From NCBI GenBank assembly GCA_016177405.1, contig JACOVG010000006.1, positions 10,064 to 74,063 on the forward strand: a stretch of 64,000 nt of DNA, in the 5' to 3' direction. Below the pieces are notes generated by a model. The model saw nothing but the letters and a program-made list of their open reading frames with translations, was not told the origin of the DNA and ran no database searches. How positions within the stretch are numbered: the stretch's first letter is position 1; every line of letters starts with the position of its first letter. The stretch comes from Candidatus Omnitrophota bacterium (GTDB lineage Bacteria; Omnitrophota; Gorgyraeia; 1-14-0-20-64-10). The position numbers and the translations under genes are program-made. Shown here one piece after another: positions 1 through 64,000 of this stretch.

Positions 1-466
1 GGACGTCGACCGGATAGAGGTGTCCTTTCCACTCGACGAGGGCGAGCATCGTGGTCTCCCGCGTGCCCTTGGCGTTGAGCACCACGGTGCCTGCGGGTAG
101 ACCCGAATAGCTCGCCAGCAGGGTGAAGGCTTCCGTCCGCTGGTCCGAGGCCCCGTATCCCCGCAGGATGATGTGAAGCGGGTGGTCGTCCACAATTGGG
201 AACCCCTCGGGGACGGACCGTACGTTCTCGCTCACCCAGGCGAGAATCCGCTCGATCTTTTCTTCAAACCCCTGCCCCGGCGAGGTGACGGACTCCGCGA
301 CACGCTGCGTCTGCCAATGGCGGCTTACGAAGTGGACGGTCTTCTCGGCGAGCGTCAACCGGTGAGAGGTGACCACAAAATTCACCCCTACCCGAGTGGT
401 CACCGGCCACAGGGCAATCCCGGCGACCCCGCAGGCCAAGGCCAGCGTGATGAGGGCCTTCTTCAT
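1..466 (-). CDS. Partial CDS (3' end beyond window): signal/TM-anchored protein with transglutaminase-like core; paralog of 27846..29048
   Basis: Minus-strand ORF open to window edge; ATG at 466 forms ATGA overlap with stop of 463..2337; N-term MKKALITLALACGVAGIALW (signal/TM); segment ILRGYGASDQRTEAFTLLASYSGL parallels VRGIGWCDQKVWTVGTFLSLTGV of the downstream paralog (Cys replaced by Ser). Confidence 0.45.
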   Translation of the reverse strand, partial: MKKALITLALACGVAGIALWPVTTRVGVNFVVTSHRLTLAEKTVHFVSRHWQTQRVAESVTSPGQGFEEKIERILAWVSENVRSVPEGFPIVDDHPLHIILRGYGASDQRTEAFTLLASYSGLPAGTVVLNAKGTRETTMLALVEWKGHLYPVDV

Positions 467-2337
467 CCGGGACATGGGGCCAGCCGAATGGAATCGAGCG
501 TTTTGAGAATCGGACGATTCTCCACCGGAGGAAACGGCAGAGGCCGCGGCCGCGGTTGAGCGAGGAAGGAGCGGACCTGTTGGGCCGCCCCCTCGGGCGT
601 CTCAAAGCGGCTTAGGGCAGGCTGAAACACCGACAGGGCCGAGGGCCTAAGGTTTAACCCGCGGTAGAGCAGCAGATGGAAGGGGACCCCTGCCAGCGCC
701 GTTTCGTACAGCGGGGTCGATGGAAAATCAAGAATGACGCGGTTGGCCCAGGGAAGCCACAGCGGGAAGGGAGATCGGGAAACGATCAGATGTTTTTTTC
801 CCGACCGGGCCACCCATTGGGCCGCCGAGCTCTCCGCGGGATCCTGCGAAGGAAAAAGCTTGATGATAAAGAGATAATCCGGAATTCCCGCGAAGGTCTC
901 GAGGAGAGTTTTTTGGAGCCGGCCATACCAGGTGGGGCTGTAATCGGCCCGGTGCAGGCGGTAGAAGTCCGGCTCCGGCTTATGGAGCGGGTAAACCACC
1001 ACGGGCCGCTCGTCCGGGAGCCTTAGCCGATTTCCCCAGCGCTGAAGATGCCATCCCGGCTGCCGGGCTAAGCGGGCGTACCGTTTCCACCGGTCGGTTC
1101 CCACGTGGATTTTCGCGCAGGGCCGTTTGGCCGAAAGAGCGCGCTCCTTGAAGTAGCCGGCGAATTCTCCGTTCGGGACAAAGTAGTGCTGGCTCCGAAA
1201 GAGCTCGGTCAAGTCCCAGCTGGGCGCCTCCTCCGGGCCGTCCCCATCGGCGATGTGCACCGACTGGGTTTTTTCGGAAGATGCGCAGGCCGCCACGGCC
1301 GGAAATTGAAGGCCTTGAGCGATGGCTGGGGTGATGACAAAATCAATTTTCCATGCGTCGTAGAATTGTCGGAGGGAAGAGGTTTTCTGGGTCACCTTCG
1401 GCAGGAGGTCCCCCGCCCATCCGGCGAGGAGAGGAGACAGCCAAGGCCTCACGGATACGCCAAACCAGCTTTGGGGCCGATCCCAGACGGGGCTGTCGGC
1501 GGCCGAAAGCTCCTGCGCGGCGCGCAGCCAGCGAGAGGATGAATCGGACTTCCTCGGAAGGGCGTCGGACCAAAGGGTTCTCCCGCCCTCGGATAAATCC
1601 AAGATCCGATCCCCGCTGGCCAGGAAGCACCGGTGTCCGGCCTCGAGGGCCTCTTTGAGGAGGTCCTTGAGGTAATGGTCCGATTCCAGGAAAAGGAGCG
1701 TCAACCGCTCGCCTGACCTGGAAGGTGATAAGGCTCCCTGGATTTTCCAGAGTCCCCGCTTGAGGGCTCTCCGGAACGGCTGGCCGGCCGCGGCGCGGCC
1801 AACGGCAGGCCGTGACCCCGCCCCGTCTGCAGAGGAGATTAGCCTCTCCATGGGCAGGCCCTCTTTCTCGCAGAGGGTGCTTGCCCACCAGGCATAAAGA
1901 CCGGGGGCCGACGCGCAGAGGTTTTCGAACGGCTCATCCCAAGCGGCGGTTCGATCCGCCCGGGGGCAGAAGACAACGTCCTTGCGCTCCTCCTTCAGGA
2001 GTTGGTGGATCTCCAGACCGCGGGCATAGAGATTGTCGAGCAAGGTCTTCCAGCAGTAGCCAAAGAGCAAGGCCGGACGAAGGCGCAGCTCATCCAGCTC
2101 CGGAAGGCGCCGGATGAGCCCCTCGTCCAATTCGTCCAGCCATTCCAATTGCCTGCTCCAAAGGGAGGACTCTTCACGACGGAGCGCTTCTTCGACGCCG
2201 TAGTCCCAGGTAATCCGGTGGGGCACCCCCTGGGCCTCCAGGGCCCGCTGGGCGCTGGTGGAGAGAGCCACCGCGGTATCCCCCGAAGAGAGGTTCAGGT
2301 TTCCGGGTACTCCCTCCAGAAGGAAGAGCCGCTTCAT
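463..2337 (-). CDS. Hypothetical protein (624 aa), likely polysaccharide-biosynthesis associated; no motif recognised
   Basis: Long uninterrupted minus-strand ORF, co-directional and stop/start-coupled with neighbours (ATGA at 463-466); no recognisable catalytic motif by eye. Confidence 0.5.
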   Translation of the reverse strand: MKRLFLLEGVPGNLNLSSGDTAVALSTSAQRALEAQGVPHRITWDYGVEEALRREESSLWSRQLEWLDELDEGLIRRLPELDELRLRPALLFGYCWKTLLDNLYARGLEIHQLLKEERKDVVFCPRADRTAAWDEPFENLCASAPGLYAWWASTLCEKEGLPMERLISSADGAGSRPAVGRAAAGQPFRRALKRGLWKIQGALSPSRSGERLTLLFLESDHYLKDLLKEALEAGHRCFLASGDRILDLSEGGRTLWSDALPRKSDSSSRWLRAAQELSAADSPVWDRPQSWFGVSVRPWLSPLLAGWAGDLLPKVTQKTSSLRQFYDAWKIDFVITPAIAQGLQFPAVAACASSEKTQSVHIADGDGPEEAPSWDLTELFRSQHYFVPNGEFAGYFKERALSAKRPCAKIHVGTDRWKRYARLARQPGWHLQRWGNRLRLPDERPVVVYPLHKPEPDFYRLHRADYSPTWYGRLQKTLLETFAGIPDYLFIIKLFPSQDPAESSAAQWVARSGKKHLIVSRSPFPLWLPWANRVILDFPSTPLYETALAGVPFHLLLYRGLNLRPSALSVFQPALSRFETPEGAAQQVRSFLAQPRPRPLPFPPVENRPILKTLDSIRLAPCPG

Positions 2338-2900
2338 TCTGGACCCGGGGGGAAGCGCTTAAGGAATTCCTCCCGAAGCAGGCCGTACTCCAAGAGGTCA
2401 AGGTAGCTGTTCTGCTTGAAAAGGGCCTGCCGGCGCCGGCCCTCCTCCCGCATCCCGAGATGGGCCGCGAGCCCGCGCATGGGCATATTGCTCGCCGATG
2501 TCCCGCAATGGATCCGATGCAGGTTGAGCGATCTGAATCCGTGGTCCAGCAGGAGCCGGGCCGCTTCCTTGGAGTAGCCCTTGCCCCAGCAGTCCTTCTC
2601 ACCGATCAGAATGGCGAATTCCGCCAGGCGGTTCACCCAGTCGATGTTCTGCAGGGAGATGTTTCCGATGTGGCGCCCGCCGTCCGTCAGCGTGACCGCC
2701 AGCACCAGGTCGTTGGGCGAGGCCAGCATCTTTTTGACGTACCTGACCGCATCCTCCGGACGGTACGGAAAGAGGTGGTGGCCGTTGTGCCGGCAGACCT
2801 CCGGGTCGTTGAGCCAATTCAGATAGGCCCCGTCGCAGTCCGCCTCCGTCAAGGACCGCAGGAGAACCCGCTTAGTTTGCAGGAACGGCGGCGGCGTCAT
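2334..2900 (-). CDS. GNAT-family N-acetyltransferase (RimJ/RimL-like)
   Basis: ORF 2334..3041 trimmed to internal ATG at 2900 (MTPPPFLQTKRVLLRSLTEADCD...); GNAT-like core VLAVTLTDGGRHIGNISLQNIDWVNRLAEFAILIGEKDCWGKGYSKEAARLLLDHGF; upstream extension would overlap amidase gene. Confidence 0.7.
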   Translation of the reverse strand: MTPPPFLQTKRVLLRSLTEADCDGAYLNWLNDPEVCRHNGHHLFPYRPEDAVRYVKKMLASPNDLVLAVTLTDGGRHIGNISLQNIDWVNRLAEFAILIGEKDCWGKGYSKEAARLLLDHGFRSLNLHRIHCGTSASNMPMRGLAAHLGMREEGRRRQALFKQNSYLDLLEYGLLREEFLKRFPPGPE

Positions 2901-4302
2901 GGGGGACTCGTGCGGGGTTGGAGAGGATCCCTTTGGGAAACGGATTCGGGGCCGGCGGCAGGCAGCCCGCTTGAGCCAAGGCCCGGACAAACCGAAAAAG
3001 GTCCAGGTCGTTGTAGCGCCGGCAAACCACCTGGGCGCCAAAGGGAAGACCGTGGGGGCCCGTGAAAACCGGCAGGCTCATTGCCGGAACGCCTCCCAGC
3101 GTCCAGATCAAGCAACTGTCCGGGCGGTCAGGGGCGGCCAGTCCGGGAAGGGGCTCCCCGCCCGTGGAGAGGGTCAGCAGCATGTCCCACCCGGAAAGAA
3201 ACCATTGGTCCAGCGCCCCGGCCAGCTCCTCCTGCCGCTGGAGCGCGCCGAGATATTTCTCCAGGCCGATCCCTCGGCCCTCGGCAATCATGGCTTTCAG
3301 GATGGGGCTGACCAGGGCCTCCTGAAGGGCTTCTTCCTTAAAGTAGTAGGCGAGGGTTCTGCAGTAGATGATTTCATGAAGGGCGTGAGCCTCCTCAAGG
3401 CCGGGCGGCCAAGGGGCTTCGTGGAGCTCCACGCCCGGCAAGGTCGAAAGCCGCTCGCTGAAGCGGAGCAGGGCGTCCTGGGCGTAAGGCTCGGCATCAT
3501 TCCACTTGGGGCCCCGCACCCATCCCACCCGCCAGGGGCGATCGGCCCTCCGATGACGGGAGCGGTCGGTCATGAACCGATGCACCAAGGGGTGGTCCGG
3601 GCCCCTGACCCGCGTGGTTTCCAGAAGAAGCTCAAGATCCTCGACGGATCTGGCCATGAAGGCGATGGTGTCCAGCGAATCGGTGGTTTTGAGGGATCCG
3701 GTTCTTGGGATGAGTCCGAAAGAGGGTTTGTAGCCATAAATCCCGCAATAGCTGGCGGGCCGTATGGTTGAGCCGGCCGTTTGAGAAGCCAGGGCCAACG
3801 GGACCATGAAGGCGGCCACCGCCGCGGCGGAACCGCTGGAGGAGGTTCCTGGGCTGTAGTCCGGATGGTGGGGATTCACCGTTGGACCGGGAGCGTGCAC
3901 CGCGAACTCGGCGGTGACGGTCTTCCCCGGCAGGACAGCCCCTGCCTGGCGAAGGTTAAAAACCACCCGGGCATCGTTGCCAGGCGTGTAACCGGCGTAG
4001 ATGGGGCTGCCCATGGTGGTGGGCATGTCCTGCGTGTTGAAGATGTCCTTGATCCCCACCGGAATGCCGGCCAGGGGGCCAGGGTCCTTCCCCTGGCGCA
4101 GGGCTTCATCGACGGCTCTCGCTTGAGCCAGGGCCAGAGAGGGATCGAGGTAAGCCCAGGCCTTAAGGGAGGGTTCCAGGCGCTCTATCTGCGTCAGGCA
4201 AGCCCGGGTGAGGGCCTCCGAGGTCAAGGCCCCTTCTCGGATGCGCCGCAGCGCCTGGGTGGCGGTGAGCCGCTGGAGCGGGGTTTCTTCCGCGGGGCTC
4301 AT
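2872..4302 (-). CDS. Amidase-signature (AS) family enzyme, GatA-like amidase/glutaminase
   Basis: 476 aa; AS signature GGSSSGSAAAVAA (here GTSSSGSAAAVAAF) and Ser-cisSer-Lys context (GIKDIF...K); ATG at 4302 overlaps stop of upstream gene (ATGA). Confidence 0.8.
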   Translation of the reverse strand: MSPAEETPLQRLTATQALRRIREGALTSEALTRACLTQIERLEPSLKAWAYLDPSLALAQARAVDEALRQGKDPGPLAGIPVGIKDIFNTQDMPTTMGSPIYAGYTPGNDARVVFNLRQAGAVLPGKTVTAEFAVHAPGPTVNPHHPDYSPGTSSSGSAAAVAAFMVPLALASQTAGSTIRPASYCGIYGYKPSFGLIPRTGSLKTTDSLDTIAFMARSVEDLELLLETTRVRGPDHPLVHRFMTDRSRHRRADRPWRVGWVRGPKWNDAEPYAQDALLRFSERLSTLPGVELHEAPWPPGLEEAHALHEIIYCRTLAYYFKEEALQEALVSPILKAMIAEGRGIGLEKYLGALQRQEELAGALDQWFLSGWDMLLTLSTGGEPLPGLAAPDRPDSCLIWTLGGVPAMSLPVFTGPHGLPFGAQVVCRRYNDLDLFRFVRALAQAGCLPPAPNPFPKGILSNPARVPHDAAAVPAN

Positions 4303-5516
4303 GCCGAAGGTCTTCCTCCGGTTTCCTCTTTGGCCTTGCCCTCAAGAAACTTCACGATCGCCGGTTTTACCTCAAGTTCGGTCTGCGCAGGACGCGGCGC
4401 CTCCCGCGCGGGATAATCGCTTGGCAGATCGAGGGCCTTTCCCTCCCGCTTGGCCTTGAGGGTCTCAATGAATTCACGCTCGGTCATCCCGGTGATCTTC
4501 AGGTAATAATCCAGCGCGGCGGGCCGCTTGGAATCCTCCTCCCGGGCCAGCGCGAAGCCCTCTTCCCGGGTGAGCAGCCCAGCTCGGACGTCCGCGCTGG
4601 CGTGGTCGGTTCCCCGCCCGAAGCCGCGCTTGATGAATTTGGCGTAGTCGTGAACGCCGGCCATGACGCACTCGACGCTCTTGTAGCCCTTGTAGGTGCC
4701 TTCCACATGGTCCTCCCGCCAGCCGTAGGTCTTCTTCACGAACTCCATCTGGCGCTCCTCATCCCAGAAAATAAAATTGCTCAAGTGAATCCCCACGACA
4801 CCGGAACGCTCAATCTCCTCGCGCGAGGGGAGCTGGAAGAGGCTCATGTCCCGGAGAGAGATTTGGTCATCCGCCATCGCCGGCGGTTCGAACCGGGCCG
4901 AGTACTTCACAAAGTAATCGCGGTCGTATTGGGTGACTTGAGCGCGGTAGTCTCCCCTTCCGTCCCCTTCGGAGACGCTGTCGCCCCAGACCAGGAGCCG
5001 CACCCCGAACTTGACGGCCACCTGAAGGGGAAAGGCCCCCACCCCCATGTGGCAGTGCCAACAGGCGTCGCCGATCGCCCCCAGGGATTTCCGGGCCAGT
5101 TGATTGACAAGCCGGCGGTTGGGGGTGAACATGATGTGATCCACATCGAATTTCTCCAAGGCGTTGTAGAGGTTGTAAAGCCCGGTCTCCGTGTACCAGT
5201 TGTGATTGAAGGTGACCGCCAGGGGCTTGAGCCCATAAACGCGGGTCAGCACATGGAGCTGGAAGGTGCTGTCCTTCCCGCCGCTGATGGGCACCATGCA
5301 GTCGTAGTTTTGGCCGGTCTTATCCCGATACTTCTCAAAGAGCTGGCGCAGCGTCTTCTCCCGGCTGGCCCAGTCGATCCGCATCTTCTCCTCCTGGGCC
5401 CGGCAGGCGGTGCAGATGCCCATCTCATCGAAGGCGACCCCCTCGAGCGTTTCGGGCAAGCAGCAGCGCGTGCAGTATTTCAGAATGCCGGAGTAGGGTG
5501 GACCAGTTTCAGCCAA
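4299..5516 (-). CDS. N-acetyl sugar amidotransferase (PP-loop ATP pyrophosphatase; WbpG/WbuX/PseA family)
   Basis: PP-loop motif VPISGGKDST; N-terminal zinc-ribbon-like KYCTRCCLPETLEGVAFDEMGICTACR typical of this family; probable TTG start at 5516 with GGAGGG SD 8 nt upstream (ORF track start 5576 would overlap DegT by 68 nt). Confidence 0.8.
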   Translation of the reverse strand: MAETGPPYSGILKYCTRCCLPETLEGVAFDEMGICTACRAQEEKMRIDWASREKTLRQLFEKYRDKTGQNYDCMVPISGGKDSTFQLHVLTRVYGLKPLAVTFNHNWYTETGLYNLYNALEKFDVDHIMFTPNRRLVNQLARKSLGAIGDACWHCHMGVGAFPLQVAVKFGVRLLVWGDSVSEGDGRGDYRAQVTQYDRDYFVKYSARFEPPAMADDQISLRDMSLFQLPSREEIERSGVVGIHLSNFIFWDEERQMEFVKKTYGWREDHVEGTYKGYKSVECVMAGVHDYAKFIKRGFGRGTDHASADVRAGLLTREEGFALAREEDSKRPAALDYYLKITGMTEREFIETLKAKREGKALDLPSDYPAREAPRPAQTELEVKPAIVKFLEGKAKEETGGRPSA

Positions 5517-6843
5517 GGGGCGGCCCTCCGACGGTCTTTGCCACTTTTTCGATCGCCCGCGCGATGTCCAGAACATCCTCCAGGAGATGGGGAGGCCTGA
5601 CCCATTCGCTCACCAGCATCTGGTGCTCGTAAAGCTTCTCGGCGTTGGGACAGGTGCCGGGCGCGTAGGTGGCGCGGCTGCCCAGGTTCTCCGGGGCGCT
5701 GAAGGGGTAGCCGTGCTTGAAGAGCCGTTTGGTTTGGTAGATCGGCTGCAGGTAGAGAGGACGGGTGTACCCCTGCGTGAAGGGAACGCCCTCGGCCCGA
5801 AGGGCCTGGGCGAATTCTTCGCGGCTTATCCCGCACCGTTCCGGCAGGAACCGCAGGGGGTACAGGTAATAGGCGCTCTCGCAGTCCTCGCAGCCTGACT
5901 CACCGAACGCCCGGTGAGGACAGCAAGGCGGCGGCACCAGAAACGGTATCCGGGAAAGCCGCTGGCTTAGGGCCTTAACGTACCCCTGACGAACGGCATT
6001 GAATTTCTTGAGCTTCTTCAACTGCTCAAGGCCGATGGCCGCCGTCAGCTCCGTGGGCCGAAGATTGAAACCCAGCAGGTTGGTGCCGTCGGCGCAGCCC
6101 GCCTCTTCCATCACCGCCTCGGCGTGGTTTCGAATGAGCGCCAGGCGCTTCCTCAAGCCCTCATCGCCGGTGACGCACAGGCCCCCCTCCCCGGCTTGAA
6201 TGGTCTTGTTGACGTTGAGGCTGAAAACGCCAATGTCCCCGAAGGTCCCCACCGGCTTACCCCGGTATTTGGCTCCGTGGGCCTGGGCGCAGTCCTCGAT
6301 GATTTTCAGACCGCGGCCGCGGGCCAACTGGAGGATGGGATCCATGTCGGCCGGTATCCCGAATTGATGAACCACCACGATCGCGCGCGTCCGATCCGTC
6401 AGACGGGCCCGGATCGACCCGGGGTCGAGAGAGCCCGACTCAAGTTTGACGTCGGCGAAAACTGGAATGGCTCCGTACACCAGGGGGCAGGAAGCCGCCG
6501 CCGACATCGTGTAGGGGGAAACGATGACCTCGTCGCCGTATCCCAGCCCCAGGGCGCCGATCGCCGCGATGAGGCCTGAAGTGGCGCTGTTCATGCCGAC
6601 GGCGTACCGGATTCCATAAGCCTCGCACCAGGCGCGCTCCAGGGCCTGCACCCTGGGGCCGCCCCAGAAGCTGAAAGGCGGTTCCGGAGCATGGGAACCT
6701 TCGAAGAAGGAAAGGACTCCTCGCTCCATGGCCTCCCGCACGGCCCGCTTCTCCTCTTCCCCCAGGGTGAGGTTTTCCATCCAGGGCCGGGTTCGGACCG
6801 GCGGCCCGCCATGGATGGCCAAGGTGTCAGGATCGGGCCGCAT
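5509..6843 (-). CDS. DegT/DnrJ/EryC1/StrS-family PLP-dependent sugar aminotransferase
   Basis: 444 aa; family core AVGMNSATSGL...VIVSPYTMSAAAS...FSLNVNKTIQAGEGG (PLP-Lys); alternative ATG at 6780 (MENLTLGEEEKR) also possible. Confidence 0.8.
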   Translation of the reverse strand: MRPDPDTLAIHGGPPVRTRPWMENLTLGEEEKRAVREAMERGVLSFFEGSHAPEPPFSFWGGPRVQALERAWCEAYGIRYAVGMNSATSGLIAAIGALGLGYGDEVIVSPYTMSAAASCPLVYGAIPVFADVKLESGSLDPGSIRARLTDRTRAIVVVHQFGIPADMDPILQLARGRGLKIIEDCAQAHGAKYRGKPVGTFGDIGVFSLNVNKTIQAGEGGLCVTGDEGLRKRLALIRNHAEAVMEEAGCADGTNLLGFNLRPTELTAAIGLEQLKKLKKFNAVRQGYVKALSQRLSRIPFLVPPPCCPHRAFGESGCEDCESAYYLYPLRFLPERCGISREEFAQALRAEGVPFTQGYTRPLYLQPIYQTKRLFKHGYPFSAPENLGSRATYAPGTCPNAEKLYEHQMLVSEWVRPPHLLEDVLDIARAIEKVAKTVGGPPLG

Positions 6844-7840
6844 GGGACAATTCCTTTGCCGAAGCCAGCGCCCTGGCCCTCCACATCAGCCGCATGGTTT
6901 CCCGCACTGCGGTGAGGCCCACCCCCTCCGGGTCTCCCTGGGGCGTCTTTCCCGCGAGGCAGGCGTCGATCCGGTCGAGGGCATGCGCCAAAGGCCTCTG
7001 AAGCGCCTGAAAGGGAGAGCCCTCCGCGGGGACCAAGATCCGTTCTCCCCAATCGTTGACGGCCGTCTCCCAGACGGCGATGGCCTGGCCAAAGTTGAGA
7101 AGCTGGACCCGCCCCCTCTGGAAACGGAGATCGCACTCGAACATCTGGTAGAGCCGCTCATCGAACGTCCTGAAGCTCACCGGCGCGCCTTCCCACCGAA
7201 GCGTGAGGTGCAGGTTGTCATCCCCCGCGCGCCCGCCGGGGGCCGTGGAAACGTTCGCGATCTTGGGTTCTCCCGGAAGGAGCAGCCGGAGGGTGTGCAC
7301 CAGGTGGACACCGCTGTTCATCCATCCCCCGTAGGTGGTGGAGATCCCTTCCACCAAAGGGCCCAAAACACCGGATCGGATCCGGCGAGCCAGTTTCTGA
7401 TAGGCCGGATCAAAACGCCGGGGATGATGGACCAGGATACGGGTTCGGCCGGTCCGTTCCAGGTCCAAGAGCCGATCCAGATCCGCCTCGTCAAGACAAA
7501 CCGGCTTCTCCATAAAGAGAACCCGCGGAGGATTCTGGGCCAGGAGAATCTGCTTGGCCTGGTCGAAATGGAGCTCGCTGGGGCTGCACAGGCTGATGAC
7601 GTCCACCCGCTCCTTCTCTAGAAAGGCGTTCAGCGAAGCGAACCGGCCCGGGACACGCCATCGTTTGCCCAGGGCCTCCCGCCGGCTGGCCTTGGGATCC
7701 ACCACCGCCGTCAGCTTGAAGGCCGGGTGCTGGTGGTAAGCCTGGGCGTGTGTCTGGACCGGCCCGCGGCTGCGGGGCTCGTCCAGAAGGCCCGCAATTC
7801 TTCCGCAGCCCACCAGGGCTGCCGTCCAATCAGGCTTCAT
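6827..7840 (-). CDS. Gfo/Idh/MocA-family NAD(P)-dependent oxidoreductase (WbpB-like sugar dehydrogenase candidate)
   Basis: ORF 6827..8140 trimmed to ATG at 7840 (MKPDWTAALVGCGRIAGL Rossmann motif); the 100-aa N-terminal extension in the ORF track overlaps the upstream gene and is not credible. Confidence 0.75.
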   Translation of the reverse strand: MKPDWTAALVGCGRIAGLLDEPRSRGPVQTHAQAYHQHPAFKLTAVVDPKASRREALGKRWRVPGRFASLNAFLEKERVDVISLCSPSELHFDQAKQILLAQNPPRVLFMEKPVCLDEADLDRLLDLERTGRTRILVHHPRRFDPAYQKLARRIRSGVLGPLVEGISTTYGGWMNSGVHLVHTLRLLLPGEPKIANVSTAPGGRAGDDNLHLTLRWEGAPVSFRTFDERLYQMFECDLRFQRGRVQLLNFGQAIAVWETAVNDWGERILVPAEGSPFQALQRPLAHALDRIDACLAGKTPQGDPEGVGLTAVRETMRLMWRARALASAKELSHAARS

Positions 7841-8585
7841 TTCGCAGCGCTTTCCACCGCCTGGGAACGGTTTGGTTTCGACGGGCCAGCTCCGGGTGGT
7901 CGAGCAAGAAGTCGATGATTTCACCCAACCCGAATCCGGGCCGCCTCGGATAAAAATGCTCGTACACGGCGGAGACCACCTCAAAATCTTCCTCGGTGTC
8001 CACCTCCAGGTGAAACTTCGGCTGCCGGTGCCAGGGCGGAGCTTCCAGGTTGCACAGCCTGAACCGGTCCGGGTATTGTGTGATGTTCCAGCCGGCATGG
8101 GACCGGCGATCCGCGTCGGCCACAAGCCGTTCGGTCTCAAGCAAGACCCTGGCCGGATAAACGAAGACCTCCATCCCCGGCGGATAGGTGGTCGTCAGGC
8201 CATTGGTCACGTAGTCGTAGCGGTCCAGATTCTTCAGGGCGAATCCCGTCACCGCGTCCACCAAGAGAGGGTCGGGCATGGGGTTGTCCCCCATGAACTC
8301 GACATGGAGATCCACCGAGAAGGCCTTGAGCGCTCCGGCCACCCGGCCCAAAACATCCTCCTCGCTGCCCCGGAAACAGGGAATGCTCAAGCGCGAGGCA
8401 AGCTGCGCCAGGGGATCGTCCCCGGCCTCGGTGGAAGTGGCCAAGATCACCTCGTCAATCAGCCGGCTGCGCCGGATCCTCTCGATCTGGAGCTCCAGCA
8501 TCGGCATCCCAAGGATGGGGCGCAGGACCTTGCCCGGCAGCCTGGAAGATCCCATCCGGGCCTGGACGGTGGCCGAGATCCTCAC
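7830..8585 (-). CDS. Cytidylyltransferase, SpsF/acylneuraminate cytidylyltransferase-like (GT-A nucleotidyltransferase fold)
   Basis: N-term ISATVQARMGSSRLPGKVLRPILGMPML is the classic CMP-sugar synthetase (SpsF/NeuA/KdsB) phosphate-binding signature; 251 aa. Confidence 0.65.
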   Translation of the reverse strand: MRISATVQARMGSSRLPGKVLRPILGMPMLELQIERIRRSRLIDEVILATSTEAGDDPLAQLASRLSIPCFRGSEEDVLGRVAGALKAFSVDLHVEFMGDNPMPDPLLVDAVTGFALKNLDRYDYVTNGLTTTYPPGMEVFVYPARVLLETERLVADADRRSHAGWNITQYPDRFRLCNLEAPPWHRQPKFHLEVDTEEDFEVVSAVYEHFYPRRPGFGLGEIIDFLLDHPELARRNQTVPRRWKALRNEA

Positions 8586-9745
8586 CTGGGCGCTCCTTCA
8601 GGTGCCGGAAGAAGATTGAGCAGCTCCTGGACAATGCGCGAAGCGGCTCCCTGCGCCTGCCTGAAGAGCTTGCCAGCTTGAGCCGGCGCGGGCCCCGGCG
8701 GGCCCCACCAGGCGCCCAGATGCCGGACCAGCGCTTTCCGTTCCGTGACCGTCGGGACCAGCCCAAGATCCGTTCCAATGAAGGGACCCGCCTGGCATCC
8801 CCCGGGTTGAAAGCTGACCGACCGTTTGCCCGCCAGGGCTGCCTCCAGCAAAAGCAGAGAGGTCATCCCCAGGACGCCGTCGCTGGCAAGGATGGACGGC
8901 CACGGAGGCTGATTGGCCATGGGCCAGAGCCGCCCCTGCGACCTCCAGCGCCGGGCCAGCGGTCCGCACGGAAACTCCCCCTGCGCCTGGGGGTGCAGCT
9001 TCACGATCAGACGGGCCTTCAACCCTTGCGCGGATTCGACTTCGTCAAGAGCGGACAAGGTCTCCTCCAACACCTGGTCTTCGGTGTAACCCCTGAAATA
9101 AGGGGCTCCAGGCGCAAAATCGGAGTTGAACGATTCCGCCGCGAAGAGAAAGAAACGTTCGTTGGCGGATGCCCCGGCCCTTGAGAGCCACCCTTGCTTG
9201 AGAGAGCGCGCGTCAGCGAGGAGGGACGGCTCCGCCAGTCCTTGAACGAGCGTTTCCAGGTAGGGGTGCCCGGTAACGACCAAAATCTCCTCCGGCAGCC
9301 CTTCCCGAATGGCCTGGGCCTTGGCCGTCTCATCAGGGAGAGCGATCCGCGCGGGGTAAACTGGAACTCCCGAGGGCGCGGCGGCCCAACGCTCCTTGTA
9401 ATAGCACCAATGATCCACGACAGCCAAAGCGGGAAGGCGGGTATGCCGCAGCAGGATCTTGTCGATGCTCTGACCCCAGGCGGTTCCCAAAAGAAGGAGA
9501 TCCGGACGAATGTCCGCGACCTCTCTCATGATGGCCTCGGTCAAGCCGTTCGGCGGCTCCTGCGCCTGGGGGACCACCCTATGCGTGAGCGCGGCCCTTT
9601 CAAACAGGCCCACCGCCTGGGCGCAGGCCAAAGAATGAACCTGGGCGGACGCTTCTTCCTGAAGCGCCCGGATCACGGGGATGAGAACGTTCGCTCCGCC
9701 GGCGTCCTGGGCCGCCGCTAAAACCACCGGACGTCTGTCAGGCAT
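8582..9745 (-). CDS. Hypothetical protein, possibly GT-B-like (PseG/TagF-like) sugar-processing enzyme
   Basis: 387 aa; N-terminal Gly-rich VVLAAAQDAGGANVLIPV and C-terminal RLIVKLHPQAQGE (K-x-HP reminiscent of TagF-family); assignment tentative. Confidence 0.4.
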   Translation of the reverse strand: MPDRRPVVLAAAQDAGGANVLIPVIRALQEEASAQVHSLACAQAVGLFERAALTHRVVPQAQEPPNGLTEAIMREVADIRPDLLLLGTAWGQSIDKILLRHTRLPALAVVDHWCYYKERWAAAPSGVPVYPARIALPDETAKAQAIREGLPEEILVVTGHPYLETLVQGLAEPSLLADARSLKQGWLSRAGASANERFFLFAAESFNSDFAPGAPYFRGYTEDQVLEETLSALDEVESAQGLKARLIVKLHPQAQGEFPCGPLARRWRSQGRLWPMANQPPWPSILASDGVLGMTSLLLLEAALAGKRSVSFQPGGCQAGPFIGTDLGLVPTVTERKALVRHLGAWWGPPGPAPAQAGKLFRQAQGAASRIVQELLNLLPAPEGAPR

Positions 9746-10784
9746 CGAAGGGTTTGAGCAAGGTTCGCATCCGGTGGAGGTAGGTGTGCTCCTGAAGAAC
9801 CCTGCGGCGCCCTTCCTGGGCCATTCGCCGAGCCTCCTCTGGATGACGGAGATAATAGGACACCTTTTCCCTGGCCTCCCCCGGCGAGCGGTAGGTGGCC
9901 ACCTCCCGTTCCGGCGTCAACAGCTCTTCCATGCCGGGGACATGATCGGTCAGTTCGAAGGTGCCACAGCCAAGCAGCTCGAAGGCTCGCGCGTTCAACC
10001 CGGCTTGCCGGGCCTGCTCATCGTGAACGTTCAGGCCCATGGAGGCGGCGTTGTAAATCCGCGCCGTGGTCCGGTCCGGGACATAGCGCTCCGGCGAAAC
10101 CACTCGGCGCCAGGCGCCGTTTAAGGACGCCCGGACCTGGGGGCTTCCCCACCCTCGGCCCCACACCTTCAGATCAAATTCCGCCAGCGCCTGAACCATC
10201 CGGTCGCGGCCGGGCGCGTGCCAGGCAACAAAGGCAACCTCCGAGTGAAAGCGCCTCCTTTGAAGGGGGCTTAAGGCGAGGGGCCTATAGACCGTCTCAT
10301 CGCAGGCGCAGGGCAAAAACGAAACGGTCCGGGCGCCTGCCTTTTTAAGATCCGGCAGGTAGGAGCGGTCAAAAAGGTAGAAATGGTCAATGAGCGGCAG
10401 GCGGTCCTCAATGGGAAAGCGAAAGGGATTGTCCAGCCACCAGGTGATCAAGGGCGCTCGGGTGGAGGCCTTGAGTGCTCGAAGCAGCGAAGCGGAAAGG
10501 GTTTCTCCCCTTAAGATCAAGATCAGCTCCGGCTGGGCTTGACGGGCCAATGCCAGCAGGCGCTGATCCCGCTTCGCCAGCCAGCGTTCCCGGAAGATGT
10601 CGACCAGGGGGACGCCCCCGGGAAAACGAGAAAGAAGTTGCCTGCCCTGCCTTAAGGTGAGACGGTCCACCCAAGGGCTTGAGCTCAAGAAGGGAATGAC
10701 TTGATGGTTAAGCCGCTTAAGGGCGCAGGCGGTATACCACACCCAAGGGACCAGGAAAGTGGGAGAGATCAACAAGATCTTCAT
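9738..10784 (-). CDS. CgeB-family (DUF3880 + GT1-like) putative glycosyltransferase
   Basis: ATG at 10784 (MKILLISPTFLVPWVWY) forming ATGA overlap with upstream stop; C-terminal GT1-like EQARQAGLNARAFELLGCGTFELTDH...ATYRSPGEAREKVSYYLRHPEEARRMAQEGRRRVLQEHTY resembles CgeB spore-maturation/GT family. Confidence 0.55.
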   Translation of the reverse strand: MKILLISPTFLVPWVWYTACALKRLNHQVIPFLSSSPWVDRLTLRQGRQLLSRFPGGVPLVDIFRERWLAKRDQRLLALARQAQPELILILRGETLSASLLRALKASTRAPLITWWLDNPFRFPIEDRLPLIDHFYLFDRSYLPDLKKAGARTVSFLPCACDETVYRPLALSPLQRRRFHSEVAFVAWHAPGRDRMVQALAEFDLKVWGRGWGSPQVRASLNGAWRRVVSPERYVPDRTTARIYNAASMGLNVHDEQARQAGLNARAFELLGCGTFELTDHVPGMEELLTPEREVATYRSPGEAREKVSYYLRHPEEARRMAQEGRRRVLQEHTYLHRMRTLLKPFDA

Positions 10785-11689
10785 CGAGTCACGGAAGCGG
10801 AACAAGCCCTTCTCTCCCTCATGGAGGTCAAACCCTCCTCAACACCCATTGGTTTCACCTCCAGCTCTTCGGACATGCGGCGAGTCACAAAGGAGGTGTC
10901 CTTAGGACGCGGGGCAAGACCATGAAGGAGAGCGCCGGCGACCGGCTTGACAAGGTTCTCGGCAAACCCGAAGATCCGGCAAACGGCCAGCGCGAATTCC
11001 GTCAGTGGAAGCCTCTGCGGTCCCGCGACATGAAGGGCGCCGGTCATACCCCTTTCCAAGGCTGTCCAGATGGCCCGGGAGCAATCCTCCGCGCGAAGGG
11101 GCATGCTCATGACCTCTCGAGCGACGGGAATCTTCTTGCCCTCTTCCAGCCTCTCAAGCCACCGGGTGACGACGTTGCCGCGGCCCCCCGGCCAGGGCCA
11201 GCCGTACATGAGGATGGGACGAACGATAAGGTGCCGGCATCCGCTGGCGCGCACGGCATCCTCGGCCTTCACCTTGAGCTGGCCGTAGCGGTTGATTGGC
11301 CTCCTGGCCGACTCCTCGGAGTAAGGGGGGTTGTCCCCATCAAAAATCGCGTTGGAAGAAACCGCCGCGAGGAAGATCTTGAGCCGCTGGCACAGCTCCG
11401 CCAGAACTTGCGTCCCCCCGACGTTGATCCGTGAAACCGATTCCGGGTCGCGCTCCGCTTGGTCCACCGACCCCACGCCTGCGGTGTGGATGACGGCGTC
11501 CGGCCGGACTTGCGTCAGCAGCCTGAAGAGGTCCAATTCGTCGAGAAGATCCATCGCGAGGAAGCGGTCCTTCCACGCGGCCGGAGGCGGCAAGTGGTGA
11601 TGGGTGGCCAAAACCTCACACCCCTGGGGAGCAGTTTCCAGGAGGGTTTTTCCCAAGAGTCCCGTGCCGCCGGTGATAAGGACGCGCAT
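10781..11689 (-). CDS. dTDP-4-dehydrorhamnose reductase (RmlD)-like NAD(P)H-dependent sugar reductase
   Basis: [16 protein letters not shown] Rossmann; YGQLK active-site motif (Y-x3-K); ATG 11689 preceded by AGGAGG SD 6 nt upstream. Confidence 0.7.
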   Translation of the reverse strand: MRVLITGGTGLLGKTLLETAPQGCEVLATHHHLPPPAAWKDRFLAMDLLDELDLFRLLTQVRPDAVIHTAGVGSVDQAERDPESVSRINVGGTQVLAELCQRLKIFLAAVSSNAIFDGDNPPYSEESARRPINRYGQLKVKAEDAVRASGCRHLIVRPILMYGWPWPGGRGNVVTRWLERLEEGKKIPVAREVMSMPLRAEDCSRAIWTALERGMTGALHVAGPQRLPLTEFALAVCRIFGFAENLVKPVAGALLHGLAPRPKDTSFVTRRMSEELEVKPMGVEEGLTSMRERRACSASVTR

Positions 11690-11691
11690 CG

Positions 11692-12606
11692 TCAACCTCC
11701 TGAGGCGACCTCCGAGGGTTTCTTATCCGCCTGAATCTCCTGAAGACAATCCAGCAAGCCGGTGCCCAGATCCACGTAGTGATGGCTGATAAGCTTCCTG
11801 GCCATCTGGGGACGGAAGGCATACGGCGTGACGCGGTAGTGCGGTGTCCGTCCCGACTCCGACTGCAGGGGGTCCACCGGCTGGTACTCGATCTCGATGG
11901 GTAAGCCCAAGATCTCGCGGATCATCTCCATGAGGTCGCGCACCCGGGTCGGATGGTGGCCGGTCAGGATGACGCGCTCGTTCTTGAACCCCGGATCCAG
12001 GATCTGGACGCTGGAGCGGGCGACATCGGAAACGTGGATGTATTCCCTCAACTCGTCACCGCTTCCATGAACAACGATCCGGCGCTTTTCAAGCGCCTGG
12101 GTGAGGTAATGGCGCACGCCGTTGCCGCCGTCGGCCCCGCGGCCGTAGATGGAACCGTACCGGAGGATCGTGTAGTCCAATCCAAACCAGCGCTGGTACT
12201 CCTCAACGTACGACTCGCAGGCCTGTTTGCTGGCCCGGTAAAAACCGCCTGCTTGCCCGGAGACATAGATGCTGCTGGCGAAGACATACCGGTGGACCTT
12301 GGCGAGCCGCGCCTCCTCCAGGAGGATGGCGTTGCCAAGGACGTTGACGCGCGCGGTGTCCACCGGACGACTCTGCGCCTCCTCCAGGTTGGCCAGGCCG
12401 GCGAAATGATACACCACCTCTTGGCCGGTCATGGCGCGGCGCACGGCCTCCTCATCCAGGATGTCCCCCTGGACGAACCGCTGCCGGCCGTCCGTGTGGG
12501 CCAAGCGGCTGCGGTCGAAAACCGTCACCTCGTGACCCGCTTGCGCCAGCGCGTCCACGACATAGGAACCTACGAATCCCGAACCTCCAAAGACAATGGC
12601 CTTCAC
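11692..12606 (-). CDS. NAD-dependent epimerase/dehydratase (extended SDR, UDP-glucose 4-epimerase-like)
   Basis: Probable GTG start at 12606 (KAIVFGGSGFVGSYVV) with strong SD AAGGAGGAG 7 nt upstream; YRASK catalytic motif; ORF-track N-terminal extension is GC-rich read-through. Confidence 0.75.
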   Translation of the reverse strand: MKAIVFGGSGFVGSYVVDALAQAGHEVTVFDRSRLAHTDGRQRFVQGDILDEEAVRRAMTGQEVVYHFAGLANLEEAQSRPVDTARVNVLGNAILLEEARLAKVHRYVFASSIYVSGQAGGFYRASKQACESYVEEYQRWFGLDYTILRYGSIYGRGADGGNGVRHYLTQALEKRRIVVHGSGDELREYIHVSDVARSSVQILDPGFKNERVILTGHHPTRVRDLMEMIREILGLPIEIEYQPVDPLQSESGRTPHYRVTPYAFRPQMARKLISHHYVDLGTGLLDCLQEIQADKKPSEVASGG

Positions 12607-12625
12607 CTCAAGACTCCTCCTTTTT

Positions 12626-13384
12626 CTAATCGCCGCCGGCAACCGTGATGGTTTCGCCGGTGATAAAATCGCCGGCCTCCGAGGCCAGATACAGCGCCAT
12701 CCGGGCCATGTCCAGGGGTTGTCCCGCCCGTTGGAGGGGGATCTTCCGAATCCTCTCCCGGCGGTCCCTCCGGCCCATCTTCTGATGAAAGGGGGTCTCG
12801 ATGAATCCTCCACGGATGGCGTTGACCCGGATGCCGTGCGGGGCGCCCCACCGGGCCAGCCCCCGGGTGGCCGCCTCCAGGGCCGCCTTGGCCGCCCCGT
12901 AATGAAGGCTGACGGGAGACCCCCCGTATTTGGCGGAGATCGAACTGACGTTGATGATCCGCCCGGAACGCTGCCTCCGCATGCGCCAAAGGGCCTCCTG
13001 GGCCAGGAAGAAGGGGCCCTTGGCGTTGAGGGCGAAGGTCCGGTCCCATCCCTTTTCGCTCAAGCGTTCGATCGGTTTCGGCTCCAGGACGCCCCCCGCG
13101 TTGTTGATGAGGACATCGATCCGGCCAAAGGCGCGCACAAAGGCCTTCACCAGACGACGGATTTGGGACACCTGGCTTAAGTCCGCCTTGAAGCAAGCGG
13201 CCGTTTTGCCCTTCGCGAGGAGCGCTCTCCGGAGCGCCTGGGCCTTCGCGGCATTCCGGTGGTAGTGAATGCCGACCTGGGCGCCGCAGTCGGCGAAAAG
13301 GCAGACCATGGCGCTGCCGATTCCCCCGGTGGCCCCCGTGATCAAAACCCGTTTGCCGCGAAGGGATTCAAACATCGGCGCCAT
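12626..13384 (-). CDS. SDR-family oxidoreductase (FabG-like)
   Basis: KRVLITGATGGIGSAM (TGxxxGxG), NNAG, S...YGAAK (Y-x3-K) motifs; 252 aa. Confidence 0.8.
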   Translation of the reverse strand: MAPMFESLRGKRVLITGATGGIGSAMVCLFADCGAQVGIHYHRNAAKAQALRRALLAKGKTAACFKADLSQVSQIRRLVKAFVRAFGRIDVLINNAGGVLEPKPIERLSEKGWDRTFALNAKGPFFLAQEALWRMRRQRSGRIINVSSISAKYGGSPVSLHYGAAKAALEAATRGLARWGAPHGIRVNAIRGGFIETPFHQKMGRRDRRERIRKIPLQRAGQPLDMARMALYLASEAGDFITGETITVAGGD

Positions 13385-14108
13385 GGGCCTTCAGCCAGAA
13401 TTCCACTTGCGGGATCTGCCACTGGTAATCCACGTCAAGCCCTCCCCACTGCTTGAGGGGGTGAATCTTCCTGCCCATCCACCTTTGAGGCAGCAAGCCG
13501 TCCTCGAGGTTGTCCAGACACCTGGGACGGACCACCGAAACCCCCATGTCGGCGAAGTAGACCTCCCCTTGCGAGTCCCGGTCGCAGTTAAGGCTTTGTG
13601 GGTTGCCTATCGCTTCAAAAGGGACAAAGGGTTGAAGGAACCCTTCGGGCCCCAGCCGCCGCGCCCGCAGGGGACTCCACATGTTGTAGGCCGAAACGGA
13701 GACGGCCGAATCGATTGAGGGGTCCTCCCTCAAGACTCGGATTCCCTCTTCGATCAGGCGGCTGGTGACCGTGGGGGCGTTGCAAAAAAGAAGCACCAGA
13801 AGCTCGGGCTTGTCCCCGCGGGAGGCGAGCCGGCCGCAAATCTCCCGGTAACCGTGGCGGAAGACCTCCTCTCCGAGCGCGGAATCGGCCGCCAGTTCCG
13901 GGGGCCGGACGATCGGCTCCGCCCCGCGGCCGGCGGCGATCTTCAGGATCTTCTCCGAGTCGCTCGATACGAAAAGCCGGTCCACCCCCTTGGCGTTGGA
14001 AGCGGCCTCCAGCGGGTACGCCATCAGCGGCTTTCCCAGAACCGGATACCAGTTCTTGCCCGGAAAACCCTTGCTCCCCTCCCGCCCGATCAAGAGCGCG
14101 GCGATCAT
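13368..14108 (-). CDS. Acylneuraminate (nonulosonic acid) cytidylyltransferase, NeuA family
   Basis: ATG at 14108 (MIAALLIGREGSKGFPGKNWYPVLGKPLMAYPLE) = CMP-NeuAc synthetase N-terminal signature; ATGA overlap with upstream stop. Confidence 0.75.
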   Translation of the reverse strand: MIAALLIGREGSKGFPGKNWYPVLGKPLMAYPLEAASNAKGVDRLFVSSDSEKILKIAAGRGAEPIVRPPELAADSALGEEVFRHGYREICGRLASRGDKPELLVLLFCNAPTVTSRLIEEGIRVLREDPSIDSAVSVSAYNMWSPLRARRLGPEGFLQPFVPFEAIGNPQSLNCDRDSQGEVYFADMGVSVVRPRCLDNLEDGLLPQRWMGRKIHPLKQWGGLDVDYQWQIPQVEFWLKAHGADV

Positions 14109-14953
14109 CCCGCCGCCTCCACGGGCTTCACCCCCGCAAGCATCCATCCCCGGTCGTAGGCCACGCGGATCTGCCCCAGACCGGCCTGCCCCATCAGCCG
14201 GATGGCGCCCTCGCGGCTGAAGCGATGCTCCAGCGGGGCCGAAAAACGGTCGTAAAGATCACCCACCAAGCTTAAGGGTCCTTGGCCGTGCCGGTAAGGC
14301 AGCCGCTTGACCCAGGAAGAGAGGACCCGAACGTCTTTGGCGAGGCGGTACGGCAAGGTGAAGGTAAGCCACGCCAGGGGAGAGCCCAGGACGCAAAGCC
14401 CGTAGAGCAGGCCCGGCGGGAGCCTGCGCGTGATCCCTCTGGTGAGCCGGGTCAGCTTCAATCCCAGACGCCAGCTTACGCTCCGGTCGCTCATGTCCTC
14501 GTAAAGATAAATGGCGAGGGCGGCACCCGGCTTGGCCAGGTGAACCAGCTCCTGAAGCCCCCCCAAGGGAGAAGCCATGTGGTGGAGCACCCCATAGGAG
14601 TAGATGAAATCAAAACAACCCGGCCCGAAGGGAAGCCGCTGGATGTCGGCTTGAAGGATCCGGGCATTGGAAAGGGATCGCGTCCTGGCGAAGCTGGCCT
14701 GGGACCCGCCCGGGCTTAGCTCCACTCCCACCAGTTGAGCCTGGGGGTGGCGCACGGCCTGGAGATAAAGGTCGATTCCGTTTCCGCAGCCGGCGTCCAG
14801 AACCAAACCCTTCAAAGGGGCGAGGTGAAGGCCTTCCCGCATCCGGTCAAAGTGGTAAGCCGGGGGGAGAGTTCCCTGACGCCTTTGGGAAGCCGACCAG
14901 AGATACCCGTAGCGGCTGGAGGTCTCCGATTCCACGCTCGCAAGACTAGGCAT
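14105..14953 (-). CDS. Class I SAM-dependent methyltransferase
   Basis: ATG at 14953; motif I LVLDAGCGNGIDL, acidic motif II, VLHHMASP (methyltransf_11/12-like). Confidence 0.7.
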   Translation of the reverse strand: MPSLASVESETSSRYGYLWSASQRRQGTLPPAYHFDRMREGLHLAPLKGLVLDAGCGNGIDLYLQAVRHPQAQLVGVELSPGGSQASFARTRSLSNARILQADIQRLPFGPGCFDFIYSYGVLHHMASPLGGLQELVHLAKPGAALAIYLYEDMSDRSVSWRLGLKLTRLTRGITRRLPPGLLYGLCVLGSPLAWLTFTLPYRLAKDVRVLSSWVKRLPYRHGQGPLSLVGDLYDRFSAPLEHRFSREGAIRLMGQAGLGQIRVAYDRGWMLAGVKPVEAAG

Positions 14954-15959
14954 GAACCTTCCCAGCCCCCAGCTTTTCCAGCTCCATGGCCCGGTAGGAG
15001 CAGCGGTCGCAGGCCTGAAGCTTGTGGGCCTGCCCCTCGGCATGAAGCCGCCGGTACCGAGAGGCCTCTTCCGAAAGCCACATCGACCGTATCGATTGGG
15101 CCCCGGCCCTTCCGAGGGCCAAGAGAGAGAAGTCTGAAACGCCGTGCATCAGGCACGGCAGGGCGGTGCCGTCCCACAGGATGGTCATCCTCTGCCACAG
15201 GAAGGGACAGGCCCAGTCCGCGACGAGCCCCCGGTGATCGTCCTCCGGCCCCTCCCGGCGGTGGTCGAGATAGGCGATTTCATCGGCCGTGGCTTCCCAA
15301 AAATTCACGTACTCGGAAAACCGCTCCCGGAGCTCTGCGAGCATCACGGACTGCACCCTGATCTGCGGGATTCCCAGGCCCCGCTCATCCCGGAGGCGCC
15401 GCAGGGTCTGGACATTCGCCACCACCCGCTCAAATTGGGCCCCCACCCGATAAGCCTCGTAGGATTCCTTGGAGGTCCCCTCGAAAGAGATGGAAATCCG
15501 ATCCAGTCCGGCATCGATCAGCCGGTGGATCAGGGCCCCCGTCAAGAGGGTCGCGTTGGTGTTGAAATAAACGTCCAGAATCCCCTTCTGCTTGGCGTAC
15601 GCCACCATCTCCGGAAGTTTCGGGTGCAGGGTGGGCTCCCCCCGGAAGCTAAGCTTGATGGAAAAAAGCCCTTCCGCCGCACCTTCATCGATGATCCGGG
15701 TAAAGAGCTCCCACTTCAGATATCCCGGAACCTCCGGGCCCCAATTCTTCATGGTGGTGGCGCAGAAGGGGCAGCGCAGGTTGCACACGCCGGTTGATTC
15801 GATGTCCAGGTGAATCGGGAACTCCCCCACGGTGAAGCGCTCCGGAAACTGGGCCCAGCGCCTGCGGTACTCCTGAAAGCGCGGATCTTTCAGCCGCGCG
15901 TCAAAAACGCTGGATTTCCCCACCGTGTGGAAATTGGGGTTGGCTCGGGCTCCGCTCAT
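14946..15959 (-). CDS. Radical SAM enzyme with C-terminal SPASM domain
   Basis: CNLRCPFC (CxxxCxxC) radical SAM cluster; C-terminal Cys-rich CPFLWQRMTILWDGTALPC...CDRCSY consistent with SPASM auxiliary cluster domain. Confidence 0.8.
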   Translation of the reverse strand: MSGARANPNFHTVGKSSVFDARLKDPRFQEYRRRWAQFPERFTVGEFPIHLDIESTGVCNLRCPFCATTMKNWGPEVPGYLKWELFTRIIDEGAAEGLFSIKLSFRGEPTLHPKLPEMVAYAKQKGILDVYFNTNATLLTGALIHRLIDAGLDRISISFEGTSKESYEAYRVGAQFERVVANVQTLRRLRDERGLGIPQIRVQSVMLAELRERFSEYVNFWEATADEIAYLDHRREGPEDDHRGLVADWACPFLWQRMTILWDGTALPCLMHGVSDFSLLALGRAGAQSIRSMWLSEEASRYRRLHAEGQAHKLQACDRCSYRAMELEKLGAGKVHA

Positions 15960-16540
15960 CTCTTTTTGATCACCCGCGCCTGAAACTCGATCTCGTCAAA
16001 CCCGCCCACCCAGTAGCACCAGATCCGCTGGGTCCACCGAACGTTGAGGTTCGCCAGGCCGTCGATCGCGCGCGAGATCGCTTTGCGCAGCCAGGTGGTT
16101 TGCGCCCTCGGGCGCATCCAGTGCAGCCGCACCCTCTCCACCTGGAAATGGCAGCGGCCATAGCGCTCCGAATGGCCGGGGTCGAAATGGTCGAAAAGAC
16201 CCACCCCCACGGCCCGCTTGTGACCCGGGTGGGTCCAGTTGCAGGAGTAGTGGGGCACGCGTATCTCCAACCGGGCCCCGTGCGCGCAAATCCGGTACAG
16301 CTCTTGGATCACCCCGATCGTGTCTTCCAAGTGTTCCAGGCAATGATCCATCACCACCTCCCGGACCGATCCCTCCTCGAAAGGCCACGGAAAAAGATCC
16401 AGGTCGTGGACGACGTCCGGCGTGGGACCATTTCCGTTGTTGTCCACGTTGAGGAAACCGGCGATCCGGCGGCCGCCTGAACCGATGTTCAGCCTCAAGA
16501 GAACCCTTTCAGGGGTTTGGACGAAACCCGCGTCAGACAT
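15956..16540 (-). CDS. Class I SAM-dependent methyltransferase (Methyltransf_11-like)
   Basis: RVLLRLNIGSGG motif I; ATG at 16540 lies 5 nt after upstream stop (ORF-track GTG 16564 would overlap upstream gene). Confidence 0.65.
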   Translation of the reverse strand: MSDAGFVQTPERVLLRLNIGSGGRRIAGFLNVDNNGNGPTPDVVHDLDLFPWPFEEGSVREVVMDHCLEHLEDTIGVIQELYRICAHGARLEIRVPHYSCNWTHPGHKRAVGVGLFDHFDPGHSERYGRCHFQVERVRLHWMRPRAQTTWLRKAISRAIDGLANLNVRWTQRIWCYWVGGFDEIEFQARVIKKR

Positions 16541-18092
16541 CGATTGGGTCGAGGACTCCAACACCCAAGTACTCCTCTCTGAATTTCACCTGCAGATTCT
16601 TGTACTGCGCGTCTCCGGCCTCACTCATCTGTTCCGCGAGGCGGATCTGCGGATGGACGGGTTCTGGCATCGTGACGTAAAAGCTGAAGGTGCGCTCCAA
16701 GCCCAGGATCTCCTCCCGGGAGAGCTGGGGCATGTTCAGCGTGCTTGCGTCAGGGTTATCCAATGAGCAGATGGTGCCGGGGTCGAGGTACCCTTCCCGG
16801 ATGGCCAGCTCTCTTAACGGCGTTCCGTGGAAGGGGGCGAAGATGAAGGCGCCGGAGCATTCCACCCCCTTGGGCAGCTGGCGGTTGAATTCGATCGTGT
16901 CGAAGATCAGATCCCGCGTCTCCAGGGGCATCCCGATGATGCTGTTTCCGTTGGCGGCGTATTTCCGGCCGGCCACCGCCCGGAAGGCCTCCAGCATTCG
17001 CTCGTTGGAGAGTTTCCTTTTCAGAACCTTCTCCCGGTACTCGGGGTTCCCATGCTCGATGCCCATGCTCATCCTAAGGCAATTCATCCGTTCGAGCCAC
17101 CCGGCTCTTTCTTCGGTGATGGTCTCGCAGCGGGTGTTCATCCAGAAGGGGATCTTAAAATCCAGGTACATGTTGGCCAGCTCCAGAAACTCCCCGTCCC
17201 CCATGGCGAGAAAGGTGTCCACCACGAAGTAGATGAGCTCCGGCTGATACTTTTCCTTGAGGAACTTAAGCTCCGCGTGCACGCGGTCCATCCGCTTCTT
17301 CCGGTAGAACCGCCCGCCCTTGTCGTTGGCGTAGGCCAAGTTGTTGGAGGGGGAGTTGCAATAGGCGCAGGTGTAGGGGCAGCCCCTCTGGGTTTCCATG
17401 CCGACCGTGCGCCAGATCTTGCCCATCATGGGCCGGTAAATGCTCTGGGGATCGAACAGATCGAAATCCGGGTAGGGAAGGCTGTTCAGATCCAGCGTCT
17501 GGCGCATCGGATTCTGGTAAATCTGGCCATCCTGTTTCACCCAGAGGTTAGGGGTGTCCTTGACCGGCAGCCCGCGGCAGAGTCTAAGGCACAAGTCCAG
17601 CAGGGCCTCCTCCCCTTCCCCGCGGCAGACGTAGTCGACCGCCTCTTCCCGGACGATCTTGTCCGGCGCGTAGGTGGCGAAGACCCCGCCGAAGAGAACG
17701 GGCGGACGCCCCTTCAGCGACTGGACCAGCCGGAGGCCGACGGTGTAGGTGTTCTCCACCACCGAGACCGCGATGAGATTCGGCTGGAATTCATCCACCT
17801 TTTTCTGAAAGTCCAAGAACATATCGGTCTCCACGGGGCGGATGCCCCTCTCCTCCCAGCGGAAGGGGCGCAGGGCCGAGTGGAAGTACGGGTAGTTGGC
17901 GCCGAAGGGATTCTTGTAAAAGGTGCAGTCAAAGAGGTCCACGGTGAACCCTTCCTGCTTGAGGACCGCGGACAACAGTCCCAGACCGGTGGGCATTAGG
18001 GCGCGCATCTCGATGTTCGGGTAAAGGAACAAAACCCGGAAATCCTTGGGGTTTCTTCCGTTGCCCATCGGTGTGGTGTTGAGTGAAATCAT
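16533..18092 (-). CDS. Cobalamin (B12)-binding domain radical SAM enzyme (class B), probable C-/unactivated-position methyltransferase
   Basis: N-terminal B12-binding-like VLFLYPNIEMRALMPTGLGLLSAVLKQEGFTVDLFD...; radical SAM CPYTCAYC; ATG 18092 with GGGAGAAGG SD. Confidence 0.8.
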   Translation of the reverse strand: MISLNTTPMGNGRNPKDFRVLFLYPNIEMRALMPTGLGLLSAVLKQEGFTVDLFDCTFYKNPFGANYPYFHSALRPFRWEERGIRPVETDMFLDFQKKVDEFQPNLIAVSVVENTYTVGLRLVQSLKGRPPVLFGGVFATYAPDKIVREEAVDYVCRGEGEEALLDLCLRLCRGLPVKDTPNLWVKQDGQIYQNPMRQTLDLNSLPYPDFDLFDPQSIYRPMMGKIWRTVGMETQRGCPYTCAYCNSPSNNLAYANDKGGRFYRKKRMDRVHAELKFLKEKYQPELIYFVVDTFLAMGDGEFLELANMYLDFKIPFWMNTRCETITEERAGWLERMNCLRMSMGIEHGNPEYREKVLKRKLSNERMLEAFRAVAGRKYAANGNSIIGMPLETRDLIFDTIEFNRQLPKGVECSGAFIFAPFHGTPLRELAIREGYLDPGTICSLDNPDASTLNMPQLSREEILGLERTFSFYVTMPEPVHPQIRLAEQMSEAGDAQYKNLQVKFREEYLGVGVLDPIDV

Positions 18093-18101
18093 CCTTCTCC
18101 C

Positions 18102-19934
18102 TTAGACGTGAACGACCTCTTGCGCCGCGGCCGCGGTTCTGGGGGAGCCTAAAACCGACTGAACCCTCTGTGGGTCATAAGGCGAAAAAACTTGGGTCAC
18201 CCAGGGCCGGCTTGAATCGCTCTTAGGACTCGAAAGGTTTCCGACCTCCTCCAGCACCACTTGACGCAGATTCGTGTCGGTCGCCATCGGAACCGAGTGG
18301 GGATAGACCCCGCCGACATCCAAGAGCTGCCCCGAGCGGTAATTCACAACCCGCTTTCCCATGGCGAGCGCTTGAAACCCAACGGAGCTCGCGGTAAAGA
18401 GGACGAGATCCGCCTCTTTCAGATCTCTCTTCAGGTCGGTGAAATCGGCCGGCAGAAGCCTCGCCGGAAAACGGATCTCGCTGGCCCGGATGGGGTGCAG
18501 CGGATGGTGGCGAATCCAAAATCGAAGGCCTTCTTCTTGCCCTCCCCCCGGAAAGTTCAGGCGCAGCGCTTCCAGCAGATGCGCCGCCATCGGTGGATCG
18601 ATGGGAAGAGCCACCAAAATGTTACCTCCTCTGGGCTGGCGGCCGTTCCCCTGGCAGGCGCCAAGGGCTTCATCCGAAGAAAGCTCCCGATACCGGATCG
18701 ACCCGGTCAACCGCAATTTCCCCGGCGGAATCCCTCCGGCCTGAAGGAGCCGGTGGCCGTAGGGGCCGGAGGTGAAGATGATGTCCGGCAGGGGCATGCG
18801 TTGGGCTTCCCCCTTTCCGAGAAAGTAGGGCAGGTAAAATTCCGAAAGGATGATCGCCTGATAGGCGGCCGTGCGGACCCCATGCGCCTGGGCCGCCAGA
18901 ACCAGCAGCTTCTCCCAAGGTTGATTCTCATACGAGTAGACGACCCACCGCCAGTTTCCCTTCTCCAACAGGCGGCTGGCCGTCTCATAAAAGAGCCGAA
19001 AGGCGCACAACGAAGCCCGCCCAACCTCCAGCCATTGCTCCCTGTGAATGAGCCAGGTGACCGGTCTGCCGCCAAGGGTCAAGGGCAGCGGGTCCCCAGG
19101 CCAGGTCATCGCCTTAAAGGAGCGCCAAATCGCTTGCCGGGTCGCCCAGAGGATGAGGGGTTGAAAATAATCCGAGCGCATGGCCAAGGGCCGTTCGTAC
19201 CCGCCGCAATCCGGCGACGAAAACCGAACCACGTCCCAGCCGGATTCCGCGAGCAGTTCCTCCATTCCGGGGAGGTGGTGGTCCTCCCATTGGCGGGGCC
19301 CCTTGAAGCTGCTGGGCTGCGGATAAGAGAAGAGGGCGATGGCCGGATCTCGTGGAACGAACCTCTCCCGGCTGGGCCACACCCGCCGTTGCCGGCGCCG
19401 ATCCGAGAGTGTTTTGATCAACCACCGAACCCGCTTGAGCAGGCCCGCCGCGACGACCCTCCCCTTGGCCGCCAACAGCGAGGATTCGCCCACGACCCGG
19501 ATCCGCGAATCGGCACCCCCCAGGTTCTCTTGAAGCTGTCGAAGCAGCCACGGATCCTCGACCACGATGAGGAGCGCTTCATGGCGCTTGATGGCTTGGG
19601 TCACCTCATCGTGCGCCAGATGGAGATAGCAGGCCAGCAGAAAAAGATCCGAGGCGATCCACATCTTCCAGGAGAGCCGGGTGGACCACCAGGTAATGGG
19701 ATCCTCCTGGCCCGCGCCCACCTGGGCGACCAGATCCAGAAAGGGCTGGCGCAGCGCCCGGGCTGTTTCGTGGAGCTTCTGGGCGCTGTCCCAGGGCGCC
19801 AATCCCAAAGCGGCTTGCGCCTGGGCCCTGAACCGGACGTTCTTGCCCAGGTAAAGCCATTGTTTAAAATCCGTTCGACCTCGAAGTGCCCGCCGAAGAT
19901 GGGCCGGAGAGGTTACGACGATGGGTTCAGACAC
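18102..19934 (-). CDS. Hypothetical protein (610 aa) conserved in glycan cluster context
   Basis: Long ORF, GTG start at 19934, co-directional and overlapping upstream stop; no catalytic motif recognised. Confidence 0.5.
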   Translation of the reverse strand: MSEPIVVTSPAHLRRALRGRTDFKQWLYLGKNVRFRAQAQAALGLAPWDSAQKLHETARALRQPFLDLVAQVGAGQEDPITWWSTRLSWKMWIASDLFLLACYLHLAHDEVTQAIKRHEALLIVVEDPWLLRQLQENLGGADSRIRVVGESSLLAAKGRVVAAGLLKRVRWLIKTLSDRRRQRRVWPSRERFVPRDPAIALFSYPQPSSFKGPRQWEDHHLPGMEELLAESGWDVVRFSSPDCGGYERPLAMRSDYFQPLILWATRQAIWRSFKAMTWPGDPLPLTLGGRPVTWLIHREQWLEVGRASLCAFRLFYETASRLLEKGNWRWVVYSYENQPWEKLLVLAAQAHGVRTAAYQAIILSEFYLPYFLGKGEAQRMPLPDIIFTSGPYGHRLLQAGGIPPGKLRLTGSIRYRELSSDEALGACQGNGRQPRGGNILVALPIDPPMAAHLLEALRLNFPGGGQEEGLRFWIRHHPLHPIRASEIRFPARLLPADFTDLKRDLKEADLVLFTASSVGFQALAMGKRVVNYRSGQLLDVGGVYPHSVPMATDTNLRQVVLEEVGNLSSPKSDSSRPWVTQVFSPYDPQRVQSVLGSPRTAAAAQEVVHV

Positions 19935-21313
19935 AAGGTCTTCTCTGCGGCAAGCTGCGGGGCTTTGGCTCCGGCAGGAAACCCCTGGGCCGCCAGCAGG
20001 TAACGTTGGATCTCCCGCTCAAACCGGCCCGCCAGCCGGCGGGCCTGAAGCGGAAACCAGCAGTTTCCGATGGGATCCCGTCGGATTTTGAACGTGTACG
20101 CCTCAAGGGCCTTGGCTTGGGCTAAGACCCAAGGCTCCCGCCACCTGGAGTCCTCCTCCGCGCTCGGCGGCTGTCCCAGATCCGCCAGGACCGTGTGGAC
20201 CAGTTGAGAAAGAGCAGAAACAGGCCTTGGGAAATGGCAGACGTCTCGGAGAATCGCTTGAGCCTCGGCAGAGTGCTCAAAAGGCTCTCCGGGCCCTTTG
20301 GGCTGAATCTGGTTTACAAAAGCGAACACCTCATCCCAAGTTTCAGGAACCTTCAGGTGATCGATGATGGGGTAATGGTTTTGCTGGAAGTGGTCTGTGT
20401 GCTCGGCCAGCCGAGGCCCCACCAACCCCGTGAGGTTCAAGGCCGGCTTGCCCGCAGCAACGGCCTCAAAGAAGGTGGTGGAGTTAAAGCCGGCCATCAG
20501 CTGAATTTGGTCCAACCACGACTCAAACGGGAGCTCTTCTCCGCCGGTATGCAGCGTGGGGCTGTATCGGTCCTCAAAATAACGCCAGCTGCGGCGGTCC
20601 TCCTGTTGGTGGGGGCGAAGCCAAACCCTCTGCCCGCGACGCCGACATTCGTCGAAGAAGGTCAGCAGAACGCGCAGGTAGGACGCCTCAATCCACAAGC
20701 GGTCTTCAAAGTATCTCGCTTTGGATTGAAAGCCCCAGTGGGTTCCCCGATGCAGGTCAATCTTCTTCAGCATGGACTCGGGGACGATGGAGTTGAACAG
20801 GGGGAAACTGCTGACCACCCCGATGGGAACCCGCTGCGCCCCCAGGGGTTTTCTGGCTTGAGCCGCCGCCAGAAAGAAATCCATGCGGGGGGCACCGGTC
20901 ACCGGAAGCTGTTCTTCGCGGAAGCGGCCGGTGGCCAGAAGCACCCGGCGGCTGTAGTCCCCCCACAGAAAAAAACGATGGATGCTCTGGATGTGCCTCT
21001 GCCAACAATCTGGATCCGAGCCCCCGCCATACTTCACCAGGAGAGGCCCCTCTTCAAAGACCGCTCCCTCGGTGGCCAGCATGTAGATCTTTGTTCTTCG
21101 CGTGATCTTGGGGTAGGTATCGTAGATGATGTTCATCGGAGTGGCGATCACGGCGGCCTCGCACGGCAGCGCGTTGAGGATGGGGTTCGTCGTCCGGCGC
21201 GTGGACAGCAGGGCGCGGGCCCCCGCTTTTTCAAAGAGCCTCGCCAGCGCGATGAGAACCGGACCGTCCCGGCGGGGGTCTTCCATGTGGATGAGAATCC
21301 GCGGGCGCCTCAT
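19913..21313 (-). CDS. Hypothetical protein (466 aa), possible surface-carbohydrate biosynthesis protein
   Basis: Long co-directional ORF; no motif recognised by eye. Confidence 0.5.
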   Translation of the reverse strand: MRRPRILIHMEDPRRDGPVLIALARLFEKAGARALLSTRRTTNPILNALPCEAAVIATPMNIIYDTYPKITRRTKIYMLATEGAVFEEGPLLVKYGGGSDPDCWQRHIQSIHRFFLWGDYSRRVLLATGRFREEQLPVTGAPRMDFFLAAAQARKPLGAQRVPIGVVSSFPLFNSIVPESMLKKIDLHRGTHWGFQSKARYFEDRLWIEASYLRVLLTFFDECRRRGQRVWLRPHQQEDRRSWRYFEDRYSPTLHTGGEELPFESWLDQIQLMAGFNSTTFFEAVAAGKPALNLTGLVGPRLAEHTDHFQQNHYPIIDHLKVPETWDEVFAFVNQIQPKGPGEPFEHSAEAQAILRDVCHFPRPVSALSQLVHTVLADLGQPPSAEEDSRWREPWVLAQAKALEAYTFKIRRDPIGNCWFPLQARRLAGRFEREIQRYLLAAQGFPAGAKAPQLAAEKTLCLNPSS

Positions 21314-21319
21314 GGAACC

Positions 21320-22321
21320 TTAGAGCCCCTTTCTTGCGTACAAACGGAGGTTGTCACCCTTGTCCGCGCGGTTGATGAACTCCTGGAACGGTTCCTCGGC
21401 GTCTGCCGGGATGGGCAGATTCCAGCCGGCGAAAACCTCCGGATAGGTCCCAAAGGTTTTCCGAATGTGAGCCAGATCCAGCCCCCGGGTGTGGACGGAC
21501 TGAATGGCGAAGCCCGCCTTTTCAAACTCCCGGGTGAAGGTGGCCGGGCTGTAGTGCCTGATGTGGACGTCCGGAGCGACGATCTCGGAGTAGAGTCCCG
21601 TCACAAAAACATTGAAGCTGTCGAAGTTCTCCGTGTACGCGAAGACCCACCCGCCGGGCTTCAGGACGCGGCGGATCTCGCCCAGCAGATGACCGGGATC
21701 CTCCACGTGCTCCAGCACGTCCCACGCCGTGACCACATCAAAGAACTCCTTTGGAAAGGAGGCCTCTTGCAGGGTGCCGGATCGAATCCTGGAAAGCCCA
21801 AGCTCCTCGTTGGCAAAACGGACCATCGCGGGATTGGGCTCGACGCCATAGACCTCGTACCCATGGGAGTCCGCCACCTTGAGAAAGTGGCCGGAACCGC
21901 AGCCCACATCAAGAAGTCTCCCCGCGGGAACGCGCGGGCGGATGAGGTCGCAGACCCTTTCCCGGAAGATGGTGCTCATCCGGTATTCCGCGGAAGGCAG
22001 GTACATTTGGCTGAAGACCGAGGTGAAGCGGCCCGTGCGATACTGCCGCTCAAGCTGCTCCCGGTTCGGTCTGGGCGAGGGATAGACCAACCCGCAGTCC
22101 CGGCAGCGGCGGTACGGAAAGCGCTCCCTCTCAAAAAGAATCTCTTCCGGAGCAGGCGCTCCGCACAGCGAGCAGTCCACCCGCGTCACCTTGGCGGGAT
22201 CCAATCCCCCGCCGGGGTCCCAGTAACCCCTCAAGTCCGTCACCATCTGCCGCGTGATCCGCTCGGTAACACCGGAAGGCTGGAGCTTGGAAAGATCGAG
22301 GGTGGCGGTTGGCGCGTTCAT
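21320..22321 (-). CDS. SAM-dependent methyltransferase with N-terminal zinc-ribbon
   Basis: CSLCGAP...CRDCG zinc ribbon followed by LLDVGCGSGHFL motif I and VLEHVEDP; 333 aa. Confidence 0.75.
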   Translation of the reverse strand: MNAPTATLDLSKLQPSGVTERITRQMVTDLRGYWDPGGGLDPAKVTRVDCSLCGAPAPEEILFERERFPYRRCRDCGLVYPSPRPNREQLERQYRTGRFTSVFSQMYLPSAEYRMSTIFRERVCDLIRPRVPAGRLLDVGCGSGHFLKVADSHGYEVYGVEPNPAMVRFANEELGLSRIRSGTLQEASFPKEFFDVVTAWDVLEHVEDPGHLLGEIRRVLKPGGWVFAYTENFDSFNVFVTGLYSEIVAPDVHIRHYSPATFTREFEKAGFAIQSVHTRGLDLAHIRKTFGTYPEVFAGWNLPIPADAEEPFQEFINRADKGDNLRLYARKGL

Positions 22322-22920
22322 CGCTTAAGCAGAAGCACCAGTTTGTGGTTGACCGCCGGGTCCATCTCCAGGTGGTGAACCACGGAAAATGGGAGGAGGT
22401 TAAGAAGGTCTTCCGGCGTCTGAAGGACCTCCCGGCCATACCGCTGCTCATCGGGACGGTAGAAATGCTGCAGGATCAGATAATGCCCGCCGGGCTTGAG
22501 CACCCTCCGGATCTCCACGAAGAGCTCTTTGAGCTTCGGCAGAACGTACCAAAGGAGCTCGGCCGTGACCACCAGATCAAAGCCCTCATTGGGAAATGGC
22601 AGCGGCGGCACCGAGGCCGCCTGGAAGTCGATCTGAGGGAAACGGGAGCGCGCGGCGGAAATGGCCGTGGGCGAGAGATCAACCGCTGTGACGGAGCTAC
22701 CCGTTTCACGGCACAGGCGACCGGTGAACCGGCCCTTCCCGCAGCCCAAGTCCAGGATATTGGAATAAGAACCGCGCTTGACCAAAAGCAGCGCCGCGTC
22801 CTCGGAGAGGGGCTGAATCGCGTCCTGATGCCAGGGGTCGGGGCAATCGCGGTACATCTCCTCGAAGGCGCCGATGAACCGGCCCTCCTTGATGACGTAG
22901 TCCTGGTAGTGGGCGCTCAC
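22318..22920 (-). CDS. Class I SAM-dependent methyltransferase
   Basis: Probable GTG start at 22920 (1 nt after upstream stop); ILDLGCGKGRFT motif I, VLKPGGHYLI motif. Confidence 0.7.
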   Translation of the reverse strand: MSAHYQDYVIKEGRFIGAFEEMYRDCPDPWHQDAIQPLSEDAALLLVKRGSYSNILDLGCGKGRFTGRLCRETGSSVTAVDLSPTAISAARSRFPQIDFQAASVPPLPFPNEGFDLVVTAELLWYVLPKLKELFVEIRRVLKPGGHYLILQHFYRPDEQRYGREVLQTPEDLLNLLPFSVVHHLEMDPAVNHKLVLLLKR

Positions 22921-22921
22921 G

Positions 22922-23749
22922 TCAGCCAAGGACCGATTCCGTTTTTGGGAATCTGGAGCGGACAAAGTCCCGTATCTTGAGCTCGCCGGCCGTGGGAAGC
23001 TTCCTGGTTTCACCCAAAAGCTCCTCCACGCGGCGGATCTGTTCCACCATGGTCCGGAACTCCTCAGGGGTGGCGGAAAGAACGTGATCGGTCCCGGGAA
23101 GGGATTTGTCCAGGGTGAAGTGTTTTTCAATCACCCGCGCCCCCAGGGCGGCCGCCGCCACGGGAGCCACCACGCCCACCGTATGGTCCGAGTAGCCGAT
23201 CACCCGGTCCGGGAAGGCTTCCTGCAGCGCCGTGATGGAGCGCAGGTTGGCTTCGGAGTCGCCAAGAGGATACTGGGTGACACAGTGCAAAATGACGACC
23301 TCATCCACCTCGTCCAGCCACCCCAAGGCCTGGCCAATCTCCTCGAGGGTGGCCATCCCGGTTGAAAGATAGACGGTGTCGGCGTGCCGATTCACGTACG
23401 CGAGGAGTGGGCGGTTGAGCATCTCGCTGGAGGCGATCTTGATGGCGCGCAAACCCAGTTTCTCGCAAAGGAACCGGGCTCTCTCGACGGTGAAGGGGGA
23501 GCTCAAGAAGCCAACGCCCTGCTGGACGGCAAGACCCTTAAGCTCCCGATGGAGATCGTCGGAAAGCTCCACCCGGGTGAACCACTCCCGCTCCGGATCC
23601 TTCTCGGAGACGTCCCTTCCCCGATAAGACTGGAATTTCACCACATCGGCCCCTGCCTGGGCCGCCAAGACCACCATCCGGCGGGCCAGATCCCAGTCGC
23701 CGCCATGGTTCTCCCCGATCTCCGCGATGATGAGAGCCGGCTTAGACAT
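22922..23749 (-). CDS. NeuB-family nonulosonic acid (sialic/legionaminic/pseudaminic) synthase, short form without C-terminal SAF domain
   Basis: MSKPALIIAEIGENHGGDWDLARRMVVLAAQAGADVVKFQSY is the canonical NeuB/PseI/LegI N-terminus; only 275 aa, TIM-barrel domain only. Confidence 0.8.
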   Translation of the reverse strand: MSKPALIIAEIGENHGGDWDLARRMVVLAAQAGADVVKFQSYRGRDVSEKDPEREWFTRVELSDDLHRELKGLAVQQGVGFLSSPFTVERARFLCEKLGLRAIKIASSEMLNRPLLAYVNRHADTVYLSTGMATLEEIGQALGWLDEVDEVVILHCVTQYPLGDSEANLRSITALQEAFPDRVIGYSDHTVGVVAPVAAAALGARVIEKHFTLDKSLPGTDHVLSATPEEFRTMVEQIRRVEELLGETRKLPTAGELKIRDFVRSRFPKTESVLG

Positions 23750-24458
23750 GGAGCTGCCCTGCTCGGACCGGAAGGCGGCCGAAACGTTCCAGGATTTCTT
23801 GAGGCCAGAGCCGTCTTAGCTCTTCCCACCCGTCGCTCACCCGCTGGGGGTCTTGGGACATGCTTCCCTCGCGGATGGAATAGGTGAAGAGGGGCCTGGC
23901 GATGTGGCGAGGGGGCTTGGAGCTCCTCAAGAGGTACCGAAGGTACAGATCGTATTCTTCCCAGAAGAGCTCCCGGTACCCCCCGATCTCAAGGAGGAGC
24001 GAGCGGCGCATCATCGAACCAATGGCGATCAGCCGGTAGAGGTCGAATTCACGCAGGCGCACCGTCTCGACCTTTGAGGTGCTCCCCGCACGCTCAAACC
24101 GGTCACAGGTCACCAGGTCGGCCGCGCCCTGGTCCAGGAAGGGACACATGGCTTCCAGGATGATCGGTTCGAAGGTGTCGTCGGCATCCAGCCGGATCAC
24201 GTAGGCCCCCCGCGCCAGGGCTAACCCGCGGTTGCAGGTTTTAGGCAGGCCCAGGTTGGCTTCACTTCTCACGTATCGGAAATTGGGATAGCGGGTGAAT
24301 TCCTTCGCCGCCTGCTCCGTACCATCGGTGGAACCGTCATCGAGAAAGAGCACCTCGTATTGGTCCAGGGGCAGGGTCTGCCGGTAGAGGCTTCCGCAGG
24401 CGGATTCGAGGGTGGCCGCGCCGTTGTAACAGCTTAGGATCACGCTGACGCGCTTCAT
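23742..24458 (-). CDS. Glycosyltransferase family 2
   Basis: MKRVSVILSCYNGAATL...LFLDDGSTDGT...LDADD motifs. Confidence 0.8.
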   Translation of the reverse strand: MKRVSVILSCYNGAATLESACGSLYRQTLPLDQYEVLFLDDGSTDGTEQAAKEFTRYPNFRYVRSEANLGLPKTCNRGLALARGAYVIRLDADDTFEPIILEAMCPFLDQGAADLVTCDRFERAGSTSKVETVRLREFDLYRLIAIGSMMRRSLLLEIGGYRELFWEEYDLYLRYLLRSSKPPRHIARPLFTYSIREGSMSQDPQRVSDGWEELRRLWPQEILERFGRLPVRAGQLHV

Positions 24459-25123
24459 GCCCAGAGATCCCGGACGATCCAGAAGGCCTCTGCCGCCTCA
24501 CAGTTCACCTCGGTTCCTCGCATCCGGGCGTAAGCCAGAATCCCTTCGGGCGAGCGAGGATGGGGAAACGTTTTGGATTCCCGTCCATAGCACCGCAAGG
24601 CCTCCACCTTCCGTTTGATGAGGTTCTCCGGCAGCTCCACGTAATGATTCGGGGCAAACTGCAGATCCGGAAAGGGGGCGGACTGCCCGGTCGAGGAGGG
24701 AACCTCGTAGCACAGGAGCCTTCGGGCGCGGTGGTGATTCAGGGGCCGGCAGGCCACCAGCGTGGCCCGAAAAACCGCCTGGTGATCCTGATTGACGTCC
24801 CCGCGATGGCAGGTGTAGACGATGTCCGGCTTGACCTCGGCCACCACCTTCTCCAGCGGGACGATCAGGTCGATGAGGGCGCGGTCCAGCTGCTCATCCG
24901 GCAAGCGCAGAAACTTCAGCTCCTGGTAGCCGAGGATGCCCTGCGCCTGCCGGGCCGACCTTTCCTCCCCCTCGATGTCGGAGGAGAGGTACTGGTGGCC
25001 GTAGGCCCGATTCGCCGCGATGCACACGGCAACAGAGTCCCCCGCCGAAACGTGCTTGGCAATGGTCCCTCCGGCCCCCAAGACCTCGTCGTCCATGTGG
25101 GGGGCGATCACCAGGACCTTCAT
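24455..25123 (-). CDS. PIG-L/LmbE-family N-acetyl-sugar deacetylase
   Basis: MKVLVIAPHMDDEVLGAGGTIAKH... HxDD zinc-binding signature; NQDHQAV. Confidence 0.8.
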   Translation of the reverse strand: MKVLVIAPHMDDEVLGAGGTIAKHVSAGDSVAVCIAANRAYGHQYLSSDIEGEERSARQAQGILGYQELKFLRLPDEQLDRALIDLIVPLEKVVAEVKPDIVYTCHRGDVNQDHQAVFRATLVACRPLNHHRARRLLCYEVPSSTGQSAPFPDLQFAPNHYVELPENLIKRKVEALRCYGRESKTFPHPRSPEGILAYARMRGTEVNCEAAEAFWIVRDLWA

Positions 25124-25914
25124 TCCAGATACCCCTCAATCCAAAGCCGCTTGCCCTCGAATCGGGCCGAAGGCATCACCAGCTTATGACCCCCCACCAA
25201 GGCATAGGCACTGGGGTACGGAGGGGCCAAGGCCCGGATGAAGTTGTAGATTTCCTCCAACGACAGTCCTTCCGGAAGAAGGCTCTCCTCCGGGCCGCGC
25301 TTCGGGGTCACGGAAGCCAGACGCTCGTCCTGCGGGGTTCGTGGGGCAGTGCCGTTCTCGATGCTGGAAAGCACCGCGGCCATCAGGACCGGCGCCTGAA
25401 GGACGATCTTGTCCAGAAGGGTTTTACAGGTGTCTTGGCGCGAGATCTCGAATCTCTGCCGGGCAATGATGTCCCCCGCGTCAATCCTCTCATCCAGATG
25501 GAAGAAGGTGATGCCGCTTTCTCTCAACCCGTCGCGCAGCGCCCAGAAAAGCGGTGCCCCGCCCCGACGCGACGGCAGTAAAGAATAGTGCAGCCCAACA
25601 CAGCCCAGCCGGGGAAATGAAATCACCTCCTTGGGGATCCTCTGGGACCAGCTGATGACCAGCACCAGGTCCGGCCGAAGGGCCTGAACCTGCCGAACAA
25701 ATTCCGGATCATCGGAACTCCTGATCCTAAAGTAAGGGACGCCCAGCGGCTCGACCAAAGAATCGAAAGAGGTATAATCGGCAATCTGCGGGCGCAGGTC
25801 CGGATGAGCGGTGAAAACACCGACCACCTCCCTTTGAAGCTCAACCAGCTTCTCCAAACAAGCCAAGCCGACCCGTTCCGCTCCCACGTACACCACGCGC
25901 ACGGCAGGCTTCAT
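25120..25914 (-). CDS. Formyltransferase (Fmt/PurN N-terminal domain family), putative sugar N-formyltransferase
   Basis: HYSLLPSRRGGAPLFWALRDG (HxSLLPxxRG) and N-terminal Rossmann-like VVYVGAERVG. Confidence 0.75.
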   Translation of the reverse strand: MKPAVRVVYVGAERVGLACLEKLVELQREVVGVFTAHPDLRPQIADYTSFDSLVEPLGVPYFRIRSSDDPEFVRQVQALRPDLVLVISWSQRIPKEVISFPRLGCVGLHYSLLPSRRGGAPLFWALRDGLRESGITFFHLDERIDAGDIIARQRFEISRQDTCKTLLDKIVLQAPVLMAAVLSSIENGTAPRTPQDERLASVTPKRGPEESLLPEGLSLEEIYNFIRALAPPYPSAYALVGGHKLVMPSARFEGKRLWIEGYLE

Positions 25915-26924
25915 GCGGCCGGATGGTCCTTGCCGTAATAGATCGGGACGCAGCTGTGGTTGGCGGTCACCCAGTCGGTGTTCGGTAAATCCGCCGCCTG
26001 GCCCATGATCCTATGGCAGGGTTTATCGTAAACCCTGCCGGTGGAGGGCTCCACCTTGCCGAAGACGATGTATTTGTAGTAACCCGAGATCATTCCTTCC
26101 GGAAAGAGCACCCGGTTCGGATGCTGGGGATCCAGCACCTCCTCGGCGTAGGCGCGCTTGCCGGCGGCGATCTCGTCAAGCCGCTGGGTCTGAACGACTC
26201 CCAAGGCCGCGGTGAATTCGCTCATCCTGAAATTGAGCCCCGGGGCCGCGTGAGCGGGCTTGCCGTAATTGCGAAAACCCTTGGCGGACTCGGCCATGGC
26301 TCCGTGCCGGGTAACCAGCATCCCCCCTTCCCCCGTCGAAATCGTCTTGGTGGCGTAGAAGGAATAGATCCCTGCGTCGCCCCAGGCGCCCGGCCTCTTG
26401 CCGCGCCACTGGGCCCCGTGCGCGTGGGCGCAATCTTCCAGGAGCCAGATCCGGCGCTCCCGGCAATAGTCGGCGATCTTTTCGATCTCAAAGGCGATGT
26501 GCCCTCCTATGTGCACCACCCAGGCCGCCTTGGGGCGCGAGGCCTCGGCCTTCCGGACGAAGTCCTCGTAAGAGAGGCACAGGTCGTTCCGGTTGCAGTC
26601 CACCCACTCCACCTTGCCTCCGGCGTAAGCGACCGACAGCGGGGTTGCCATGAAGGTGTTGGAAGGGCACAGGACGGTCTCCCCCCTGACATCAATATAA
26701 TTCAGGGCCGCGAGCGCGGCCCCTGCCCAGCTCGCGGTGGCCACGGAGCGCAGGCCGTGCAGCGCTTGCCAGGCCGACTCGAACTGCTCGGTGAAGGGCC
26801 CCTCGGTCCAGCGCTCGGAGGCAAGGATCTTCTCCCAGAAGGCGAGCAGGCGCTGGGTGTCCCGCCGGTCAAAGCCAACGCGGAAGGCGCTGGAGAGCTT
26901 CTCCTCAAGGCCGGAGGGCCGCAT
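25911..26924 (-). CDS. DegT/DnrJ/EryC1-family PLP-dependent sugar aminotransferase
   Basis: IWLLEDCAHAHGA...GDAGIYSFYATKTISTGEGGMLVT (PLP-Lys). Confidence 0.8.
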   Translation of the reverse strand: MRPSGLEEKLSSAFRVGFDRRDTQRLLAFWEKILASERWTEGPFTEQFESAWQALHGLRSVATASWAGAALAALNYIDVRGETVLCPSNTFMATPLSVAYAGGKVEWVDCNRNDLCLSYEDFVRKAEASRPKAAWVVHIGGHIAFEIEKIADYCRERRIWLLEDCAHAHGAQWRGKRPGAWGDAGIYSFYATKTISTGEGGMLVTRHGAMAESAKGFRNYGKPAHAAPGLNFRMSEFTAALGVVQTQRLDEIAAGKRAYAEEVLDPQHPNRVLFPEGMISGYYKYIVFGKVEPSTGRVYDKPCHRIMGQAADLPNTDWVTANHSCVPIYYGKDHPAA

Positions 26925-27849
26925 CCACCTTGCTCCAGTTCAGCTTCTTTTCTTCCTCCTGGCCGCGATACCAATCCACATAGCGCCTCAATCCCTCCTG
27001 AAAGGGGGTTGTCGCTTTCCAGCCCAGGTCGTCCAGAGCCTGCCGGCTGCTCACCTTTTTTCCGGAGAAATCTCCGGGGCGCGCCGGCGTCGTCACGATC
27101 TGAACGTTGCCGATCAGATCGCTAACCGCCTGCGCGATTTCGCGGATGGAGATGCTGATCTCGCCGTCCAGGTTGTAGATTCGGTTGGCGGCAATGGTCT
27201 TGAGCGCCAGCACGACCCCCTCCGCCAGATCCTCCACGTAGACAAACTGCCGAAACTGCATCCCGTCCCCGGAAAGGGTTAGAGGCTCGCCCCGCAGCGC
27301 CTTGCCCACGAACAGGGGAATCACCGCCCCGCTGCGCGCCCGGGGACCGTAGGGGATTCCGAAGCGGAGAATCGTGTGCGCCAGACCGTAAAGGGCCGAA
27401 TAAGAGCGGCAGTAATATTCCGAGGCGAGCTTCGTGGCCGTGTAGAGATGGCGCGGAGGCGGGATGGGCGTGGCCTCGTTCACCTCGGCCTCGGAGCAGT
27501 CGCTGTAGACCCAGGTGGTGCTTCCGTAGATCACCCGGGGAATGCGGCCGCGCCGGGCCGCCTCCAGAACGCAGAGGGTCCCGCGGGTGTTGACCGTCTC
27601 CGCGTAGGAGGGGTCCTCAAAAACCTCCTTGACGTCCGCCACGGCGGCCAGGTGGACGACCGCGTGAACTCCGGTCAGGGCCAGGCGAAGGGCCTCCATG
27701 TCCAGGACGCTTCCGATGAAGTGCTCCACCTCCCGGTGGTAGGAGGAGCGCTGTTGGTCAAAGATCACCGCCTCCACGCCATGGGCCATCAGGCGGTCCA
27801 CCACATGGGAACCGATGAACCCCGCGCCGCCGGTCACCAGGACCCTCAT
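26905..27849 (-). CDS. NAD-dependent sugar epimerase/dehydratase (extended SDR)
   Basis: ATG at 27849 (MRVLVTGGAGFIGSHVV) with ATGA overlap; YTATK catalytic motif. Confidence 0.8.
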   Translation of the reverse strand: MRVLVTGGAGFIGSHVVDRLMAHGVEAVIFDQQRSSYHREVEHFIGSVLDMEALRLALTGVHAVVHLAAVADVKEVFEDPSYAETVNTRGTLCVLEAARRGRIPRVIYGSTTWVYSDCSEAEVNEATPIPPPRHLYTATKLASEYYCRSYSALYGLAHTILRFGIPYGPRARSGAVIPLFVGKALRGEPLTLSGDGMQFRQFVYVEDLAEGVVLALKTIAANRIYNLDGEISISIREIAQAVSDLIGNVQIVTTPARPGDFSGKKVSSRQALDDLGWKATTPFQEGLRRYVDWYRGQEEEKKLNWSKVDAALRP

Positions 27850-29048
27850 GGGCTCTTCCCCCGGGCGAAGGGCCATCGTTTTTCCATAACGAGCCGCATG
27901 GCGGTGGTGGCGTTCGGATCCTGCAGGCTCAATTGGCGAAAGTATCGGGCGGCCTCCCATCCCTGCCCCCGTTCAACCACCAACTCGAGCTGGTTGTAGA
28001 CGCGCCACCGCAGATCGATCTCCCCGTCTGGAAGCCTCTCGAGGAGCTCCACGAGAATTTGGGCGGCTTCCTGCGGGCGGCCCGCCTGAAGCTCGGCGTT
28101 CCCCGCCCACAACCGGCACCACTTGGCGAGGTACGAAGCCGGGCAACGCTGGATGACCCTGCGGTATTCCGCCAAGGCCTTCTCCCATCGCCCGTACAGG
28201 TGGTAGTTGCGAGCCGCGTAGTAAGTGCGCAAAGCCCAATGGAATTCCTTGAGGCTCATGACGTGAGGATCCTGCTGCTCCAAGTGAGCGTTCTCCGGCA
28301 CCTTGGGAAGCAGCGCGAGGTGAAGATCCTGGAAAGCGTTGGCCCACGTAGGACCCAGAAGCCGCCAAAGCCGGTGAATGGGATTGGCCAAAAAGGCCTT
28401 GGGGGCGCGCGACTTCACCATCGACAGGAAGAGACTGGGGGGCCTATGAGAATTAAAGATCTTATTGTAGGTCAGCAAGACGTGCTCCTGGGCTTCGGGA
28501 GCCAGGCTGGCAAAAACCGGCTGGGCCTGAAGGAGCTCGGGAGATCCAGAGACGTCTTCCCAGGTGGCCGGGGTTCCGTCCGGCAGCTTGAAGGTGATCC
28601 CAAAAAGAGGGTCGTAGTAAACCCATTTCCCACCGACGCGAACCACCAGGGCGGCGTGTATCGAGGGCCCATCCAAACCGGTGTAGAACTGGATGATCCG
28701 GCTTCGAACTCCCGTCAAGCTTAAGAAGGTCCCTACCGTCCAAACCTTCTGATCGCACCAGCCGATGCCTCGGACCAGACTGCTCCAGGGATCGGTGTCG
28801 ATGGTGTATCCCGGGCCCGGATACATCTGCTCCTGCACGAAAAAGAGAACACGATCCGTCAGAATGAGGGGATCGGATTCTCCGTGAGCCACCTGTTCCA
28901 AGACCACCGAGTAGCTTGCCTCGCGGTAGACGTACTCTCTTAAGCCCGGCAGCGCCAAGAAGGCCGCCAGAGCGAGAAGACCCGCCCCCGCCCCAACGGT
29001 GACCAGGCCTTTCCAACGAAAGCGCCTCAAGCCTGGGTTAAAGGCCAC
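27846..29048 (-). CDS. Membrane-anchored transglutaminase-like (Cys-protease fold) protein with C-terminal TPR-like repeats
   Basis: Probable GTG start 29048 (GGAGG SD 9 nt upstream) giving N-terminal TM VAFNPGLRRFRWKGLVTVGAGAGLLALAAFLAL; transglutaminase-like core GWCDQKVWTVGTFLSLTGV...HAALVV...YYDP; C-terminal helical repeats (YYAARNYHLYGRWEKALAEYRRVIQ...). Confidence 0.55.
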   Translation of the reverse strand: MAFNPGLRRFRWKGLVTVGAGAGLLALAAFLALPGLREYVYREASYSVVLEQVAHGESDPLILTDRVLFFVQEQMYPGPGYTIDTDPWSSLVRGIGWCDQKVWTVGTFLSLTGVRSRIIQFYTGLDGPSIHAALVVRVGGKWVYYDPLFGITFKLPDGTPATWEDVSGSPELLQAQPVFASLAPEAQEHVLLTYNKIFNSHRPPSLFLSMVKSRAPKAFLANPIHRLWRLLGPTWANAFQDLHLALLPKVPENAHLEQQDPHVMSLKEFHWALRTYYAARNYHLYGRWEKALAEYRRVIQRCPASYLAKWCRLWAGNAELQAGRPQEAAQILVELLERLPDGEIDLRWRVYNQLELVVERGQGWEAARYFRQLSLQDPNATTAMRLVMEKRWPFARGKSP

Positions 29049-30882
29049 GAGAGACAACCTCCGGGGCGTGATATTCCGACTGCAGCTTCCAGAGGCGGGC
29101 GTAGATCCCTCCGCGGGCAAGGAGCTCCGCGTGCGTCCCTCTTTCCACCAACCGGCCTTCGGCCAGAACCAGAATCTGATCCGCGTGGGCGATCGTGGAA
29201 AGGCGATGGGCAATGGCCAGAAGGGTTCTCCTTCCTCTCTGCTCCTCCAAGACCTGCTGGATCTGCCGTTCGGAATCAGAGTCCAGCGCCGAGGTGGCCT
29301 CATCCAGAATCAGGAAGTCAGGCTGCCGGATCAGGGCCCTGGCCAGCGCCACCCGCTGGGCCTCCCCCCCGGAGAGACGCTGCCCTCGCTCCCCCACCAC
29401 GGTCTCATAGCCCTGGGACAGCTTCCGTATGAAGCCATCGGCGTGGGCGTCCCGGGCGGCCGAGGCGATCTCTTCCCCTGTAGCATCCGGTTTTCCAAAA
29501 GCGATGTTGTCGCGGAGGCTGGTGTGAAAAAGGAACGGATCCTGGGGCACCGATCCCACCCGCCCAAGCCAATCGTTGAGGTCTAAGGCAGCCAGAGGCA
29601 CCCCGTCGATCAGGATCGCCCCGCCGGTGGGTTCGTAAAGCCGAAGTAAAAGATCCGCCACTGTGGATTTTCCTGTCCCCGATAAACCCACCAGAGCCGT
29701 GAAACTGCCTCGCGGCAAAGAGAAGGCCAGTTCCGAAACGGCCGGCGACTCGTCCGGGCCATACTGGAGGCTGACCTCTCTAAACTCCACCGAATGGCGA
29801 AACCCTCCAAAGCGCTGACGGATTTTGGGCTCAAGGCGCTCAACGGAGAGGATCTCATTCATCCGGACGATGCTGGGCGCGAGGGAAGTCAACCCGGCCA
29901 GGTGGGCAAAGAGGGCGCGCAGTCGCGGGGCCACCCGGTGAACCGCCACCAGGAACGCCAGGAGCGAAGGCAGGGTGCTCGTTTGGCCTGGACCCATCAT
30001 CCACGTGCCGGCCGCCAGGAAGAAGCCCACCCCGACAACCGTCAACAGGTCGGTGAGCGGCTCGGGCACGTTGACCCAAAGCAACGCTCTCTGCTGGCCC
30101 TTGCGCTGACGTTCAAGGAGATTCTCCATCTCGCGAATGCCCTCCTCCTGACGGCCGAACGAATGCAGCAGACGAAGGGCCTGAAACGATTCTGCCGCCG
30201 TCCGGGAGAGGGCGAGCATCGCCTGGCGCACCTTCATGGAGTGGTGCGCGACCTGCCGCATGACAATCTGCATCAGGCGGGAAATGACCCCATAAGCCAC
30301 CAGCGCCACCAACGTCAGCGGCCAAGAAAGCCAAAAGAGAATCCCGGCGTAGGCCGCCAAAAAGAGGAGGGTCCGGGCCAGATCGTTCACCCGGCCAAAG
30401 GCCTCACCCAAAGAAGCCGGCTGGTTGAGATAATCGGTCAAATCGCCCAGACGATAGGCGCTCACCCGGGGAAAAGAAAGCCGCAGGATGCGCGCGTAGA
30501 TTTCATTCGTGGCCTGGGCCTGGACCCGTGGCCTGACCCACGCGGTCAGCGCCACAGAAAGAAATTGAAAACCGGACCGCAAGACCTGTGAGAGGACCGC
30601 CAGGAGGATGAGCCACAGGAAAAGCTGCTCCCGGCCGAGGCCGGCCCGAAGCCCTTGGAGCCTTTCCCCCCACGGTCCCAGGAAAGCGTTTGAGCTCAAA
30701 TTCTCGGGGTTGCCCAAGACCTGAAGAGCGACGGTGATAAAACCCAGGGAACCGGCCTCGAAGAAAGCGCACAGGGTATTGGCGGCAAACGCCAGGAAGG
30801 CCCATTTCCACCATGGCCTCGAAAATTTCCAGGTGGCCTCAACGCTAACGAGCCAACCTAACGTGTTATGTCTATTCCACAT
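29038..30882 (-). CDS. ABC transporter, fused permease/ATP-binding (MsbA/PglK-type exporter)
   Basis: 614 aa; six-TM N-terminal half then Walker A GLSGTGKST, signature LSGGEAQRVALARAL, Walker B ILDEATSALD. Confidence 0.85.
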   Translation of the reverse strand: MWNRHNTLGWLVSVEATWKFSRPWWKWAFLAFAANTLCAFFEAGSLGFITVALQVLGNPENLSSNAFLGPWGERLQGLRAGLGREQLFLWLILLAVLSQVLRSGFQFLSVALTAWVRPRVQAQATNEIYARILRLSFPRVSAYRLGDLTDYLNQPASLGEAFGRVNDLARTLLFLAAYAGILFWLSWPLTLVALVAYGVISRLMQIVMRQVAHHSMKVRQAMLALSRTAAESFQALRLLHSFGRQEEGIREMENLLERQRKGQQRALLWVNVPEPLTDLLTVVGVGFFLAAGTWMMGPGQTSTLPSLLAFLVAVHRVAPRLRALFAHLAGLTSLAPSIVRMNEILSVERLEPKIRQRFGGFRHSVEFREVSLQYGPDESPAVSELAFSLPRGSFTALVGLSGTGKSTVADLLLRLYEPTGGAILIDGVPLAALDLNDWLGRVGSVPQDPFLFHTSLRDNIAFGKPDATGEEIASAARDAHADGFIRKLSQGYETVVGERGQRLSGGEAQRVALARALIRQPDFLILDEATSALDSDSERQIQQVLEEQRGRRTLLAIAHRLSTIAHADQILVLAEGRLVERGTHAELLARGGIYARLWKLQSEYHAPEVVSRGL

Positions 30883-30974
30883 AGGGAGAGGGAGAAGCCG
30901 GCATGTTCATCAAACGAACATGCCATAACTCCATAGGGTTGTCAAGAAGCATTCCGACTCCTTAGAGAACTCCT
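30883..30974 (-). promoter_or_regulatory. Sole sizeable intergenic region: candidate promoter/operator upstream of the ABC-exporter-led gene block
   Basis: Lower-GC 92-bp gap between asnB-like stop and ABC start; minus-strand TTGACA (plus 30940-30945); perfect 8-bp inverted repeat GCATGTTC-N7-GAACATGC at 30901-30923, 18 nt upstream of ATG; flanking direct CCATAGGG repeats. Confidence 0.35.
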
Positions 30975-32840
30975 CTAAAGCTCAAAGAGTGTCAGCCACA
31001 CCTCGAAGGTGAGCAGAAGCCACAGGGGGTTGGAGAAGTCCTGGCGGCCCGACCAATGGTCTTCCACCATCCGCCGAATCGGCCCAGGATCCAGATAGCG
31101 CCTCATGCGGGCGTTGGCGGCGCACAGGTGATCCGCGAGGGGCTGCCTTAAGCTCTTTCTGAACCAGGCACCCAGGGGAACCCCAAAACCCATCTTGCTC
31201 CTGCGGCGGATCAAGGGCGGCAGTAAATCGTCGAAGGTCTCCTTTAAAATCCACTTGGAGGTGAAGCCCCTCCACTTGAAACAACCCGGAAGCCGGAAGG
31301 CCCACTCGACGAGGGCGGTGTCCAGAAAAGGGGATCGGGTTTCCAAACCATGGGCCATGCTGCAGCGGTCCATCTTCACGTGAAGATCACAAGGCAGGTA
31401 CCGGCTAAAATTCAACCGCAGAACCCTGTCCAAAAGAGATCCCCCCCAAGGGTCTTCAAGGAAATTCCGATAATCCAAAAGGAGGTCGCTCCCCGGTAAA
31501 TCCTTCAGCAAAAACCGGTCTGGTTGAGGGAGATAGGTCGTCCAGGCGTAGTACCTTTGCGCCCTGGATCCACCGGCCGTCTCCAGAAAACGTTTGGCTC
31601 GAGAAAGGGGATTCCGCGAACGGCTCGGCACCGGCAGCAACCGGCTCAACCCGCCGGCCGCCCGGCGCGCCATCGGGGGCAGTCGGTCCGAGGCCAGCAA
31701 GGCCCCGAACCTCTGGTAGCCGGCGAAGAGCTCATCCCCGCCATCCCCGTTTAAGGCAACGGTCACGTGCGAACGGGTCAGCTTGGACAGGAGAAAGGTC
31801 GGAATGGCCGAGGAATCCCCGAAGGGCTGGTCGTGGTGCCGAACCAGATCGGTCAAAAGATCAAAGGAGTCGGGTTTCACCGTAAAGACGGTGTGGTCGG
31901 TCCTGAAGCGCTCCGCGGCGCAGGCGGCATAGGCCGTCTCGTTGAAAGAGGGGTCCCCCTCGAATCCGATCGAAAAGGTCTTGGGCTTGGAAGCCCCCAG
32001 CCTCGCCATCAGACCCACCACAATCGTGGAATCAATGCCTCCGCTTAGGAAAGCCCCCAGGGGGACATCCGCCACCAGCCGCTTGCGGACCGCTTCGGTT
32101 AAAAGATCCCGCAGCTGCTGCTTGGCTTCAGGCAAAGGAAGGGCCGATTCCCTCTCGGGAGGAAGCGCCCAATACCGTTCTTCGCGAATCACGCCGCCGC
32201 CAAGCCGAAAGACCAGGAGGTTACCCGGTTCCAACTGCCGGATCTCTTTAAAGCAGGTTTGTCCAGGCGGGGGATAGCCGAAGGCCAGCAGGTACGGGAG
32301 ATTCTGTTCCTCCAGCTGTTTGGGAACATGCGGGTGAGCGAAAAGGGCTTTGATCTCGGAGGCGAAGGCGAAGCAGTCGCCGTTGGTCCAATAGAAGAGG
32401 GGCTTTTTTCCGGTTCGGTCGCGCGCGAGGAGCAGCTCTTGCCTTAAACCGTCCCAGAGGGCCAGCGCGAACATCCCATCCAACCGGCGGATGGCCGATA
32501 CCCCCCAGGCCTGATAGGCCCGTAGGATGACCTCGGTGTCACAGCGGCTTCGAAAAGTGAAGCCCTGGGTCTCCAGCTCGGCCCGCAGTTCCTTAAAGTT
32601 GTAAACCTCGCCGTTGTAGCACAGCCACACCGGAGAATCTTCGCTGGCCATTGGCTGCCCCGCTTCGGGCGTTAAGTCGATCACCTTCAAACGACAGTGG
32701 CCCAATCCAACGAAGGGCTGCGCCAGGAGGGTTTTAGATTCGTCCGGCCCCCGGTGGCCCAGGAGCTTGATCATTCGCTGAAGCTCCTCTCTCCTGACCC
32801 CTTCTCCATTGGCGTGGACGACGCCAGCGAAACCGCACAC
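30975..32840 (-). CDS. Asparagine synthetase B-family glutamine-hydrolysing amidotransferase
   Basis: N-terminal MCGFAGV (Ntn Cys2 glutaminase) and PP-loop SGGIDS; 621 aa. Confidence 0.85.
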   Translation of the reverse strand: MCGFAGVVHANGEGVRREELQRMIKLLGHRGPDESKTLLAQPFVGLGHCRLKVIDLTPEAGQPMASEDSPVWLCYNGEVYNFKELRAELETQGFTFRSRCDTEVILRAYQAWGVSAIRRLDGMFALALWDGLRQELLLARDRTGKKPLFYWTNGDCFAFASEIKALFAHPHVPKQLEEQNLPYLLAFGYPPPGQTCFKEIRQLEPGNLLVFRLGGGVIREERYWALPPERESALPLPEAKQQLRDLLTEAVRKRLVADVPLGAFLSGGIDSTIVVGLMARLGASKPKTFSIGFEGDPSFNETAYAACAAERFRTDHTVFTVKPDSFDLLTDLVRHHDQPFGDSSAIPTFLLSKLTRSHVTVALNGDGGDELFAGYQRFGALLASDRLPPMARRAAGGLSRLLPVPSRSRNPLSRAKRFLETAGGSRAQRYYAWTTYLPQPDRFLLKDLPGSDLLLDYRNFLEDPWGGSLLDRVLRLNFSRYLPCDLHVKMDRCSMAHGLETRSPFLDTALVEWAFRLPGCFKWRGFTSKWILKETFDDLLPPLIRRRSKMGFGVPLGAWFRKSLRQPLADHLCAANARMRRYLDPGPIRRMVEDHWSGRQDFSNPLWLLLTFEVWLTLFEL

Positions 32841-32841
32841 T

Positions 32842-34677
32842 CTAGATCCAACCCTTCATGCGGTAAGCCAGCAGGGCCAGGAATTCGTGCACGATCCCCC
32901 TGATCTGGCGAGGCGTGACGCTGCCATCCCGATGGTAGAAGCGGCCGCGAAGGACCGGTTGATGCACCACCTTAAGTTCCGGGGCATTCTTCCTGAAGAC
33001 CAAGTCTGCTCTTTTGGCGTGGTAAGGGGAGGTGACGAGGAGAATGGAACGCCACCCCGAGGTTTGGGCAACGGCCCGGACCCGGAGAACATATTCATAG
33101 GTGCTGCTGACGCGGGTTTCGATCAAGATCGCGCCCCTGGGAACCCCCAGGGAGGTCAAGAGCGCGCGCATGAGATCCGCCTCATGAAAAGTCCAGGTGA
33201 AGCCTGAAACCAAGAAAATACGGGGGGCGAACCCCTGCTGATAAAGCTCCAGGGCCTGTTTCGCCCGTTCCTGATAGCCTTCCTCCGGTTGACCCAGCTC
33301 CCCCACCCCGCCGCCAAAAATCACGATGGCATCCGCCGGCTGGGGGCTCTGCGCCAACCTAAGCGGGGAAGCGACAAACCAAACCAGGGGGGTCCTGAAA
33401 ACAAAGAGCGCCAGGAGAACCAGAGCGGCAGACCAGCGCAAGAGCCGCCGGGAACGCAGGAGTGAAGCGCGAAGCTTATGCATGCCGTCTTCCAGAGGGC
33501 TTGTCGTTTTCCGGGTGATCACCTCATCGATCAAGCCCTGCATCTGAACAATCCGGCTGGCCCAGCTGTTGGCCTTGGCAGCGGCAAGACGCTGTTTCAT
33601 GTCCGCTCCGCCGCCGTCTTTAAGCAGCCCATCGATGGCCCTGGAGAAATCTTCCGCGCTGTCTCCAATGGTGACCAGCTCCCCATGGCGCCGGTTGTAT
33701 TCCAAAACCTCCGGCAGGGGGGTCGAAACCACCGGCTTGCCCAGGGCATGGTACTCGTTGAGCTTCGTGGGATAAACGTTTCGCGTGTACCCCGTCAGGC
33801 GGTACGGGATGAGTCCCACATCAAACTGCTTGACGTAATGAGGCAGCTCCTGGTGAGACTTTTTCCCAAGGAAGAAAACGTTGGGGGAGCGCGCGAGCCG
33901 CTTGCAGTCCGTCTGCAGGGGGCCCACCAGGACAAAGGAGCAGTCGGGGCGCTTTTGGGCGAGCGAGGCAAAGAGCTCCTGGTCCACCCACTGATGAATC
34001 CCTCCAACGTAACCCACCACCGGATGAGGGATTCCGGACAGGTCGCCGGGCACGTGGGCCGGACCGTCCAGCGCCTGGGTGAAGGTGGGCAGATCCACTC
34101 CGAAAGGAAACAGATGCGTTTGCTTGGCCCAAGGGCTGGCGCTCCGGTGAAGAGCCCGAGAGGTGACAAAAACCAGGTCCGCCCGCCGGAACAGCTCCTG
34201 CTCGCTGGCCACAATCCGCTGCGCCGCCGGTGTCGAATCGCTGAAGCTGTCGATGCAGTAATAAATGAGCGCCTGATGGGGAACCGACCGGATGATCTCC
34301 AGGGTAAGCGGCGTGGGCAGGAAGGTCCAGAGGACCGGATGATGGAAGTCCATCGCCTCCATCCAGCGCCTTAAGGCCGTCAGAACCAGCCACCGGTTGA
34401 TCCCTTGGGCCCACCGAGAATAGGGAAAGGGCAGGACGAGGGGTGAAAAGACGTAGAGATCCCGCGCCTCTTGTCTGAACCCCTGGAGGGATTTCAGCCA
34501 GCGGAGAAGCCGGTGGCTGATCCTGGAGAGGTCCCGGAGTTGCGGGTTTCGAACACCGGTGTTCTCGACAAAAAGGACCCGGTGGCCTTTTTGAGCCAGC
34601 GTGGACATGATCTCCTGGTGCCCCTGCCAGATGAAGTCCCAGTCGATCGAGGAGATGCAAAGGATCGGCGCGGGCAT
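32842..34677 (-). CDS. Glycosyltransferase family 4 (GT-B, group 1) fused to C-terminal DUF218/YdcF(ElyC/SanA)-like domain
   Basis: N-terminal half: VGYVGGIHQWVDQELF...GKKSHQELPHYVKQFDVGLIPY...NEYHALGKPVVST (GT4 E-x7-E region); residues ~400-611: TM then DAIVIFGGGV...RIFLVSG...LLVTSPYHAKRA (DUF218). Confidence 0.7.
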   Translation of the reverse strand: MPAPILCISSIDWDFIWQGHQEIMSTLAQKGHRVLFVENTGVRNPQLRDLSRISHRLLRWLKSLQGFRQEARDLYVFSPLVLPFPYSRWAQGINRWLVLTALRRWMEAMDFHHPVLWTFLPTPLTLEIIRSVPHQALIYYCIDSFSDSTPAAQRIVASEQELFRRADLVFVTSRALHRSASPWAKQTHLFPFGVDLPTFTQALDGPAHVPGDLSGIPHPVVGYVGGIHQWVDQELFASLAQKRPDCSFVLVGPLQTDCKRLARSPNVFFLGKKSHQELPHYVKQFDVGLIPYRLTGYTRNVYPTKLNEYHALGKPVVSTPLPEVLEYNRRHGELVTIGDSAEDFSRAIDGLLKDGGGADMKQRLAAAKANSWASRIVQMQGLIDEVITRKTTSPLEDGMHKLRASLLRSRRLLRWSAALVLLALFVFRTPLVWFVASPLRLAQSPQPADAIVIFGGGVGELGQPEEGYQERAKQALELYQQGFAPRIFLVSGFTWTFHEADLMRALLTSLGVPRGAILIETRVSSTYEYVLRVRAVAQTSGWRSILLVTSPYHAKRADLVFRKNAPELKVVHQPVLRGRFYHRDGSVTPRQIRGIVHEFLALLAYRMKGWI

Positions 34678-34679
34678 CG

Positions 34680-35744
34680 TTATTCCCTAAGCTTGAGCAA
34701 GCTTCTGAACAGACCCGGCCGGCTGGTCGCCCAAACAAGCGGCCGGGTGGCCTTCGACCGGATGAGGAGCTTCATCACCCAGCAAACGGCGTATTGCGCT
34801 AAGCCGGTCCGATAAAGGCGCATCCGATGAAGGGCCTGTTCAAAGTCGGCCGGCGAGAGCCGGTAGTTGAAGATCTCAAAAAGCGTCCGGGCCGCGCGGC
34901 CCGGGGGGCTTGCGTTTTCCCTGAAATGAAGCCCCACCTCAAAGGCCAGCGCCCAAAAGAGGTATCGGCGGATGTATCTTCGCCACCGGCCGACCATGGC
35001 CCGGCGCTCCGGGAATCGCGCCAGATGCTCATCGCAGTAACGGTTCATGTTGATGTCGTAGTCTTGCGACATGGAGACAATCGTCCGAGTGCTCTGCGCC
35101 CTGCGCTCCTGCCGGCTTTTCCAAAGAATTTCAGGAATGTGGCCGATGGCACCGCGCTCGGCCAGCCGGAACCAGACCACAAAATCGCCGAACCCAATGG
35201 GTCGATCCTCGTCGAATCGGATCCCTTCCAGACGCGCCCGCCGGATCATCGCCCCGGGGGCCGCGATGGAGGAACGGCCGGAACGCAGCGTCTGTTCGAT
35301 GTAGACAAGCCCGGGTGTCACTTCCGCCACCGCGTACCGGCGCAGCCCCAAGGGCTCCCCGGCCTCACCCGAAAGCTCCCAGTCGGAGCAAACCACCTCC
35401 GCCTCGGGATGCCTCTTGAGGAACTCCACGTACCGGGAGACGATCCGGGGGTCGCGATCGTCGTGATCGTGAAAGAAGCAAAGGAACTCCCCACGGGAAG
35501 CCTCCAGGCAAAAGTTGTGATTCCCGTAAAGGCCGATGTTCTTGGACTGCCGGAAATAGCGGATCCGAGGGTCGCTGCGCGCCGCCTCCTCGCACAGGAA
35601 CTGGGTCTCATCCTCCGAGGCGTTGTCGCTGATCACGATTTCAAGCGAAGGGTAATCCTGCCCTTGAATGCTCTTTAAGCTCTCCCGGAGGAAGGCCGCC
35701 CGGTTGCAGGTGGGGACGCAGATGGAAACCAGCGGCTGGGGCAC
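34680..35744 (-). CDS. Glycosyltransferase family 2
   Basis: VSICVPTCNRAAFL...IVISDNASEDET...HDHDD. Confidence 0.75.
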   Translation of the reverse strand: MPQPLVSICVPTCNRAAFLRESLKSIQGQDYPSLEIVISDNASEDETQFLCEEAARSDPRIRYFRQSKNIGLYGNHNFCLEASRGEFLCFFHDHDDRDPRIVSRYVEFLKRHPEAEVVCSDWELSGEAGEPLGLRRYAVAEVTPGLVYIEQTLRSGRSSIAAPGAMIRRARLEGIRFDEDRPIGFGDFVVWFRLAERGAIGHIPEILWKSRQERRAQSTRTIVSMSQDYDINMNRYCDEHLARFPERRAMVGRWRRYIRRYLFWALAFEVGLHFRENASPPGRAARTLFEIFNYRLSPADFEQALHRMRLYRTGLAQYAVCWVMKLLIRSKATRPLVWATSRPGLFRSLLKLRE

Positions 35745-35745
35745 G

Positions 35746-36618
35746 CTAGGGCCTTCCCTTCAGGGCCGCCAATCCCAGCTCCACGTTGGAAAAGGGCTCC
35801 GCCCCGGCCGCGGACAATTTTCGTGTGCCCAAGCGGACGCGGAGAGGCCTGCGCGCCGGCTGGTGGAGCTCTTCGGTGGGGACGGCAATGACCCGGCGCG
35901 CGTCCAGGCCAAAGGAGGCGCAGATCCGATGGGCAAAATCAATCCGCGAGAGGAAGTCGGGGCCGACGGCGTGGAAGGTTCCGGTACGGTCTTTCTCCAG
36001 AAGGAATCGGGTTGCGCCCGCTACGTCCGACGTGGCGGTCGGAGACCCCCACTGGTCTGACGCCACCCGGACGGTCCCGCCGGCCACGAGCCGGTCGGCG
36101 AGCCGGAGAACGAAGTTTTTTCGGGCCTGATCAGGCCCGTAGAGGCTGGAGGTCCGCAGGATCAGGTGACTTTCCGGGAGCTCTTCGCGGACGGCCTGCT
36201 CTCCCTCCACCTTGCTTTGGGCATACCGGTTCAAGGGATGAACCGGGGACTCTTCCGAGGCGCTGGCCAAGCTCCCGTCAAAGACATGGTCCGTGGAGTA
36301 AAAAACGACGATGGCCCCCCGCCCCCGGGCCCACCGCGCCACGCTTCGCGGACCTTCCACGTTGACCCGGCGGCAGAGCTCGGCCTCACTTTCGCACCCA
36401 TCCACGTTGCAGTAGGCCCCCGCGATCAGAATCCAGTCGGGCGCGAGCCGATCGAGCAGCCTCAGGGTGCCTGCGGCATCGGCCAAATCCACCAGGGGCC
36501 TTCCGGGTTTCGGACCTCGGTGGACGGCCTCCATCACCTCGTAAGCCCCTTGAAACTTCTGGACCAAGGCCATTCCCAACTGACCCCCCGCCCCCAAAAC
36601 CAAAACCCTTCGTCCCAT
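35746..36618 (-). CDS. RmlD-like (dTDP-4-dehydrorhamnose reductase family) NAD(P)H-dependent sugar 4-ketoreductase
   Basis: MGRRVLVLGAGGQLG; YAQSK (Y-x3-K). Confidence 0.7.
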   Translation of the reverse strand: MGRRVLVLGAGGQLGMALVQKFQGAYEVMEAVHRGPKPGRPLVDLADAAGTLRLLDRLAPDWILIAGAYCNVDGCESEAELCRRVNVEGPRSVARWARGRGAIVVFYSTDHVFDGSLASASEESPVHPLNRYAQSKVEGEQAVREELPESHLILRTSSLYGPDQARKNFVLRLADRLVAGGTVRVASDQWGSPTATSDVAGATRFLLEKDRTGTFHAVGPDFLSRIDFAHRICASFGLDARRVIAVPTEELHQPARRPLRVRLGTRKLSAAGAEPFSNVELGLAALKGRP

Positions 36619-36629
36619 TCCCGAATCCT

Positions 36630-37859
36630 CTAAATCAGTTCCGGCCGGGGGATGGGAACCAGGAAGCGGCCGCCCCTTTCAGCGAACGGCCGCATCTGGG
36701 CCAGGATCTCTTCCTTGAAGTTCCACGCAAGAATCAGCATGTGCGTGGCCCCGTCCTTCCGCCAGGCCTCCGCGGAAACCACCGGCACGTGCGTGCCGGG
36801 CGTGTAGCTTCCCTGCTTTAAAGGGTTCCGGTCCAGGATCGCGGTAAGCTGTTGAGCCACGGAAGGGCAGAAGTTGAGCAGGGTGTTCGCCTTCGCCGCG
36901 GCCCCGTAACCGACGAAGCGGGCTCCGGCGGAACCCAGTGAAGCGATGAGCCCTTCGAAGGCTTCCTTCCACCGGGCCACCCGTTGGGCGAAGCCGGCGA
37001 AGGTTTCCATTCGGTGAAGGCCGTTTTCCGCCTCCGCCTTCCACATTCGATTAAGCCGCTCGGTCGTTTTCGCCGTCCCGGTCCGGTGAATGGAAAAGAG
37101 CAGCGATCCCCCGTGAAGCGGGACTGGCGAGGTGTCGGTCAGCTCGAACCCGTGGCGAGCGCACAGCTCCATCACGGGACGCAGCGAGAGATAGGAAAGA
37201 TGCTCATGGTAGATCGTGTCGAATTCCAACTGGGCCAGCAGGTTCCCCAGGTAAGGCACCTCGATCAGCAGCGTCCCCTCGGGCGCCAACCAGTGAGCCA
37301 CCGCGCGGAAGAAATCGTGCAGATTGTCGATGTGCGCGAAGACGTGGCGGCCCAGGATCACCGAGGCCTTGCCCTCCTCCGCCGCCAGGCGGCGGGCCGC
37401 GGCTTCGGTGAAGAACTCCTCCGCGGTGGGGATACCCCTTTCCCGCGCCACGGCGGCGATGTTCCGGGCAGGCTCGACCCCCAGGACGCGTGCCCCCTGA
37501 CGCTGAAAGGCCTGCAGGACCAGGCCGTCGTTGCTGCCCAGCTCCACCACCAGATCCTTTTTCCCCAGCCTCCGCCGGGCGCCCACCTCCGACGCGAGCG
37601 TGGCGGCGTACCGGCCAACCGCTTCAGAGGTTGAAGAGACGTAGAGATAATGGCGGTAGAGGATTTCCGGCGGGACCACGAAATTCAACTGGACCAGAGA
37701 GCATTGGGGGCAGGCCGAAACCGCGAGCGGGTAGGATTTTTCCAGCGGGAACTCCTCCGCGGAAGAGAGAAAGGCGTTGGCCAGCGGCATCTCCCCCAAG
37801 TCCAGGAACGGCTCGGGCAGCGGTGTCGCGCAGATTCTGCAGCGGCTATGGGCAGGCAC
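36630..37859 (-). CDS. SAM-dependent sugar C-methyltransferase (TylC3/NovU-like; Zn-ribbon + MTase + C-methyltransferase C-terminal domain)
   Basis: CRICATP...CPQCSLVQL zinc ribbon; VVELGSNDG motif I; ~409 aa three-domain architecture typical of NDP-hexose C-methyltransferases. Confidence 0.7.
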   Translation of the reverse strand: MPAHSRCRICATPLPEPFLDLGEMPLANAFLSSAEEFPLEKSYPLAVSACPQCSLVQLNFVVPPEILYRHYLYVSSTSEAVGRYAATLASEVGARRRLGKKDLVVELGSNDGLVLQAFQRQGARVLGVEPARNIAAVARERGIPTAEEFFTEAAARRLAAEEGKASVILGRHVFAHIDNLHDFFRAVAHWLAPEGTLLIEVPYLGNLLAQLEFDTIYHEHLSYLSLRPVMELCARHGFELTDTSPVPLHGGSLLFSIHRTGTAKTTERLNRMWKAEAENGLHRMETFAGFAQRVARWKEAFEGLIASLGSAGARFVGYGAAAKANTLLNFCPSVAQQLTAILDRNPLKQGSYTPGTHVPVVSAEAWRKDGATHMLILAWNFKEEILAQMRPFAERGGRFLVPIPRPELI

Positions 37860-39081
37860 TCGGCCTCCCCCTAAAGAACCCGGTCAAACCAAAGGAGGCC
37901 ACCACCACCAGAAGAGACTCCACCTCCCACCGGTGCCTCCCCTCGACAAAAACCAAGCTTTGAACCACGCTGATCGCCAGCGTAAACAGCACGATCAACC
38001 AGAGCCCGGATTTCTGCCCACGCTTTATGAGGGAGACCGCCCCGGCGGCCGCGAAGGCCAGCAGCAGGAGGTAGTAGATCCTGTACCACCGGGTCCACCG
38101 GCCCGGATACCAGGCCCCGGTCCGGGGGCTTCCTCCCCAGAACTGGAGCCATTTAGAGAGATTGTTGCGCAGGGCAAGTCCCGGGTTCAACCGCACGAAC
38201 GAAAGGGCCTCCCGGAGAAAGAAGTCCATCTGCCCCTTTTCATCCAGGGCGGCGGCCGTTCGAACAAATTCCGGAGGCATCCTCTCCAGCATTGCGCGCC
38301 CCTCATGGTCCAAGGCGCTCCCCGTGGCCCCGGCATGATTTCCAACCCAGAAGCTGTAGGCCGAAGAGCTCAACATCCCGACCGGACGCCCCACCACGAT
38401 TTGATTCCGAAGCACCCAAGGCAGGGCCAAGGCGGCCGCCAACGAGAGGATCACCGCCACTCTCTGAAGCCGCCTGGCCTGTCCCTTCCACCTTACCCAG
38501 AGCCACACCACCACGAGCGGAACGGCCGCCAGGACCGTGGATCTGGACAGGAGGCCCCACCCCAAGGCAATTCCTAAAGCGATCACCCTTGGCCAGGAGC
38601 TTGCCGCCCCAGAGCTCCTTCCCGCCGCCAGGGTCAGCCACACGATCGTCAGGAAACAGAGGCTGTCCAACCACAGGGCATGGGGCCGGAGGCTGTAGAT
38701 AACCAGCCCCGGGTGAAGCACCACCCCGGCCGCCGCCAAAACCCCGGTCCATTCGCTCCCCAGATTCTTGCCGATTTGAAAGACGATCCATGCCGCGAGC
38801 GCCGCGAGCGAAGCCTGCGCCCACTGCACAGCCAGGATGGAGGGATGCCCCACGAGTTGATAGACCCCGGCGCAAAACCACGGATAGAAGGGGTGCACAA
38901 AGGCATGGTACGTGGTGCCCAGAAAGGTCGCTTCAAAACCCCGGCCCGCCAGCAGGTTCTGGGCAATCTCCTCGTATTCCCAGGGTTTCGCCAGCCATTC
39001 CCGCGGGCCCCACAGGAGAATGGCGGCCCTCACCAGAATTCCGGCTGCCATCACCACCAGCAAGGCATGGCGCTTCTTCAT
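37846..39081 (-). CDS. GT-C fold membrane glycosyltransferase, PMT/ArnT (GT39/GT83)-like
   Basis: 411 aa polytopic membrane protein; N-terminal MKKRHALLVVMAAGILVRAAILLWGPREWL...EYEEIAQNLLAGRGF, pattern typical of ArnT/PMT-family. Confidence 0.65.
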   Translation of the reverse strand: MKKRHALLVVMAAGILVRAAILLWGPREWLAKPWEYEEIAQNLLAGRGFEATFLGTTYHAFVHPFYPWFCAGVYQLVGHPSILAVQWAQASLAALAAWIVFQIGKNLGSEWTGVLAAAGVVLHPGLVIYSLRPHALWLDSLCFLTIVWLTLAAGRSSGAASSWPRVIALGIALGWGLLSRSTVLAAVPLVVVWLWVRWKGQARRLQRVAVILSLAAALALPWVLRNQIVVGRPVGMLSSSAYSFWVGNHAGATGSALDHEGRAMLERMPPEFVRTAAALDEKGQMDFFLREALSFVRLNPGLALRNNLSKWLQFWGGSPRTGAWYPGRWTRWYRIYYLLLLAFAAAGAVSLIKRGQKSGLWLIVLFTLAISVVQSLVFVEGRHRWEVESLLVVVASFGLTGFFRGRPSACP

Positions 39082-39084
39082 GGA

Positions 39085-40041
39085 TCAGGCCTTTCGCGCG
39101 CGAACCAGAACCACTTGTCCGTTTCCCAAAAGACCCTCCATCAACGAAACGAGACACGCCGGAAGCCCCAGCCCGGCCAGAAACAAAAGGTGCAGCCCTG
39201 TCATGAAGCGCTCTTTCCAAGTGCCGGTCCAGCCGTTTCGCACGAATCCAAAGAGCCGATCCCTGGGGCCGGGCAGGCCATTGAGCCAGGACTGAACGCA
39301 CCCGAAGGGGCCGTGCTCCCAGCTCACGTGGAACGCCTCCTCGACGACGAACCCGCAGCGCCTTAAGAAACGATAAAGGTTATCCCTTCCGAACGTCCAA
39401 AGGTGGTGCTCCGGGTCGTGGTGGAGCCAGCGCTTGCCGGTCCATCGCGCGGTCCAGGAATCCCCATTGGGCACCTCGCACCAGAAGCTGCCCCCAGGGC
39501 GCAGGATCCGGTGAACCTGGCGGAGGTAACGCTCCGGCTCCGGCAGGTGCTCCAGGACGTTGATCATGAGCGCCGCGTCGAAGCCGCCTTGGGCGAAAGG
39601 GGCCGCGGTCAGCTCACCCACAAAAACCTCTATCCCGTAGCGCTCCCGCGCGAAGCGGGCGGCCGTCCGCGAGAGCTGGGTTCCGTAAACCCGGCAGCCG
39701 TTTTCCTTGAGAAGGTGGAGGAGCTCCCCGCGCTCACAGCCAATGTCGCAGATCCGGGCGCCCGCGGGCGAGCGCTTGAGGATCCTCCTGGCCTTCTGAC
39801 GCCGGAAACCACGCCACAGGAGGTCAAATAATCCTGACACCCTTTGGGCTGATCCGTCGGCGTAATAGCGCTGGTAGCGGTCCCCCTCCGCGATCATCTC
39901 CTGCCCCACGCGGAAGCAGCCGCAGGCAAGGCACCGGAAAAGGCTGAAGCTCTCCTCGCCCGGCGACACCTCCTCCCAGGCCTCCGCCAGGCACACCGGG
40001 CATGTCAAAGACGGCCCGAACCGAACCGTTTTTTCTTCCAC
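39085..40041 (-). CDS. SAM-dependent methyltransferase with N-terminal zinc ribbon
   Basis: CPVCLAEAWEE...CLACGC ribbon; ICDIGCERGELL motif I; INVLEHLPEPE; start uncertain (GTG 40041; ORF track 40278 would overlap upstream gene by 270 nt). Confidence 0.6.
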   Translation of the reverse strand: MEEKTVRFGPSLTCPVCLAEAWEEVSPGEESFSLFRCLACGCFRVGQEMIAEGDRYQRYYADGSAQRVSGLFDLLWRGFRRQKARRILKRSPAGARICDIGCERGELLHLLKENGCRVYGTQLSRTAARFARERYGIEVFVGELTAAPFAQGGFDAALMINVLEHLPEPERYLRQVHRILRPGGSFWCEVPNGDSWTARWTGKRWLHHDPEHHLWTFGRDNLYRFLRRCGFVVEEAFHVSWEHGPFGCVQSWLNGLPGPRDRLFGFVRNGWTGTWKERFMTGLHLLFLAGLGLPACLVSLMEGLLGNGQVVLVRARKA

Positions 40042-40751
40042 GGCGGTCTTTTCAGAGCGGAAAGAAAGGTGCTCCAACTGTACCGGAAGAGCCCTCCCAC
40101 GTCCAGGGAGGAGCTCTCCGAATCGTACCGCACCGGCACCGGGATCTCTCCCACCCGCCAGCCCATCATCACGCAATCCATCAGGATGTCGCTGGCGAAG
40201 GCGTGGCTGTCCGGGTAGCTCTCCAGCGGAAGCTGCTCCAGCACTTGAGCCCTGAAGGCCTTCATTCCGGAGTGCCATTCCCCAAGGCTTAAACCGAACC
40301 AGACGTTCTCAAAGAAGGTGAGAATCCTGTTTCCGAAATAGCGATACCACGGCATTCCGCCGGCGAGGGCCTCGTCCCGGCTTCGGATCCTACTGCCCTG
40401 CATGACATCAAAATACCCTCGGCGCAGGTACTCCACCAGGATCCCCACCAACCGAGGGTCGTACTGACCGTCCGGATGCAGCTCCACCACGATCTGGGCG
40501 CCTCCTCGGAGGGCCTCACGGAAGAGGCGCTTAAGGTTACCGCCGTAGCCGTGGTTTGCCTCGTGGCGCAGGACCCGGATGCCCAGCCCTTGGGCGATTC
40601 TGTCCGTCCCATCGGTGCTCCGATTGTCCCCCAGCAGGACGGTTTCCCGGAATTCTTCCGGAAGGGCCCGGTAGGTCTTCTCCAGCGTGCGAGCCGCGTT
40701 GAAGGCCGGCATCACCACGGCCACCCGGAGAGAACGTGCCGCTTGAACCAC
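40005..40751 (-). CDS. GT2 polyprenyl-phosphate sugar synthase (DPM1/ArnC-like)
   Basis: VAVVMPAFNAARTL...LLGDNRSTDGT... short (248 aa) DPM1-like GT2; directly upstream of a GT-C membrane transferase (ArnC/ArnT-like pairing). Confidence 0.75.
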   Translation of the reverse strand: MVQAARSLRVAVVMPAFNAARTLEKTYRALPEEFRETVLLGDNRSTDGTDRIAQGLGIRVLRHEANHGYGGNLKRLFREALRGGAQIVVELHPDGQYDPRLVGILVEYLRRGYFDVMQGSRIRSRDEALAGGMPWYRYFGNRILTFFENVWFGLSLGEWHSGMKAFRAQVLEQLPLESYPDSHAFASDILMDCVMMGWRVGEIPVPVRYDSESSSLDVGGLFRYSWSTFLSALKRPPWKKKRFGSGRL

Positions 40752-40760
40752 GTAAGTCTG

Positions 40761-41210
40761 TCAGCGGTCCTTCAAGCGCCAATCGTACGGGATCCGGCTC
40801 GACTGGGGATCGAGCCGTTCGATTTCAGCGGGATCATGCGGGATGTCCGCGCAGTTGGCGACGATCGCCGTCTTCGTTCCCATCCCCTTGAAGCCGTTCC
40901 AAATGAGGGGGGGCACCTTGACCAAGCAGTAGTTGGACTCTCCGAGGAAGAGCTCCTCAATCTTCCCGCGGGTGGGCGACTGGGGGCGGTCGTCAAAGAG
41001 AACCAGCTTGATCACCCCCACCACCACCGCGTAGTGAATCGTCATGCGGGAATGAAGGTGCCAACCCTTCACCACCCCAGGATAAACGCAGGAGAAATAG
41101 ATCTCCCCGAAGCGCTCAAAATGAGGGTCGGTGGCCTTCATCATGTGCATGACCTTGCCCCGCTCATCCGGGATCTGCGTGAGCGGATGGATCAGGACCC
41201 CTTCAATCAT
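40761..41210 (-). CDS. Cupin-fold sugar-nucleotide isomerase (RmlC 3,5-epimerase / FdtA 3,4-ketoisomerase family)
   Basis: 149 aa; [18 protein letters not shown] with paired His typical of FdtA/WxcM-C/RmlC cupins. Confidence 0.65.
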
Positions 41211-42252
41211 TGAATAGTCTCACTCCCTCCGGCGTCACCCGCGGCCGATCGGCGCCTTCAAGGAACTTTCGATACCAAGAGATGGTTTTTTTGAGGCCCT
41301 CCTCCAAGCCATAGAGGGATTTCCAGCTCAACTGGCGCTTGGCTTTGCCGGCATCCAGATACTGGTGGAGAATCTCGCCGGAGGATTCGTTCAGGATCTT
41401 GGGCGCGAGATCGGCACGTCCCATCAAACGCAGAATTTGCCGCGCGACCTCCAGAACGGAAAGGGGCTGTTCGTTGCTGAAGTTAAACGCCTCGCCGGCC
41501 AGGGAGGGATCGGACGCCAGCGCCTCGGCCAGCGCAAGGTACGCCGCCGCGCCGTCTTCAACATAAAAATAGTCACGGGTGGGCGAACCATCGCTTCGGA
41601 TAAGCGGCGGTTCGCCCCGGATCGCCGAGCGGATGGTGCCTGGAACAATCCGATTCCAATTCAAGTCTCCCCCGCCGTAGAGATTCCCACAGCGGGCAAT
41701 CGTCACCGGCAAACGGTAGGTCGCGGCGTACGACTGGGCCAGCAAATCCGCGCAGGACTTGCTCACATCGTACGGATGCCGGCCCCGCAGAGGGGTCTCC
41801 TCCCGGTAGGGAAGCTTGTCATGCTCACCGTAGGCCTTGTCCGAGGAGGCCACCACCGCCTGCCCCACGGTGGGCGAACGCCGGCAAGCCTCCAGGAGGC
41901 ACCACGTCCCCCGGATGTTGCTCTCAAAGGTAGAGACCGGGTTGCGGTTGGCGATGGGCACAATCGCCTGGGCTGCCAGATGAAAGAGGGTCTGGACCTC
42001 GTACTCTCCCAGGACACGCTCCAAAAGAGCCTGATCCTGCAGCTCGCCCCGGACCACCTTGATCCTCTCCAAAAGCCCTGATTGGCACAGCTCCGACTGC
42101 GGCACCCAGTCCCGAAGCAGGGTCACGCAGTCCGCGCCCAAGTCATAGAGCGCCCGGATAAGCCAGCCCCCCAGAAGGCCGGTTCCCCCGGTGACCAAAA
42201 CCCTCCGGTCGCGCCAGAAGGTCTTCACAGCGGCGATCAAGTTCACGGCCAT
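41203..42252 (-). CDS. rfbG: CDP-glucose 4,6-dehydratase
   Basis: ATG 42252; [20 protein letters not shown] matches RfbG N-terminus (FW-x-GK-V-VTGHTGFKGSWL); YDVSK catalytic motif. Confidence 0.8.
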
Positions 42253-43067
42253 ATCTTCCAAGGGGCCTTCCCCTTCTCCCACAAATCGTTGATCAACCGG
42301 TATTCCCGAAGGGTATCCATGGCCTGCCAGAAACCGTCATGCCGAAAAACCATGAACTCTCCATCCTGGGACAAACGCTGGAGAGGCTCCCGTTCCAAGA
42401 TGAGATCCTCCCGGGGCGTCAGATACCGGTCCAGGAAGGAGCGTTTAAAAACAAAGAATCCCCCGTTGATCATCCCCTCCGTTGTTTGGGGCTTCTCGTT
42501 AAACTGCTCGGCCTGGCCGGATGCCGTCACCTTCAGCTCGCCGAACCGGCCCGGCGGACGCACGCCGGTGACCGTCCCTATCCGGCCGTGGGCCTGGTGG
42601 AACCGCAACAGGGCCGTCAGGTCAATGTCCCCAAGCCCGTCCCCGTACGTCAGGCAGAAGACCGGCTCGGTGACGTACCGGCCGGCCCGAGCCACGCGGG
42701 CGCCGGTCTGGGCGTTCAACCCGGTTTCCACGAGGGTGACCTCCCAGTCCTCCTGCTCGTTTTTGCTGTGGTATTGGATCCGGTCGGAATCTCCCAGACG
42801 GAGGGTCAGATCGCTCTGGTAGGCCCGGTAGTTCAGGAAATAGTCCTTGATCATGGCGCCCTTGTAACCCAAACAAAGAATAAATCTCCTGAAACCGTAC
42901 GCGGCGTACACCTTCATGATGTGCCAGAGGACGGGCCGCCCCCCGATTTCTAAAAGCGGCTTGGGCCTGAATTCCGTCTCCTCATGAAGACGGCTCCCTT
43001 GGCCTCCGCAGAGGATTATGACCGGCGGCTTATCCAATTTAAGAACCCTTTCCGATTTTTCCACCAT
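42243..43067 (-). CDS. rfbF: Glucose-1-phosphate cytidylyltransferase
   Basis: ATG 43067; [43 protein letters not shown] = RfbF signature; 60-aa ORF-track N-terminal extension is GC-rich, not credible. Confidence 0.8.
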
Positions 43068-43260
43068 TGGTTCAGCACGCTCCCTCGCCAAAGCCGATCC
43101 CAGCCCTCCTCTTCCCGAATGGCAGCCACCCCCCACGCCAGCCACGCGAGGCGCAGACCCCATCCTAGCACAGTGAGGCTCTTGCCCAGGAGATAAAGCG
43201 CCGCCAGCTCGCTCACGCCAGAGGCCACCACAAAGGTCCCTGCCCACTTCACCGAAAAGG

Positions 43261-45513
43261 TCATCCGGTCCTCCAGCGCCCCCTGGGGGACATGAGGAAC
43301 CAGGCCCCCGCGCAGGCGAACATCAGGTAAAGGGGCGCCACCATGTCCCGGATTCTGAAGACGGTTCCCACGTTACCGCTGCCGATGGCGCTGACAAAGG
43401 ACCACAGCGCAAGCGGTATGAAAAGGAAGAGGGTCTGCCGATACCGATGCCGAAACGACCAGAGGATTCCCACCCCCGAGAGCCCCAGGGCCGCGTACCA
43501 GAGAAACATCTGCGGCCACGTCACCCAAGGAAAGGCAGGCTGCCGGATGCCTGGGATCGGTTCCAACAGGTAATGCGCCAGGGCCTTCAGGATTCCGGTG
43601 ATCTCAATCCAGCCAATCCTGCCGGTTTTGCTCCACTGTGAAACGTATCCCTGAACGTAATAGGAATCCGGAAGAAACCGATAGGACATGCCCGGCGTCA
43701 TCGCGAATCCGGCGTGCCACTCGAAGGCCAGGCTCAAGAAACGGTTCACGAGAAGCCCCACAGGCTTGAGGAACAGGCACCCCAGCGCCCCGGCCGCGGC
43801 GAGAGCCCCCTGCCAGGGTTTTATCCTCAAGCGGGTGAGACCATAGGCCAGGCCCAATCCCGCCACCAGGATCCAGGTGAACTCGGCGGAGCGGATCGTG
43901 GCGTGAAGGACGATCGTCCCCGCCAGCGCAAGACCATACCTAAGCAGCCGCGCGCGCCCCCCTCCCCAGGGGAGCCGCTGGAATAAAAAGAGCACCACGA
44001 GGGTCGTGAAAATGAGGGGAATGTCCTTCAAGTTGGAAACGGACCACAGCAGCATGGACGGGAAGAAGGCCACGGCCAAGGCCGACCACCGGGCGACCGT
44101 AAGGTTGAAAGCGATTCGGGCGATGAGAAAAACCAGGGGCCCCAGCAGAGCTCCCAGAAAGCAGTTGATGAGCTTGACGGCATAGGGGCTGTAGCCGAAC
44201 AGGGTATAGAACCACCCCATCGCGTAGACGTAGCCGTTCCATCCATACTGGTTGATCCGGAAGATAACGACCGGTTCCCGCACCCCCTTCGCGTACTGGG
44301 AGAGGGCGTACCCCCGCTGCGAGTAATAGTCGCTGTCTCCGATTTTAAGATACATCCGGGTCTTGTCAACCACCCCCAAACTCCAATCGTTGGCCGGACC
44401 GGTCCAGCGGGGCTTCTCTCCCTCCACCCGCCAGGAGCCCGCATCGAGCCCCAAGGAAAGAGCTGCCCGAAGACAAAATCCGACTAAGAATAGCGTGGAC
44501 ACGAAGCGGCGGCCTTCCCCGCCGACCAGGCGGCGGAGAAAGAAGAAAAGCCCCCCCGCCAAGGCAAAGACAAAAACGCCTCCAGGCGTCCAGGCGGTCA
44601 AGATCCCGGCGGCGATCCCCGCGGCAACCCCGTTCTTTATTCGCCGCAGACGGCGAAGAGGCATCCCGGCGACGTAAGGAATCACCCGAGGAGAGGTTCG
44701 AACGGCCTTGAGCCCCCACGCGAGCCCACGGGCCCACTGCTTGTTTCTGACGTAACCGCCGGAGAGCATCGCATAAAATCTGGCCCACACGAGCGGCTTA
44801 AGCCGGAGAAGTTCTCCGTTGAGCCCCGGCGAGCGGAAGAAGCGCCTTAAAAGGCGCACCCCCGACCAAAGGTGGATCTTCACATCCCGGCTTTGGTTGT
44901 TGGGGTACTGGCGGTACAGCACCAGCGCTTTGGGAACGGAGCGGAGCGTCCCGGAGCGGCTCAACCGGCAGACCATATCCCAATCGGAAAGGATCACCAG
45001 ATCCGTCCCGAACCCCCCCAGCTTCAGGAGCGCTTCTTTCCGGATCACCACAGCGGAGGCGAAGGCAGGCAGATTCCTAAAAAGGAGAAAATCGGACAGG
45101 GTATCCCGCCGGGGATGGCAAAGCTTGGTCTCCAGGATTCGCAGTTTATCGTCCACGTAGTGGGCCCCGCACTGGACCGCCAGGAGGGCCGGTTCCTCCT
45201 GAAACGCCCGCATCTGAATCTCCAGCTTGTCCGGCAGCCACAGGTCATCCCCGTCCAGGAAGGCCACAAATCGGCCGCTGGCGTGCTGGACACCCAGATT
45301 GCGGGCGGAGCCGGTGCCTCCGTTGGGCTTTTGAAGATAACGAACGCGCGGGAGGAAGGGCTTGACCCGGTCGGCCGTGTGGTCGGTCGAGCCATCGTCC
45401 ACCACCAGGATCTCCGTGTGGGGATAGGTTTGAGCCAAGACACTGCGGATGGCCGCCTCCACCGTGCTCTCCTTGTTGTAGGCCACAATGACGACCGAGA
45501 CAAGTTCCGACAT
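43261..45513 (-). CDS. GT2 domain fused to large polytopic membrane domain (750 aa)
   Basis: N-term VSVVIVAYNKESTV...ILVVDDGSTDHT...FLDGDD (GT2); residues ~280-750 contain >=10 hydrophobic segments. Confidence 0.7.
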   Translation of the reverse strand: MSELVSVVIVAYNKESTVEAAIRSVLAQTYPHTEILVVDDGSTDHTADRVKPFLPRVRYLQKPNGGTGSARNLGVQHASGRFVAFLDGDDLWLPDKLEIQMRAFQEEPALLAVQCGAHYVDDKLRILETKLCHPRRDTLSDFLLFRNLPAFASAVVIRKEALLKLGGFGTDLVILSDWDMVCRLSRSGTLRSVPKALVLYRQYPNNQSRDVKIHLWSGVRLLRRFFRSPGLNGELLRLKPLVWARFYAMLSGGYVRNKQWARGLAWGLKAVRTSPRVIPYVAGMPLRRLRRIKNGVAAGIAAGILTAWTPGGVFVFALAGGLFFFLRRLVGGEGRRFVSTLFLVGFCLRAALSLGLDAGSWRVEGEKPRWTGPANDWSLGVVDKTRMYLKIGDSDYYSQRGYALSQYAKGVREPVVIFRINQYGWNGYVYAMGWFYTLFGYSPYAVKLINCFLGALLGPLVFLIARIAFNLTVARWSALAVAFFPSMLLWSVSNLKDIPLIFTTLVVLFLFQRLPWGGGRARLLRYGLALAGTIVLHATIRSAEFTWILVAGLGLAYGLTRLRIKPWQGALAAAGALGCLFLKPVGLLVNRFLSLAFEWHAGFAMTPGMSYRFLPDSYYVQGYVSQWSKTGRIGWIEITGILKALAHYLLEPIPGIRQPAFPWVTWPQMFLWYAALGLSGVGILWSFRHRYRQTLFLFIPLALWSFVSAIGSGNVGTVFRIRDMVAPLYLMFACAGAWFLMSPRGRWRTG

Positions 45514-45525
45514 GGGCTTAGCGTC

Positions 45526-46866
45526 TCACCATGGGTCAGGCACCTCGCCCAACAGAGAAAGCACCAGCGCGCCGGCCTCCGGCTCGGGTTCCCCTCTCCG
45601 GCCTGTCGGGAAAAACAGCTGGATCCGTTCCCCGAAGCGGATGGGCTGCTCTCGATAGAAATATCGGATTCCCTCCGATGAGGAGAGCGCTTCGCCGTTT
45701 AAGATAAGCGTCAACAGGGAGAGGTCCTGCCGAATGACGGAAACCCCCTCCACCTGCCCTTCGTACCATCTCCAGGGGCGCCCGAAGGACCGTTTCCCAG
45801 CCAGTTTCTCCAGGGCCCTGGGTGTCAGGCCATCGGCCGCAACCAGCACTTTCAAAAAGGCGGTTCTCCGGGTTCCGGTCTCCTCCGGCGGATGAGGCCA
45901 GGAGATCACCGTGGCGGTGATCGGAATAAGGGGCCAGCCCCATGAGGTACTGGGAATGCCGATGGAAATCACCGCGCCCGGCTGGATCAGCTGACCCCTG
46001 TAGCGGTAGCCTCGAATCCCCGCCCCGTTGGACTCCTCCTCCCCCGTCAGTTGAACTCGCAAAAGAGCCGTGTTTTCCCCCAGGGAAACGTCCGCCTCCA
46101 GGATCCTCCCCGAGTCCAGGGACGCCCTGGAAGGCAGGAACCTTCCGCACCGGAGCGCTCGAACCGCCTCGGGTGAAAGGCCGGTAGCCGCGCAGGTCAC
46201 CCACCGGCGCGCGGGGGTAAGTTTTGAGATCTCGAAGGCCTCTTTCAGGGTCGCCTCCCGGCCGTTGGTATTGGTCACCCTCACATCGTATTTCCCCGGC
46301 GGCAGATCCAGGGAGATGTGGTTCAGCACAATCTGCTCGGGCTGGAACCGCAGCGAAGACGACGGATCCAGCGCGAGGAGACGGTCCACCGCGACCGGCC
46401 CCAAGCGGATGGCCCCCAGGGAGTCGAAGCGGTTTCCTTCAATACTGAAGGTGATCACCTCTCCGGAGAGGAACTCGGTCGGATGGACCCTTTTAATCGT
46501 GGGCTGCCAGACGATTTCCAGGGAATCGTTCATCCAGGCCCTCTCCCCTTTCCCATTCTCCACAAAAACGCTGTAGCGGCCTTCGGGCCAGTCCTTAGGC
46601 AGTTCATAGTCCGCGCGGATGGGGTTCACGGAAGAGAGTCTCTTCAACGGATAGGGAACCAGGTAGCCGTGGGGTTCGAGGGCGAGCCCCGTCCCAAATA
46701 TATTGATCCTCTGGGCGGGCCCTTCCTTTGTCGCCAGCAGGCCGGGCTCCAAGCGGTAGAGCTTGAGGCGGTCATGGCCGGCCAGATTCAGCCCGTAGGA
46801 GCCCGTCGTCCAGAGGAAAGGCAGGAGGAAGAGACCGATGGCCCCATCGAGAAGATTCGGCCTCAT
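45526..46866 (-). CDS. Predicted exported protein (signal peptide), unknown function
   Basis: MRPNLLDGAIGLFLLPFLWTTGSYG signal-like N-terminus; 446 aa, no motif recognised. Confidence 0.5.
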   Translation of the reverse strand: MRPNLLDGAIGLFLLPFLWTTGSYGLNLAGHDRLKLYRLEPGLLATKEGPAQRINIFGTGLALEPHGYLVPYPLKRLSSVNPIRADYELPKDWPEGRYSVFVENGKGERAWMNDSLEIVWQPTIKRVHPTEFLSGEVITFSIEGNRFDSLGAIRLGPVAVDRLLALDPSSSLRFQPEQIVLNHISLDLPPGKYDVRVTNTNGREATLKEAFEISKLTPARRWVTCAATGLSPEAVRALRCGRFLPSRASLDSGRILEADVSLGENTALLRVQLTGEEESNGAGIRGYRYRGQLIQPGAVISIGIPSTSWGWPLIPITATVISWPHPPEETGTRRTAFLKVLVAADGLTPRALEKLAGKRSFGRPWRWYEGQVEGVSVIRQDLSLLTLILNGEALSSSEGIRYFYREQPIRFGERIQLFFPTGRRGEPEPEAGALVLSLLGEVPDPW

Positions 46867-47813
46867 GGGGCCGCCTGGAGGGCGGGCGCCCCCCGGAAGA
46901 ATGGAATCAGATTCTGGACCGCCCGCAGCTCCATCCGCGTCCTGGAGGCCCGGGTAAGCGAGGCGATGTGCGGGGTCAGCAGAACCTGCGGCATATGAGA
47001 CAGCGGGCCCACGTAAGGTTCGGTCTCAAAAACGTCCAGCGCCGCGGAGGAAAGACGGCCCGATTGGAGGGCCCCCACCAAGGCCGCCTCATCCACCAGA
47101 TGGCCCCGGGCCGTGTTGACCAGCCGGGCGCCCGGTTTCATCTGGGCAAACTCCCTGGAGCCCAAGACCGGCCCCTGTCTCGGGTCCCTTGCCGCGTGCA
47201 GGGAAACCAAATCGGACTGCGCCAGAAGGTCAGCCAGCGGCAGATTCGAGACCCCTTCCGGGCGCTGTCCTGCCGGGAGGACCGGGTCGCAGACCAGGAT
47301 CCTGGGCCCAAAGGGGCGCAGGAGTTTTTCCACCGCCTGGCCGACCCGGCCAAACCCGATCAAACCGATGCTCCACTCCGAGAGAAGATGCCCCACCTGT
47401 TTTTTCCAAAGACCCTGATCGAGATTCCTCAAGTGAAGGGGAAAATCCCGCGCCAGGGCCAGGATCATGCCGACCGTGATCTCCGCCACCGGGGCAGTCA
47501 CTTCCTCGGGCGTGGTGAGAACCGCGATCGCAAGTTCGGAAGCCGACGCCAGATCGATGGAATCGGTCCCTGTGCCGCATCGGCTGATCACCTTGAGATT
47601 CTTCAGGGACTGAAGAAGCCTTCTGTCGTAGGGCTCCACACCGGCCACGACCGCATCCGCCCGCGCGAGCAGGGAGGCCATCTCCTCTCCCTTCAAGCGC
47701 CTGCCCAGAGGGTTACGATGAATCTCAAAGCCGGCCTCCCGGAGAAGCTGAAGCGGCCGGTCGTCCGACTCGCCAAATTGCGCGAGCGCCACAAAAACCA
47801 CCGGCTGTTTCAC
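46863..47813 (-). CDS. D-isomer-specific 2-hydroxyacid dehydrogenase (PGDH-like)
   Basis: IGLIGFGRVGQAV NAD-binding motif; catalytic-domain/NAD-domain architecture, 316 aa. Confidence 0.8.
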   Translation of the reverse strand: MKQPVVFVALAQFGESDDRPLQLLREAGFEIHRNPLGRRLKGEEMASLLARADAVVAGVEPYDRRLLQSLKNLKVISRCGTGTDSIDLASASELAIAVLTTPEEVTAPVAEITVGMILALARDFPLHLRNLDQGLWKKQVGHLLSEWSIGLIGFGRVGQAVEKLLRPFGPRILVCDPVLPAGQRPEGVSNLPLADLLAQSDLVSLHAARDPRQGPVLGSREFAQMKPGARLVNTARGHLVDEAALVGALQSGRLSSAALDVFETEPYVGPLSHMPQVLLTPHIASLTRASRTRMELRAVQNLIPFFRGAPALQAAP

Positions 47814-48583
47814 CCCTTCAGCACCTGATGAAGAACCGCCCTCTGAAGGGGATCCTGGTCCAGGAGGTGTTCCACGGCTTTCACCTCGCCTGGGAGGTTG
47901 ATCCCCGCATACCCTCGAGGGAAGGCAATCCCCTGCAGGAGGACGTCGTGCTCCAGGATTCTGGATTGGTCCACCGACTCCAGGGTCTCAAGCGGCGTGC
48001 GGGCAAGTCCAGGATAGCGTTGAAGAAAATCCTGCCGGTAGCCCAAGATCCCCAGGATCTTACGCACCGGCTGCGCCCCGTTGCCGGCCGCCTTCAGGTG
48101 GGAGAAATTCCGGCCGCAAAAGAGTATCCTCCCGGAAACCGAAACGACGCACTTGACAACCGAGGGATCACCAAGCTCGCCAGGGGTTTCCAGAGAGGCC
48201 ACGGCGTTCCAAGCGGCCAGCTCGGGCCGCTGCCCGATGGCCTGAACCAGGCTCTCTAAATCACGAGGCAAAACCAGGATCTCATCCCCTTGAACATTCA
48301 CCACATGGGTGCAGTCCAGCTTCCCCGCCGCCTCCGCCACCCGGTCCGTTGCCGCCGGATGCCTGGAGGAAGTCATCAGCACCCGGCCGCCGGAACGCTC
48401 AACCACTTGGGCGATCTGGCGATCGCAGGTCGCCACCACCACTTCCTCGAAGCCCTTGCACAGCGCTGCCCTGCGGCGGACGTGCTCGATCATGGGGAGG
48501 CCCCGGATCTCCACCAGGGGCTTGCCCGGGAATCGACTGGAGGCCATCCGGGCCGGTATGATGCAGGCCACCCGCGTGCCCAT
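47810..48583 (-). CDS. KdsB-like cytidylyltransferase (CMP-3-deoxy-ulosonic acid synthetase family)
   Basis: ATG 48583 (TAATG overlap with upstream stop): MGTRVACIIPARMASSRFPGKPLVEIRGLPMIEHV matches KdsB IIPARYASTRLPGKPL; ORF-track 139-aa extension is read-through across upstream gene. Confidence 0.75.
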   Translation of the reverse strand: MGTRVACIIPARMASSRFPGKPLVEIRGLPMIEHVRRRAALCKGFEEVVVATCDRQIAQVVERSGGRVLMTSSRHPAATDRVAEAAGKLDCTHVVNVQGDEILVLPRDLESLVQAIGQRPELAAWNAVASLETPGELGDPSVVKCVVSVSGRILFCGRNFSHLKAAGNGAQPVRKILGILGYRQDFLQRYPGLARTPLETLESVDQSRILEHDVLLQGIAFPRGYAGINLPGEVKAVEHLLDQDPLQRAVLHQVLKG

Positions 48584-49344
48584 TACTGGGGCAGGGTCCC
48601 GCAATCCACGTTGAGGCACTGACCGGTGATCGCCGAAGCCTCCGGCGAGGCCAAGAAGTAGACCACCTGCGCCACTTCGTGAACCGTCGGCAGCCGGCCC
48701 AGGGCCGTTTGGGTGGCGGCGAAGGAGGCGAGATACCCGCTCACATCCTCGCCATGGGCGGGCGAAGCGGGCTCGGAAAGAGAGCTCAAGATCTGTTCCG
48801 TCTCCACATAGACCGGGCAGACCGCGTTGACGCGGATCCCTTGGGGCCCAAGCTCCTTGGCCAGGGCCTGGGTGATGCCGTTGACCGCGAACTTCGCGGC
48901 GCAATAAACGCTGTTGTTGGCCGAGCCGCGCTTGCCTGCCAGAGAGGAGACATTGATCAGGGCCCCTCCTTCCTTCAGGGCGGGAGCCGCCGCCGCGCAC
49001 CCCCAGAGGGTCCCCAAGATGCTGGTCTCCAGGATCTCCAAGGCAAACGGCTCGTCAATCTCCGTCAGGCCGCGCCACCTGGAAATCCCCGCGCAGTTGA
49101 CGAATACCTCCAGAGACCCGAATTGCTTAACAACCTTCCCAACAAAATCACGGGCTTGCTCCCGCTGTCGAACCTCCAGGGTAAAGTGAGCGATCGAAGA
49201 TTCCAAGCCGGGGTCCCGGGGCGACCGGGAACCCACGGCCACCCGGTAGCCTCGAGAGGCAAAAAGCTCGGCCACGGCCCGGCCGATCCCCCGGTTGCCG
49301 CCGGTGACCGCCACCACCGGCCGCGATTCTCCCGAAGGAGTCAT
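48583..49344 (-). CDS. SDR-family oxidoreductase
   Basis: VVAVTGGNRGIGRAV; NCAG; YCAAK. Confidence 0.8.
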   Translation of the reverse strand: MTPSGESRPVVAVTGGNRGIGRAVAELFASRGYRVAVGSRSPRDPGLESSIAHFTLEVRQREQARDFVGKVVKQFGSLEVFVNCAGISRWRGLTEIDEPFALEILETSILGTLWGCAAAAPALKEGGALINVSSLAGKRGSANNSVYCAAKFAVNGITQALAKELGPQGIRVNAVCPVYVETEQILSSLSEPASPAHGEDVSGYLASFAATQTALGRLPTVHEVAQVVYFLASPEASAITGQCLNVDCGTLPQ

Positions 49345-50093
49345 AGGGTCATGGCGGTGAACCCGCCGTCCACGGTCACCACGGAACCGGTCACGAAACT
49401 CGAGGCGTCAGAGGCCAGCCACAGGACCGCCCCCACCAATTCCTCCGGCTTGCCGAACCGCCCCGCGGGGGTGTGATTCAGAATCTTGGCCTTCCGGTCG
49501 TCGTCGATGAAGTTTTTCATGCTCCAGGCGGTCGGGAAAAAACCTGGTTTGAGGGCGTTCACCCGGACGTTGCGAGGGGCCCATTCCCGGGCCAGGTTTT
49601 GGGTTAGGTTCAGGACTCCCGACTTGGCGGCCGAGTAGACAAACGCCTTGGAAAGGGGCGGCCCGGCGGAAACCGAGGTGAAATTGATGATAGAACCTCT
49701 GCGCTGGCGGACCATCGTCTCCCCGAAGACCTGGCACCCCAACAGGGTGCCCAGGAAGTTCACCCCCATCACCCGGTCAACTTCCTGGCGCGAAATCTTC
49801 AAAAAGGGGGTGGGGGCGTTGGCCCCGGCGCCGTTGATCAGCAGGTCAATCCGCCCATGCGCCTTAAGGATCTTCTGCCTGCAGCGAATCCAGTCCTCTT
49901 TTCGGGTCACATCGCAGCGGAGATACCCCACCGAGCCCGGCAGCCCCGCTTGACGCGCCTTCTTCTCACCGGCTAAATCCAGCACGGTCACGCGAACACC
50001 CGCCTCATCCAACGCTTGGGAGATGACAGCGCACAGATGTCCCGCGCCGCCCGACACGGCGGCCACCCTGCCGGAGAGATCAGCGTTGTTCAA
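49341..50093 (-). CDS. SDR-family oxidoreductase
   Basis: RVAAVSGGAGHLCAV; INGAG; YSAAK; start ambiguous (TTG 50093 or TTG 50159). Confidence 0.75.
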   Translation of the reverse strand: MNNADLSGRVAAVSGGAGHLCAVISQALDEAGVRVTVLDLAGEKKARQAGLPGSVGYLRCDVTRKEDWIRCRQKILKAHGRIDLLINGAGANAPTPFLKISRQEVDRVMGVNFLGTLLGCQVFGETMVRQRRGSIINFTSVSAGPPLSKAFVYSAAKSGVLNLTQNLAREWAPRNVRVNALKPGFFPTAWSMKNFIDDDRKAKILNHTPAGRFGKPEELVGAVLWLASDASSFVTGSVVTVDGGFTAMTL

Positions 50094-51192
50094 GGGGCGC
50101 GGCCTCCAACGGACCCGCGGCAGGGATCGGCTGCGGGAGCCGTTCGCCGATGTATTCAAAATAAGGGTTGTTGGCCACCTTCTCGTTGAAGAAGAAGGCC
50201 CGCCGGGGATAGAGGTAAGGGGCCGAGAAGATGGGGCACACGGCGAAATGGAGCCGGCGGCGGGTGGGAATCCAGAGGGGATAGTCCGCCACGGTCAGGT
50301 CGGTGTCGTACGTGGGCCGCGATTGAATCCTGTTCACCAGAAAGAGGAAACGGGCATTCTGGACAGGGGCCGAGTCGGTGTAGAAGCTGAACCATTCCGG
50401 GGACATCTCCCCGAAGGAAGCGCAGTTGAAGACCAGGTCCACCGCCTCTGGCGCCAACCCGGCGAATCGCGGACAGGGCAACAGAACAAAGTCATACTGC
50501 CGGATCCAGCTGCGGGTCAGCACAGGCTGCCGGAGGACCTCGCGGATCCCGGCCACGCGGGCCTTTGGCAGCCACCTCTTCAGGAAGTAGTGGGCCAGGA
50601 GCAGCTGCTCGGAGAAATCGGCCAGGACCTGGTGGGTTCCCCTATACTCCTGGCTCACCAGACCGGAAAAGATACCGTAGCTTGAGCCGATGTCCAGAAC
50701 CACGTCGCCGGCCGCCAGGCGCTGCCCGAGCTTCTCCTTAAGGACCGCCTGGCACCAGATGTGCTTGAGCCACCGGTAGGTCACCACGAAGCCCTTGCGC
50801 CGGTAAACGAAGGGCTCCCCCACCGGCGTGCAGGGATACTTTCGAAGCAGGTCCTCCGCGGCGGCGCTGCCTTGGATCACCTGAAGACACTCCTCCAGCG
50901 TCTGGCGGACCCCGCGGCGGCCTCCCCCCAGGAAATTCCTCGGGTCGGGACGGTTGATGTGAAAGGTGGGGTCATCCGGAATGAAGATCCGAAGGCGGCG
51001 AAATCGCCGGAAGGTCTCGGGTTCGATGGAACCGTCTGGCCGCAGGAGCCGTTTGGGCTCCTCCGTGATCAGCGACCGCCATTTTGGGATCAGCGCCTGG
51101 GCAGGCAATCCCAGTAGTCCGGCTCCGCGGGCCGCCTGGGCATCGGCCTGCACCTGGGCCAGCACCTCCTCCTCCCGAAGGCGATCAGGCAT
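50080..51192 (-). CDS. Non-canonical methyltransferase-like protein (putative sugar O-methyltransferase family; degenerate Rossmann motif)
   Basis: ATG 51192 (MPDRLREEEV); VVLDIGSSYGIFSG degenerate motif I; architecture paralogous to 52579..53568. Confidence 0.5.
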   Translation of the reverse strand: MPDRLREEEVLAQVQADAQAARGAGLLGLPAQALIPKWRSLITEEPKRLLRPDGSIEPETFRRFRRLRIFIPDDPTFHINRPDPRNFLGGGRRGVRQTLEECLQVIQGSAAAEDLLRKYPCTPVGEPFVYRRKGFVVTYRWLKHIWCQAVLKEKLGQRLAAGDVVLDIGSSYGIFSGLVSQEYRGTHQVLADFSEQLLLAHYFLKRWLPKARVAGIREVLRQPVLTRSWIRQYDFVLLPCPRFAGLAPEAVDLVFNCASFGEMSPEWFSFYTDSAPVQNARFLFLVNRIQSRPTYDTDLTVADYPLWIPTRRRLHFAVCPIFSAPYLYPRRAFFFNEKVANNPYFEYIGERLPQPIPAAGPLEAAPLEQR

Positions 51193-51928
51193 TCTTAACG
51201 CAGAGAAACCCGCAGAAGTTGTACCACTGGAAGAAGGTCTCGGCGATTTGAAAGCCGCATTTCCGGAAAAGCTCCAGGTTCTCGTCCAACTTGAAGGGAA
51301 CAAGAACGTTCTCCAAGGCCTCCCGCTTGCGTGCGATCTCCTCGTGGGTGTAGCCATTCCTCTTCTTGAAGGCGTAGTAGCGTTCGATGAAGAACTGGTT
51401 CATCTCGCCCTGGCGCGTGAGGATCTTCTCGGTCACGATGAAGGCGCCGCCGTTGACCAGCGACTCATAAATGTGCCTCACGAGGCGATCCCGATGCAGG
51501 GGGCGCACAAACTGCAGCGTCCAGCACAGCGTCACAACGCTCGCCTTGTCCAGACACAGCTCCGGATCGCTCACGTCCCGGCAGTGGATCTCCACCGTCT
51601 CCTGAAGCTTGCTTTCCGCCACGCGGGCCTTCGCCCGCTGGACCATGGGCTCCGAGGAATCGTAGCCCACCAGCCGGGCGCTCTGACCCTGCAGGGCGCT
51701 GGCAACGTTGACGAGGGTGGTCCCGGTCGAGCAGCCCAGGTCGTAAACGCGCGTGTTGGGGACCCAGAAATGCCTGGCCAGCTCCTGGATCAGGTGCTGC
51801 TGTTCCCGGTAGAAGGGAACGCTGCGCTCGAGCATATCGTCGAATACGGCGGCCACCTCGCTGTTGAACTCAAAGTCGGTCGCCCGAGAGGCGGTGCCTT
51901 GAAAGATCTGGTCCCTGCTGTCAGCCAT
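51185..51928 (-). CDS. CmoA-family protein (carboxy-S-adenosyl-L-methionine synthase homolog)
   Basis: ATG 51928 with AGGAGGA SD; full-length collinear similarity to E. coli CmoA: ...AAVFDDMLERSVPFYREQQHLIQELARHFWVPNTRVYDLGCSTG... / ...KKRNGYTHEEIARKREALENVLVPF...FQWYNFCGFLCVKNA vs CmoA ...[21 protein letters not shown]...FQCFNFGSLVALKA. Confidence 0.75.
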   Translation of the reverse strand: MADSRDQIFQGTASRATDFEFNSEVAAVFDDMLERSVPFYREQQHLIQELARHFWVPNTRVYDLGCSTGTTLVNVASALQGQSARLVGYDSSEPMVQRAKARVAESKLQETVEIHCRDVSDPELCLDKASVVTLCWTLQFVRPLHRDRLVRHIYESLVNGGAFIVTEKILTRQGEMNQFFIERYYAFKKRNGYTHEEIARKREALENVLVPFKLDENLELFRKCGFQIAETFFQWYNFCGFLCVKNA

Positions 51929-52577
51929 GGGGGTCCTCCTGCTTGCTAAGCAAAAACATCGCGTCCACGTTGTCACCCTCTTTGTACGGGTACCGTTCCT
52001 CCTTCAGGAGTTTGAGATCCGGAAAGGATTCCCGGTAAAGACGGGCAAAATCGCCTTTCCAAAGGAGATCCTTGCGCCCCTGGTACAAAACCGTTTCGTA
52101 CCGGTCCGAGAAGTACTCATAGCCCCAGATCCACCCGCGGCTGCAGCGCCGGATCTCCAAGAGCGCGCGCCGCAGGTCCGAGGGAGACACGTGGATCAGG
52201 ACACCGGAGGTAAAAACCAGATCAAAGGAGCCTGCCTGGAAGGGGATCTCCAGGGCCGAACCCTGAACGATCCGAAGGCCCCGGGATCTGGTCTTGGCCT
52301 TTCGCGCGGCATCCCCCTGCAGCTCAATACCGCAGAGGTTCGTAAAGCCCATCCTCTGAAGGCACAAGAGCTGAATTCCAATGTTGCAGCCGACCTCCAG
52401 GATCCGCGCCGCCCGGTCCAGGCCTCCGATGAACCGCTCGTTGAGTTCGGTCCTGGTCCATCCCAGACGGCTCCGGAAACGCTCCTCTAACTCTTCTACC
52501 GAGATCTCGTTGCGGTCGGTATAGTCCCTCCCGAACTCCCCCGCCCACTGGGCCATTTGAGCGGTCTGGGAAGCCAT
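51921..52577 (-). CDS. Class I SAM-dependent methyltransferase (pseudaminic-acid-cluster-associated methylase-like)
   Basis: ATG 52577 (MASQTAQMAQWAGEFGRDYTDRN); ILEVGCNIGIQL motif I; VLIHVSPSD. Confidence 0.65.
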   Translation of the reverse strand: MASQTAQMAQWAGEFGRDYTDRNEISVEELEERFRSRLGWTRTELNERFIGGLDRAARILEVGCNIGIQLLCLQRMGFTNLCGIELQGDAARKAKTRSRGLRIVQGSALEIPFQAGSFDLVFTSGVLIHVSPSDLRRALLEIRRCSRGWIWGYEYFSDRYETVLYQGRKDLLWKGDFARLYRESFPDLKLLKEERYPYKEGDNVDAMFLLSKQEDPHG

Positions 52578-52578
52578 C

Positions 52579-53568
52579 TTAGGCCTCACCGGCCAGGTGA
52601 ACCAGCCGGTGCCAGGTGGGACCGTCAAAATGGTTCACCCACGGGATCCTCATTCCCAGCCACCGGGGGCCTGGGGCAAGGGTTTGGGCCTCGAGGTAGT
52701 GGACAAAATAGGGGCAGGGACCCTCTAAGAAGATCTGGTCCCTGGTCGACCAGGGGTAATCGTGAAAGCTGGCCACCTCGCCGCCCGGCAGCTTCTTGTA
52801 GAGACGGTTAGAGCAGTAAAAACGGGAACTGGGGCCGCTTCGTTTTCTTAAGAATGAGAAATAGGCCTGGATGTTGGCCGGGGTCATCTCCTGCATGCTG
52901 ACCAGGTTGATGGCGCAGTCGATCTTCTCTTCGATCCGCTCGATCTCCCGGCCAAGGACAAAGGTGACAGCCGCCGGAGACCCGGTCGCGCCTTCGGAGG
53001 GCAGCACCCGCATGGAAATCGGCTCGCGGGAAAAAGCCTTTTGATAAGTGCACAGCTGGAACATCAGCGTCTTGGGCAAGTCAATGGCGAAGATACGGGT
53101 CGATTCCAAACCGAACCGCCGAAGGATGAGCGTCCCCAGGAATCCATCACCGTCTCCGATCATGGCGAAGGTCTTGGGTGCAAGCCCCTGCGCGCGGAAA
53201 TGCTCTTCCAGAATGGCCACGACCACGGCAGACGACCACTCATGGCGGGTCAGGGAAAGCCCCAGGTCGCGAGCGAGGGCCTTCGCATGCGCCCAGGCCG
53301 AAGGGAAGGCTCGAAGGGTGCGGGTGTACGGCAGGTACGAGAGCCGCTCCAAGCCGTAGAGCCCCCGGCCCAGCCAACCCGTCTTACTGTGGGAGGTGAA
53401 CCCTGCCCCGTGCAGAAACAGGCGATCGCCCCGGCGCTCGACCGTCATCTGCCTGGCATACCGCTTCCAGAGGGAGCTGGCCTCCTCCGGAACAGAGTCC
53501 TGCTCAATCACCGTAAGCAGGGACTCGGCAGCGGGACTTAGGGGATGCTCTCCAACCATGCTGTTCAT
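52579..53568 (-). CDS. Non-canonical methyltransferase-like protein (putative sugar O-methyltransferase family), paralog of 50080..51192
   Basis: FAMIGDGDGFLGTL degenerate motif I; similar length/architecture to 50080..51192; ATG 53568 or 53559. Confidence 0.5.
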   Translation of the reverse strand: MNSMVGEHPLSPAAESLLTVIEQDSVPEEASSLWKRYARQMTVERRGDRLFLHGAGFTSHSKTGWLGRGLYGLERLSYLPYTRTLRAFPSAWAHAKALARDLGLSLTRHEWSSAVVVAILEEHFRAQGLAPKTFAMIGDGDGFLGTLILRRFGLESTRIFAIDLPKTLMFQLCTYQKAFSREPISMRVLPSEGATGSPAAVTFVLGREIERIEEKIDCAINLVSMQEMTPANIQAYFSFLRKRSGPSSRFYCSNRLYKKLPGGEVASFHDYPWSTRDQIFLEGPCPYFVHYLEAQTLAPGPRWLGMRIPWVNHFDGPTWHRLVHLAGEA

Positions 53569-53610
53569 TCTATGAACACCATTGCATCCAACCACAGCTT
53601 TTAGCCCTTG

Positions 53611-55263
53611 TCAAGACTGCCCTCCGCCCATTGGCACCCGATACCGGATCTTCCTCTGGGCCCCGGGTAGGAGCTCCCAGTCGGCCTCAAGATCAGCTTG
53701 GGCATTCAGTTCGGACAGGTCGAAGTAACGGGCGCTCCCCATGAAATGGAGATACCCTTGCCGGCAGTGCCTCACGAGAGCAGGCTCCCGGGAGAGATTC
53801 TCCAGGTGGTCATCGATCACAAGCTCCGAGGCGGTCCAGTGAATGGTCCGTTCCATTCGAAAGGGAAGTTTTGAGCTCCTGAAGATGAGGCGCTTGGCCA
53901 TCAGCCGCTTCAAGGCGAGGTTGGCCGGCATGAACCAGCCGAAGGCAAGCTGGTAAACCCTAAGCAGCAGGAAGAAAAGGGGCCTCTGGCGCAGGCGGGT
54001 GGGTCGCTGGGCGCAGGCACGGAAGGTCATACGGTCGCCCTGCCGTTGGGTCCGGCCATCCATGACGCCGGTAAAACCCGCGCTGCGGCCCAGCCGGATA
54101 AAATAGCCAGCACTGGAAAAGAGGACCCTGTTCGCCTCCTCGTCCTCCACTTGCACCATCCCTCCGTTCAGGCGCCCCCGAGCTGTTCCCCTCCCCCTCT
54201 GAAGGCAGAAGAGAGTGGAGGCGGGGCAGAAGAAATCGGAAGCATGGGCGTGCCGCGCCGGCCCCGGCGATTCTTGGGTTTGCCCCCCCGCCGCAAGAAA
54301 TGCCCGGACATAGTCCGAAAGAAGAGGAACGAGGTTCTGGAGATCTGTCGTCCGGTTGGTGATGCCCAGATCCCTCTGGATGACGGCGCGAACCGCCGCG
54401 CGCAGATCCGGCCCCGCTTCAAACCTCGCGGCCAGCTCGAAACCGGACGGAAACAGCAGCTTGGTCCCCCGGCAGCCGTAGCAACCGCCGTTGCCGCTGA
54501 CCGGGCTTAGGAAATGGCTTGAAAACTCCAAGGCCCTCGCGAGAGCCTTCCGCAGCCGCGGGTCCTCCAAGCGCGCCGAGCACGCCGCCAGATGCGCCAC
54601 ACCTAGGGTTTGATAACCAGGATCCGCGCCCAGGTACTCAAAGAAAGCGCCGGAGGCGAGCTGCCGTTGGAGAACCTTCTCGATCAGGAACAGCGCCCTC
54701 TGCCGGTAGCCGGACTCCCCCGTCAGGGCGTTCAGATCCAGAAGCCCCGCCGCCATCCCCAGTTGATGGTTTGAATTGAACCCGTGCCGCTCCTCGTGGC
54801 GCAGCAGGAATCGCCCTGCCCTGCCGCACATCTTTCGAAATTGCTCTTGGGTTTTGGCGCCAAGATTCCCCTTCAGCAGTTCGGCGGCCAGATGCGCGTC
54901 GTGCACCAGCAGGCCCGCCGTCACCACAGAGTTGTCGTTGGGGTAGCACTGGGTGAAGGCGCCGTTGGTGTACTGTTCTAAGAGACAAAACGAAAACGCC
55001 TGCTCGATCCATCGCAGGAGGCTTCCGTTGTGGAAATAAGGGTTGCGGGGCGCCTGGTATTGGTAAAGAAAGCTTAGCGGCAGGATCAGCCTCTGAAGAT
55101 CCATGTTGGAGAAATCGCTGGCGCCCCAGGCCCAATGCAGGCGGTCAAAACTCCCGAAGGCGCTGGAAAACGGCTCCCGGTCCAGGTGGGAAAGCACCTG
55201 GGGCGCCGCCTCCAGCAGGCGGTCGGCGTAAAGATTCGAGGGAGAGCTGTCCGTGGGCGGCAT
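53611..55263 (-). CDS. Hypothetical protein (550 aa), possibly alpha/alpha-toroid (heparinase II/III-like) polysaccharide-modifying enzyme
   Basis: Long ORF without signal peptide; helical-repeat character; assignment speculative. Confidence 0.45.
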   Translation of the reverse strand: MPPTDSSPSNLYADRLLEAAPQVLSHLDREPFSSAFGSFDRLHWAWGASDFSNMDLQRLILPLSFLYQYQAPRNPYFHNGSLLRWIEQAFSFCLLEQYTNGAFTQCYPNDNSVVTAGLLVHDAHLAAELLKGNLGAKTQEQFRKMCGRAGRFLLRHEERHGFNSNHQLGMAAGLLDLNALTGESGYRQRALFLIEKVLQRQLASGAFFEYLGADPGYQTLGVAHLAACSARLEDPRLRKALARALEFSSHFLSPVSGNGGCYGCRGTKLLFPSGFELAARFEAGPDLRAAVRAVIQRDLGITNRTTDLQNLVPLLSDYVRAFLAAGGQTQESPGPARHAHASDFFCPASTLFCLQRGRGTARGRLNGGMVQVEDEEANRVLFSSAGYFIRLGRSAGFTGVMDGRTQRQGDRMTFRACAQRPTRLRQRPLFFLLLRVYQLAFGWFMPANLALKRLMAKRLIFRSSKLPFRMERTIHWTASELVIDDHLENLSREPALVRHCRQGYLHFMGSARYFDLSELNAQADLEADWELLPGAQRKIRYRVPMGGGQS

Positions 55264-55270
55264 GCTCTCG

Positions 55271-57595
55271 CTAACGCCTCACCGCAAACAGCAGGAGGAA
55301 AAAGCAGGCTCCCGCTCCGATGGCAAGGAGCGTGAGCCAAGCCGACTCCTTCGCTAAGAAGAGGACCCGGGAGCTTCCCTCCGGAACCTGGAGGACCCAT
55401 CGCAAGCCGGAGGGTTCCAAGGCAAGCGAGGTCTCCTTGCCGCTTACGTCCACCGCGCGAGCCTCCATGTTCCTTAAGTCCAGATGAACCGAGAGCTTCC
55501 CGCCCTTGGAGGCCGGGAGCGTTACCGCCGCGCCGTACGGCGTCTCCCCCAAAGCCAGCGGAGTCGCCAAATCATCCAGAAGATAGGCGACCGGCTTGGC
55601 GGCGGCGTTCTCATACACCGCCGCGTAGGGTCCCTCAAAGACCCGCGTGAACTTTTGAGGATGAAGGCGCTGAAGGTCAAAGCGGCTTATCCAATATCGA
55701 ACGCCGTACTCCTCAAAAATTTCCTCCTCCGGACGGACAATCACACTGCGGTAGTTCAGAATCTGGGCTTCCGGGGTCCCCGGACGCCGCCAAAAGGGGT
55801 TGCCCTGTCTTCTTAATTCGGCATGAACCGGACCGTAAAAGTGAAGAGGCGGCAAGACCCACGCCAGCCCCTGACGCAGGCACGGTTCATTCTTTCGGAG
55901 GTGATAGACCACCCCCTCTTCCCTTTGGGAGGCCAGCGCCCAGAACCCCTGCCAGTTTCCACGCGCCAGCTCCATCTCCCCTGACACCACCACCCCTACC
56001 CGGTACCGATAACCCGGGATTTTCTCCTGGAGGAACCGGAGTTCCGGCGGGGGGGACAGCATCGCCGTGAGCTCCGGCGGCCTCCGGTACCAGCCTGCCC
56101 CATATCCGTAACCAAAGGCCGGGGCGGCGATGGACAGGCTCAAAGCGGCCAGCAGCGCCGCGCGACCCATCGTCCGCGGCGTTCCTGATCTTCTTAAAGC
56201 CAGAAAAGAGAAATAACCCCCCAAGCCAAGAACAATCCCCGCGGCCAAAACCCATGTCCCGTTAAACAAGCTGTGGAAAGCCGTGCCGGATCCGAGCAAT
56301 CCTCGTTGAGAAGCCACGCCGAAGAGCCGATCCTCTCCCAGGAACCACAGCGCGCCTCCCGCGGTCACCGCGAGAACCAGGATCACCCGGTAGAGTCTGT
56401 GCAAAAAACGAATCGTCCTCGTCCGCGTGTCGGCAAACCATGCCAGGTTCACCCCTGCCGCCACCACCCCGCCGCTTAAAAGCGGGAAGACGAAGAGACG
56501 GGAAAATCCCGCGTCCCGAATGAGCACCGAGGGAATCTCGAGGGAACTGACCGCCATCATCAAAAGGCAGTAGCCCGCGGCCCCCGCGGCCAAGATGCGG
56601 CCGGATCCGGCTTGGGACTGCCAAAGCGCCAAGAGGCTGGGCACAAGCAGAAAGGATCCGAAAAGCCAGCTGTTGGGCGGCTGGAAATGATCCATCCAAC
56701 CCAATTTTTCAAAGAGGACCGGAACCGATTCCGGGACCGGAAACCCAAGCCCCAGGAATTGCGGGAGGGAAGACGGGGCAAACCCCCACCCCAGGGGCGT
56801 GAGCGCCTCCCGGGTGGAGAATCCCCAACCCACCGTAAAGAGCATGGGTGCCGCGATCGGCAGCCAGCCTAAGGCGGTCAGGGGCCCCACACGCGTCAGG
56901 AACGGTCGAACGGTTGACGCCCAACGCTCTCTTTGAAGAAAGGCCATCCCAAGGATGCCTCCCAGCAGGTAAGCCTGCGTGGGAATCAGGGCCTGGGACT
57001 GGGTCACGTACGGCTGAAGGGCATTGGCAAGAATGCACCCAACGAGGTGCCGGCGCTTCGCGGTTCTGACCCAAAGCCCGTATTCTCCAAGAGAAACCCC
57101 CAGGAGAACGGACCCCGCTGTCCAGTAGACCTTGGCGGTCCACTCGAGCCAGGAGGTCGCGAAGAAGGCGGTCATCGCCCCCGCGAGCGCGGCGGTCCTC
57201 GAGACCCTCCCCAGTCTGCGGCTGTAGAAGTAGACGACCCCGAAAAGGGCGGCGTGCACCCCAGCGATCAGGATCCCCCAGCCGGTCGGGCTGGCTCCCA
57301 GAGCGATGGAGATGAGCCGGATGAGGTGGAGGGGGTGGTATTTGATGTCGTTACCCCACAGCCTGGTGTCGGTCGCCAAATCAAAGTAATGAAAGAATCG
57401 TCCGCCGGGCCTGGCGTCCCCCATCGAAAAGAGCATGTGGGTTACGGGGTCGCCCTCCGTGCTGGTGACGAAACTTCGGGCCGACAGGAGGATGGGGCCA
57501 TAGAAGACCAGCAGGCACAACGCCAGCACCGCAAGAGGGAGAATGGCCACCGAGGCGCCCTGAGACGCTTGAGGCGAATGGGACGGCTTTGCCAT
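55271..57595 (-). CDS. Large polytopic membrane protein (774 aa), YfhO/GT-C-like putative lipid-carrier-dependent glycosyltransferase
   Basis: ~12+ hydrophobic segments in first ~450 aa followed by ~300-aa soluble C-terminal domain; architecture and genomic pairing with a DPM1-like GT2 (59847..60539) resemble YfhO/CsbB systems. Confidence 0.5.
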   Translation of the reverse strand: MAKPSHSPQASQGASVAILPLAVLALCLLVFYGPILLSARSFVTSTEGDPVTHMLFSMGDARPGGRFFHYFDLATDTRLWGNDIKYHPLHLIRLISIALGASPTGWGILIAGVHAALFGVVYFYSRRLGRVSRTAALAGAMTAFFATSWLEWTAKVYWTAGSVLLGVSLGEYGLWVRTAKRRHLVGCILANALQPYVTQSQALIPTQAYLLGGILGMAFLQRERWASTVRPFLTRVGPLTALGWLPIAAPMLFTVGWGFSTREALTPLGWGFAPSSLPQFLGLGFPVPESVPVLFEKLGWMDHFQPPNSWLFGSFLLVPSLLALWQSQAGSGRILAAGAAGYCLLMMAVSSLEIPSVLIRDAGFSRLFVFPLLSGGVVAAGVNLAWFADTRTRTIRFLHRLYRVILVLAVTAGGALWFLGEDRLFGVASQRGLLGSGTAFHSLFNGTWVLAAGIVLGLGGYFSFLALRRSGTPRTMGRAALLAALSLSIAAPAFGYGYGAGWYRRPPELTAMLSPPPELRFLQEKIPGYRYRVGVVVSGEMELARGNWQGFWALASQREEGVVYHLRKNEPCLRQGLAWVLPPLHFYGPVHAELRRQGNPFWRRPGTPEAQILNYRSVIVRPEEEIFEEYGVRYWISRFDLQRLHPQKFTRVFEGPYAAVYENAAAKPVAYLLDDLATPLALGETPYGAAVTLPASKGGKLSVHLDLRNMEARAVDVSGKETSLALEPSGLRWVLQVPEGSSRVLFLAKESAWLTLLAIGAGACFFLLLFAVRR

Positions 57596-57609
57596 GGAGA
57601 AACCTGCCG

Positions 57610-58440
57610 CTACGGCCGGGAAGCGGCAGGCGGACCCGGAACGGGAATGACCCTAGAGAGAACGAGATCGACCAGCCTTGGAAAAACCCCATGAATCCGA
57701 ACGAGCACCTCGGAGGGGGTCCATTGGATCACCGTGCGGGATCTGCGCTCGATTCCCCGAATGATCTTCTTGGCGATCCTGGCAGGGTCTTGCCTTTTCA
57801 CGGTTTGATCAAAACCGACCTTGAGGTTCCCGTGCCGGGTGGTGGTTTGGTACAGATTGGACTCCGTGGGGCCCGGTGATACCATCATCACGTTGATGCC
57901 GAAGGGGGCCAGCTCCAGCCGGAGGCCCTCGGTGAGGGCGTTCAAGGCGAACTTCGTGACGCAGTAGCTGACCTTCCCCGGGAAGGCCCTTCGGCCCATC
58001 GTGGTGGAGAGGTTCACGATCTGGCCGTCCCCGGCGCGCTTCATCCCGGGGATGAGCGTCTGGATCAGAGCCAGCGGCCCATAAAAGTTCACGTCGTGGC
58101 AGGCCTTGAAGTCCTCCAGGGGAACGTCCTCCACCAGACCCTCGACCCCCCGGGCGGCCGAATTGATCAGCACATCGACCGCTGCCAGCTCCTGCTGGAT
58201 GCGTTGGGCCGTCTGGCGCGTTTGGCCGGCATCGGCCAAATCGCAGACGTAGGTCCTGGCGCTGCCTCCCATCCCTTGAATCTCCTGGCCTATTCGCGAC
58301 AGGCCCTGGGCATCCTTATCCAGCAGGGCCAGCCTCGCTCCTTCCCGCGCGGCCTCGTGGCTTAGGGCCCTGCCGATCCCGGAGGCCGCGCCGGTGATCA
58401 GAACCACCCTGCCCTTAAGCGGGTACAGAGGTTTTCTCAT
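57610..58440 (-). CDS. SDR-family oxidoreductase
   Basis: GRVVLITGAASGIGRAL; NSAA; YCVTK. Confidence 0.8.
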   Translation of the reverse strand: MRKPLYPLKGRVVLITGAASGIGRALSHEAAREGARLALLDKDAQGLSRIGQEIQGMGGSARTYVCDLADAGQTRQTAQRIQQELAAVDVLINSAARGVEGLVEDVPLEDFKACHDVNFYGPLALIQTLIPGMKRAGDGQIVNLSTTMGRRAFPGKVSYCVTKFALNALTEGLRLELAPFGINVMMVSPGPTESNLYQTTTRHGNLKVGFDQTVKRQDPARIAKKIIRGIERRSRTVIQWTPSEVLVRIHGVFPRLVDLVLSRVIPVPGPPAASRP

Positions 58441-59797
58441 GGCGCGAGTCCACGGGGTGAGCCCCGGGTGCCGGCGAAGGGTGAAGCTCGAAGTAGCGGT
58501 TGACCACCTCCGCGATGTATTCCATTTGCCTCAACGAAAAAGAGTTGTGGATGGGCAGGAAAACCGTGTTTTGCTTGATCCGCCGGGCGCCCGGAGTGGA
58601 GGCGGCATAGGCGGCAAAGGCCGGTTCCTCGGAGCAGAGGGCCAAGGCATAGCCCCCGTTGTCAATGCCGGCCAGCAAGAGGAACATCTGGAATTGTCCG
58701 GGCTCCTCCGGAACGACCAGCGGGTAATGCCAATAGACGTTTCGATTCGCTCCCTCATCGACGGAGGAGGGGACCCACCGGCGCGCCTGGCGGCTCAACC
58801 GCGCCGTGAGATGGTGCGCCAACCTTCGGCGCTCGTCGGTCAGCGCCCTGCTTCTCTTCAGTACCCGAAGAAGGAGATCGCTTTGCAGATCGCACAGGTA
58901 CGTGAAGGCCGCCGGCGGCATTTCGCTTCGGAGGATACGGGGGTTGGCCTCAAACGGGAGAATTTCGGCGGCTCCCTTGCGGGGATCGCGCTTGGCCTCC
59001 TGAAGCGCGTTGATCATCGCGGGCTTGCCCCGGCAGACCGCCAAGACCGCGTGGTACGTCAACAGCGAGAAGACGGTTCGATGGGTCGCCAGATTGAACT
59101 TCAGGTTGGCCAAGATCTGACCCAGGAGAAAGCCCTTATCGGGCCGGGTGAGAAGCCCCTGGGCCAGGGAGCGGATCTCCGCGGCCATCCGGTCATCGTT
59201 GGTCAGCACGACCCCTCCCGCCAGCGACGCGAGGGTTTTTCCGATGGAAAAGCTTCCCACCGCGGCCGCCCCAAGCGTTCCGAGAAGCTGGCCCCCGGCG
59301 CGCGCGTCCCAGTTCTGCGAGATGTCCTCCACAAGAGCCAGACCTGCCCGGCGAGCCTCTTCGGCGATTGCCTTAAGATCCTGCGGGACCAATCCCGCCA
59401 GATGGGTGACCAGGAGGACGCGGCTTCTGGGGGTGATCTTCCGCTTAAGGTCCTCCAGATCGATGTTTTGGGCCTCTGGGGAGAGATCGACAAAGACCGG
59501 CTTAAGCCCGAGGGTGTGGATGGCGTTGACCATGTCCGGAATGGTGAGAGGGGTCATGAGGACCTCGTCCCCCTCCCGAAGCTTCAGGACCTTTAAGACC
59601 AGATGGAAGGCGAGGCGGCAGCTCGAAACCGTCTGCGCGTGCCTAAACCCGCAATGCGCGGCCAGTTCCGCTTCGGCCCGCCCTGTTTTCTCCCCGCGCC
59701 CAAGGCGGCTGAAGGGCAGCAACGCCAGGGCCCTCAACAATCCGAAGGTCGGCAGATACAGCCTGGCGCGCGGGATCTTGACGAATGGAACGCTCAT
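58415..59797 (-). CDS. DegT/DnrJ/EryC1/StrS-family aminotransferase (long form)
   Basis: ALVEDISQNWDA...GAAAVGSFSIGKTLASLAGGVVLT (PLP-Lys). Confidence 0.75.
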   Translation of the reverse strand: MSVPFVKIPRARLYLPTFGLLRALALLPFSRLGRGEKTGRAEAELAAHCGFRHAQTVSSCRLAFHLVLKVLKLREGDEVLMTPLTIPDMVNAIHTLGLKPVFVDLSPEAQNIDLEDLKRKITPRSRVLLVTHLAGLVPQDLKAIAEEARRAGLALVEDISQNWDARAGGQLLGTLGAAAVGSFSIGKTLASLAGGVVLTNDDRMAAEIRSLAQGLLTRPDKGFLLGQILANLKFNLATHRTVFSLLTYHAVLAVCRGKPAMINALQEAKRDPRKGAAEILPFEANPRILRSEMPPAAFTYLCDLQSDLLLRVLKRSRALTDERRRLAHHLTARLSRQARRWVPSSVDEGANRNVYWHYPLVVPEEPGQFQMFLLLAGIDNGGYALALCSEEPAFAAYAASTPGARRIKQNTVFLPIHNSFSLRQMEYIAEVVNRYFELHPSPAPGAHPVDSRHEKTSVPA

Positions 59798-59846
59798 CGT
59801 AAACCTTTATTGTACCACCAGCGCTTGCCGGCGCAGATCCCAAATG

Positions 59847-60539
59847 TTACCTTTCAAGGACCAACACCCTAAGGTGAGTGAAGGCGTACTTGAGAAGCTT
59901 CCACCCCGAAAGCTTCCGGGCGTTGCGTTCTGGGGGCCACCGAAGAATGGCGGGCAGATCCAAGGAACGGAAACCGCGCGCGTAGGCCTTCACCAGGATC
60001 TCCAAATGAATCTCCTTGTCGTCGGATCTCAAGTTCAGGGTTTCCAGAACCTCTCGCCGGTACGCTCGGGTCATCCCTGAAACCGCCGTGGTCTTACGAC
60101 CCACGGCCGCGCTCAAGGAGCGGTTGGCCAAACGGCTCAACAGCCTCCGGCCCCAAGGAACCCCCTCCATCCGGCCGCCGGCCATATGAACCGAGGCGAT
60201 GGCGATGCCGGTCTCACCCGTGCGGACCGACTGGAAGAGTGACCTCAAGATATCGGTCCCCCAGGTCAGATCCGCTTCGGTCGAGACGATGGTTTGGCCC
60301 CTGGCGGCGGAAAACCCCTGACGCAGGGCGTACCCCCTGCCCCGATTGGGGTGATGGCTCAACAGCCGGACCTCCGGGTAATCCTTTGAGACGGCAGAAA
60401 CCAGAGCGGCCGTGCCATCGCTGCTCCCATCATCAATGGCGATCAGCTCCCAGGCGCAGCCCCAAGCCTTCAGCGACTGGATCAGCCGGCGGAGGTTCTC
60501 CCGAATGGCCGGTGCCTCGTTGTACATCGGCACCACCAC
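59847..60539 (-). CDS. GT2 polyprenyl-phosphate sugar synthase (DPM1/CsbB-like)
   Basis: GTG cluster at 60533-60539 (VVVPMYNEAPAIRENL) 8 nt after upstream stop; IAIDDGSSDGT; short DPM1-like GT2. Confidence 0.7.
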   Translation of the reverse strand: MVVPMYNEAPAIRENLRRLIQSLKAWGCAWELIAIDDGSSDGTAALVSAVSKDYPEVRLLSHHPNRGRGYALRQGFSAARGQTIVSTEADLTWGTDILRSLFQSVRTGETGIAIASVHMAGGRMEGVPWGRRLLSRLANRSLSAAVGRKTTAVSGMTRAYRREVLETLNLRSDDKEIHLEILVKAYARGFRSLDLPAILRWPPERNARKLSGWKLLKYAFTHLRVLVLER

Positions 60540-60546
60540 GGACAGT

Positions 60547-61671
60547 TCAGGCGGGAAGGGAGGGCTGGACGTGGCAGGATTCCTGCAGGAGGTGCTGGAC
60601 AATCCGGGAAGCGGCTTGGCCGTCCCAAAGGGGCGGCGGGCTTCCCCGGAAAGAGGAGCCCCCAAGCTCCAAGGCCTCCCGGCAGGCGAGCCGGATGGCC
60701 TCTGGGGAAGTTCCGGCCAGGCGGTTGGTTCCCAGGCGGAGGGTCACCGGCCGCTCGGTGGTTTCCCGAACCGTCACGCAGGGGATCCCCAAATAGGTGG
60801 TTTCCTCTTGGACCCCTCCGGAATCGGTGACCACGAGAGCCGCCTCCCGCATCGCCTTCAAGAAATCGAGGTAGCCCAACGGTTCGGTTCGAAGAATCCC
60901 GGACAAAGGGCCGGCCTGGAGCGCCGTTGCCAGCAGCGCCAAGGATCGATCCGTCCTGGGGTGAACCGGAAAGAGGACCGGCATCCGGGTCCGGAGCCCA
61001 TCCAGGGCTCCCAAGATCCTGGAGAGGGTCCCGGGGTCGTCGACGTTCTCGGGCCGATGCAGGGTCAGCAGGGCGTAGGACTTGGGCCGAAGGTTCAGCC
61101 CGCACGGTCCCTGGGCGCGGTCCAGCCGGTCAAGTCCCCAAATCAGAGAGTCGATCATCACATTGCCCACCTGGCGGATCCGTTCCTCCGGGACCCCTTC
61201 CCGGCGGAGATTCTCGTCCGCTTCGTCCGAGTGGGTGAACAGCAGCCTCGAGAGACGGTCGGTCTCGATTCGATTGATCTCCTCCGGCATCCGCCGGTCA
61301 AAGGAGCGCAGGCCCGCTTCCACGTGAGCCACGGGTATCCCACGCTTGCTGCAAGCCAAGGCGCAGGCCAAGGTGGAATTGACATCCCCCACCACAATCA
61401 CCCAGGCCGGCTCTTCCTGCTCGAGAACTCGCCCAAACCCCTCGAGGATTCCGGCCATCTGCCGGTCGCGCGGCCCGGAACCGACCCCCAGGTTGATCAC
61501 AGCCGGCGGCACCTCCAAGTCCTTGAAAAGGCGCTCCGACATCTGGAGGTCGTAGTGCTGGCCCGTGTGGACCAGCCGGTGAGAAACGCCGGGGGCGTCC
61601 TTCAGCACCCTCGCAAGCGGCGCCACCTTCATCACGTTGGGCCGCGCCCCGACCACCGAGATGATTTTCAT
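60547..61671 (-). CDS. UDP-N-acetylglucosamine 2-epimerase family (WecB non-hydrolysing / NeuC hydrolysing)
   Basis: ATG 61671 (MKIISVVGARPNVMKVAPL); HTGQHYD and HVEAGLRS signature motifs. Confidence 0.85.
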   Translation of the reverse strand: MKIISVVGARPNVMKVAPLARVLKDAPGVSHRLVHTGQHYDLQMSERLFKDLEVPPAVINLGVGSGPRDRQMAGILEGFGRVLEQEEPAWVIVVGDVNSTLACALACSKRGIPVAHVEAGLRSFDRRMPEEINRIETDRLSRLLFTHSDEADENLRREGVPEERIRQVGNVMIDSLIWGLDRLDRAQGPCGLNLRPKSYALLTLHRPENVDDPGTLSRILGALDGLRTRMPVLFPVHPRTDRSLALLATALQAGPLSGILRTEPLGYLDFLKAMREAALVVTDSGGVQEETTYLGIPCVTVRETTERPVTLRLGTNRLAGTSPEAIRLACREALELGGSSFRGSPPPLWDGQAASRIVQHLLQESCHVQPSLPA

Positions 61672-61690
61672 AGGGACGGGCACCTTGGCA

Positions 61691-63211
61691 TCAATGAAAA
61701 ACGGGCTCGGCAAGGTTTTGGCGGACTTCGAACGTCAGGCGGGGTTTTTCGGGCAAAGGGATCTTGGGGTTCAGGACGGTGGACAGGTCGAATTGAAGCC
61801 ACTTCTCCCATTCGGCGCTGTGGCCGCTCCGGCGCAGCCGCTCAAAAAAGAAAAAGGCAAATGCGGCCGCCAGATCCCGCAGCATGGCGAGGTTGCGCAA
61901 TCTCTTGAGCTGTTTCACAATCGCGCGCGGCCTGGAGTAGAACTTCCAGAAGGCGAACCTCTCGAAGCGGTTGACCTCTTCGGCGCTTAAGTGGTTGAGC
62001 CGGAAAACCACTTCGTTTTGTCCGTAGCGGCTGTACTCCTCGTGCAGCAGCCGCCCCTCCGACTTGAACTGCTCGAAGATCACCGTGCCCGGGTAAGGGG
62101 TCATGACCGACAATTGGAAGAAATCCAGATCCAGATCTATGGCAAATTGCAGGGACTCCCGCAGGGTGTCTTTCGTCTCATTGACATGTCCGATGATGAA
62201 GGAGCCCCGCACCTCCAGGCGGTTCCGGTGGGCCACCTCCACCACGCGCTGGTAGACCTCGTGCTTGATCGGTTTTCCGATGGCCGCCATCAGGGTCTTG
62301 CTGCCCGATTCGATGCCGATCATCACCTGGTGGCAGCCGGCCGCGGCCAACGCCTTCGCCATCTCCTCATTGAACATGTCGCCCCGCACGCAGCAGATCC
62401 AGCTTAGGTCGATCTTTTCCTCCGCCATGCGGCGGCACAGATCCAGAACCGCGCGCCGGTTGACCGTGAAGGTGTCGTCGTAGAAATAGATCTGCCGGAT
62501 GCCGTATTCGGCGCGCAGGCACTTTAAAAGCTCGATCATCTTCTCGACGCTCCGTGAGCGCAGGGTGGTGTTGGCGGAGTTGCAGAAGGTGCATTTGCCC
62601 GGGCAGCCCCGCGTCATGAGGACATTCATCGCCGGCAGGTCCCGGTAGCTGGAGACCGGCGGAAAGTAATCGTCGAAATCCACCAGATGATAGGCGGGCA
62701 GAGGGTAGCGGTCCAGATCCATCTCTATCTTGCGCGGTGGATTGTGGACCACTTGGTCTCCCACGCGGTAGCTCAAGCCTTCGATCTTCTCCCGGGCGGT
62801 CCCCCGCGCGAGCTCGGTCATCAGCATCTCCCCGTCGCCCCGGCCCACCGCGTCGATGGAGGGGTTGCGAAGCATCTCTTCGGGATGGGCCTCGGCGTGA
62901 ACCCCTCCTGTCACAACGGTCACGTCGGGAACCTCTTCCTTACAGATGGCGGCGATGTAGTTGGCCGGCACGTAATGGGGGCTTAGGACCGTGATCCCGA
63001 CCAAGCGTGGGCGCAGCCGCCGGACAATGGCGCGGAAACCACCGGGGCCCATCTCGCGGGCGTGGCAATCCACCACGTGCACCTCGAAGCCCTGCGCCTC
63101 CAGGCAGGAGGCCATCGACAATATCCCCAACGGGGGGAGCATCTTCTTGAGCTTCGAGCGGAAGCTGTAGGTGACCCACGGCGGATAGACGAGCAAGACG
63201 TCCGCCCTCAC
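61691..63211 (-). CDS. Cobalamin (B12)-binding domain radical SAM enzyme (class B)
   Basis: CPGKCTFC radical SAM motif; B12-binding N-terminal domain (VLLVYPPWV...LGILSMASCLEAQGFEVHVVD); probable GTG start 63211 with GGGAG SD 9 nt upstream (ATG 63334 alternative would overlap HAD gene by 85 nt). Confidence 0.8.
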   Translation of the reverse strand: MRADVLLVYPPWVTYSFRSKLKKMLPPLGILSMASCLEAQGFEVHVVDCHAREMGPGGFRAIVRRLRPRLVGITVLSPHYVPANYIAAICKEEVPDVTVVTGGVHAEAHPEEMLRNPSIDAVGRGDGEMLMTELARGTAREKIEGLSYRVGDQVVHNPPRKIEMDLDRYPLPAYHLVDFDDYFPPVSSYRDLPAMNVLMTRGCPGKCTFCNSANTTLRSRSVEKMIELLKCLRAEYGIRQIYFYDDTFTVNRRAVLDLCRRMAEEKIDLSWICCVRGDMFNEEMAKALAAAGCHQVMIGIESGSKTLMAAIGKPIKHEVYQRVVEVAHRNRLEVRGSFIIGHVNETKDTLRESLQFAIDLDLDFFQLSVMTPYPGTVIFEQFKSEGRLLHEEYSRYGQNEVVFRLNHLSAEEVNRFERFAFWKFYSRPRAIVKQLKRLRNLAMLRDLAAAFAFFFFERLRRSGHSAEWEKWLQFDLSTVLNPKIPLPEKPRLTFEVRQNLAEPVFH

Positions 63212-63249
63212 TTTTTTCGGCTCCCAGGTGATAACGTTCTTCCGGAAAC

Positions 63250-63891
63250 TTATCGGGATGCCCCCCTGAAATCCCGGATGACCGGAAAGGAACCGTTCCT
63301 TAAGCCGCGGCAATGAACCCCAATGAAGCGGCATCCGGCCTTGTGGGCGGCCCGGGCGTCCTCCGGAGTGTCACCAAAAAAAAGGATTTGGGATGGTTTG
63401 AGATTCTTCTTCATACATAACTTGTTTATCCACAATGATTTATCAACAGGCGCGCCGCGTACCATCTGGAAGAATGGCCGCCAGCCGCGCGCAGACAGAA
63501 TCTTAAGCAGGATGGGGTGGGGGGTCGCCGAAAGCAGGGCGGTCAGATGCGTCGGGTAAACGGCGGCCAAGAAGGCTGAAGCCCCGGGAATCTCCGGAGC
63601 CTGAATGATGGGCTGGGTCGTTGCCTCCTCAAAACGCTTCAAGAGGTCTTTCCTTACGCCCGCGGTGTACGGCCGCTTAAGAATAGAGCGATACACATGG
63701 CGGAATTTCTCCCACCGGGGCGTGTGCGGATAACCGTTGCAGTAGTTGAGAATCTCCTTCAAGTGCTTGGCCTCATCCAAAAAGCAGGTCTTAAACGCCC
63801 GCCTCTTGATCGGATTGGAATCCACCAGCGTCCCGTCAAAGTCGAAGACCAAAGCCTTGGCTTTTTTAAGCCAGGCCCGCAAGTCAAGCAC
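63250..63891 (-). CDS. HAD-superfamily hydrolase (phosphatase)
   Basis: ALVFDFDGTLVDS (DxDGT motif I), LFFGDTPEDARAA (motif IV GDxxxD); GTG start 63891. Confidence 0.7.
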   Translation of the reverse strand: MLDLRAWLKKAKALVFDFDGTLVDSNPIKRRAFKTCFLDEAKHLKEILNYCNGYPHTPRWEKFRHVYRSILKRPYTAGVRKDLLKRFEEATTQPIIQAPEIPGASAFLAAVYPTHLTALLSATPHPILLKILSARGWRPFFQMVRGAPVDKSLWINKLCMKKNLKPSQILFFGDTPEDARAAHKAGCRFIGVHCRGLRNGSFPVIRDFRGASR

Positions 63892-64000
63892 CTCTTCTGG
63901 CGGCAGGCAGAGGCGCTTGGGGCGCGAACAGCCGGATCAGGGCACGCATCCTTTCGCCCCATTTCCAAAGCAGGAAAACGTCGGAAGCCAGCACCAAGAA
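63884..64000 (-). CDS. 3' fragment of an upstream CDS extending beyond window (unknown product)
   Basis: Minus-strand open frame ...FLVLASDVFLLWKWGERMRALIRLFAPQAPLPAARRGA* ending with TGA at 63884-63886, overlapping HAD start; no identification possible. Confidence 0.25.
   Translation of the reverse strand, partial: FLVLASDVFLLWKWGERMRALIRLFAPQAPLPAARRGA

Follow-up and report, generated by a model that had tools for sequence, protein, structure and literature searches.

The window analysed here is a stretch of 64,000 nt from an uncultivated Candidatus Omnitrophica, a metagenome-assembled genome from groundwater in California (run SRR12113421 is groundwater from Modesto, California). Three proteins encoded in the flanks of the window match Candidatus Omnitrophica proteins from such a genome at 100% identity, on a contig of 123,146 bp. 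Its 59 complete and 2 cut genes, an 82-aa ORF being counted, are all carried by the minus strand, where long ORFs tile the whole window as a chain, and 49 window ORFs have sugar-metabolism matches in Pfam or NCBIfam. Independent database gene calls on identical metagenome contigs also place every gene on the minus strand. Coding on the plus strand was rejected: none of its ten longest ORFs, which reach 727 aa, has a Pfam match, and their coding scores are about 0, vs 0.26 +/- 0.05 for the minus-strand genes. The initial annotation, which counted about 60 co-directional genes, is borne out on this point.

A one-strand array of sugar-metabolism genes

The genes are given from the highest coordinate to the lowest, with families assigned by Pfam unless otherwise indicated.

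63884..64000 (-) HpcH/HpaI-type aldolase, 3' part (271 aa; to 64699, beyond the window; gene call and Pfam)
63250..63882 (-) HAD phosphatase (210 aa; exact protein on record)
61691..63211 (-) B12-binding radical SAM enzyme (506 aa)
60547..61671 (-) WecB, non-hydrolysing UDP-GlcNAc 2-epimerase (374 aa; TIGR00236, 303 bits vs cutoff 210)
59847..60527 (-) GT2 glycosyltransferase (226 aa)
58415..59797 (-) DegT-family sugar aminotransferase (460 aa; exact protein on record)
57610..58440 (-) SDR oxidoreductase (276 aa)
55271..57595 (-) rare polytopic membrane protein (774 aa), predicted GT-C (ArnT-like) fold (structure model)
53611..55263 (-) soluble protein, no family recognised in Pfam or NCBIfam (550 aa)
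52579..53559 (-) weakly NanM-like sugar O-methyltransferase (326 aa; NCBIfam)
51921..52577 (-) SAM methyltransferase (218 aa)
51185..51928 (-) SAM methyltransferase (247 aa)
50080..51192 (-) NanM-like sugar O-methyltransferase (370 aa; TIGR04371, 80 bits vs cutoff 44)
49341..50093 (-) SDR (250 aa)
48583..49344 (-) SDR (253 aa)
47810..48583 (-) KdsB-like cytidylyltransferase, ulosonic acid (257 aa; NF003952, 203 bits vs cutoff 193)
46863..47813 (-) D-2-hydroxyacid dehydrogenase (316 aa)
45526..46866 (-) protein, no family recognised in Pfam or NCBIfam (446 aa)
43261..45513 (-) GT2 fused to polytopic PMT_2-like membrane domain (750 aa; 8 TM segments)
43016..43264 (-) 82-aa ORF, two TM segments, overlapping both neighbours (database call; positive coding score)
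42243..43067 (-) sugar-1-phosphate nucleotidyltransferase (274 aa)
41203..42252 (-) NDP-sugar dehydratase/epimerase (349 aa)
40761..41210 (-) RmlC-like cupin epimerase/isomerase (149 aa)
40005..40751 (-) GT2 (Pfam and translation)
39085..40041 (-) SAM methyltransferase (318 aa)
37846..39081 (-) PMT_2 / GT-C membrane glycosyltransferase (411 aa; 9 TM segments)
36630..37859 (-) NDP-sugar C-methyltransferase (409 aa; Methyltransf_14, Methyltransf_13)
35746..36618 (-) RmlD-like 4-keto reductase (290 aa)
34680..35744 (-) GT2 (354 aa)
32842..34677 (-) GT1/GT4-type glycosyltransferase fused to DUF218 (611 aa), backbone gene conserved in relatives
30975..32840 (-) AsnB-type glutamine amidotransferase (621 aa; GTG 32840), conserved backbone gene
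29038..30882 (-) half-size ABC exporter, MsbA/HepA/PglK-like (614 aa; NCBIfam below cutoffs)
27846..29048 (-) TPR protein, predicted N-terminal TM segment (400 aa)
26905..27849 (-) NDP-sugar epimerase/dehydratase (314 aa)
25911..26924 (-) DegT aminotransferase (337 aa)
25120..25914 (-) formyltransferase (264 aa)
24455..25123 (-) PIG-L-family de-N-acetylase (222 aa)
23742..24458 (-) GT2 (238 aa)
22922..23749 (-) NeuB-family nonulosonic-acid synthase (275 aa; NCBIfam below cutoffs)
22318..22920 (-) SAM methyltransferase (200 aa)
21320..22321 (-) SAM methyltransferase (333 aa)
19913..21313 (-) weakly TIGR04396-like "surface carbohydrate biosynthesis protein" (466 aa; below cutoff)
18102..19934 (-) weakly TIGR04326-like (Leptospira O-antigen LIC13510 family) (610 aa; below cutoff)
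16533..18092 (-) B12-binding radical SAM enzyme (519 aa)
15956..16564 (-) small protein, weak methyltransferase-like match (202 aa)
14946..15959 (-) radical SAM / SPASM enzyme (337 aa)
14105..14953 (-) SAM methyltransferase (282 aa)
13368..14108 (-) PseF-like CMP-sugar cytidylyltransferase (246 aa; below cutoff)
12626..13375 (-) SDR (249 aa)
11692..12606 (-) NDP-sugar epimerase (304 aa)
10781..11689 (-) RmlD-like reductase (302 aa)
9738..10805 (-) Glyco_trans_1_2 (CgeB-like) glycosyltransferase (355 aa)
8582..9745 (-) protein, no family recognised in Pfam or NCBIfam (387 aa)
7830..8585 (-) CTP_transf_3 cytidylyltransferase (251 aa; Pfam, NCBIfam)
6827..7840 (-) GFO/IDH/MocA oxidoreductase (337 aa)
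5509..6843 (-) DegT aminotransferase (444 aa)
4299..5516 (-) WbuX N-acetyl-sugar amidotransferase (405 aa; TIGR03573, 341 bits vs cutoff 203)
2872..4302 (-) amidase (476 aa; exact protein on record)
2334..2900 (-) GNAT acetyltransferase (188 aa)
463..2337 (-) soluble protein, no family recognised in Pfam or NCBIfam (624 aa)
1..466 (-) transglutaminase-like, 5' part (237 aa; to -247, beyond the window; Pfam and gene call)

The 774-aa membrane protein has no sequence match in Pfam, NCBIfam or PDB and 13 relatives among 1.84 billion representatives; its GT-C (ArnT-like) fold is predicted from a model (pLDDT 72, pTM 0.76) for which Foldseek retrieves ArnT 5ezm (E 1.6e-6).

The array does not end with the window. 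Followed on identical metagenome contigs, it runs on the same strand for at least 29 kb further upstream and at least 10 kb further downstream, so that it spans at least 103 kb and at least 91 genes, both figures being lower bounds with the two edges beyond the sequence seen, which covers all but about 20 kb of the 123-kb source contig. The initial annotation had seen no strand switch and no tRNA or IS boundary in the window and had placed the edges outside it; this holds for the whole array, in which we find no strand switch, tRNA, IS, integrase or transposase domain, or sizeable repeat. The one-strand layout is real and extreme, and comparable giant loci are already known, of which the rfb locus of Leptospira, at up to 121 kb, is the closest analogue.

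Gene junctions and gaps

The junctions are pervasively overlapping or shorter than 20 nt, as initially described: among the 60 in the window, 38 are overlaps (15 of 4 nt, eight of 8 nt, one of 1 nt), 17 are gaps of 0-19 nt and five are called gaps of at least 38 nt, leaving 406 non-coding nt (0.63%). Over the whole array, 56 of the 90 junctions between 91 genes overlap (62%), 82 are below 20 nt and eight are gaps of 38-126 nt; 726 of 103,257 nt are non-coding (0.7%, a coding density of 99.3%). An A precedes the TGA stop in 22 of 57 cases, where third-position composition predicts 4.4 (p = 8.6e-11), in a test that is independent of start-codon choice; the ATGA overlaps are therefore under selection. 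SD-like 4-mers lie upstream of 38 of the 82 tightly joined genes (19% background) and an SD-like motif is absent before seven of the eight genes that follow the larger gaps. Three gaps of the window stand out:

63212..63249 (-) 38-nt gap, probable, with GGGAG 9 nt before GTG
59798..59846 (-) 49-nt gap, firm (at least 40 nt), without SD; TGGTACAAT (extended -10-like) ends 11 nt before ATG
30883..30974 (-) 92-nt gap, the window's largest

The 92-nt gap had been taken as the only sizeable one. It is indeed the largest, about twice the next, and it is firm, since the in-frame stop at 30907-30909 rules out a start further upstream, but the 49-nt gap is real and the 38-nt gap probable. It contains TTGACA (30945-30940), which a 17-nt spacer separates from CATGTT. 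It also contains a perfect hairpin that is unique (30924-30900), a uORF of 20 codons (30934-30872) and a stretch rich in C and T, has no SD, and folds with an MFE of -36.9 (z -2.5). Other gaps shrink on inspection of the starts. The 326-aa NanM-like gene has an uncertain start (53559, 53568 or 53595), and the called 51-nt gap could be 15 nt. The gap called as 48 nt in fact measures 9 or 36 nt, since the first strand of the GT2 (RVAVVMP) lies upstream of the database ATG 40712, which we reject in favour of GTG 40751 or 40724. A database-called gap of 67 nt is false, AsnB starting at GTG 32840 (M-C-G-F), 1 nt past the upstream stop, as the initial annotation had assumed.

Transcription, composition and relatives

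Across the array, neither terminator-like nor promoter-like sites are in excess, and no junction contains a terminator-like site. As the ATGA overlaps are selected, terminator-like sites are not enriched and the function is coherent, a coordinately expressed, translationally coupled module is plausible. Promoter-like features occur in the few larger gaps, which mostly lack SD motifs, and several tandem transcription units are consequently at least as likely as a single one. Expression might proceed through a few very long polycistronic units, in which about 60% of the cistrons would be translationally coupled by ATGA-type overlaps; with only 0.7% of untranslated RNA, stoichiometry would be kept and little naked RNA offered for Rho loading, and the rare 38-126-nt gaps would be probable internal entry points.

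That the entire array (at least 103 kb) forms one operon, read from a single upstream promoter and probably with a processive antitermination device at its 5' end (a NusG paralogue or an RNA element), is improbable in our view. It would account for 91 genes without a strand switch, for the short junctions and for the lack of terminator-like sites, and there is precedent in the RfaH, UpxY, LoaP or EAR that serve long polysaccharide operons elsewhere (PMC8191782). However, the eight larger gaps with their mostly SD-less downstream genes, -35-like or extended -10-like hexamers in two of them, and TTGACG-17-TAAACT in an internal gap of a relative all speak against it. Profile searches of the 103 kb find no NusG-like gene, and no Rfam element, antiterminators included, is found there. 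The different modules that the relative has between the same backbone genes are also easier to reconcile with semi-autonomous units. A small Omnitrophota genome shaped throughout by streamlining and leading-strand bias, with many ordinary short operons placed end-to-end, deserves more credit as the origin of the packing and co-orientation, while still falling short of being probable. Packing is just as tight in the relative's locus, where 12 of 19 junctions overlap. The Omnitrophota-type loci compared are all almost wholly co-directional, whereas both strands are used in the actinobacterial and Chloroflexota loci that surround the same AsnB, and on the coding strand G exceeds C and T exceeds A, the pattern of a leading strand. 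Nevertheless, all Omnitrophota regions compared are glycan loci themselves, and the array's coding density and proportion of overlapping junctions, held over 91 functionally coherent genes, exceed typical bacterial averages. Tight junctions may characterise the genomes of this lineage in general and not the locus in particular.

The suggestion that the locus is horizontally mobile as a unit finds no support, and we regard a mobile genomic island as very improbable. Surface-polysaccharide cassettes are indeed reported to belong to the hypervariable or mobile cargo of Omnitrophota (bioRxiv 10.64898/2026.06.07.730766), and the array's edges were not reached. Nonetheless, besides the absence of integrase, transposase, IS, tRNA and long or flanking repeats, no plasmid or phage match is found, and composition is uniform: the GC content is 0.627 +/- 0.019, and genes outside the window score identically to those inside under a codon model trained on it. 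The HAD phosphatase gene (63250..63882) is a compositional outlier, with a GC of 0.56. In a relative whose proteins are about 55% identical, the backbone is retained, collinear and co-directional, across at least 54 kb, with same-strand homologues of 33-72% identity (GCA_964373055.1); this conservation and the uniform composition argue against a mobile island. In about 20 samples, a single clonal version is found (at least 99.98% identical), without structural variants. In loci L029 and L034, AsnB adjoins core genes that here lie 31-37 kb away. The locus would be a conserved collinear backbone into which lineage-specific modules are inserted.

Probable surface-glycan function

The array encodes nonulosonic-acid, Kdo-like, heptose and 6-deoxy/C-methyl sugar pathways, with two NeuB genes, five CMP-transferases, about 15 methyltransferases, five radical-SAM enzymes, many GT2/GT4/GT-C glycosyltransferases and two ABC exporters. 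WbuX, WecB, KdsB-like and NanM-like matches exceed NCBIfam cutoffs; heptosyltransferase-like, WecA/MraY-like and MsbA/HepA/PglK-like matches are below them, and the GT9, WaaL-like, ABC and NeuB assignments have scores under curated equivalog cutoffs. Wzy_C, GT9 and PMT are found in the flanks: WecA-like, WaaL-like, heptosyltransferase-like and ArnT-like genes sit just downstream of the window, where two GT9 heptosyltransferase-like and ArnT/ArnC-like genes directly follow the Wzy_C ligase gene. No Wzx, Wzy polymerase, Wzz or Wzm/Wzt is recognised in the array. There is no recent duplication, the top paralogue pair being 37% identical.

Wzy_C proteins can alternatively be protein O-oligosaccharyltransferases, and nonulosonic acids are a typical component of flagellin and pilin glycans. 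Either the locus as a whole or its nonulosonic-acid modules might accordingly serve not LPS but the O-glycosylation of a pilin, flagellin or S-layer protein, through a Wzy_C enzyme of PglL type and a flippase of PglK type. The NeuB, CMP-transferase and WbuX genes, the PglK-like ABC matches and a match of the Wzy_C protein to TIGR03097 ("putative O-glycosylation ligase") are consistent with it, but the GT9 and ArnT/ArnC-like genes that follow the ligase, and the absence of flagellin, pilin, Maf and S-layer genes from the 103 kb searched, make it unlikely. The two readings are compatible and not exclusive.

We consider it probable that the window represents the middle 64 kb of a chromosomal surface-glycan mega-locus of LPS core/O-antigen type, organised on a conserved backbone and not a mobile island. 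As judged from gene families, cytoplasmic enzymes would produce several activated rare sugars, heavily O- and C-methylated, among them at least two nonulosonic acids, an acid resembling Kdo, heptose, and 6-deoxy, C-methyl, amino, formyl and acetamidino sugars. The WecA-like transferase would prime a polyprenyl-phosphate carrier, on which GT2 and GT4 enzymes would build the glycan, and the two MsbA/PglK-like ABC half-transporters would carry lipid-linked intermediates over the inner membrane. GT-C enzymes would then decorate the glycan on the periplasmic side, and the WaaL-like (Wzy_C) enzyme would ligate it onto a heptosylated core.

Strand, junctions and extent of the array

Genes were called by combining a codon log-odds model with the database gene calls. 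Long minus-strand ORFs tile the whole window, whose GC content is 0.60-0.64, and the database gene calls made on the same DNA in Logan assemblies are all on that strand. The plus-strand genes obtained when calling by codon-position GC were rejected as mis-called: no Pfam family is matched by the ten longest plus-strand ORFs, which reach 727 aa, their codon log-odds are close to 0, versus 0.26 +/- 0.05 for the minus-strand genes, and they represent the antisense shadows that GC-rich DNA typically yields. As minus-strand ORFs, database calls and shadow-ORF scores concur, the window holds 59 complete genes, an 82-aa ORF included, and 2 genes cut by its ends, all on one strand, in line with the roughly 60 co-directional genes counted in the initial annotation. 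Sugar-metabolism families (Pfam or NCBIfam) are matched by 49 of the 58 ORFs of the chain, and none of the 58 is a transposase or integrase according to Pfam. ARAGORN detects no tRNA in the window, and no sizeable repeats were found; ORF tiling, ARAGORN and Pfam thus agree with the earlier statement that the window contains no strand switch, tRNA or insertion-sequence boundary.

The 82-aa ORF (43016-43264), located between the GT2/GT-C fusion and the nucleotidyltransferase, shares 4 and 52 nt with its two neighbours. It scores low, though positive, as coding sequence; with two TM segments, it may encode a small membrane partner, loosely like GtrA or ArnE/F. The HAD phosphatase gene (63250-63882) is the compositional outlier of the array, with the lowest codon score and a GC content of 0.56 versus 0.627 +/- 0.019.

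The locus was followed outwards from proteins near the window ends and then through exact database copies of the flanking proteins, up to window coordinate 93,401 upstream and -9,866 downstream. The composite, which was checked, spans 103,257 bp, and its genes are co-directional without exception (91/91), so that the edges, which had been placed outside the window, lie further still. No tRNA was found in the flanks. Three flanking proteins are 100% identical to NCBI proteins from one 'Candidatus Omnitrophica bacterium' MAG, encoded on a contig of 123,146 bp of which the composite covers all but about 20 kb, and the upstream end of the array has no exact-DNA match in JGI metagenomes. About 20 Logan metagenome assemblies contain this DNA at an identity of at least 99.98%, and the population carrying it is clonal. 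Across the about 20 groundwater samples (contigs L001-L027 and L108-L124), the locus is 99.98-100% identical, with no structural variant. One run carrying it, SRR12113421, is groundwater from Modesto, California, from the data of He et al. 2021 (cited in bioRxiv 10.1101/2024.02.19.580942).

Modules of the array in transcription order (window coordinates)
93.4-74.6k, minus strand, outside the window: module A, nonulosonic-acid module, with dehydratase, DegT, two B12 radical-SAM enzymes, PseF-like CMP-transferase, NeuB (350 aa), GNAT, methyltransferase, DUF4910, ABC exporter and GDSL esterase
73.5-31.0k, minus strand: module B, with RmlD-like reductase, GT2, GFO oxidoreductase, SIS (GmhA-like) and transaldolase (heptose), GT1, HpcH aldolase, HAD; then B12 radical SAM, WecB, GT2, DegT, SDR, 774-aa membrane protein; then O-methyltransferases, SDRs, KdsB-like cytidylyltransferase, 2-hydroxyacid dehydrogenase; then GT2/GT-C fusion and 82-aa membrane ORF; then an NDP-6-deoxy/C-methyl-sugar set (nucleotidyltransferase, dehydratase, RmlC-like, C-methyltransferase, RmlD); finally GT2s, PMT_2 GT-C, GT1/DUF218 and AsnB
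30.9k to -0.25k, minus strand, after the 92-nt gap: module C, with ABC exporter and TPR protein; a second nonulosonic-acid module (epimerase, DegT, formyltransferase, PIG-L, NeuB, methyltransferases, B12 radical SAM, SPASM radical SAM, two CMP-transferases); finally WbuX amidotransferase (341 bits versus a cutoff of 203), amidase and GNAT
-0.26k to -9.9k, minus strand: module D, conserved core, with epimerase, WecA/MraY-like initiating transferase with WbaP-type N-terminus, Wzy_C (WaaL-like), GT4, two GT9 heptosyltransferase-like genes, ArnT-like PMT and GT2

Junctions were tabulated from the database calls placed on window coordinates, with two starts corrected. Among the 60 junctions of the window, 38 are overlaps (15 of 4 nt, 8 of 8 nt and 1 of 1 nt), 17 are gaps of 0-19 nt and 5 are called gaps of at least 38 nt; non-coding sequence amounts to 406 nt. 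In the whole array, 56 of the 90 junctions (62%) overlap (24, 9 and 4 by 4, 8 and 1 nt, respectively), 26 are gaps of less than 20 nt and 8 are gaps of 38-126 nt, leaving 726 nt non-coding (0.70%) and 99.3% coding. The base before the TGA stop, whose test is free of any start-codon choice, is A in 22 of 57 genes, versus 4.4 expected from third-position composition (p = 8.6e-11), and SD-like 4-mers are found upstream of 27/56 overlapping genes and 11/26 short-gap genes, over a background of 19%. The stop/start overlap pattern hence exceeds chance, and in this respect the locus conforms to a translationally coupled gene array.

The public starts of two genes are too late and create false gaps of 67 and 48 nt. 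For the glutamine amidotransferase gene AsnB (30975-32840), the database start ATG 32774 (599 aa) would leave the 67-nt gap, and GTG 32840, located 1 nt past the upstream stop, gives the Met-Cys-Gly N-terminus that is obligatory in class II (Ntn) amidotransferases. For the GT2 gene 40005-40751, the database ATG 40712 (235 aa) falls within the first beta-strand, RVAVVMPAFNAA, which places the true start at GTG 40751 or 40724 and shortens the preceding gap from 48 to 9 or 36 nt. The start-codon reassignments of the first reading, such as GTG 32840 of AsnB, have thus stood up well. Besides one gap that is ambiguous (15, 42 or 51 nt), the firm gaps of the window are:

30883-30974, minus strand: 92-nt gap between AsnB and the ABC exporter
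59798-59846, minus strand: 49-nt gap before DegT
63212-63249, minus strand: 38-nt gap

The 92-nt stretch, described at first as the only sizeable one, is indeed the largest, but, given the 49-nt and 38-nt gaps, it is not alone above 20 nt.

Predicted glycan assembly functions

Nucleotide-sugar pathways and multiple glycosyltransferases are present, with WecB, WbuX and KdsB-like proteins above curated cutoffs. The initiating polyprenyl-phosphate transferase (WecA/WbaP type) is a 602-aa protein encoded just downstream of the window (-1272 to -3080), with Pfam Glycos_transf_4 and NCBIfam WecA (1.9e-25) and MraY matches, all below equivalog cutoffs. This protein is an unusual fusion of a WecA/MraY-type transferase domain (residues 18-307) and the non-catalytic N-terminal TM/CoA_binding_3 region of WbaP-type phosphoglycosyl transferases (residues 364-583). 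The 415-aa Wzy_C protein has 8 TM segments and a domain common to WaaL, Wzy and PglL alike, and its only NCBIfam matches, below cutoff, are the IctB and PEP-CTERM O-glycosylation ligase models. Two Glyco_transf_9 genes match heptosyltransferase I, II and III models at 1e-15 to 1e-31, below cutoffs, and a heptose module, SIS (GmhA-like) and transaldolase, lies upstream. Wzx (Polysacc_synt), Wzz and ABC-2 type Wzm/Wzt are not recognised in any of the 91 products; in their place are two fused TMD-NBD exporters of the MsbA/HepA/PglK type.

The 774-aa polytopic protein (55271-57595) has 13 relatives among 1.84 billion representative proteins, no sequence match in Pfam, NCBIfam or the PDB, and none in the GTDB species representatives scanned, among which the window's own genome does not figure. 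Its AlphaFold model (pLDDT 72, pTM 0.76) retrieves by Foldseek ArnT (5ezm; E 1.6e-6, probability 1.0), then EmbA/B, AftD, PglB and STT3, and the predicted fold, a polytopic N-terminal GT-C module followed by a periplasmic domain, is that of a GT-C glycosyltransferase. PDB sequence searches with four proteins of unknown family gave no match. The array holds several families with almost no known relatives, of which this predicted GT-C enzyme is an example. The composite (93401 to -9866) also combines in one glycan locus about 15 methyltransferases with five radical-SAM enzymes, of which four are B12-binding and one is of the SPASM type; this implies extensive uncharacterised C- and O-methylation chemistry on sugars.

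The Campylobacter pgl and flagellin-glycosylation loci have, like the array, NeuB/PseI-type synthases, CMP-transferases, DegT aminotransferases, a PglK-like ABC flippase and an acetamidino-forming amidotransferase, but the array is several times larger, lacks flagellin, Maf and PglB and contains GT9 and ArnT-like LPS genes. A flagellin glycosylation island is not supported, as no product has a Pfam match to flagellin or Maf (MAF_flag10) transferases beside the nonulosonic-acid genes. A secondary-metabolite cluster was rejected too, since PKS, NRPS and aminocyclitol core genes are missing and WecA, WaaL and GT9 genes are present; among the array products, there is no pilin, PKS or NRPS gene. 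The most economical reading of the gene content is that of an assembly line for an LPS core and an O-antigen-type glycan, in which the ABC half-transporters would serve as flippases. The locus may in addition contribute to protein O-glycosylation.

Backbone of the locus and its relatives

The initial annotation had raised the possibility that the locus is horizontally mobile as a unit. This is not sustained: neither integrase, transposase, tRNA, att flanks, sizeable repeats nor deviant composition appear in the 103 kb seen, and no plasmid or phage similarity was found. GC (0.627 +/- 0.019) and GC3 (0.78 +/- 0.03) are uniform along the array, and a codon model trained on the window genes gives 0.258 inside and 0.258 for 32 genes outside, so that the comparison of codon usage with the flanks reveals no compositional break. 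An origin of the array by internal segmental duplication was also rejected, the best paralogue pair being only 37% identical.

In the GTDB species representatives, the closest AsnB genes (51-65% identity) belong to groundwater Omnitrophota MAGs and to MAGs labelled 'uncultured Planctomycetia'. The loci around them are almost wholly co-directional, unlike the AsnB loci of actinobacterial and Chloroflexota genomes. In one relative, GCA_964373055.1, a 131-kb contig carries two segments on the same strand, 11 kb apart, that are collinear with the locus; the homologues are 33-72% identical and span at least 54 kb, and 12 of 19 junctions overlap in the segment with gene calls. The common order is DUF4910, 709-aa protein, ABC, RmlD-like, GT2, GFO, SIS, TAL, MT, GT1 and HpcH, then GT1/DUF218, AsnB and ABC, then DegT, GNAT, CMP-transferase and amidase. 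In two other relatives, AsnB directly adjoins core genes, whereas the same core is 31-37 kb away here. This collinear backbone, together with the uniform composition, indicates that the locus is, as judged from the 103 kb seen, a vertically kept backbone with lineage-specific modules, and no island moving as a unit.

Transcription units and comparison with known systems

By consensus scan, sigma-70-like sites (7 versus 8.1 expected) and terminator-like sites (65 versus 72 expected) do not exceed expectation, and none of either is in a junction. The best sigma-70-like match of the window (TTGACA-16-TAAAAT, 11/12, 44342-44369) falls within the gene of the 750-aa GT2, on its coding strand. Rfam has no match at gathering threshold in about 100 kb, no NusG paralogue is encoded in the 103 kb seen, and the ops motif GGCGGTAG occurs exclusively on the non-coding strand. 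Only one of the 8 genes downstream of gaps of 38-126 nt has an SD-like motif (not significant). The 92-nt gap contains the following features:

30945-30940, minus strand: perfect -35 hexamer TTGACA, followed by 17 nt and CATGTT
30924-30900, minus strand: unique 25-nt perfect hairpin (z = -2.5)
30934 to 30872, minus strand: 20-codon uORF, from ATG to TAG, overlapping the ABC exporter start by 11 nt

The ABC exporter start that follows has no SD, and the CT-rich stretch before its ATG resembles an anti-SD. An Omnitrophota relative also carries TTGACA, directly past its own AsnB stop. The 49-nt gap carries TGGTACAAT, similar to an extended -10, which ends 11 nt before the DegT ATG, again without SD; this gap may be an internal promoter yielding a nearly leaderless mRNA. 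In GCA_964373055.1, a 72-nt gap (16631-16702 of its segment L125) holds a good sigma-70-like promoter candidate, TTGACG-17-TAAACT, and directly precedes an inserted B12 radical-SAM gene. Here and in this relative, gaps of 57-59 nt occupy orthologous positions ahead of GT1, and a GGGA motif is all that their sequences have in common.

A coordinately expressed module, as proposed initially, is plausible. The larger gaps being SD-poor and two of them containing promoter-like hexamers, a single 103-kb operon seems less likely, by inference from these motifs, than a small set of very long polycistronic units that have internal entry points. On the general principles of polarity, pervasive coupling would keep ribosomes close behind RNA polymerase and deny access to Rho. 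We consider it improbable that only one or two giant mRNAs cover the complete array, of at least 103 kb and 91 genes, and are protected from Rho by near-total coupling (0.7% untranslated sequence) and not by a known NusG paralogue or RNA antiterminator. To our knowledge, few of the bacterial operons described would match such mRNAs in length and number of genes; one expression unit for the cell surface would then take up 3-10% of a small genome (Omnitrophota chromosomes or contigs of 0.78-3.76 Mbp), possibly that of a host-attached nanobacterium.

Enterobacterial rfb/waa operons (JUMPStart/ops, RfaH) and Bacteroides capsule loci (UpxY) are, like the array, co-directional polysaccharide operons, with WecA, GTs, WaaL and heptosyltransferases in common, and they need shielding from premature termination. 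They are typically of roughly 10-30 kb and about 10-25 genes, and the array differs from them by the lack of coding-strand ops, NusG paralogue and Rfam element in the 103 kb seen. The Bacillus pks/dfn operons under LoaP are antiterminator-dependent units of tens of kb, but they consist of a few giant PKS/NRPS genes, whereas the array is built of 91 genes of ordinary size whose stops and starts overlap. Antitermination by RfaH, UpxY, LoaP, which is counted among the NusG paralogues, or EAR serves long polysaccharide operons elsewhere (PMC8191782); at the array, it is hypothetical.

The Leptospira rfb locus is, like the array, an extremely large LPS O-antigen locus packed with glycan genes, and both have nucleotide-sugar, aminotransferase, methyltransferase, glycosyltransferase and nonulosonic-acid genes. 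The rfb genes are reportedly nearly all on one strand, and two array proteins weakly match TIGR04326 (LIC13510 family) and TIGR04396. The array belongs, however, to Omnitrophota and not to Spirochaetota, has a GC content of 63% (roughly 35-40% in Leptospira), has ABC half-transporters and no recognisable Wzx/Wzy, and includes five radical-SAM enzymes and the core/ligase genes within the same array. The rfb loci reach 121,402 bp, and those of pathogens have a median length of about 99.5 kb (PMC4758666); for their packing, no figure comparable to that of the array was found. Surface-polysaccharide loci of Omnitrophota are reported to be hypervariable, with a worked example of 25 kb on a 2.1-Mbp chromosome (bioRxiv 10.64898/2026.06.07.730766). 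Compared with these cassettes, the array is about 4 times longer, clonal across samples, and has a backbone common to a relative.

The array is thus an unusually compact, giant O-antigen-type locus from a poorly known phylum, and no new kind of system. Omnitrophota are widespread, mostly uncultured and very small, and some are predators of other microbes or live attached to them. A surface-glycan locus exceeding 100 kb is an unusually large investment, which would amount to several percent of the genome given the sizes in the phylum. The predicted glycan would be very elaborate, heavily methylated and rich in nonulosonic acids, with a likely role in host or phage interactions. The array moreover lends itself to studying how about 100 genes are expressed in register in bacteria, and it could show whether translational coupling alone keeps such long transcripts intact.

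Follow-up and report, generated by a model that had tools for sequence, protein, structure and literature searches.

An amidase-signature protein as the likely ammonia supplier to a separate clade of WbuX-type PP-loop sugar amidotransferases

The window analyzed here, a stretch of 64,000 nucleotides from a Candidatus Omnitrophota bacterium (GCA_016177405.1, JACOVG010000006.1:10064-74063), harbors a gene module that lies entirely on the minus strand and comprises the following genes:

2334-2900, minus strand: GNAT (Acetyltransf_3) N-acetyltransferase of 188 aa (PF13302 at 98 bits, plus a gene call)
2872-4302, minus strand: amidase-signature (AS) amidase of 476 aa, the proposed ammonia-generating partner (PF01425 at 259.5 bits)
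4299-4302, minus strand: ATGA shared by the stop codon of WbuX and the start codon of the amidase, read from the translation, with GGAGGA ~11 nt upstream
4299-5516, minus strand: WbuX-family PP-loop N-acetyl-sugar amidotransferase of 405 aa (TIGR03573 profile)
5509-6843, minus strand: DegT/PseC-like sugar aminotransferase (PF01041 at 264.6 bits), a conserved module member
6827-7840 (start approximate), minus strand: Gfo/Idh/MocA oxidoreductase (PF01408; 337 aa in an independent call), a conserved module member
7830-8585, minus strand: CTP_transf_3 cytidylyltransferase (PF02348 at 79 bits), kept in many related loci

The initial annotation had described a PP-loop enzyme of the WbuX family coupled through an ATGA overlap to an AS amidase, with a GNAT gene overlapping the amidase in turn, and both observations hold: the PP-loop protein scores 340.5 bits against TIGR03573, exceeding the cutoff of 203.2, the amidase matches its Pfam family at the score given above, and the GNAT start (ATG at 2900) creates a 29-nt overlap with the amidase. 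The GNAT gene is kept in most related loci, and the same 4-nt overlap between WbuX and amidase was seen in 23 other loci. In its longest reading the WbuX ORF extends over 4299-5576 on the minus strand, with the start likely being a TTG at 5516, which has a GGAGG 8 nt upstream and overlaps the DegT stop by 8 nt; a separate, independent gene call for this contig likewise yielded 405 aa. A 425-aa ORF at 50080-51357, considered as a second WbuX, was ruled out by the lack of a tblastn match to WbuX.

Two motifs of the WbuX family, the PP-loop and a tetracysteine zinc motif as defined in PMC10607449, were found in the window protein by translation:

5268-5285, minus strand: PP-loop SGGKDS (ATP binding)
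5403-5474, minus strand: tetracysteine CxxC...CxxC zinc ribbon, CTRCCLPETLEGVAFDEMGICTAC

The WbuX reaction requires ammonia (PMC10607449). The closest relative of the window WbuX in the PDB is the Legionella enzyme LpNASAT (8wex, E 9e-40). Judging from the family to which it belongs and from the conservation of DegT and GNAT genes alongside it, we surmise that the window enzyme would convert the N-acetyl group of a sugar into an acetamidino group. The sugar substrate did not emerge from PDB searches in which the oxidoreductase, the cytidylyltransferase and a conserved 387-aa protein served as queries. A search for a clade-specific C-terminal tail with which WbuX might dock the amidase recovered the motif LPxxxKxxxNxERILPFxxQLIE in many members and in the fusion linkers, though not in all, and not clearly in the window protein.

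The sequence of the amidase is identical to that of an NCBI entry, 'amidase [Candidatus Omnitrophica bacterium]', and its catalytic motifs are intact, as evidenced by the following features:

3760-3762, minus strand: Arg181, invariant in alignment A1 and aligned with malonamidase E2 Arg158
3769-3771, minus strand: nucleophile Ser178, invariant in A1 and aligned with malonamidase E2 Ser155
3808-3849, minus strand: AS signature GTSSSGSAAAVAAF, of the GGSS(G/S)GS type, from the translation
3841-3843, minus strand: cis-Ser S154, invariant in A1 and aligned with malonamidase E2 Ser131
4048-4050, minus strand: catalytic Lys85, invariant in A1 and aligned with malonamidase E2 Lys62

The description of this protein as GatA-like stands with respect to the AS fold and triad, but its nearest solved full-length relative is malonamidase E2 of Bradyrhizobium japonicum (PDB 1o9o, 1ocl and others), as judged by sequence matches in the PDB (192 bits over residues 70-434 vs. 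135 bits for GatA, the next match) and by target-normalised TM-scores obtained with the amidase domain of a related modelled fusion (0.87-0.88 vs. 0.79). The C-terminal half of the amidase also resembles malonamidase E2. Both enzymes have the triad, the arginine (Arg181/Arg158) and the motif S-x-I-R-P-A in common; Arg158, positioned 3 residues past the nucleophile Ser, binds the substrate carboxylate, and its position is kept in the window amidase. This likeness sets neither orthology nor substrate, and in the structural alignment identity to malonamidase E2 is only ~32% for the amidase domain of the modelled fusion. Moreover, the matched PDB entries contain malonamidase E2 alone and no partner protein. 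Further PDB relatives include acylamidases, urethanases and the colibactin amidase ClbL (89 bits). Clustering with a substrate-specific amidase had been named at the outset as evidence against a glutaminase-like role, and to the letter this applies, malonamidase E2 being substrate-specific; nevertheless, ammonia delivery is not refuted, because malonamidase E2 too releases ammonia from a primary amide, in its case a small carboxy-amide. Indeed, the nearest characterized relatives, malonamidase E2, GatA and AtzE, all liberate ammonia from primary amides.

With respect to the amide donor, the score of the window amidase against TIGR00132, the GatA equivalog, is 193.3 bits and below the cutoff of 481.1. 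The glutamine-binding residues of S. aureus GatA are Tyr309, Arg358 and Asp425 (bioRxiv 10.1101/733030). In a weak 27-bit alignment between the amidase domain of a related fusion and 2df4_A, with the Tyr309 region lying outside, Arg358 lies opposite a Lys, and the segment that contains Asp425 is absent from this family of WbuX-linked amidases. As both residues are without a counterpart in this weak and indirect alignment, the amide donor may not be glutamine, and the label of glutaminase is not established for the window amidase. GatA provides a comparison, in that within GatCAB an AS fold with a Lys/cis-Ser/Ser triad feeds ammonia to an ATP-activating partner, the same logic that we propose here; the partner in GatCAB is GatB, while that of the window amidase, by synteny, is the PP-loop WbuX. 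Pfam scans of the large ORFs in the window yielded no match to the GatB or GatC families. Among NCBIfam models, no specific one matched these amidases at or above its cutoff, and their present labels are the generic 'amidase' or 'GatA family'.

Enzymes of the WbuX type are usually paired with HisH/HisF-like proteins, and the absence of such neighbors, claimed in the initial annotation, was borne out by our searches. Neither Pfam GATase nor His_biosynth had a match among the large minus-strand ORFs of the window, and tblastn with 13 HisH/HisF/WbuZ proteins (E. coli proteins and ten WbuY/WbuZ-type plasmid proteins among them) found no homologue in the window or in ~6.5 kb past its left edge. HisH/HisF-like genes directly beyond the window in the same operon, which had been named beforehand as grounds for rejecting the ammonia-delivery idea, were not encountered in this stretch. 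The ORFs at 24455-25914, which are of HisH/HisF size, turned out to encode a PIG-L deacetylase and a formyltransferase. As read from sequence, the operon offers no candidate ammonia source besides the amidase.

Co-occurrence of the two genes, recommended earlier as a check, proved to be extensive. Amidase orthologues (43-61% identity) were found in 80 genomes, and in 78 of these a WbuX orthologue directly adjoins the amidase on the same strand, counts that are not phylogenetically independent; the contigs of the remaining two end at the amidase. Recurring as it does in 78 of 80 unrelated genomes, the adjacency is far above chance. The carriers span ~17 phylum-level groups of Bacteria and Archaea, with cultured Massilia, Pseudoduganella and Methylosinus among them. 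GNAT and DegT shift their positions among related loci while the WbuX/amidase pair stays together. Of 77 WbuX/amidase junctions, one in the window and 76 in related loci where WbuX lies upstream, 41 were overlapping, with 4 nt as the commonest overlap (24), and 31 had gaps of 0-50 nt; 4 were fusions and 1 was ambiguous. These four fusion loci have a single ORF of ~870 aa comprising WbuX, a linker and the amidase, and a database search returned ~61 protein clusters of WbuX-amidase fusions together with 8 more of WbuX-WbuX-amidase. Fusions were encountered repeatedly, in independent assemblies as well as in cultured Solidesulfovibrio alcoholivorans (TIGR03573 315 bits, PF01425 230 bits), and among the 59 fusions that were aligned neither the SGGKDS PP-loop nor the amidase triad varies. 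An AlphaFold2 model of the S. alcoholivorans protein (pLDDT 88.6, pTM 0.84) indicates a fixed predicted arrangement of the two domains. GNAT-WbuX fusions exist too, so that fusion by itself speaks for a shared pathway and is no proof of channelling. Among genes taken from the same loci, the correlation of evolutionary distances was r = 0.86 for WbuX/amidase vs. 0.48 for WbuX/DegT, 0.34 for WbuX/GNAT and 0.45 for DegT/amidase.

The distribution of the amidase was complementary to that of HisH/HisF. WbuX proteins linked to the amidase are monophyletic and form a clade of their own. In a HisH/HisF-type clade, 80 WbuX loci were examined and the amidase was present in none; HisH and HisF were adjacent to WbuX in 32 of the 39 well-flanked loci of that clade, and 5 of 6 plasmid homologues also had both genes. 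Conversely, HisH/HisF occurred in only 3 of the 80 amidase loci and was absent from 77. In those 3 and in 3 more loci, every HisH/HisF pair adjoins an extra, divergent WbuX paralogue (26-39% identity), such that, where the two systems coexist in a locus, each ammonia supplier has a WbuX paralogue of its own; one example has three WbuX genes, two HisH/HisF pairs and one amidase. The other 7 of the 39 well-flanked loci have no ammonia supplier alongside, which implies that a dedicated supplier is not universal. A close WbuX orthologue (70% identity; loci L099 and L100) is found with neither amidase nor GNAT within 10 kb, so the amidase is not indispensable everywhere. Taken together, the absence of HisH/HisF, the conserved and often fused pair and the complementary distribution form the pattern that would be expected if an unrelated ammonia supplier had been swapped in.

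From these comparative genomic data, we consider it likely that the AS amidase is a dedicated ammonia-generating partner of a distinct WbuX clade and substitutes there for WbuY/WbuZ, the HisH/HisF-like pair. The suggestion of an alternative ammonia-delivery module, made when the locus was first described, thereby gains support from the conserved pair, the fusions and the complementarity with HisH/HisF. In the scheme that we infer, which covers ammonia release and channelling, the sequence of steps, and the nature of both the amide donor and the sugar, the Gfo/Idh/MocA oxidoreductase and the DegT aminotransferase would put an amino group on a sugar that is probably nucleotide-activated, and GNAT would acetylate this amino group. 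WbuX would then activate the acetamido carbonyl with ATP via its PP-loop, while the Lys85/Ser154/Ser178 triad of the amidase would free ammonia from a small primary amide, and attack of the released ammonia on the activated carbonyl would give the acetamidino group. WbuX and amidase probably form a 1:1 complex, or a single polypeptide in many organisms, which would allow ammonia to move directly between the active sites.

The known systems WbuX/WbuY/WbuZ, WbpG with HisH2/HisF2 and AglZ/HisF2 belong to the same PP-loop/zinc-ribbon family and have the same need for ammonia as the window WbuX. As here, genes for an oxidoreductase, an aminotransferase and an acetyltransferase also accompany systems of the WbuX/WbuY/WbuZ type in surface-glycan loci. 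However, they employ a HisH-like glutaminase and a HisF-like barrel, whereas the window operon has neither and carries one unrelated AS amidase instead; in addition, the amidase-linked WbuX proteins branch as a clade apart, and fusion to the amidase is frequent among them. The role of HisH/HisF as ammonia supplier to WbuX has been assumed from gene neighborhood, and we know of no enzymological study of the supply step. Acetamidino sugars, known from O-antigens, flagellin glycans and nonulosonic acids, lend a positive charge to the surface glycans of bacteria and archaea. GMP synthetase, asparagine synthetase B and glutamine-dependent NAD+ synthetase each combine a PP-loop adenylating domain with an ammonia-generating domain, and the WbuX-amidase fusions seem to follow the same logic. 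The glutaminases of those PP-loop enzymes have a class I triad or are of the Ntn or nitrilase type; to our knowledge, an AS-fold domain paired with a PP-loop enzyme has not been described, and in the literature searched we found nothing relevant on such a pairing, on an amidase together with acetamidino, or on an amidase together with WbuX. If our reading is right, a second, unrelated ammonia supplier would represent a new pairing among amidotransferase architectures and would improve the annotation of amidases now under generic labels, and the chemistry is open to direct testing in cultured carriers, with S. alcoholivorans offering the fusion and Massilia and Pseudoduganella the two-gene form. 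We also entertain, as a doubtful extension, that the pair and its single-chain fusions represent an unrecognized ammonia-channelling amidotransferase architecture of AS fold plus PP-loop, perhaps using an amide other than glutamine, e.g. 2-oxoglutaramate from a glutamine-dependent DegT; were that the donor, both acetamidino nitrogens would derive from one glutamine.

Since the whole module transfers horizontally between phyla, the adjacency counts are not independent, and it could be argued that the two genes are passive hitch-hikers in a mobile glycan cassette with no direct functional link. We find this hardly credible, given that the order of neighboring genes changes and the WbuX/amidase pair remains adjacent, that ~69 fusion clusters conserve both active sites, and that the distances of the two proteins correlate at 0.86; it would also mean that the fusions arose through faulty assembly, which is at odds with their repeated occurrence in independent assemblies and in a cultured isolate. 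The presence of ClbL among the PDB relatives might point to an acyl-transferase or ligase that works on the sugar via an acyl-enzyme intermediate, adding an acyl or amino group or exchanging one, but its likeness to the window protein, at 89 bits, is much below that of malonamidase E2 or GatA, and such an activity, which we deem very improbable, leaves the complementarity with HisH/HisF unexplained.

An amidase acting sequentially on the sugar, by removing an N-acyl group, trimming a sugar-borne amide or hydrolyzing or correcting the amidine, while WbuX draws on free cellular ammonia, would be in keeping with the many secondary amides cleaved by AS enzymes, with the acylamidases and urethanases among the PDB matches, with the fusion of consecutive enzymes of the same pathway in GNAT-WbuX, with those WbuX homologues that have no neighboring ammonia supplier, and with L099, which has no amidase. 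We nonetheless regard this possibility as unlikely, because it explains neither the mutual exclusion of amidase and HisH/HisF by WbuX clade nor the 1:1 match, in six loci, of each WbuX paralogue to a HisH/HisF pair or an amidase; furthermore, co-evolution of the amidase with WbuX is far tighter than that with DegT or GNAT, and the closest characterized relatives work on small primary amides. A dedicated ammonia-generating partner of WbuX also has to be weighed against an omega-amidase-type helper of DegT that, with glutamine serving DegT as amino donor, would hydrolyze the by-product 2-oxoglutaramate and pull the transamination forward, with its ammonia passed to WbuX or not. Some DegT-family enzymes use glutamine, and DegT is part of the conserved module. 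The retained Arg181, corresponding to the carboxylate-binding Arg of malonamidase E2, and the lack of a counterpart, in the weak and indirect alignment, to the alpha-amino-binding Asp425 of GatA would both suit a carboxy-amide devoid of an amino group. On the other hand, fusion, strict adjacency and co-evolution tie the amidase to WbuX rather than to DegT, whose position is variable and whose distances correlate with those of the amidase at only r = 0.45; a helper role for DegT appears quite unlikely to us. Where the ammonia so formed is handed to WbuX, the omega-amidase reading overlaps with that of the AS amidase as ammonia-generating partner.

The genes around the WbuX-amidase pair form a tightly packed operon on the minus strand, which also carries every other large ORF with a family match in the window. 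In transcription order, the operon comprises:

8582-9745, minus strand, first: 387-aa protein with no family match
7830-8585, minus strand, second: CTP_transf_3 cytidylyltransferase
between the cytidylyltransferase and DegT genes, minus strand, third: Gfo/Idh/MocA oxidoreductase
5509-6843, minus strand, fourth: DegT/PseC-like aminotransferase
[quoted passage not shown]
2872-4302, minus strand, sixth: amidase-signature (AS) protein, hereafter the amidase (PF01425, 259.5 bits)
2334-2900, minus strand, seventh: GNAT
463-2337, minus strand, eighth: 624-aa protein with no Pfam, NCBIfam or PDB match

With a TIGR03573 score above the cutoff, the assignment of the predicted 4299-5516 protein to WbuX is firm; its translation contains the PP-loop SGGKDS and a tetracysteine ribbon, and the PDB comparison gave a single solved relative, the Legionella N-acetyl sugar amidotransferase 8wex. 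The signature of the amidase reads GTSSSGSAAAVAAF in translation. The overlapping gene arrangement described in the initial annotation was confirmed, as evidenced by: 1) an ATGA overlap at the WbuX/amidase junction, read directly from the sequence; 2) a 29-nt overlap between the amidase and GNAT genes. WbuX starts at a TTG codon preceded by GGAGG. The same WbuX, amidase and GNAT proteins (405, 476 and 188 aa) came out of an independent gene call on the organism's public contigs, and NCBI has an identical amidase from a metagenome-assembled Candidatus Omnitrophica genome. The 624-aa protein is next after GNAT, the two genes overlapping by 4 nt (ATGA); its homologues (41-44% identity) lie behind the same genes elsewhere, among others at L001, L095 and L099, and in locus L097 a 618-aa protein at this position has a precomputed match to PF27859 (LIC12162).

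The reported absence of HisH/HisF, the usual ammonia-supplying partners of WbuX, also held. No GATase or His_biosynth domain turned up when the large minus-strand ORFs of the 64 kb were compared with Pfam, and the window had no tblastn match to E. coli HisH, HisF or HisA or to ten WbuY/WbuZ-type proteins from plasmid loci. The contig runs ~6.5 kb beyond the left edge of the window, where we found genes for a 237-aa protein, an epimerase, a Glycos_transf_4 initiating transferase, a Wzy_C protein and a GT4 glycosyltransferase, again without HisH/HisF; neighboring HisH/HisF genes, which would have spoken against an alternative ammonia source, were thus found neither in the window nor in this flank.

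Recognizing that WbuX stands here beside an amidase, we consider it probable, on the basis of sequence comparisons, that the amidase supplies ammonia to WbuX in place of HisH/HisF. The idea of an alternative ammonia-delivery module is supported by comparative genomics, namely by adjacency, fusions, co-evolution and complementarity with HisH/HisF. Scanning one genome per species yielded 549 amidase relatives, and the best 80 loci were retained; these include Planctomycetota, Verrucomicrobiota, Chloroflexota, Acidobacteriota, Ignavibacteria/Bacteroidota, Campylobacterota, Desulfobacterota, Nitrospirota, Gemmatimonadota, Melainabacteria, Synergistota, Bdellovibrionota, Patescibacteria, Omnitrophota, several Pseudomonadota classes (with cultured Massilia and Pseudoduganella and a Methylosinus plasmid) and three archaeal metagenome-assembled genomes. 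The family is well conserved (54-67% identity among the relatives listed), with Lys85, Ser154, Ser178 and Arg181 invariant in the alignment. In 78 of these best 80 loci, a WbuX orthologue (49-69% identity) adjoins the amidase on the same strand, upstream in 76 and downstream in 2, while in the other two the contig ends at the amidase; the placement of GNAT and DegT varies, and the pair never splits. Such adjacency counts are inflated through common ancestry and horizontal transfer of the cassette. Among 77 junctions (the 76 WbuX-upstream loci and the window), 41 overlap, most commonly by 4 nt (24 junctions, the window included), 31 have gaps of 0-50 nt, 4 are fusions and 1 is ambiguous, with the start taken as the in-frame start codon closest to the WbuX stop, a choice biased toward short distances. 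A CTP_transf_3 cytidylyltransferase, a Gfo/Idh/MocA oxidoreductase, a ~330-390-aa protein without family match, DegT and GNAT recur with the pair across phyla in variable order (window 5509-9745; loci L002-L069), resembling a portable cassette for a single modified sugar.

In four loci (Dehalococcoidia, Chloroflexia and two Desulfarculia genomes), WbuX, a ~50-aa linker and the amidase are encoded by one uninterrupted ORF of ~870 aa. A protein database search with one such fusion retrieved ~61 clusters of full-length fusions (797-922 aa, 38-91% identity), labeled in databases just as 'N-acetyl sugar amidotransferase', and 8 clusters of ~1120-1180 aa in which the amidase comes after two WbuX-like stretches. 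Since the PP-loop, the four zinc-binding cysteines and the amidase triad plus Arg are all invariant in 59 aligned fusions, the fusions keep both predicted activities. P0257, a fusion from cultured Solidesulfovibrio alcoholivorans (TIGR03573, 315 bits; PF01425, 230 bits), gave an AlphaFold2 model with a mean pLDDT of 88.6, low confidence solely in the linker (residues 388-395) and a pTM of 0.84, which for two domains of similar size implies that they would hold a defined mutual orientation; no PDB chain spans both domains (query-normalized TM-score at most 0.46). A fusion by itself is no proof of channeling. Across the 53 loci holding all four genes, WbuX distances correlated with those of the amidase at r = 0.86 (Spearman 0.76) vs. 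0.48 (0.12) for DegT and 0.34 (0.09) for GNAT. Some WbuX proteins of this clade (~610-650 aa) carry a second, partial WbuX-like N-terminal domain (proteins P0122, P0207, P0270, P0271, P0278 and P0290; loci L097 and L098), some as WbuX-WbuX-amidase. Many stand-alone WbuX C-terminal tails (L021, L028-L037, L041-L044) and fusion linkers (L030, L042, L046) share the motif LPxxxKxxxNxERILPFxxQLIE, which is not clearly present in the window WbuX; this motif might be a tether touching the amidase.

The two putative supply systems largely segregate. In a neighbor-joining tree of 70 full-length proteins, amidase-linked WbuX is monophyletic, its largest within-group distance (0.53) being below the smallest to any HisH/HisF-linked homologue (0.63). 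Of six plasmid WbuX homologues examined (27-36% identity), five lie beside HisH and HisF/WbuZ, and an amidase is absent from all six loci. A scan of metagenomes with one of these plasmid homologues as anchor gave 80 loci, none with an amidase; where at least 1.6 kb was available on both sides, HisH and HisF adjoin WbuX in 32 of 39. Conversely, tblastn found HisH/HisF in only 3 of the 80 amidase loci, and three more loci (L088, L090, L098) hold both systems. In all six, every HisH/HisF pair adjoins an extra, divergent WbuX paralogue (26-39% identity) and the close WbuX orthologue stands beside the amidase; L014, for example, contains three WbuX genes along with two HisH/HisF pairs and a single amidase. 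Nothing argues more strongly that the amidase replaces HisH/HisF for its own WbuX than this one-to-one matching within individual loci. Two observations count against the supplier model: the remaining 7 of the 39 well-flanked loci have neither HisH/HisF nor amidase, and in a closely similar locus (L099/L100) a WbuX orthologue with 70% identity has no amidase or GNAT, nor remnants of them, within 10 kb. Gene order at L099/L100 is as in related loci, with the oxidoreductase fused to the aminotransferase and a Polysacc_deac_1 deacetylase nearby; this natural deletion variant could reveal what the amidase and GNAT contribute.

The initial annotation also likened the amidase to the glutaminase GatA. 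The AS fold stood, with malonamidase E2 a closer relative than GatA: it is the best solved match by sequence (192 bits, nearly full length), followed by GatA (135 bits, mainly the N-terminal half), and the amidase fell below every NCBIfam cutoff (GatA, 193 vs. 481; AtzE, 198 vs. 461). Likewise, the amidase domain of P0257 gave target-normalized TM-scores of 0.87-0.88 against malonamidase E2 vs. 0.78-0.80 against GatA. Glutamine is bound in S. aureus GatA by Tyr309, Arg358 and Asp425 (bioRxiv 10.1101/733030). In a single alignment with the amidase domain of a related fusion, a weak stretch of 27 bits with the Tyr309 region outside the aligned part, Lys lies opposite Arg358, and Asp425 falls in a segment missing from the family of the window amidase and from malonamidase E2. 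An Arg three residues past the nucleophile Ser is invariant in the family, and its equivalent in malonamidase E2 binds the substrate carboxylate. Because of this malonamidase-type Arg, the amidase resembles an enzyme that would hydrolyze a small carboxy-amide and so release ammonia; candidate donors are glutamine, asparagine, 2-oxoglutaramate or another amide. A divergent group of fusions on TARA marine contigs (P0311, L090, L091; amidase domain 31% identical to that of the window) matches the GatA model more strongly, at full length (200 bits), and may go back to an early split among the fusions or to an AS amidase having been recruited a second time, independently.

We surmise that the sugar would be oxidized by Gfo/Idh/MocA, transaminated by DegT and N-acetylated by GNAT, whereupon WbuX would activate the acetamide in an ATP-dependent manner for attack by ammonia from the amidase. 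GNAT-WbuX fusions exist, fitting acetylation directly ahead of amidination. In Pseudomonas aeruginosa O5, the pathway comprises WbpB, WbpE, WbpD and WbpG with HisH2/HisF2, to which the proposed steps would run parallel. The co-conserved cytidylyltransferase, together with a NeuB gene elsewhere in the window, hints at a CMP-activated ulosonic acid as the sugar.

To our knowledge, the AS fold has so far been tied to amidotransfer only in GatCAB; the window amidase has the same fold but is malonamidase-like. In the known system, named as such in genome annotations and included in a Sphingomonas transposon study (PMC11340318), WbuX is accompanied by HisH-like and HisF-like proteins, whereas here an unrelated amidase takes their place. 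The sole structural paper on the WbuX family is silent on the ammonia source (PMC10607449), and we found no description of the amidase-WbuX pairing in the literature, where our coverage was incomplete and an earlier mention is possible. What is new is thus the unrelated putative supplier replacing the usual one, the WbuX enzyme family itself being already known.

Elsewhere in the same glycan island, a 621-aa AsnB-like protein (30975-32840; GATase_7 and Asn_synthase) is a second amidotransferase that brings its own glutaminase domain and possibly makes a sugar amide. At 14946-18092 and 61691-63334, two B12-binding radical SAM enzymes, one radical SAM enzyme of the SPASM type and numerous SAM methyltransferases suggest unusual C- or O-methylation of the glycan. 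At 22922-27960, a NeuB-family synthase adjoins a GT2 glycosyltransferase, a PIG-L deacetylase, a formyltransferase, a DegT and an epimerase/dehydratase, an arrangement suggestive of a route to an N-formylated amino sugar or nonulosonic acid.

Follow-up and report, generated by a model that had tools for sequence, protein, structure and literature searches.

A CmoA-family gene and its overlapping partner suggest sugar carboxymethylation beside methylation in a Candidatus Omnitrophota surface-glycan locus

What kind of glycan is built by a locus that carries ten methyltransferase-like genes? The stretch analysed here, a 64-kb window from a Candidatus Omnitrophota MAG, forms a single co-directional minus-strand surface-glycan supercluster that spans 64 kb or more; 58 minus-strand ORFs tile it, with a largest gap of no more than 92 bp between the longest ORF forms. 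Its description as a glycan locus was borne out by Pfam and NCBIfam matches, revealing NeuB, three CTP_transf_3 cytidylyltransferases, DegT aminotransferases, an ABC exporter (29038-30882), an NDP-6-deoxyhexose pathway and seven glycosyltransferase-family genes (five GT2 and two GT1-type), two of which are linked by a free-standing membrane protein of GT-C type. The context genes needed below are:

22922..23749, minus strand: NeuB-family nonulosonic acid synthase (Pfam NeuB, 244.7 bits)
30975..32840, minus strand: Gln-dependent asparagine-synthase-like amidotransferase (Pfam Asn_synthase, 333.7 bits, plus a GATase domain)
35746..36618, minus strand: RmlD-like NDP-4-keto-sugar reductase (Pfam RmlD_sub_bind, 217.6 bits)
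46863..47813, minus strand: D-2-hydroxyacid dehydrogenase in a recurring CmoA-containing module (Pfam 2-Hacid_dh_C, 162 bits)
47810..48583, minus strand: CMP-(ulosonic) acid cytidylyltransferase of the recurring module (Pfam CTP_transf_3, 121.6 bits)

Judging from gene content, a nonulosonic acid would be made by the NeuB route, and a 3-C-methyl-6-deoxyhexose by a module for branched 6-deoxyhexose (40761-41210, 41203-42282 and 42243-43247, with the reductase at 35746 as final step) showing the families RmlD_sub_bind, dTDP_sugar_isom, Epimerase/GDP_Man_Dehyd and NTP_transferase. A CMP-activated acid would come from the recurring module of two short-chain dehydrogenases, the CTP_transf_3 cytidylyltransferase and the 2-hydroxyacid dehydrogenase. 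Homologues of the dehydrogenase (58-60% identity) were found near the CmoA pair of two comparison loci (L007 and L039), which also hold homologues of the cytidylyltransferase (54-60%); the latter is also a 257-aa gene call in L001. An unusually large set of enzymes would then tailor these sugars.

The original prediction had listed ten SAM-methyltransferase-like genes by coordinates that mark, for minus-strand ORFs, the lower (stop) end, and we use these as names here. Between them, Pfam, NCBIfam, family profiles and AlphaFold assign a class I SAM-methyltransferase fold to all ten, each has an intact glycine-rich motif I loop, and none looks degenerate; the end of beta-2 is acidic in nine and Gln in 39085. 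Seven ORFs (14105, 21320, 22318, 36630, 39085, 51185 and 51921) reach the Pfam gathering score for class I methyltransferase domains. The three predicted zinc ribbons likewise held, paired CxxC motifs being confined to 21320 (C50/C53, C73/C76), 36630 (C7/C10, C50/C53) and 39085 (C93/C96, C116/C119). Seven of the ten are:

14105..14953, minus strand: class I SAM methyltransferase, hydrophobic segment at the C-terminus (Pfam Methyltransf_11, 57 bits, cutoff 21.2)
15956..16540, minus strand: small class I methyltransferase of 194 aa (Pfam 22.7 bits, under the cutoff of 27)
21320..22321, minus strand: zinc-ribbon class I methyltransferase (Methyltransf_23, 97.8 bits; CSLC and CRDC)
22318..22920, minus strand: class I methyltransferase directly downstream of NeuB (Methyltransf_25, 80.4 bits; motif ILDLGCGKG)
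36630..37859, minus strand: predicted NDP-4-keto-6-deoxyhexose 3-C-methyltransferase with an N-terminal zinc ribbon (Pfam Methyltransf_13, _23 and _14)
39085..40008, minus strand: zinc-ribbon class I methyltransferase with a C-terminal transmembrane helix (Methyltransf_23, 87.9 bits; CPVC and CLAC)
51921..52577, minus strand: pseudaminic-acid-biosynthesis-associated methylase (TIGR03587, 162.6 bits, cutoff 112; Methyltransf_11, 55.6 bits)

The ATG of the first gene (14953) overlaps the stop of the upstream gene, and its motif I reads VLDAGCGNG with E as beta-2 acid; CmoB was tried as an identity for it and rejected, the match being weak (38.9 bits, cutoff 275) and limited to the Rossmann core. 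The 15956 product, which matches MBI1952755.1 from a Candidatus Omnitrophica MAG at 100% identity, has LNIGSGG and a beta-2 D (NVD), and many of its 96 family homologues match Methyltransf_11/23. NCBI names 21320 (MBI1952759.1) a class I SAM-dependent methyltransferase. In 39085, motif I is GCERG and the start codon is uncertain; in its long ORF, the hydrophobic segment falls at residue 358.

That 36630 carries out C-methylation, as predicted, has good support: its PDB matches are the D-mycarose 3-C-methyltransferase MtmC (4RV9, 339 bits), KijD1 (281) and TcaB9 (270), with which it shares the zinc ribbon, Rossmann and C-terminal domains and a position among genes for nucleotidyltransferase, 4,6-dehydratase, epimerase and 4-reductase, although in a surface-glycan and not an antibiotic locus. 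The assignment of 51921 as a methylase tied to pseudaminic acid synthesis is similarly well supported by its family score.

Three radical SAM genes, all with CxxxCxxC, accompany this set:

14946..15959, minus strand: radical SAM/SPASM enzyme (Pfam Radical_SAM and SPASM; CNLRCPFC at residue 59)
16533..18092, minus strand: B12-binding radical SAM enzyme, class B (Pfam B12-binding and Radical_SAM; CPYTCAYC)
61691..63334, minus strand: second B12-binding radical SAM enzyme (Pfam B12-binding, 70 bits, and Radical_SAM, 82 bits; CPGKCTFC)

Both B12-binding genes of the original prediction thus exist, the second outside the range given for them. A homologue of the SPASM gene adjoins a 15956-like methyltransferase in L031, and 16533, possibly a methylase of unactivated carbon, has a 44% homologue in L034. 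Domains, motif and sugar-pathway setting recall the class B cobalamin radical SAM methylases of the GenK, Fom3 and PhpK type, which act on sugars and phosphonates; unlike those, the two window genes fall far under the cutoff of every NCBIfam equivalog model matched, and methylation by them is only putative.

Is this density exceptional, as claimed? With ten methyltransferase-fold genes among 37 tiled genes, it lies far above genome background (binomial P ~2e-9 at an assumed rate of 2%, ~1e-5 at an assumed 5%). Four related environmental loci (L031, L032, L034 and L039) are about as dense, with 4-5 methyltransferase-fold genes, and radical SAM genes besides, in every ~20 genes, so the load is a trait of the locus class and not unique to the window.

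Neither can methyl groups be read off a gene count. In the general O-glycosylation cluster of Tannerella forsythia, which makes Pse5Am7Gra and 4-O-methyl sugars, three methyltransferases account for two methyl groups (PMC6120980). It is a real if minority possibility that the ten genes likewise overstate the chemistry, being redundant or alternative accessory methyltransferases that add far fewer than ten methyl groups. Homologues are scattered singly over different loci (15956 in L031, 36630 in L015, 52579 in L039, 21320 in L032), which indicates mosaic assembly. Against this reading, the window genes are all intact and packed in one tight same-strand train with overlapping stops and starts, and six population contigs (L001-L006) keep the window's gene order wherever they cover parts of 43-63 kb; of the methyltransferase-fold genes, those parts take in just the four at 50-53.6 kb.

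A different qualification arises from the three remaining genes:

51185..51928, minus strand: CmoA-family carboxy-S-adenosyl-L-methionine synthase (TIGR00740, 230.4 bits, cutoff 193.3)
50080..51192, minus strand: TIGR04371-type "sugar O-methyltransferase", the CmoA partner (TIGR04371, 79.5 bits, cutoff 44)
52579..53568, minus strand: sister-family methyltransferase to 50080 (TIGR04371, 33 bits, under the cutoff of 44)

The product of 51185 is a full-length CmoA homologue, aligning end-to-end with E. coli CmoA (4GEK, 153 bits) and with H. influenzae YecO (1IM8, 150 bits), and NCBI names it CmoA (MBI1952788.1). It keeps the cofactor contacts described in PMC3663124 (Y39, D62, G64, S66, D89, D117, F137, E164 and R199), including the Arg199 that salt-bridges the carboxylate of carboxy-SAM (PMC3663124). 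On this evidence 51185 is a predicted carboxy-SAM synthase and not a user of the methyl donor, and would convert SAM and prephenate to carboxy-SAM. Overlaps of 8 nt tie it to both neighbours, the 51921 methylase at its start and 50080 downstream, whose ATG lies 8 nt inside the CmoA end.

The partner belongs to a family of 108 homologues with an atypical GSSYG loop and a unique N-terminal domain, in which R65, R93, R140 and H144 hardly vary (each present in ≥90% of members). Its AlphaFold model (pLDDT 96.5) matches only generic methyltransferases in the PDB. Profiles of the 52579 and 50080 families align (hhalign 97.7%, E 2.5e-12), but the sister family, unlike that of 50080, has a canonical GxGxG loop (GDGDG in 52579) and lacks R93, R140 and H144; the 52579 model (pLDDT 93.5) finds SAM methyltransferases in all of its best 50 PDB matches, and L039 holds a 47% homologue.

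The pairing recurs across several phyla. Among 14 loci examined out of ~108 in the 50080 family, 11 were verified to carry a CmoA-family gene no more than two genes upstream of the partner. A canonical CmoA lies directly upstream in the window, L007, L010, L031, L032, L039 and L040, and two genes upstream in L037; where scored, these reach 225-254 bits on TIGR00740, with 51% (L039) and 55% (L040) identity to the window CmoA. In L033, L034 and L036 the position is taken by a divergent CmoA-like clade (122-130 bits) with Gln in the Arg199 column and Arg one residue later, an insertion sequence separating it from the partner in L036. The pair loci, all CMP-sugar, NeuB or Kdo-type glycan loci, come from Planctomycetia, Omnitrophota and Nitrospirae MAGs or unassigned metagenome contigs. 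Sequence identity of the partner remains at 41-58% even in loci where a clade of 27-31% identity replaces the CmoA-type gene, which argues that the partner needs CmoA-type activity.

Drawing on sequence and gene context, we therefore consider it somewhat probable that CmoA and 50080 together use carboxy-SAM to O-carboxymethylate a sugar, with ordinary C-, O- and N-methylation left to the other genes. Since 51185 is a CmoA and 50080 its conserved overlapping partner, the latter more likely transfers a carboxymethyl than a methyl group, and part of the glycan is probably carboxymethylated and not methylated; the predicted heavy methylation is only partly right, being well supported for the C-methylation by 36630 and for the 51921 methylase but not for this pair. 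The 50080 enzyme would move the carboxymethyl group onto a sugar hydroxyl, probably on or beside the CMP-activated ulosonic acid, giving an O-carboxymethyl ether. Its carboxyl group could be a target of the 30975 amidotransferase, homologues of which recur near CmoA in L007, L009, L010, L011, L027 and L032, or might be esterified by the neighbouring methylase. The flagged genes are then best read as eight true SAM-dependent methyltransferases out of ten: one NDP-sugar 3-C-methyltransferase, one pseudaminic-acid-associated methylase, two zinc-ribbon enzymes, three generic ones and one TIGR04371-like enzyme with canonical GxGxG.

That all ten are ordinary SAM methyltransferases of a heavily O-/N-/C-methylated glycan, with CmoA repurposed or irrelevant and 50080 a normal O-methyltransferase, seems improbable to us. 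The fold and cofactor loop common to all ten would suit it, as would the TIGR04371 name ("putative sugar O-methyltransferase"), the two family members (L035 and L038) that lack a CmoA neighbour while keeping R65, R93, R140 and H144, and the ability of CmoB-type enzymes to use SAM as well (PMC10491745). However, 51185 scores above the CmoA equivalog cutoff with Arg199 and its other contacts kept, E. coli CmoA has no methylating activity (PMC10491745), and the pairing outlasts replacement of the CmoA clade.

Less probable still is that cmoA is a housekeeping gene of tRNA modification sitting inside a glycan operon and leaving the glycan unaffected. Wobble modification to cmo5U is indeed the established role of CmoA (PMC3663124, PMC10491745), and the NCBI pipeline gives the plain name, but its translation is coupled to that of glycan methyltransferase-type genes on either side, the adjacency returns in unrelated phyla, and no CmoB adjoins the 24 closest CmoA relatives or occurs in the partner loci.

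Capping, which the original prediction had offered as well, is very doubtful: an ABC exporter is present and terminal methylation is documented as a stop signal in work cited in PMC6120980, but for some methyltransferases to terminate chains of an ABC-transporter-dependent pathway in the WbdD/WsaE manner, without decorating every repeat, finds no specific support, as the exporter, a half-transporter with fused transmembrane and ATPase parts, is of the MsbA/PglK type and not Wzm/Wzt, fusions to kinase, coiled-coil or glycosyltransferase modules are absent from the window's methyltransferases, and no feature marks any gene as a capping enzyme.

For the proposed carboxymethylation, the closest known systems are CmoA/CmoB of E. 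coli (tRNA cmo5U) and its offshoots TglE/TglF (3-thiaglutamate), MccS/MccB C-terminal domain (microcin C) and phage CmoA/CmoX/CmoY (5-carboxymethylcytosine DNA). Carboxy-SAM is handed to the non-CmoB methyltransferase homologues TglF, MccB C-terminal domain and CmoX, which use basic residues for its carboxylate (PMC10491745, PMC12783734). As in these systems, a CmoA-family synthase with Arg199 stands beside a methyltransferase-fold putative user of its product; a non-CmoB partner, and a gene for an asparagine-synthase-like amidotransferase in the locus, are features in common with the phage system. Unlike them, the window partner is a TIGR04371-type homologue with its own N-terminal domain, and its acceptor would be a carbohydrate, given the CMP-ulosonic-acid glycan locus. 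No carbohydrate acceptor is listed in PMC10491745 or PMC12783734, and we found no literature report of a natural O-carboxymethyl sugar in such pathways, which fits novelty but also a modification that does not exist; if real, this would be a carbohydrate-directed use of carboxy-SAM for which we found no precedent in the literature.

At the level of whole clusters, the window resembles the T. forsythia cluster and the Campylobacter flagellin islands in uniting NeuB, CMP-transferases, aminotransferases and several methyltransferases in one polycistronic cluster, together with an acetamidino-type amidotransferase (WbuX), an amide-forming AsnB homologue and a 2-hydroxyacid dehydrogenase that could lead to a glyceroyl-type acyl group. 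No flagellin, Maf gene or recognisable oligosaccharyltransferase was found in the 64 kb. Unlike those clusters, it is more than twice as long, holds ten methyltransferase-fold and three radical SAM genes as well as CmoA, and belongs to an uncultured Omnitrophota host.

The window is a surface-glycan supercluster. About 58 ORFs of the minus strand tile all 64 kb at a GC content of about 0.62, their longest forms abutting or overlapping with a biggest gap of 92 bp (ORF listing). Its proteins correspond to NCBI MBI1952755 to MBI1952790, and an exact-sequence match revealed the identical sequence in Logan assemblies SRR121134xx. Long ORFs of the plus strand (e.g., 60412-61908 and 58394-59596) showed no family matches and were discarded as shadow ORFs of GC-rich DNA. 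Pfam and NCBIfam scans were run on every tiled ORF, and the gene content is as follows.

Features of the surface-glycan supercluster
22922-23749, minus strand: NeuB nonulosonic-acid synthase (Pfam/NCBIfam)
7830-8585, 13368-14147, and 47810-48583, minus strand: three CTP_transf_3 cytidylyltransferases (Pfam/NCBIfam)
Minus strand: three DegT aminotransferases (Pfam/NCBIfam)
Minus strand: PIG-L deacetylase and formyltransferase-like protein (Pfam/NCBIfam)
Minus strand: WbuX N-acetyl-sugar amidotransferase, amidase, and GNAT acetyltransferase (Pfam/NCBIfam)
30975-32840, minus strand: asparagine-synthase-like amidotransferase (Pfam/NCBIfam)
Minus strand: UDP-GlcNAc 2-epimerase (Pfam/NCBIfam)
Minus strand: several short-chain dehydrogenases, D-2-hydroxyacid dehydrogenase, and HAD hydrolase (Pfam/NCBIfam)
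42243, 41203, 40761, and 35746, minus strand: NDP-6-deoxyhexose module (nucleotidyltransferase, 4,6-dehydratase, epimerase, and reductase, respectively)
Minus strand: glycosyltransferases, five GT2 and two GT1-type (Pfam/NCBIfam)
37846, minus strand: stand-alone PMT_2 (GT-C-like) polytopic protein
43261, minus strand: GT2 fused to a weak PMT_2-like polytopic domain
55271-57595, minus strand: unclassified polytopic protein of 774 aa with about seven hydrophobic segments
29038-30882, minus strand: ABC exporter, fused ABC_membrane and ABC_tran

For ORFs 55271-57595 and 53611-55263, nothing matched in Pfam, NCBIfam or the PDB, and for 463-2337, 8582-9745, and 45526-46866 nothing in Pfam or NCBIfam; 18102-19934 and 19913-21313 displayed only weak matches, to TIGR04326 and TIGR04396, which are "surface carbohydrate biosynthesis" families of the Leptospira type. 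The NeuB-type condensing enzyme, with 275 aa and no SAF domain, is the only one in the window. As three CTP_transf_3 cytidylyltransferases stand against this single enzyme, at least one CMP-activated acid would be made via an unrecognised route.

The original prediction of ten methyltransferase-like genes, named here by their stop ends (14105, 15956, 21320, 22318, 36630, 39085, 50080, 51185, 51921, and 52579), was borne out, all coordinates being stop ends of real ORFs and all ten products showing a class I SAM-methyltransferase fold. Seven of them passed the Pfam gathering thresholds for class I methyltransferase domains. Gene 50080 had no Pfam match and was recognised as a member of TIGR04371, the "putative sugar O-methyltransferase" model (79.5 bits, cutoff 44). 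With 22.7 bits against a cutoff of 27, 15956 stayed below threshold in Pfam, but the 96 homologues that make up its family are widely recognised as Methyltransf_11/23. With 33.1 bits, 52579 falls outside TIGR04371, yet belongs to a homologous sister family, whose profile aligned with that of the 50080 family at 97.7% probability and E 2.5e-12 (hhalign); its AlphaFold model reached a pLDDT of 93.5, and all of the top 50 PDB matches were SAM methyltransferases. A glycine-rich motif I loop is found in all ten, and an acidic residue ends beta-2 in nine, with Gln in 39085. Loops deviating from GxGxG (GSNDG, GCERG, GSSYG, GCSTG, and GCNIG) were seen, their carriers including 36630 and 51185, the families of which hold biochemically characterised enzymes (MtmC/TcaB9 and E. 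coli CmoA, respectively). Paired CxxC motifs occur exactly in 21320, 36630, and 39085, in line with the three zinc ribbons expected. The supposedly exceptional density is real in numbers, ten of 37 genes giving a binomial P of about 2e-9 to 1e-5 against an assumed background of 2-5% methyltransferase genes per genome; however, related environmental loci are similarly dense, with four to five methyltransferase-fold genes plus radical SAMs per ~20 genes, and the high density is a property of this locus class, not a singular anomaly.

One of the ten is predicted to carry out a different chemistry. Gene 51185 (51185-51928) matched the equivalog model TIGR00740 with 230.4 bits (cutoff 193.3) over positions 1-239 of 239, and could be aligned over its whole length with 4GEK, the E. 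coli CmoA, at 153 bits and with 1IM8, YecO of H. influenzae, at 150 bits. CmoA performs no methyl transfer, but carboxylates SAM with prephenate (PMC10491745). When the cofactor contacts were mapped from the E. coli CmoA structure, in which Arg199 salt-bridges the carboxylate of carboxy-SAM (PMC3663124), 51185 turned out to keep Y39, D62, G64, S66, D89, D117, F137, E164, and Arg199, the last of which is not kept in ordinary methyltransferases, and to depart at N132 (Cys), N90 (Ser), and A70 (Thr). By sequence, 51185 is a member of the CmoA family and a predicted carboxy-SAM synthase with its cofactor-binding residues intact. At its stop it overlaps the first 8 nt of its partner, 50080-51192, and at its start the last 8 nt of 51921-52577. 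The NCBI pipeline had already labelled 51185 "CmoA" and 50080 "putative sugar O-methyltransferase".

The pairing of CmoA with a TIGR04371-type partner recurs in loci of other genomes and metagenome contigs, which are given L numbers here. A scan that took a single genome from each species yielded 24 loci with close relatives of the window CmoA. In L007, from a Planctomycetia MAG, a CmoA with 78% identity is followed by a TIGR04371-type partner with 70% identity (83 bits), and in L010, from another Omnitrophota MAG, the respective values are 61% and 44% (76 bits). The flanks of L007 have a HAD gene, two short-chain dehydrogenases, a cytidylyltransferase, and a 2-hydroxyacid dehydrogenase in common with the window, and also display a homologue of the unclassified ORF 45526-46866 and a GT2/GT-C-like gene. 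A second search, with the partner itself, revealed 108 homologues, and the contigs of 11 of these were examined. Directly upstream of the partner, L031, L032, L039, and L040 have a canonical CmoA, and L037 has one at a distance of two genes upstream; TIGR00740 scores were 232-254 bits for L031, L032, and L037, and identity to the window CmoA is 51% for L039 and 55% for L040. An HpcH/HpaI aldolase was seen in the equivalent module of the latter two loci. A divergent 236-aa CmoA-like protein is encoded immediately upstream of the partner in L033:9211-9921 and L034:9212-9922, and a similar gene upstream of it in L036:3983-4693, with an rve-type insertion sequence between. On TIGR00740, this divergent clade stayed below the cutoff, with 122-130 bits over its full length; in the Arg199 column it carries Gln, and the next residue is Arg. 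One further locus, with a 236-aa methyltransferase upstream of the partner, was counted apart as putative CmoA-like, and L035 and L038, with partners of 37-40% identity and positions outside glycan loci, showed no CmoA-type neighbour. With the window counted in, a CmoA-family neighbour was thus present in 11 verified plus one unverified of 14 loci, the paired ones being CMP-sugar, NeuB or Kdo-type glycan loci.

Identity to the other partners is still 41-58% for those beside the divergent clade, but only 27-31% between the CmoA-type proteins of this clade and canonical ones; the CmoA neighbour was therefore swapped for another member of the same family with the association kept. A mirror-tree comparison exposed this replacement of one CmoA clade by another, but its CmoA/partner correlation was weak (r = 0.39-0.52) and was not used as evidence of co-evolution. 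No CmoB homologue was found adjoining these CmoAs in the loci from both searches.

In its AlphaFold model (pLDDT 96.5), the partner itself has about 130 residues folded into a unique helical domain ahead of the Rossmann methyltransferase core. The model matched methyltransferases only, with no close solved structure for 50080 in Foldseek, where generic methyltransferases came out best (NNMT, MfnG, and OvoM, TM about 0.35) and CmoB stood at an uninformative rank 30; the partner profile against PDB sequences gave motif I/II fragments only, at E above 0.1. The family is small, comprising 106 clusters (50% identity) at E <= 1e-30 among 1.84 billion representatives, within a wider superfamily of 960 clusters at E <= 1e-10. 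Its members have the atypical cofactor loop GSSYG and nearly invariant R65, R93, R140, and H144 (at least 90%); in the sister family that includes 52579, the loop is canonical (GxGxG) and R93, R140, and H144 are absent. P0431, a homologue of 52579 from this sister family, is fused to a HAD phosphatase domain (549 aa), which hints that the sister family may act on a phosphorylated sugar or acid intermediate.

In CmoB, the extra carboxylate is recognised by Lys91, Tyr200, and Arg315, and in CmoX by a key Arg (PMC10491745, PMC12783734). The conserved basic residues of the partner resemble this arrangement, a likeness that is suggestive only, since both CmoA-unlinked family members carry the same near-universal residues and no residue separates linked from unlinked members. 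Gene 50080 gave no match to TIGR00452 or Methyltransf_9, the models for CmoB with its Lys91-bearing N-terminal domain and C-terminal Arg315, placing it outside the CmoB family; a CmoB-like way of working is possible. As a CmoB candidate, 14105 was rejected, with 31.8 bits for Methyltransf_9, 38.9 bits for TIGR00452 (cutoff 275), and the Rossmann core alone aligned.

We tentatively propose, as a serious possibility, that CmoA and its TIGR04371-type partner form a dedicated carboxy-SAM-dependent system for sugar O-carboxymethylation, one that is spread across uncultured phyla (Omnitrophota, Planctomycetota, Nitrospirota, and others) in their CMP-ulosonic-acid surface-glycan loci. CmoA would supply carboxy-SAM to the adjoining 50080, which would O-carboxymethylate a sugar, probably the CMP-activated acid made by the module that accompanies the pair (cytidylyltransferase, short-chain dehydrogenases, 2-hydroxyacid dehydrogenase, and HAD hydrolase). 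Like that of the phage CmoX/CmoY system, the carboxylate could offer a handle at which amidation or esterification takes place; speculatively, the 51921 methylase and the asparagine-synthase-like amidotransferase could esterify or amidate it, steps that would have their counterparts in CmoM for tRNA and CmoY for phage DNA. The other eight genes would be ordinary tailoring methyltransferases, for a 3-C-methyl-6-deoxyhexose, nonulosonic-acid-associated methylation, and others.

Carboxy-SAM is rare, its chemistry being known for tRNA, 3-thiaglutamate, microcin C, and phage DNA, and a carbohydrate acceptor is absent from the 2023 review and the 2025 CmoX paper (PMC10491745, PMC12783734). Our literature searches found no carboxymethylated nonulosonic acids or O-antigens, no CmoA in polysaccharide loci or other link between CmoA and glycan loci, and nothing relevant on TIGR04371; the sequences are annotated, but we found no report of the implication. 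Methyltransferase-rich nonulosonic-acid loci are known from T. forsythia and Campylobacter, and 36630 and 51921 are members of known families. If true, the conserved pairing would extend these four uses of carboxy-SAM to carbohydrates as a fifth acceptor class, after tRNA, ribosomally made peptide, peptidyl-nucleotide, and phage DNA, and would represent a glycan modification for which we found no report. It would predict a new acidic substituent, or chemical handle, on bacterial surface glycans, with +58 Da where the annotation gives +14 Da. The case also shows that a name assigned automatically to a gene of a glycan locus, be it "methyltransferase" or "sugar O-methyltransferase", can conceal a different chemistry.

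Redundancy, with fewer methyl groups than genes, is plausible alongside carboxymethylation, if rather doubtful taken by itself; in T. forsythia, three methyltransferases account for two methyl groups (PMC6120980), so gene count should not be equated with methyl count. That all ten genes encode plain SAM methyltransferases is unlikely, given the score and residues that identify 51185 as a CmoA and the conservation of its pairing. Judged from the loci compared, it is improbable, too, that cmoA is a housekeeping tRNA gene hitch-hiking in the locus, as it is translationally coupled and its adjacency to the partner recurs across phyla. Methylation for capping or termination, which the original prediction had also considered, is very improbable, as the window has no WbdD- or WsaE-like architecture, none of the ten being fused to a kinase, coiled-coil or glycosyltransferase, and the exporter is a fused ABC_membrane and ABC_tran protein, not Wzm/Wzt.

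Among the other tailoring enzymes, 36630 had been taken for a C-methyltransferase, in agreement with its matches to MtmC (339 bits), KijD1 (281), and TcaB9 (270). It combines a zinc-binding Methyltransf_13 domain with a Rossmann core and Methyltransf_14, has 4-keto-6-deoxyhexose gene neighbours, and can be assigned with confidence, on domain grounds, as an NDP-sugar 3-C-methyltransferase of the TcaB9/MtmC type. Gene 51921 scored 162.6 bits (cutoff 112) on TIGR03587, a pseudaminic acid biosynthesis-associated methylase, and NeuB and CMP-transferases are present in the window. Both expected B12-radical-SAM genes were located, at 16533-18092 and 61691-63334, the second outside the range assumed for it, and a third radical SAM gene, of the radical SAM/SPASM type, lies at 14946-15959; all three contain CxxxCxxC. 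16533 and 61691 have the class B architecture, a B12-binding domain and a radical SAM core, and may methylate unactivated carbons; their best NCBIfam matches (HpnJ, P-methyltransferases, BzaD, and AprD4) are all far below cutoff. Gene 15956 and the radical SAM/SPASM gene are adjacent in the window (14946-16540) and in L031:13768-15499, where the methyltransferase is 61% identical, which suggests a second conserved tailoring pair. The total of ten methyltransferase-fold genes and three radical SAM genes within 64 kb illustrates how extensive the tailoring of surface glycans may be in Omnitrophota and uncultured bacteria like them.

Asparagine-synthase-like amidotransferases are common in glycan loci. 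They were seen near CmoA in L007:17681-19546, L027:5807-7684, L032:1643-3550 and 17097-19103, L009, L010, and L011, which recalls the phage CmoA-CmoX system, where the amide ligase CmoY extends the carboxymethyl group. A large PF27878 (PFTS_polysacc) protein is encoded beside the CmoA pair in L031:5412-7454, L033, L036:2070-3986, L037:4120-5991, and L040:7306-9240, and in L033 an rve-type insertion sequence interrupts this gene just upstream of the pair; BLAST detected no homologue in the window. In L008, L009, L011, L013, L015, L016, L020, L024, L029, and L030 (557-1357), which hold the nearest relatives of the window CmoA from other phyla (Acidobacteriota, Nitrospirota, Myxococcota, and Gammaproteobacteria MAGs), CmoA is not followed by CmoB, the next gene encoding a class I methyltransferase fold of about 250 aa outside any curated family (e.g., L013:1681-2436), and one neighbour is a PEMT/ICMT/LmtA-like membrane methyltransferase. 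These ~250-aa and PEMT/ICMT-like neighbours may be further, so far unrecognised carboxy-SAM users or carboxymethyltransferases.
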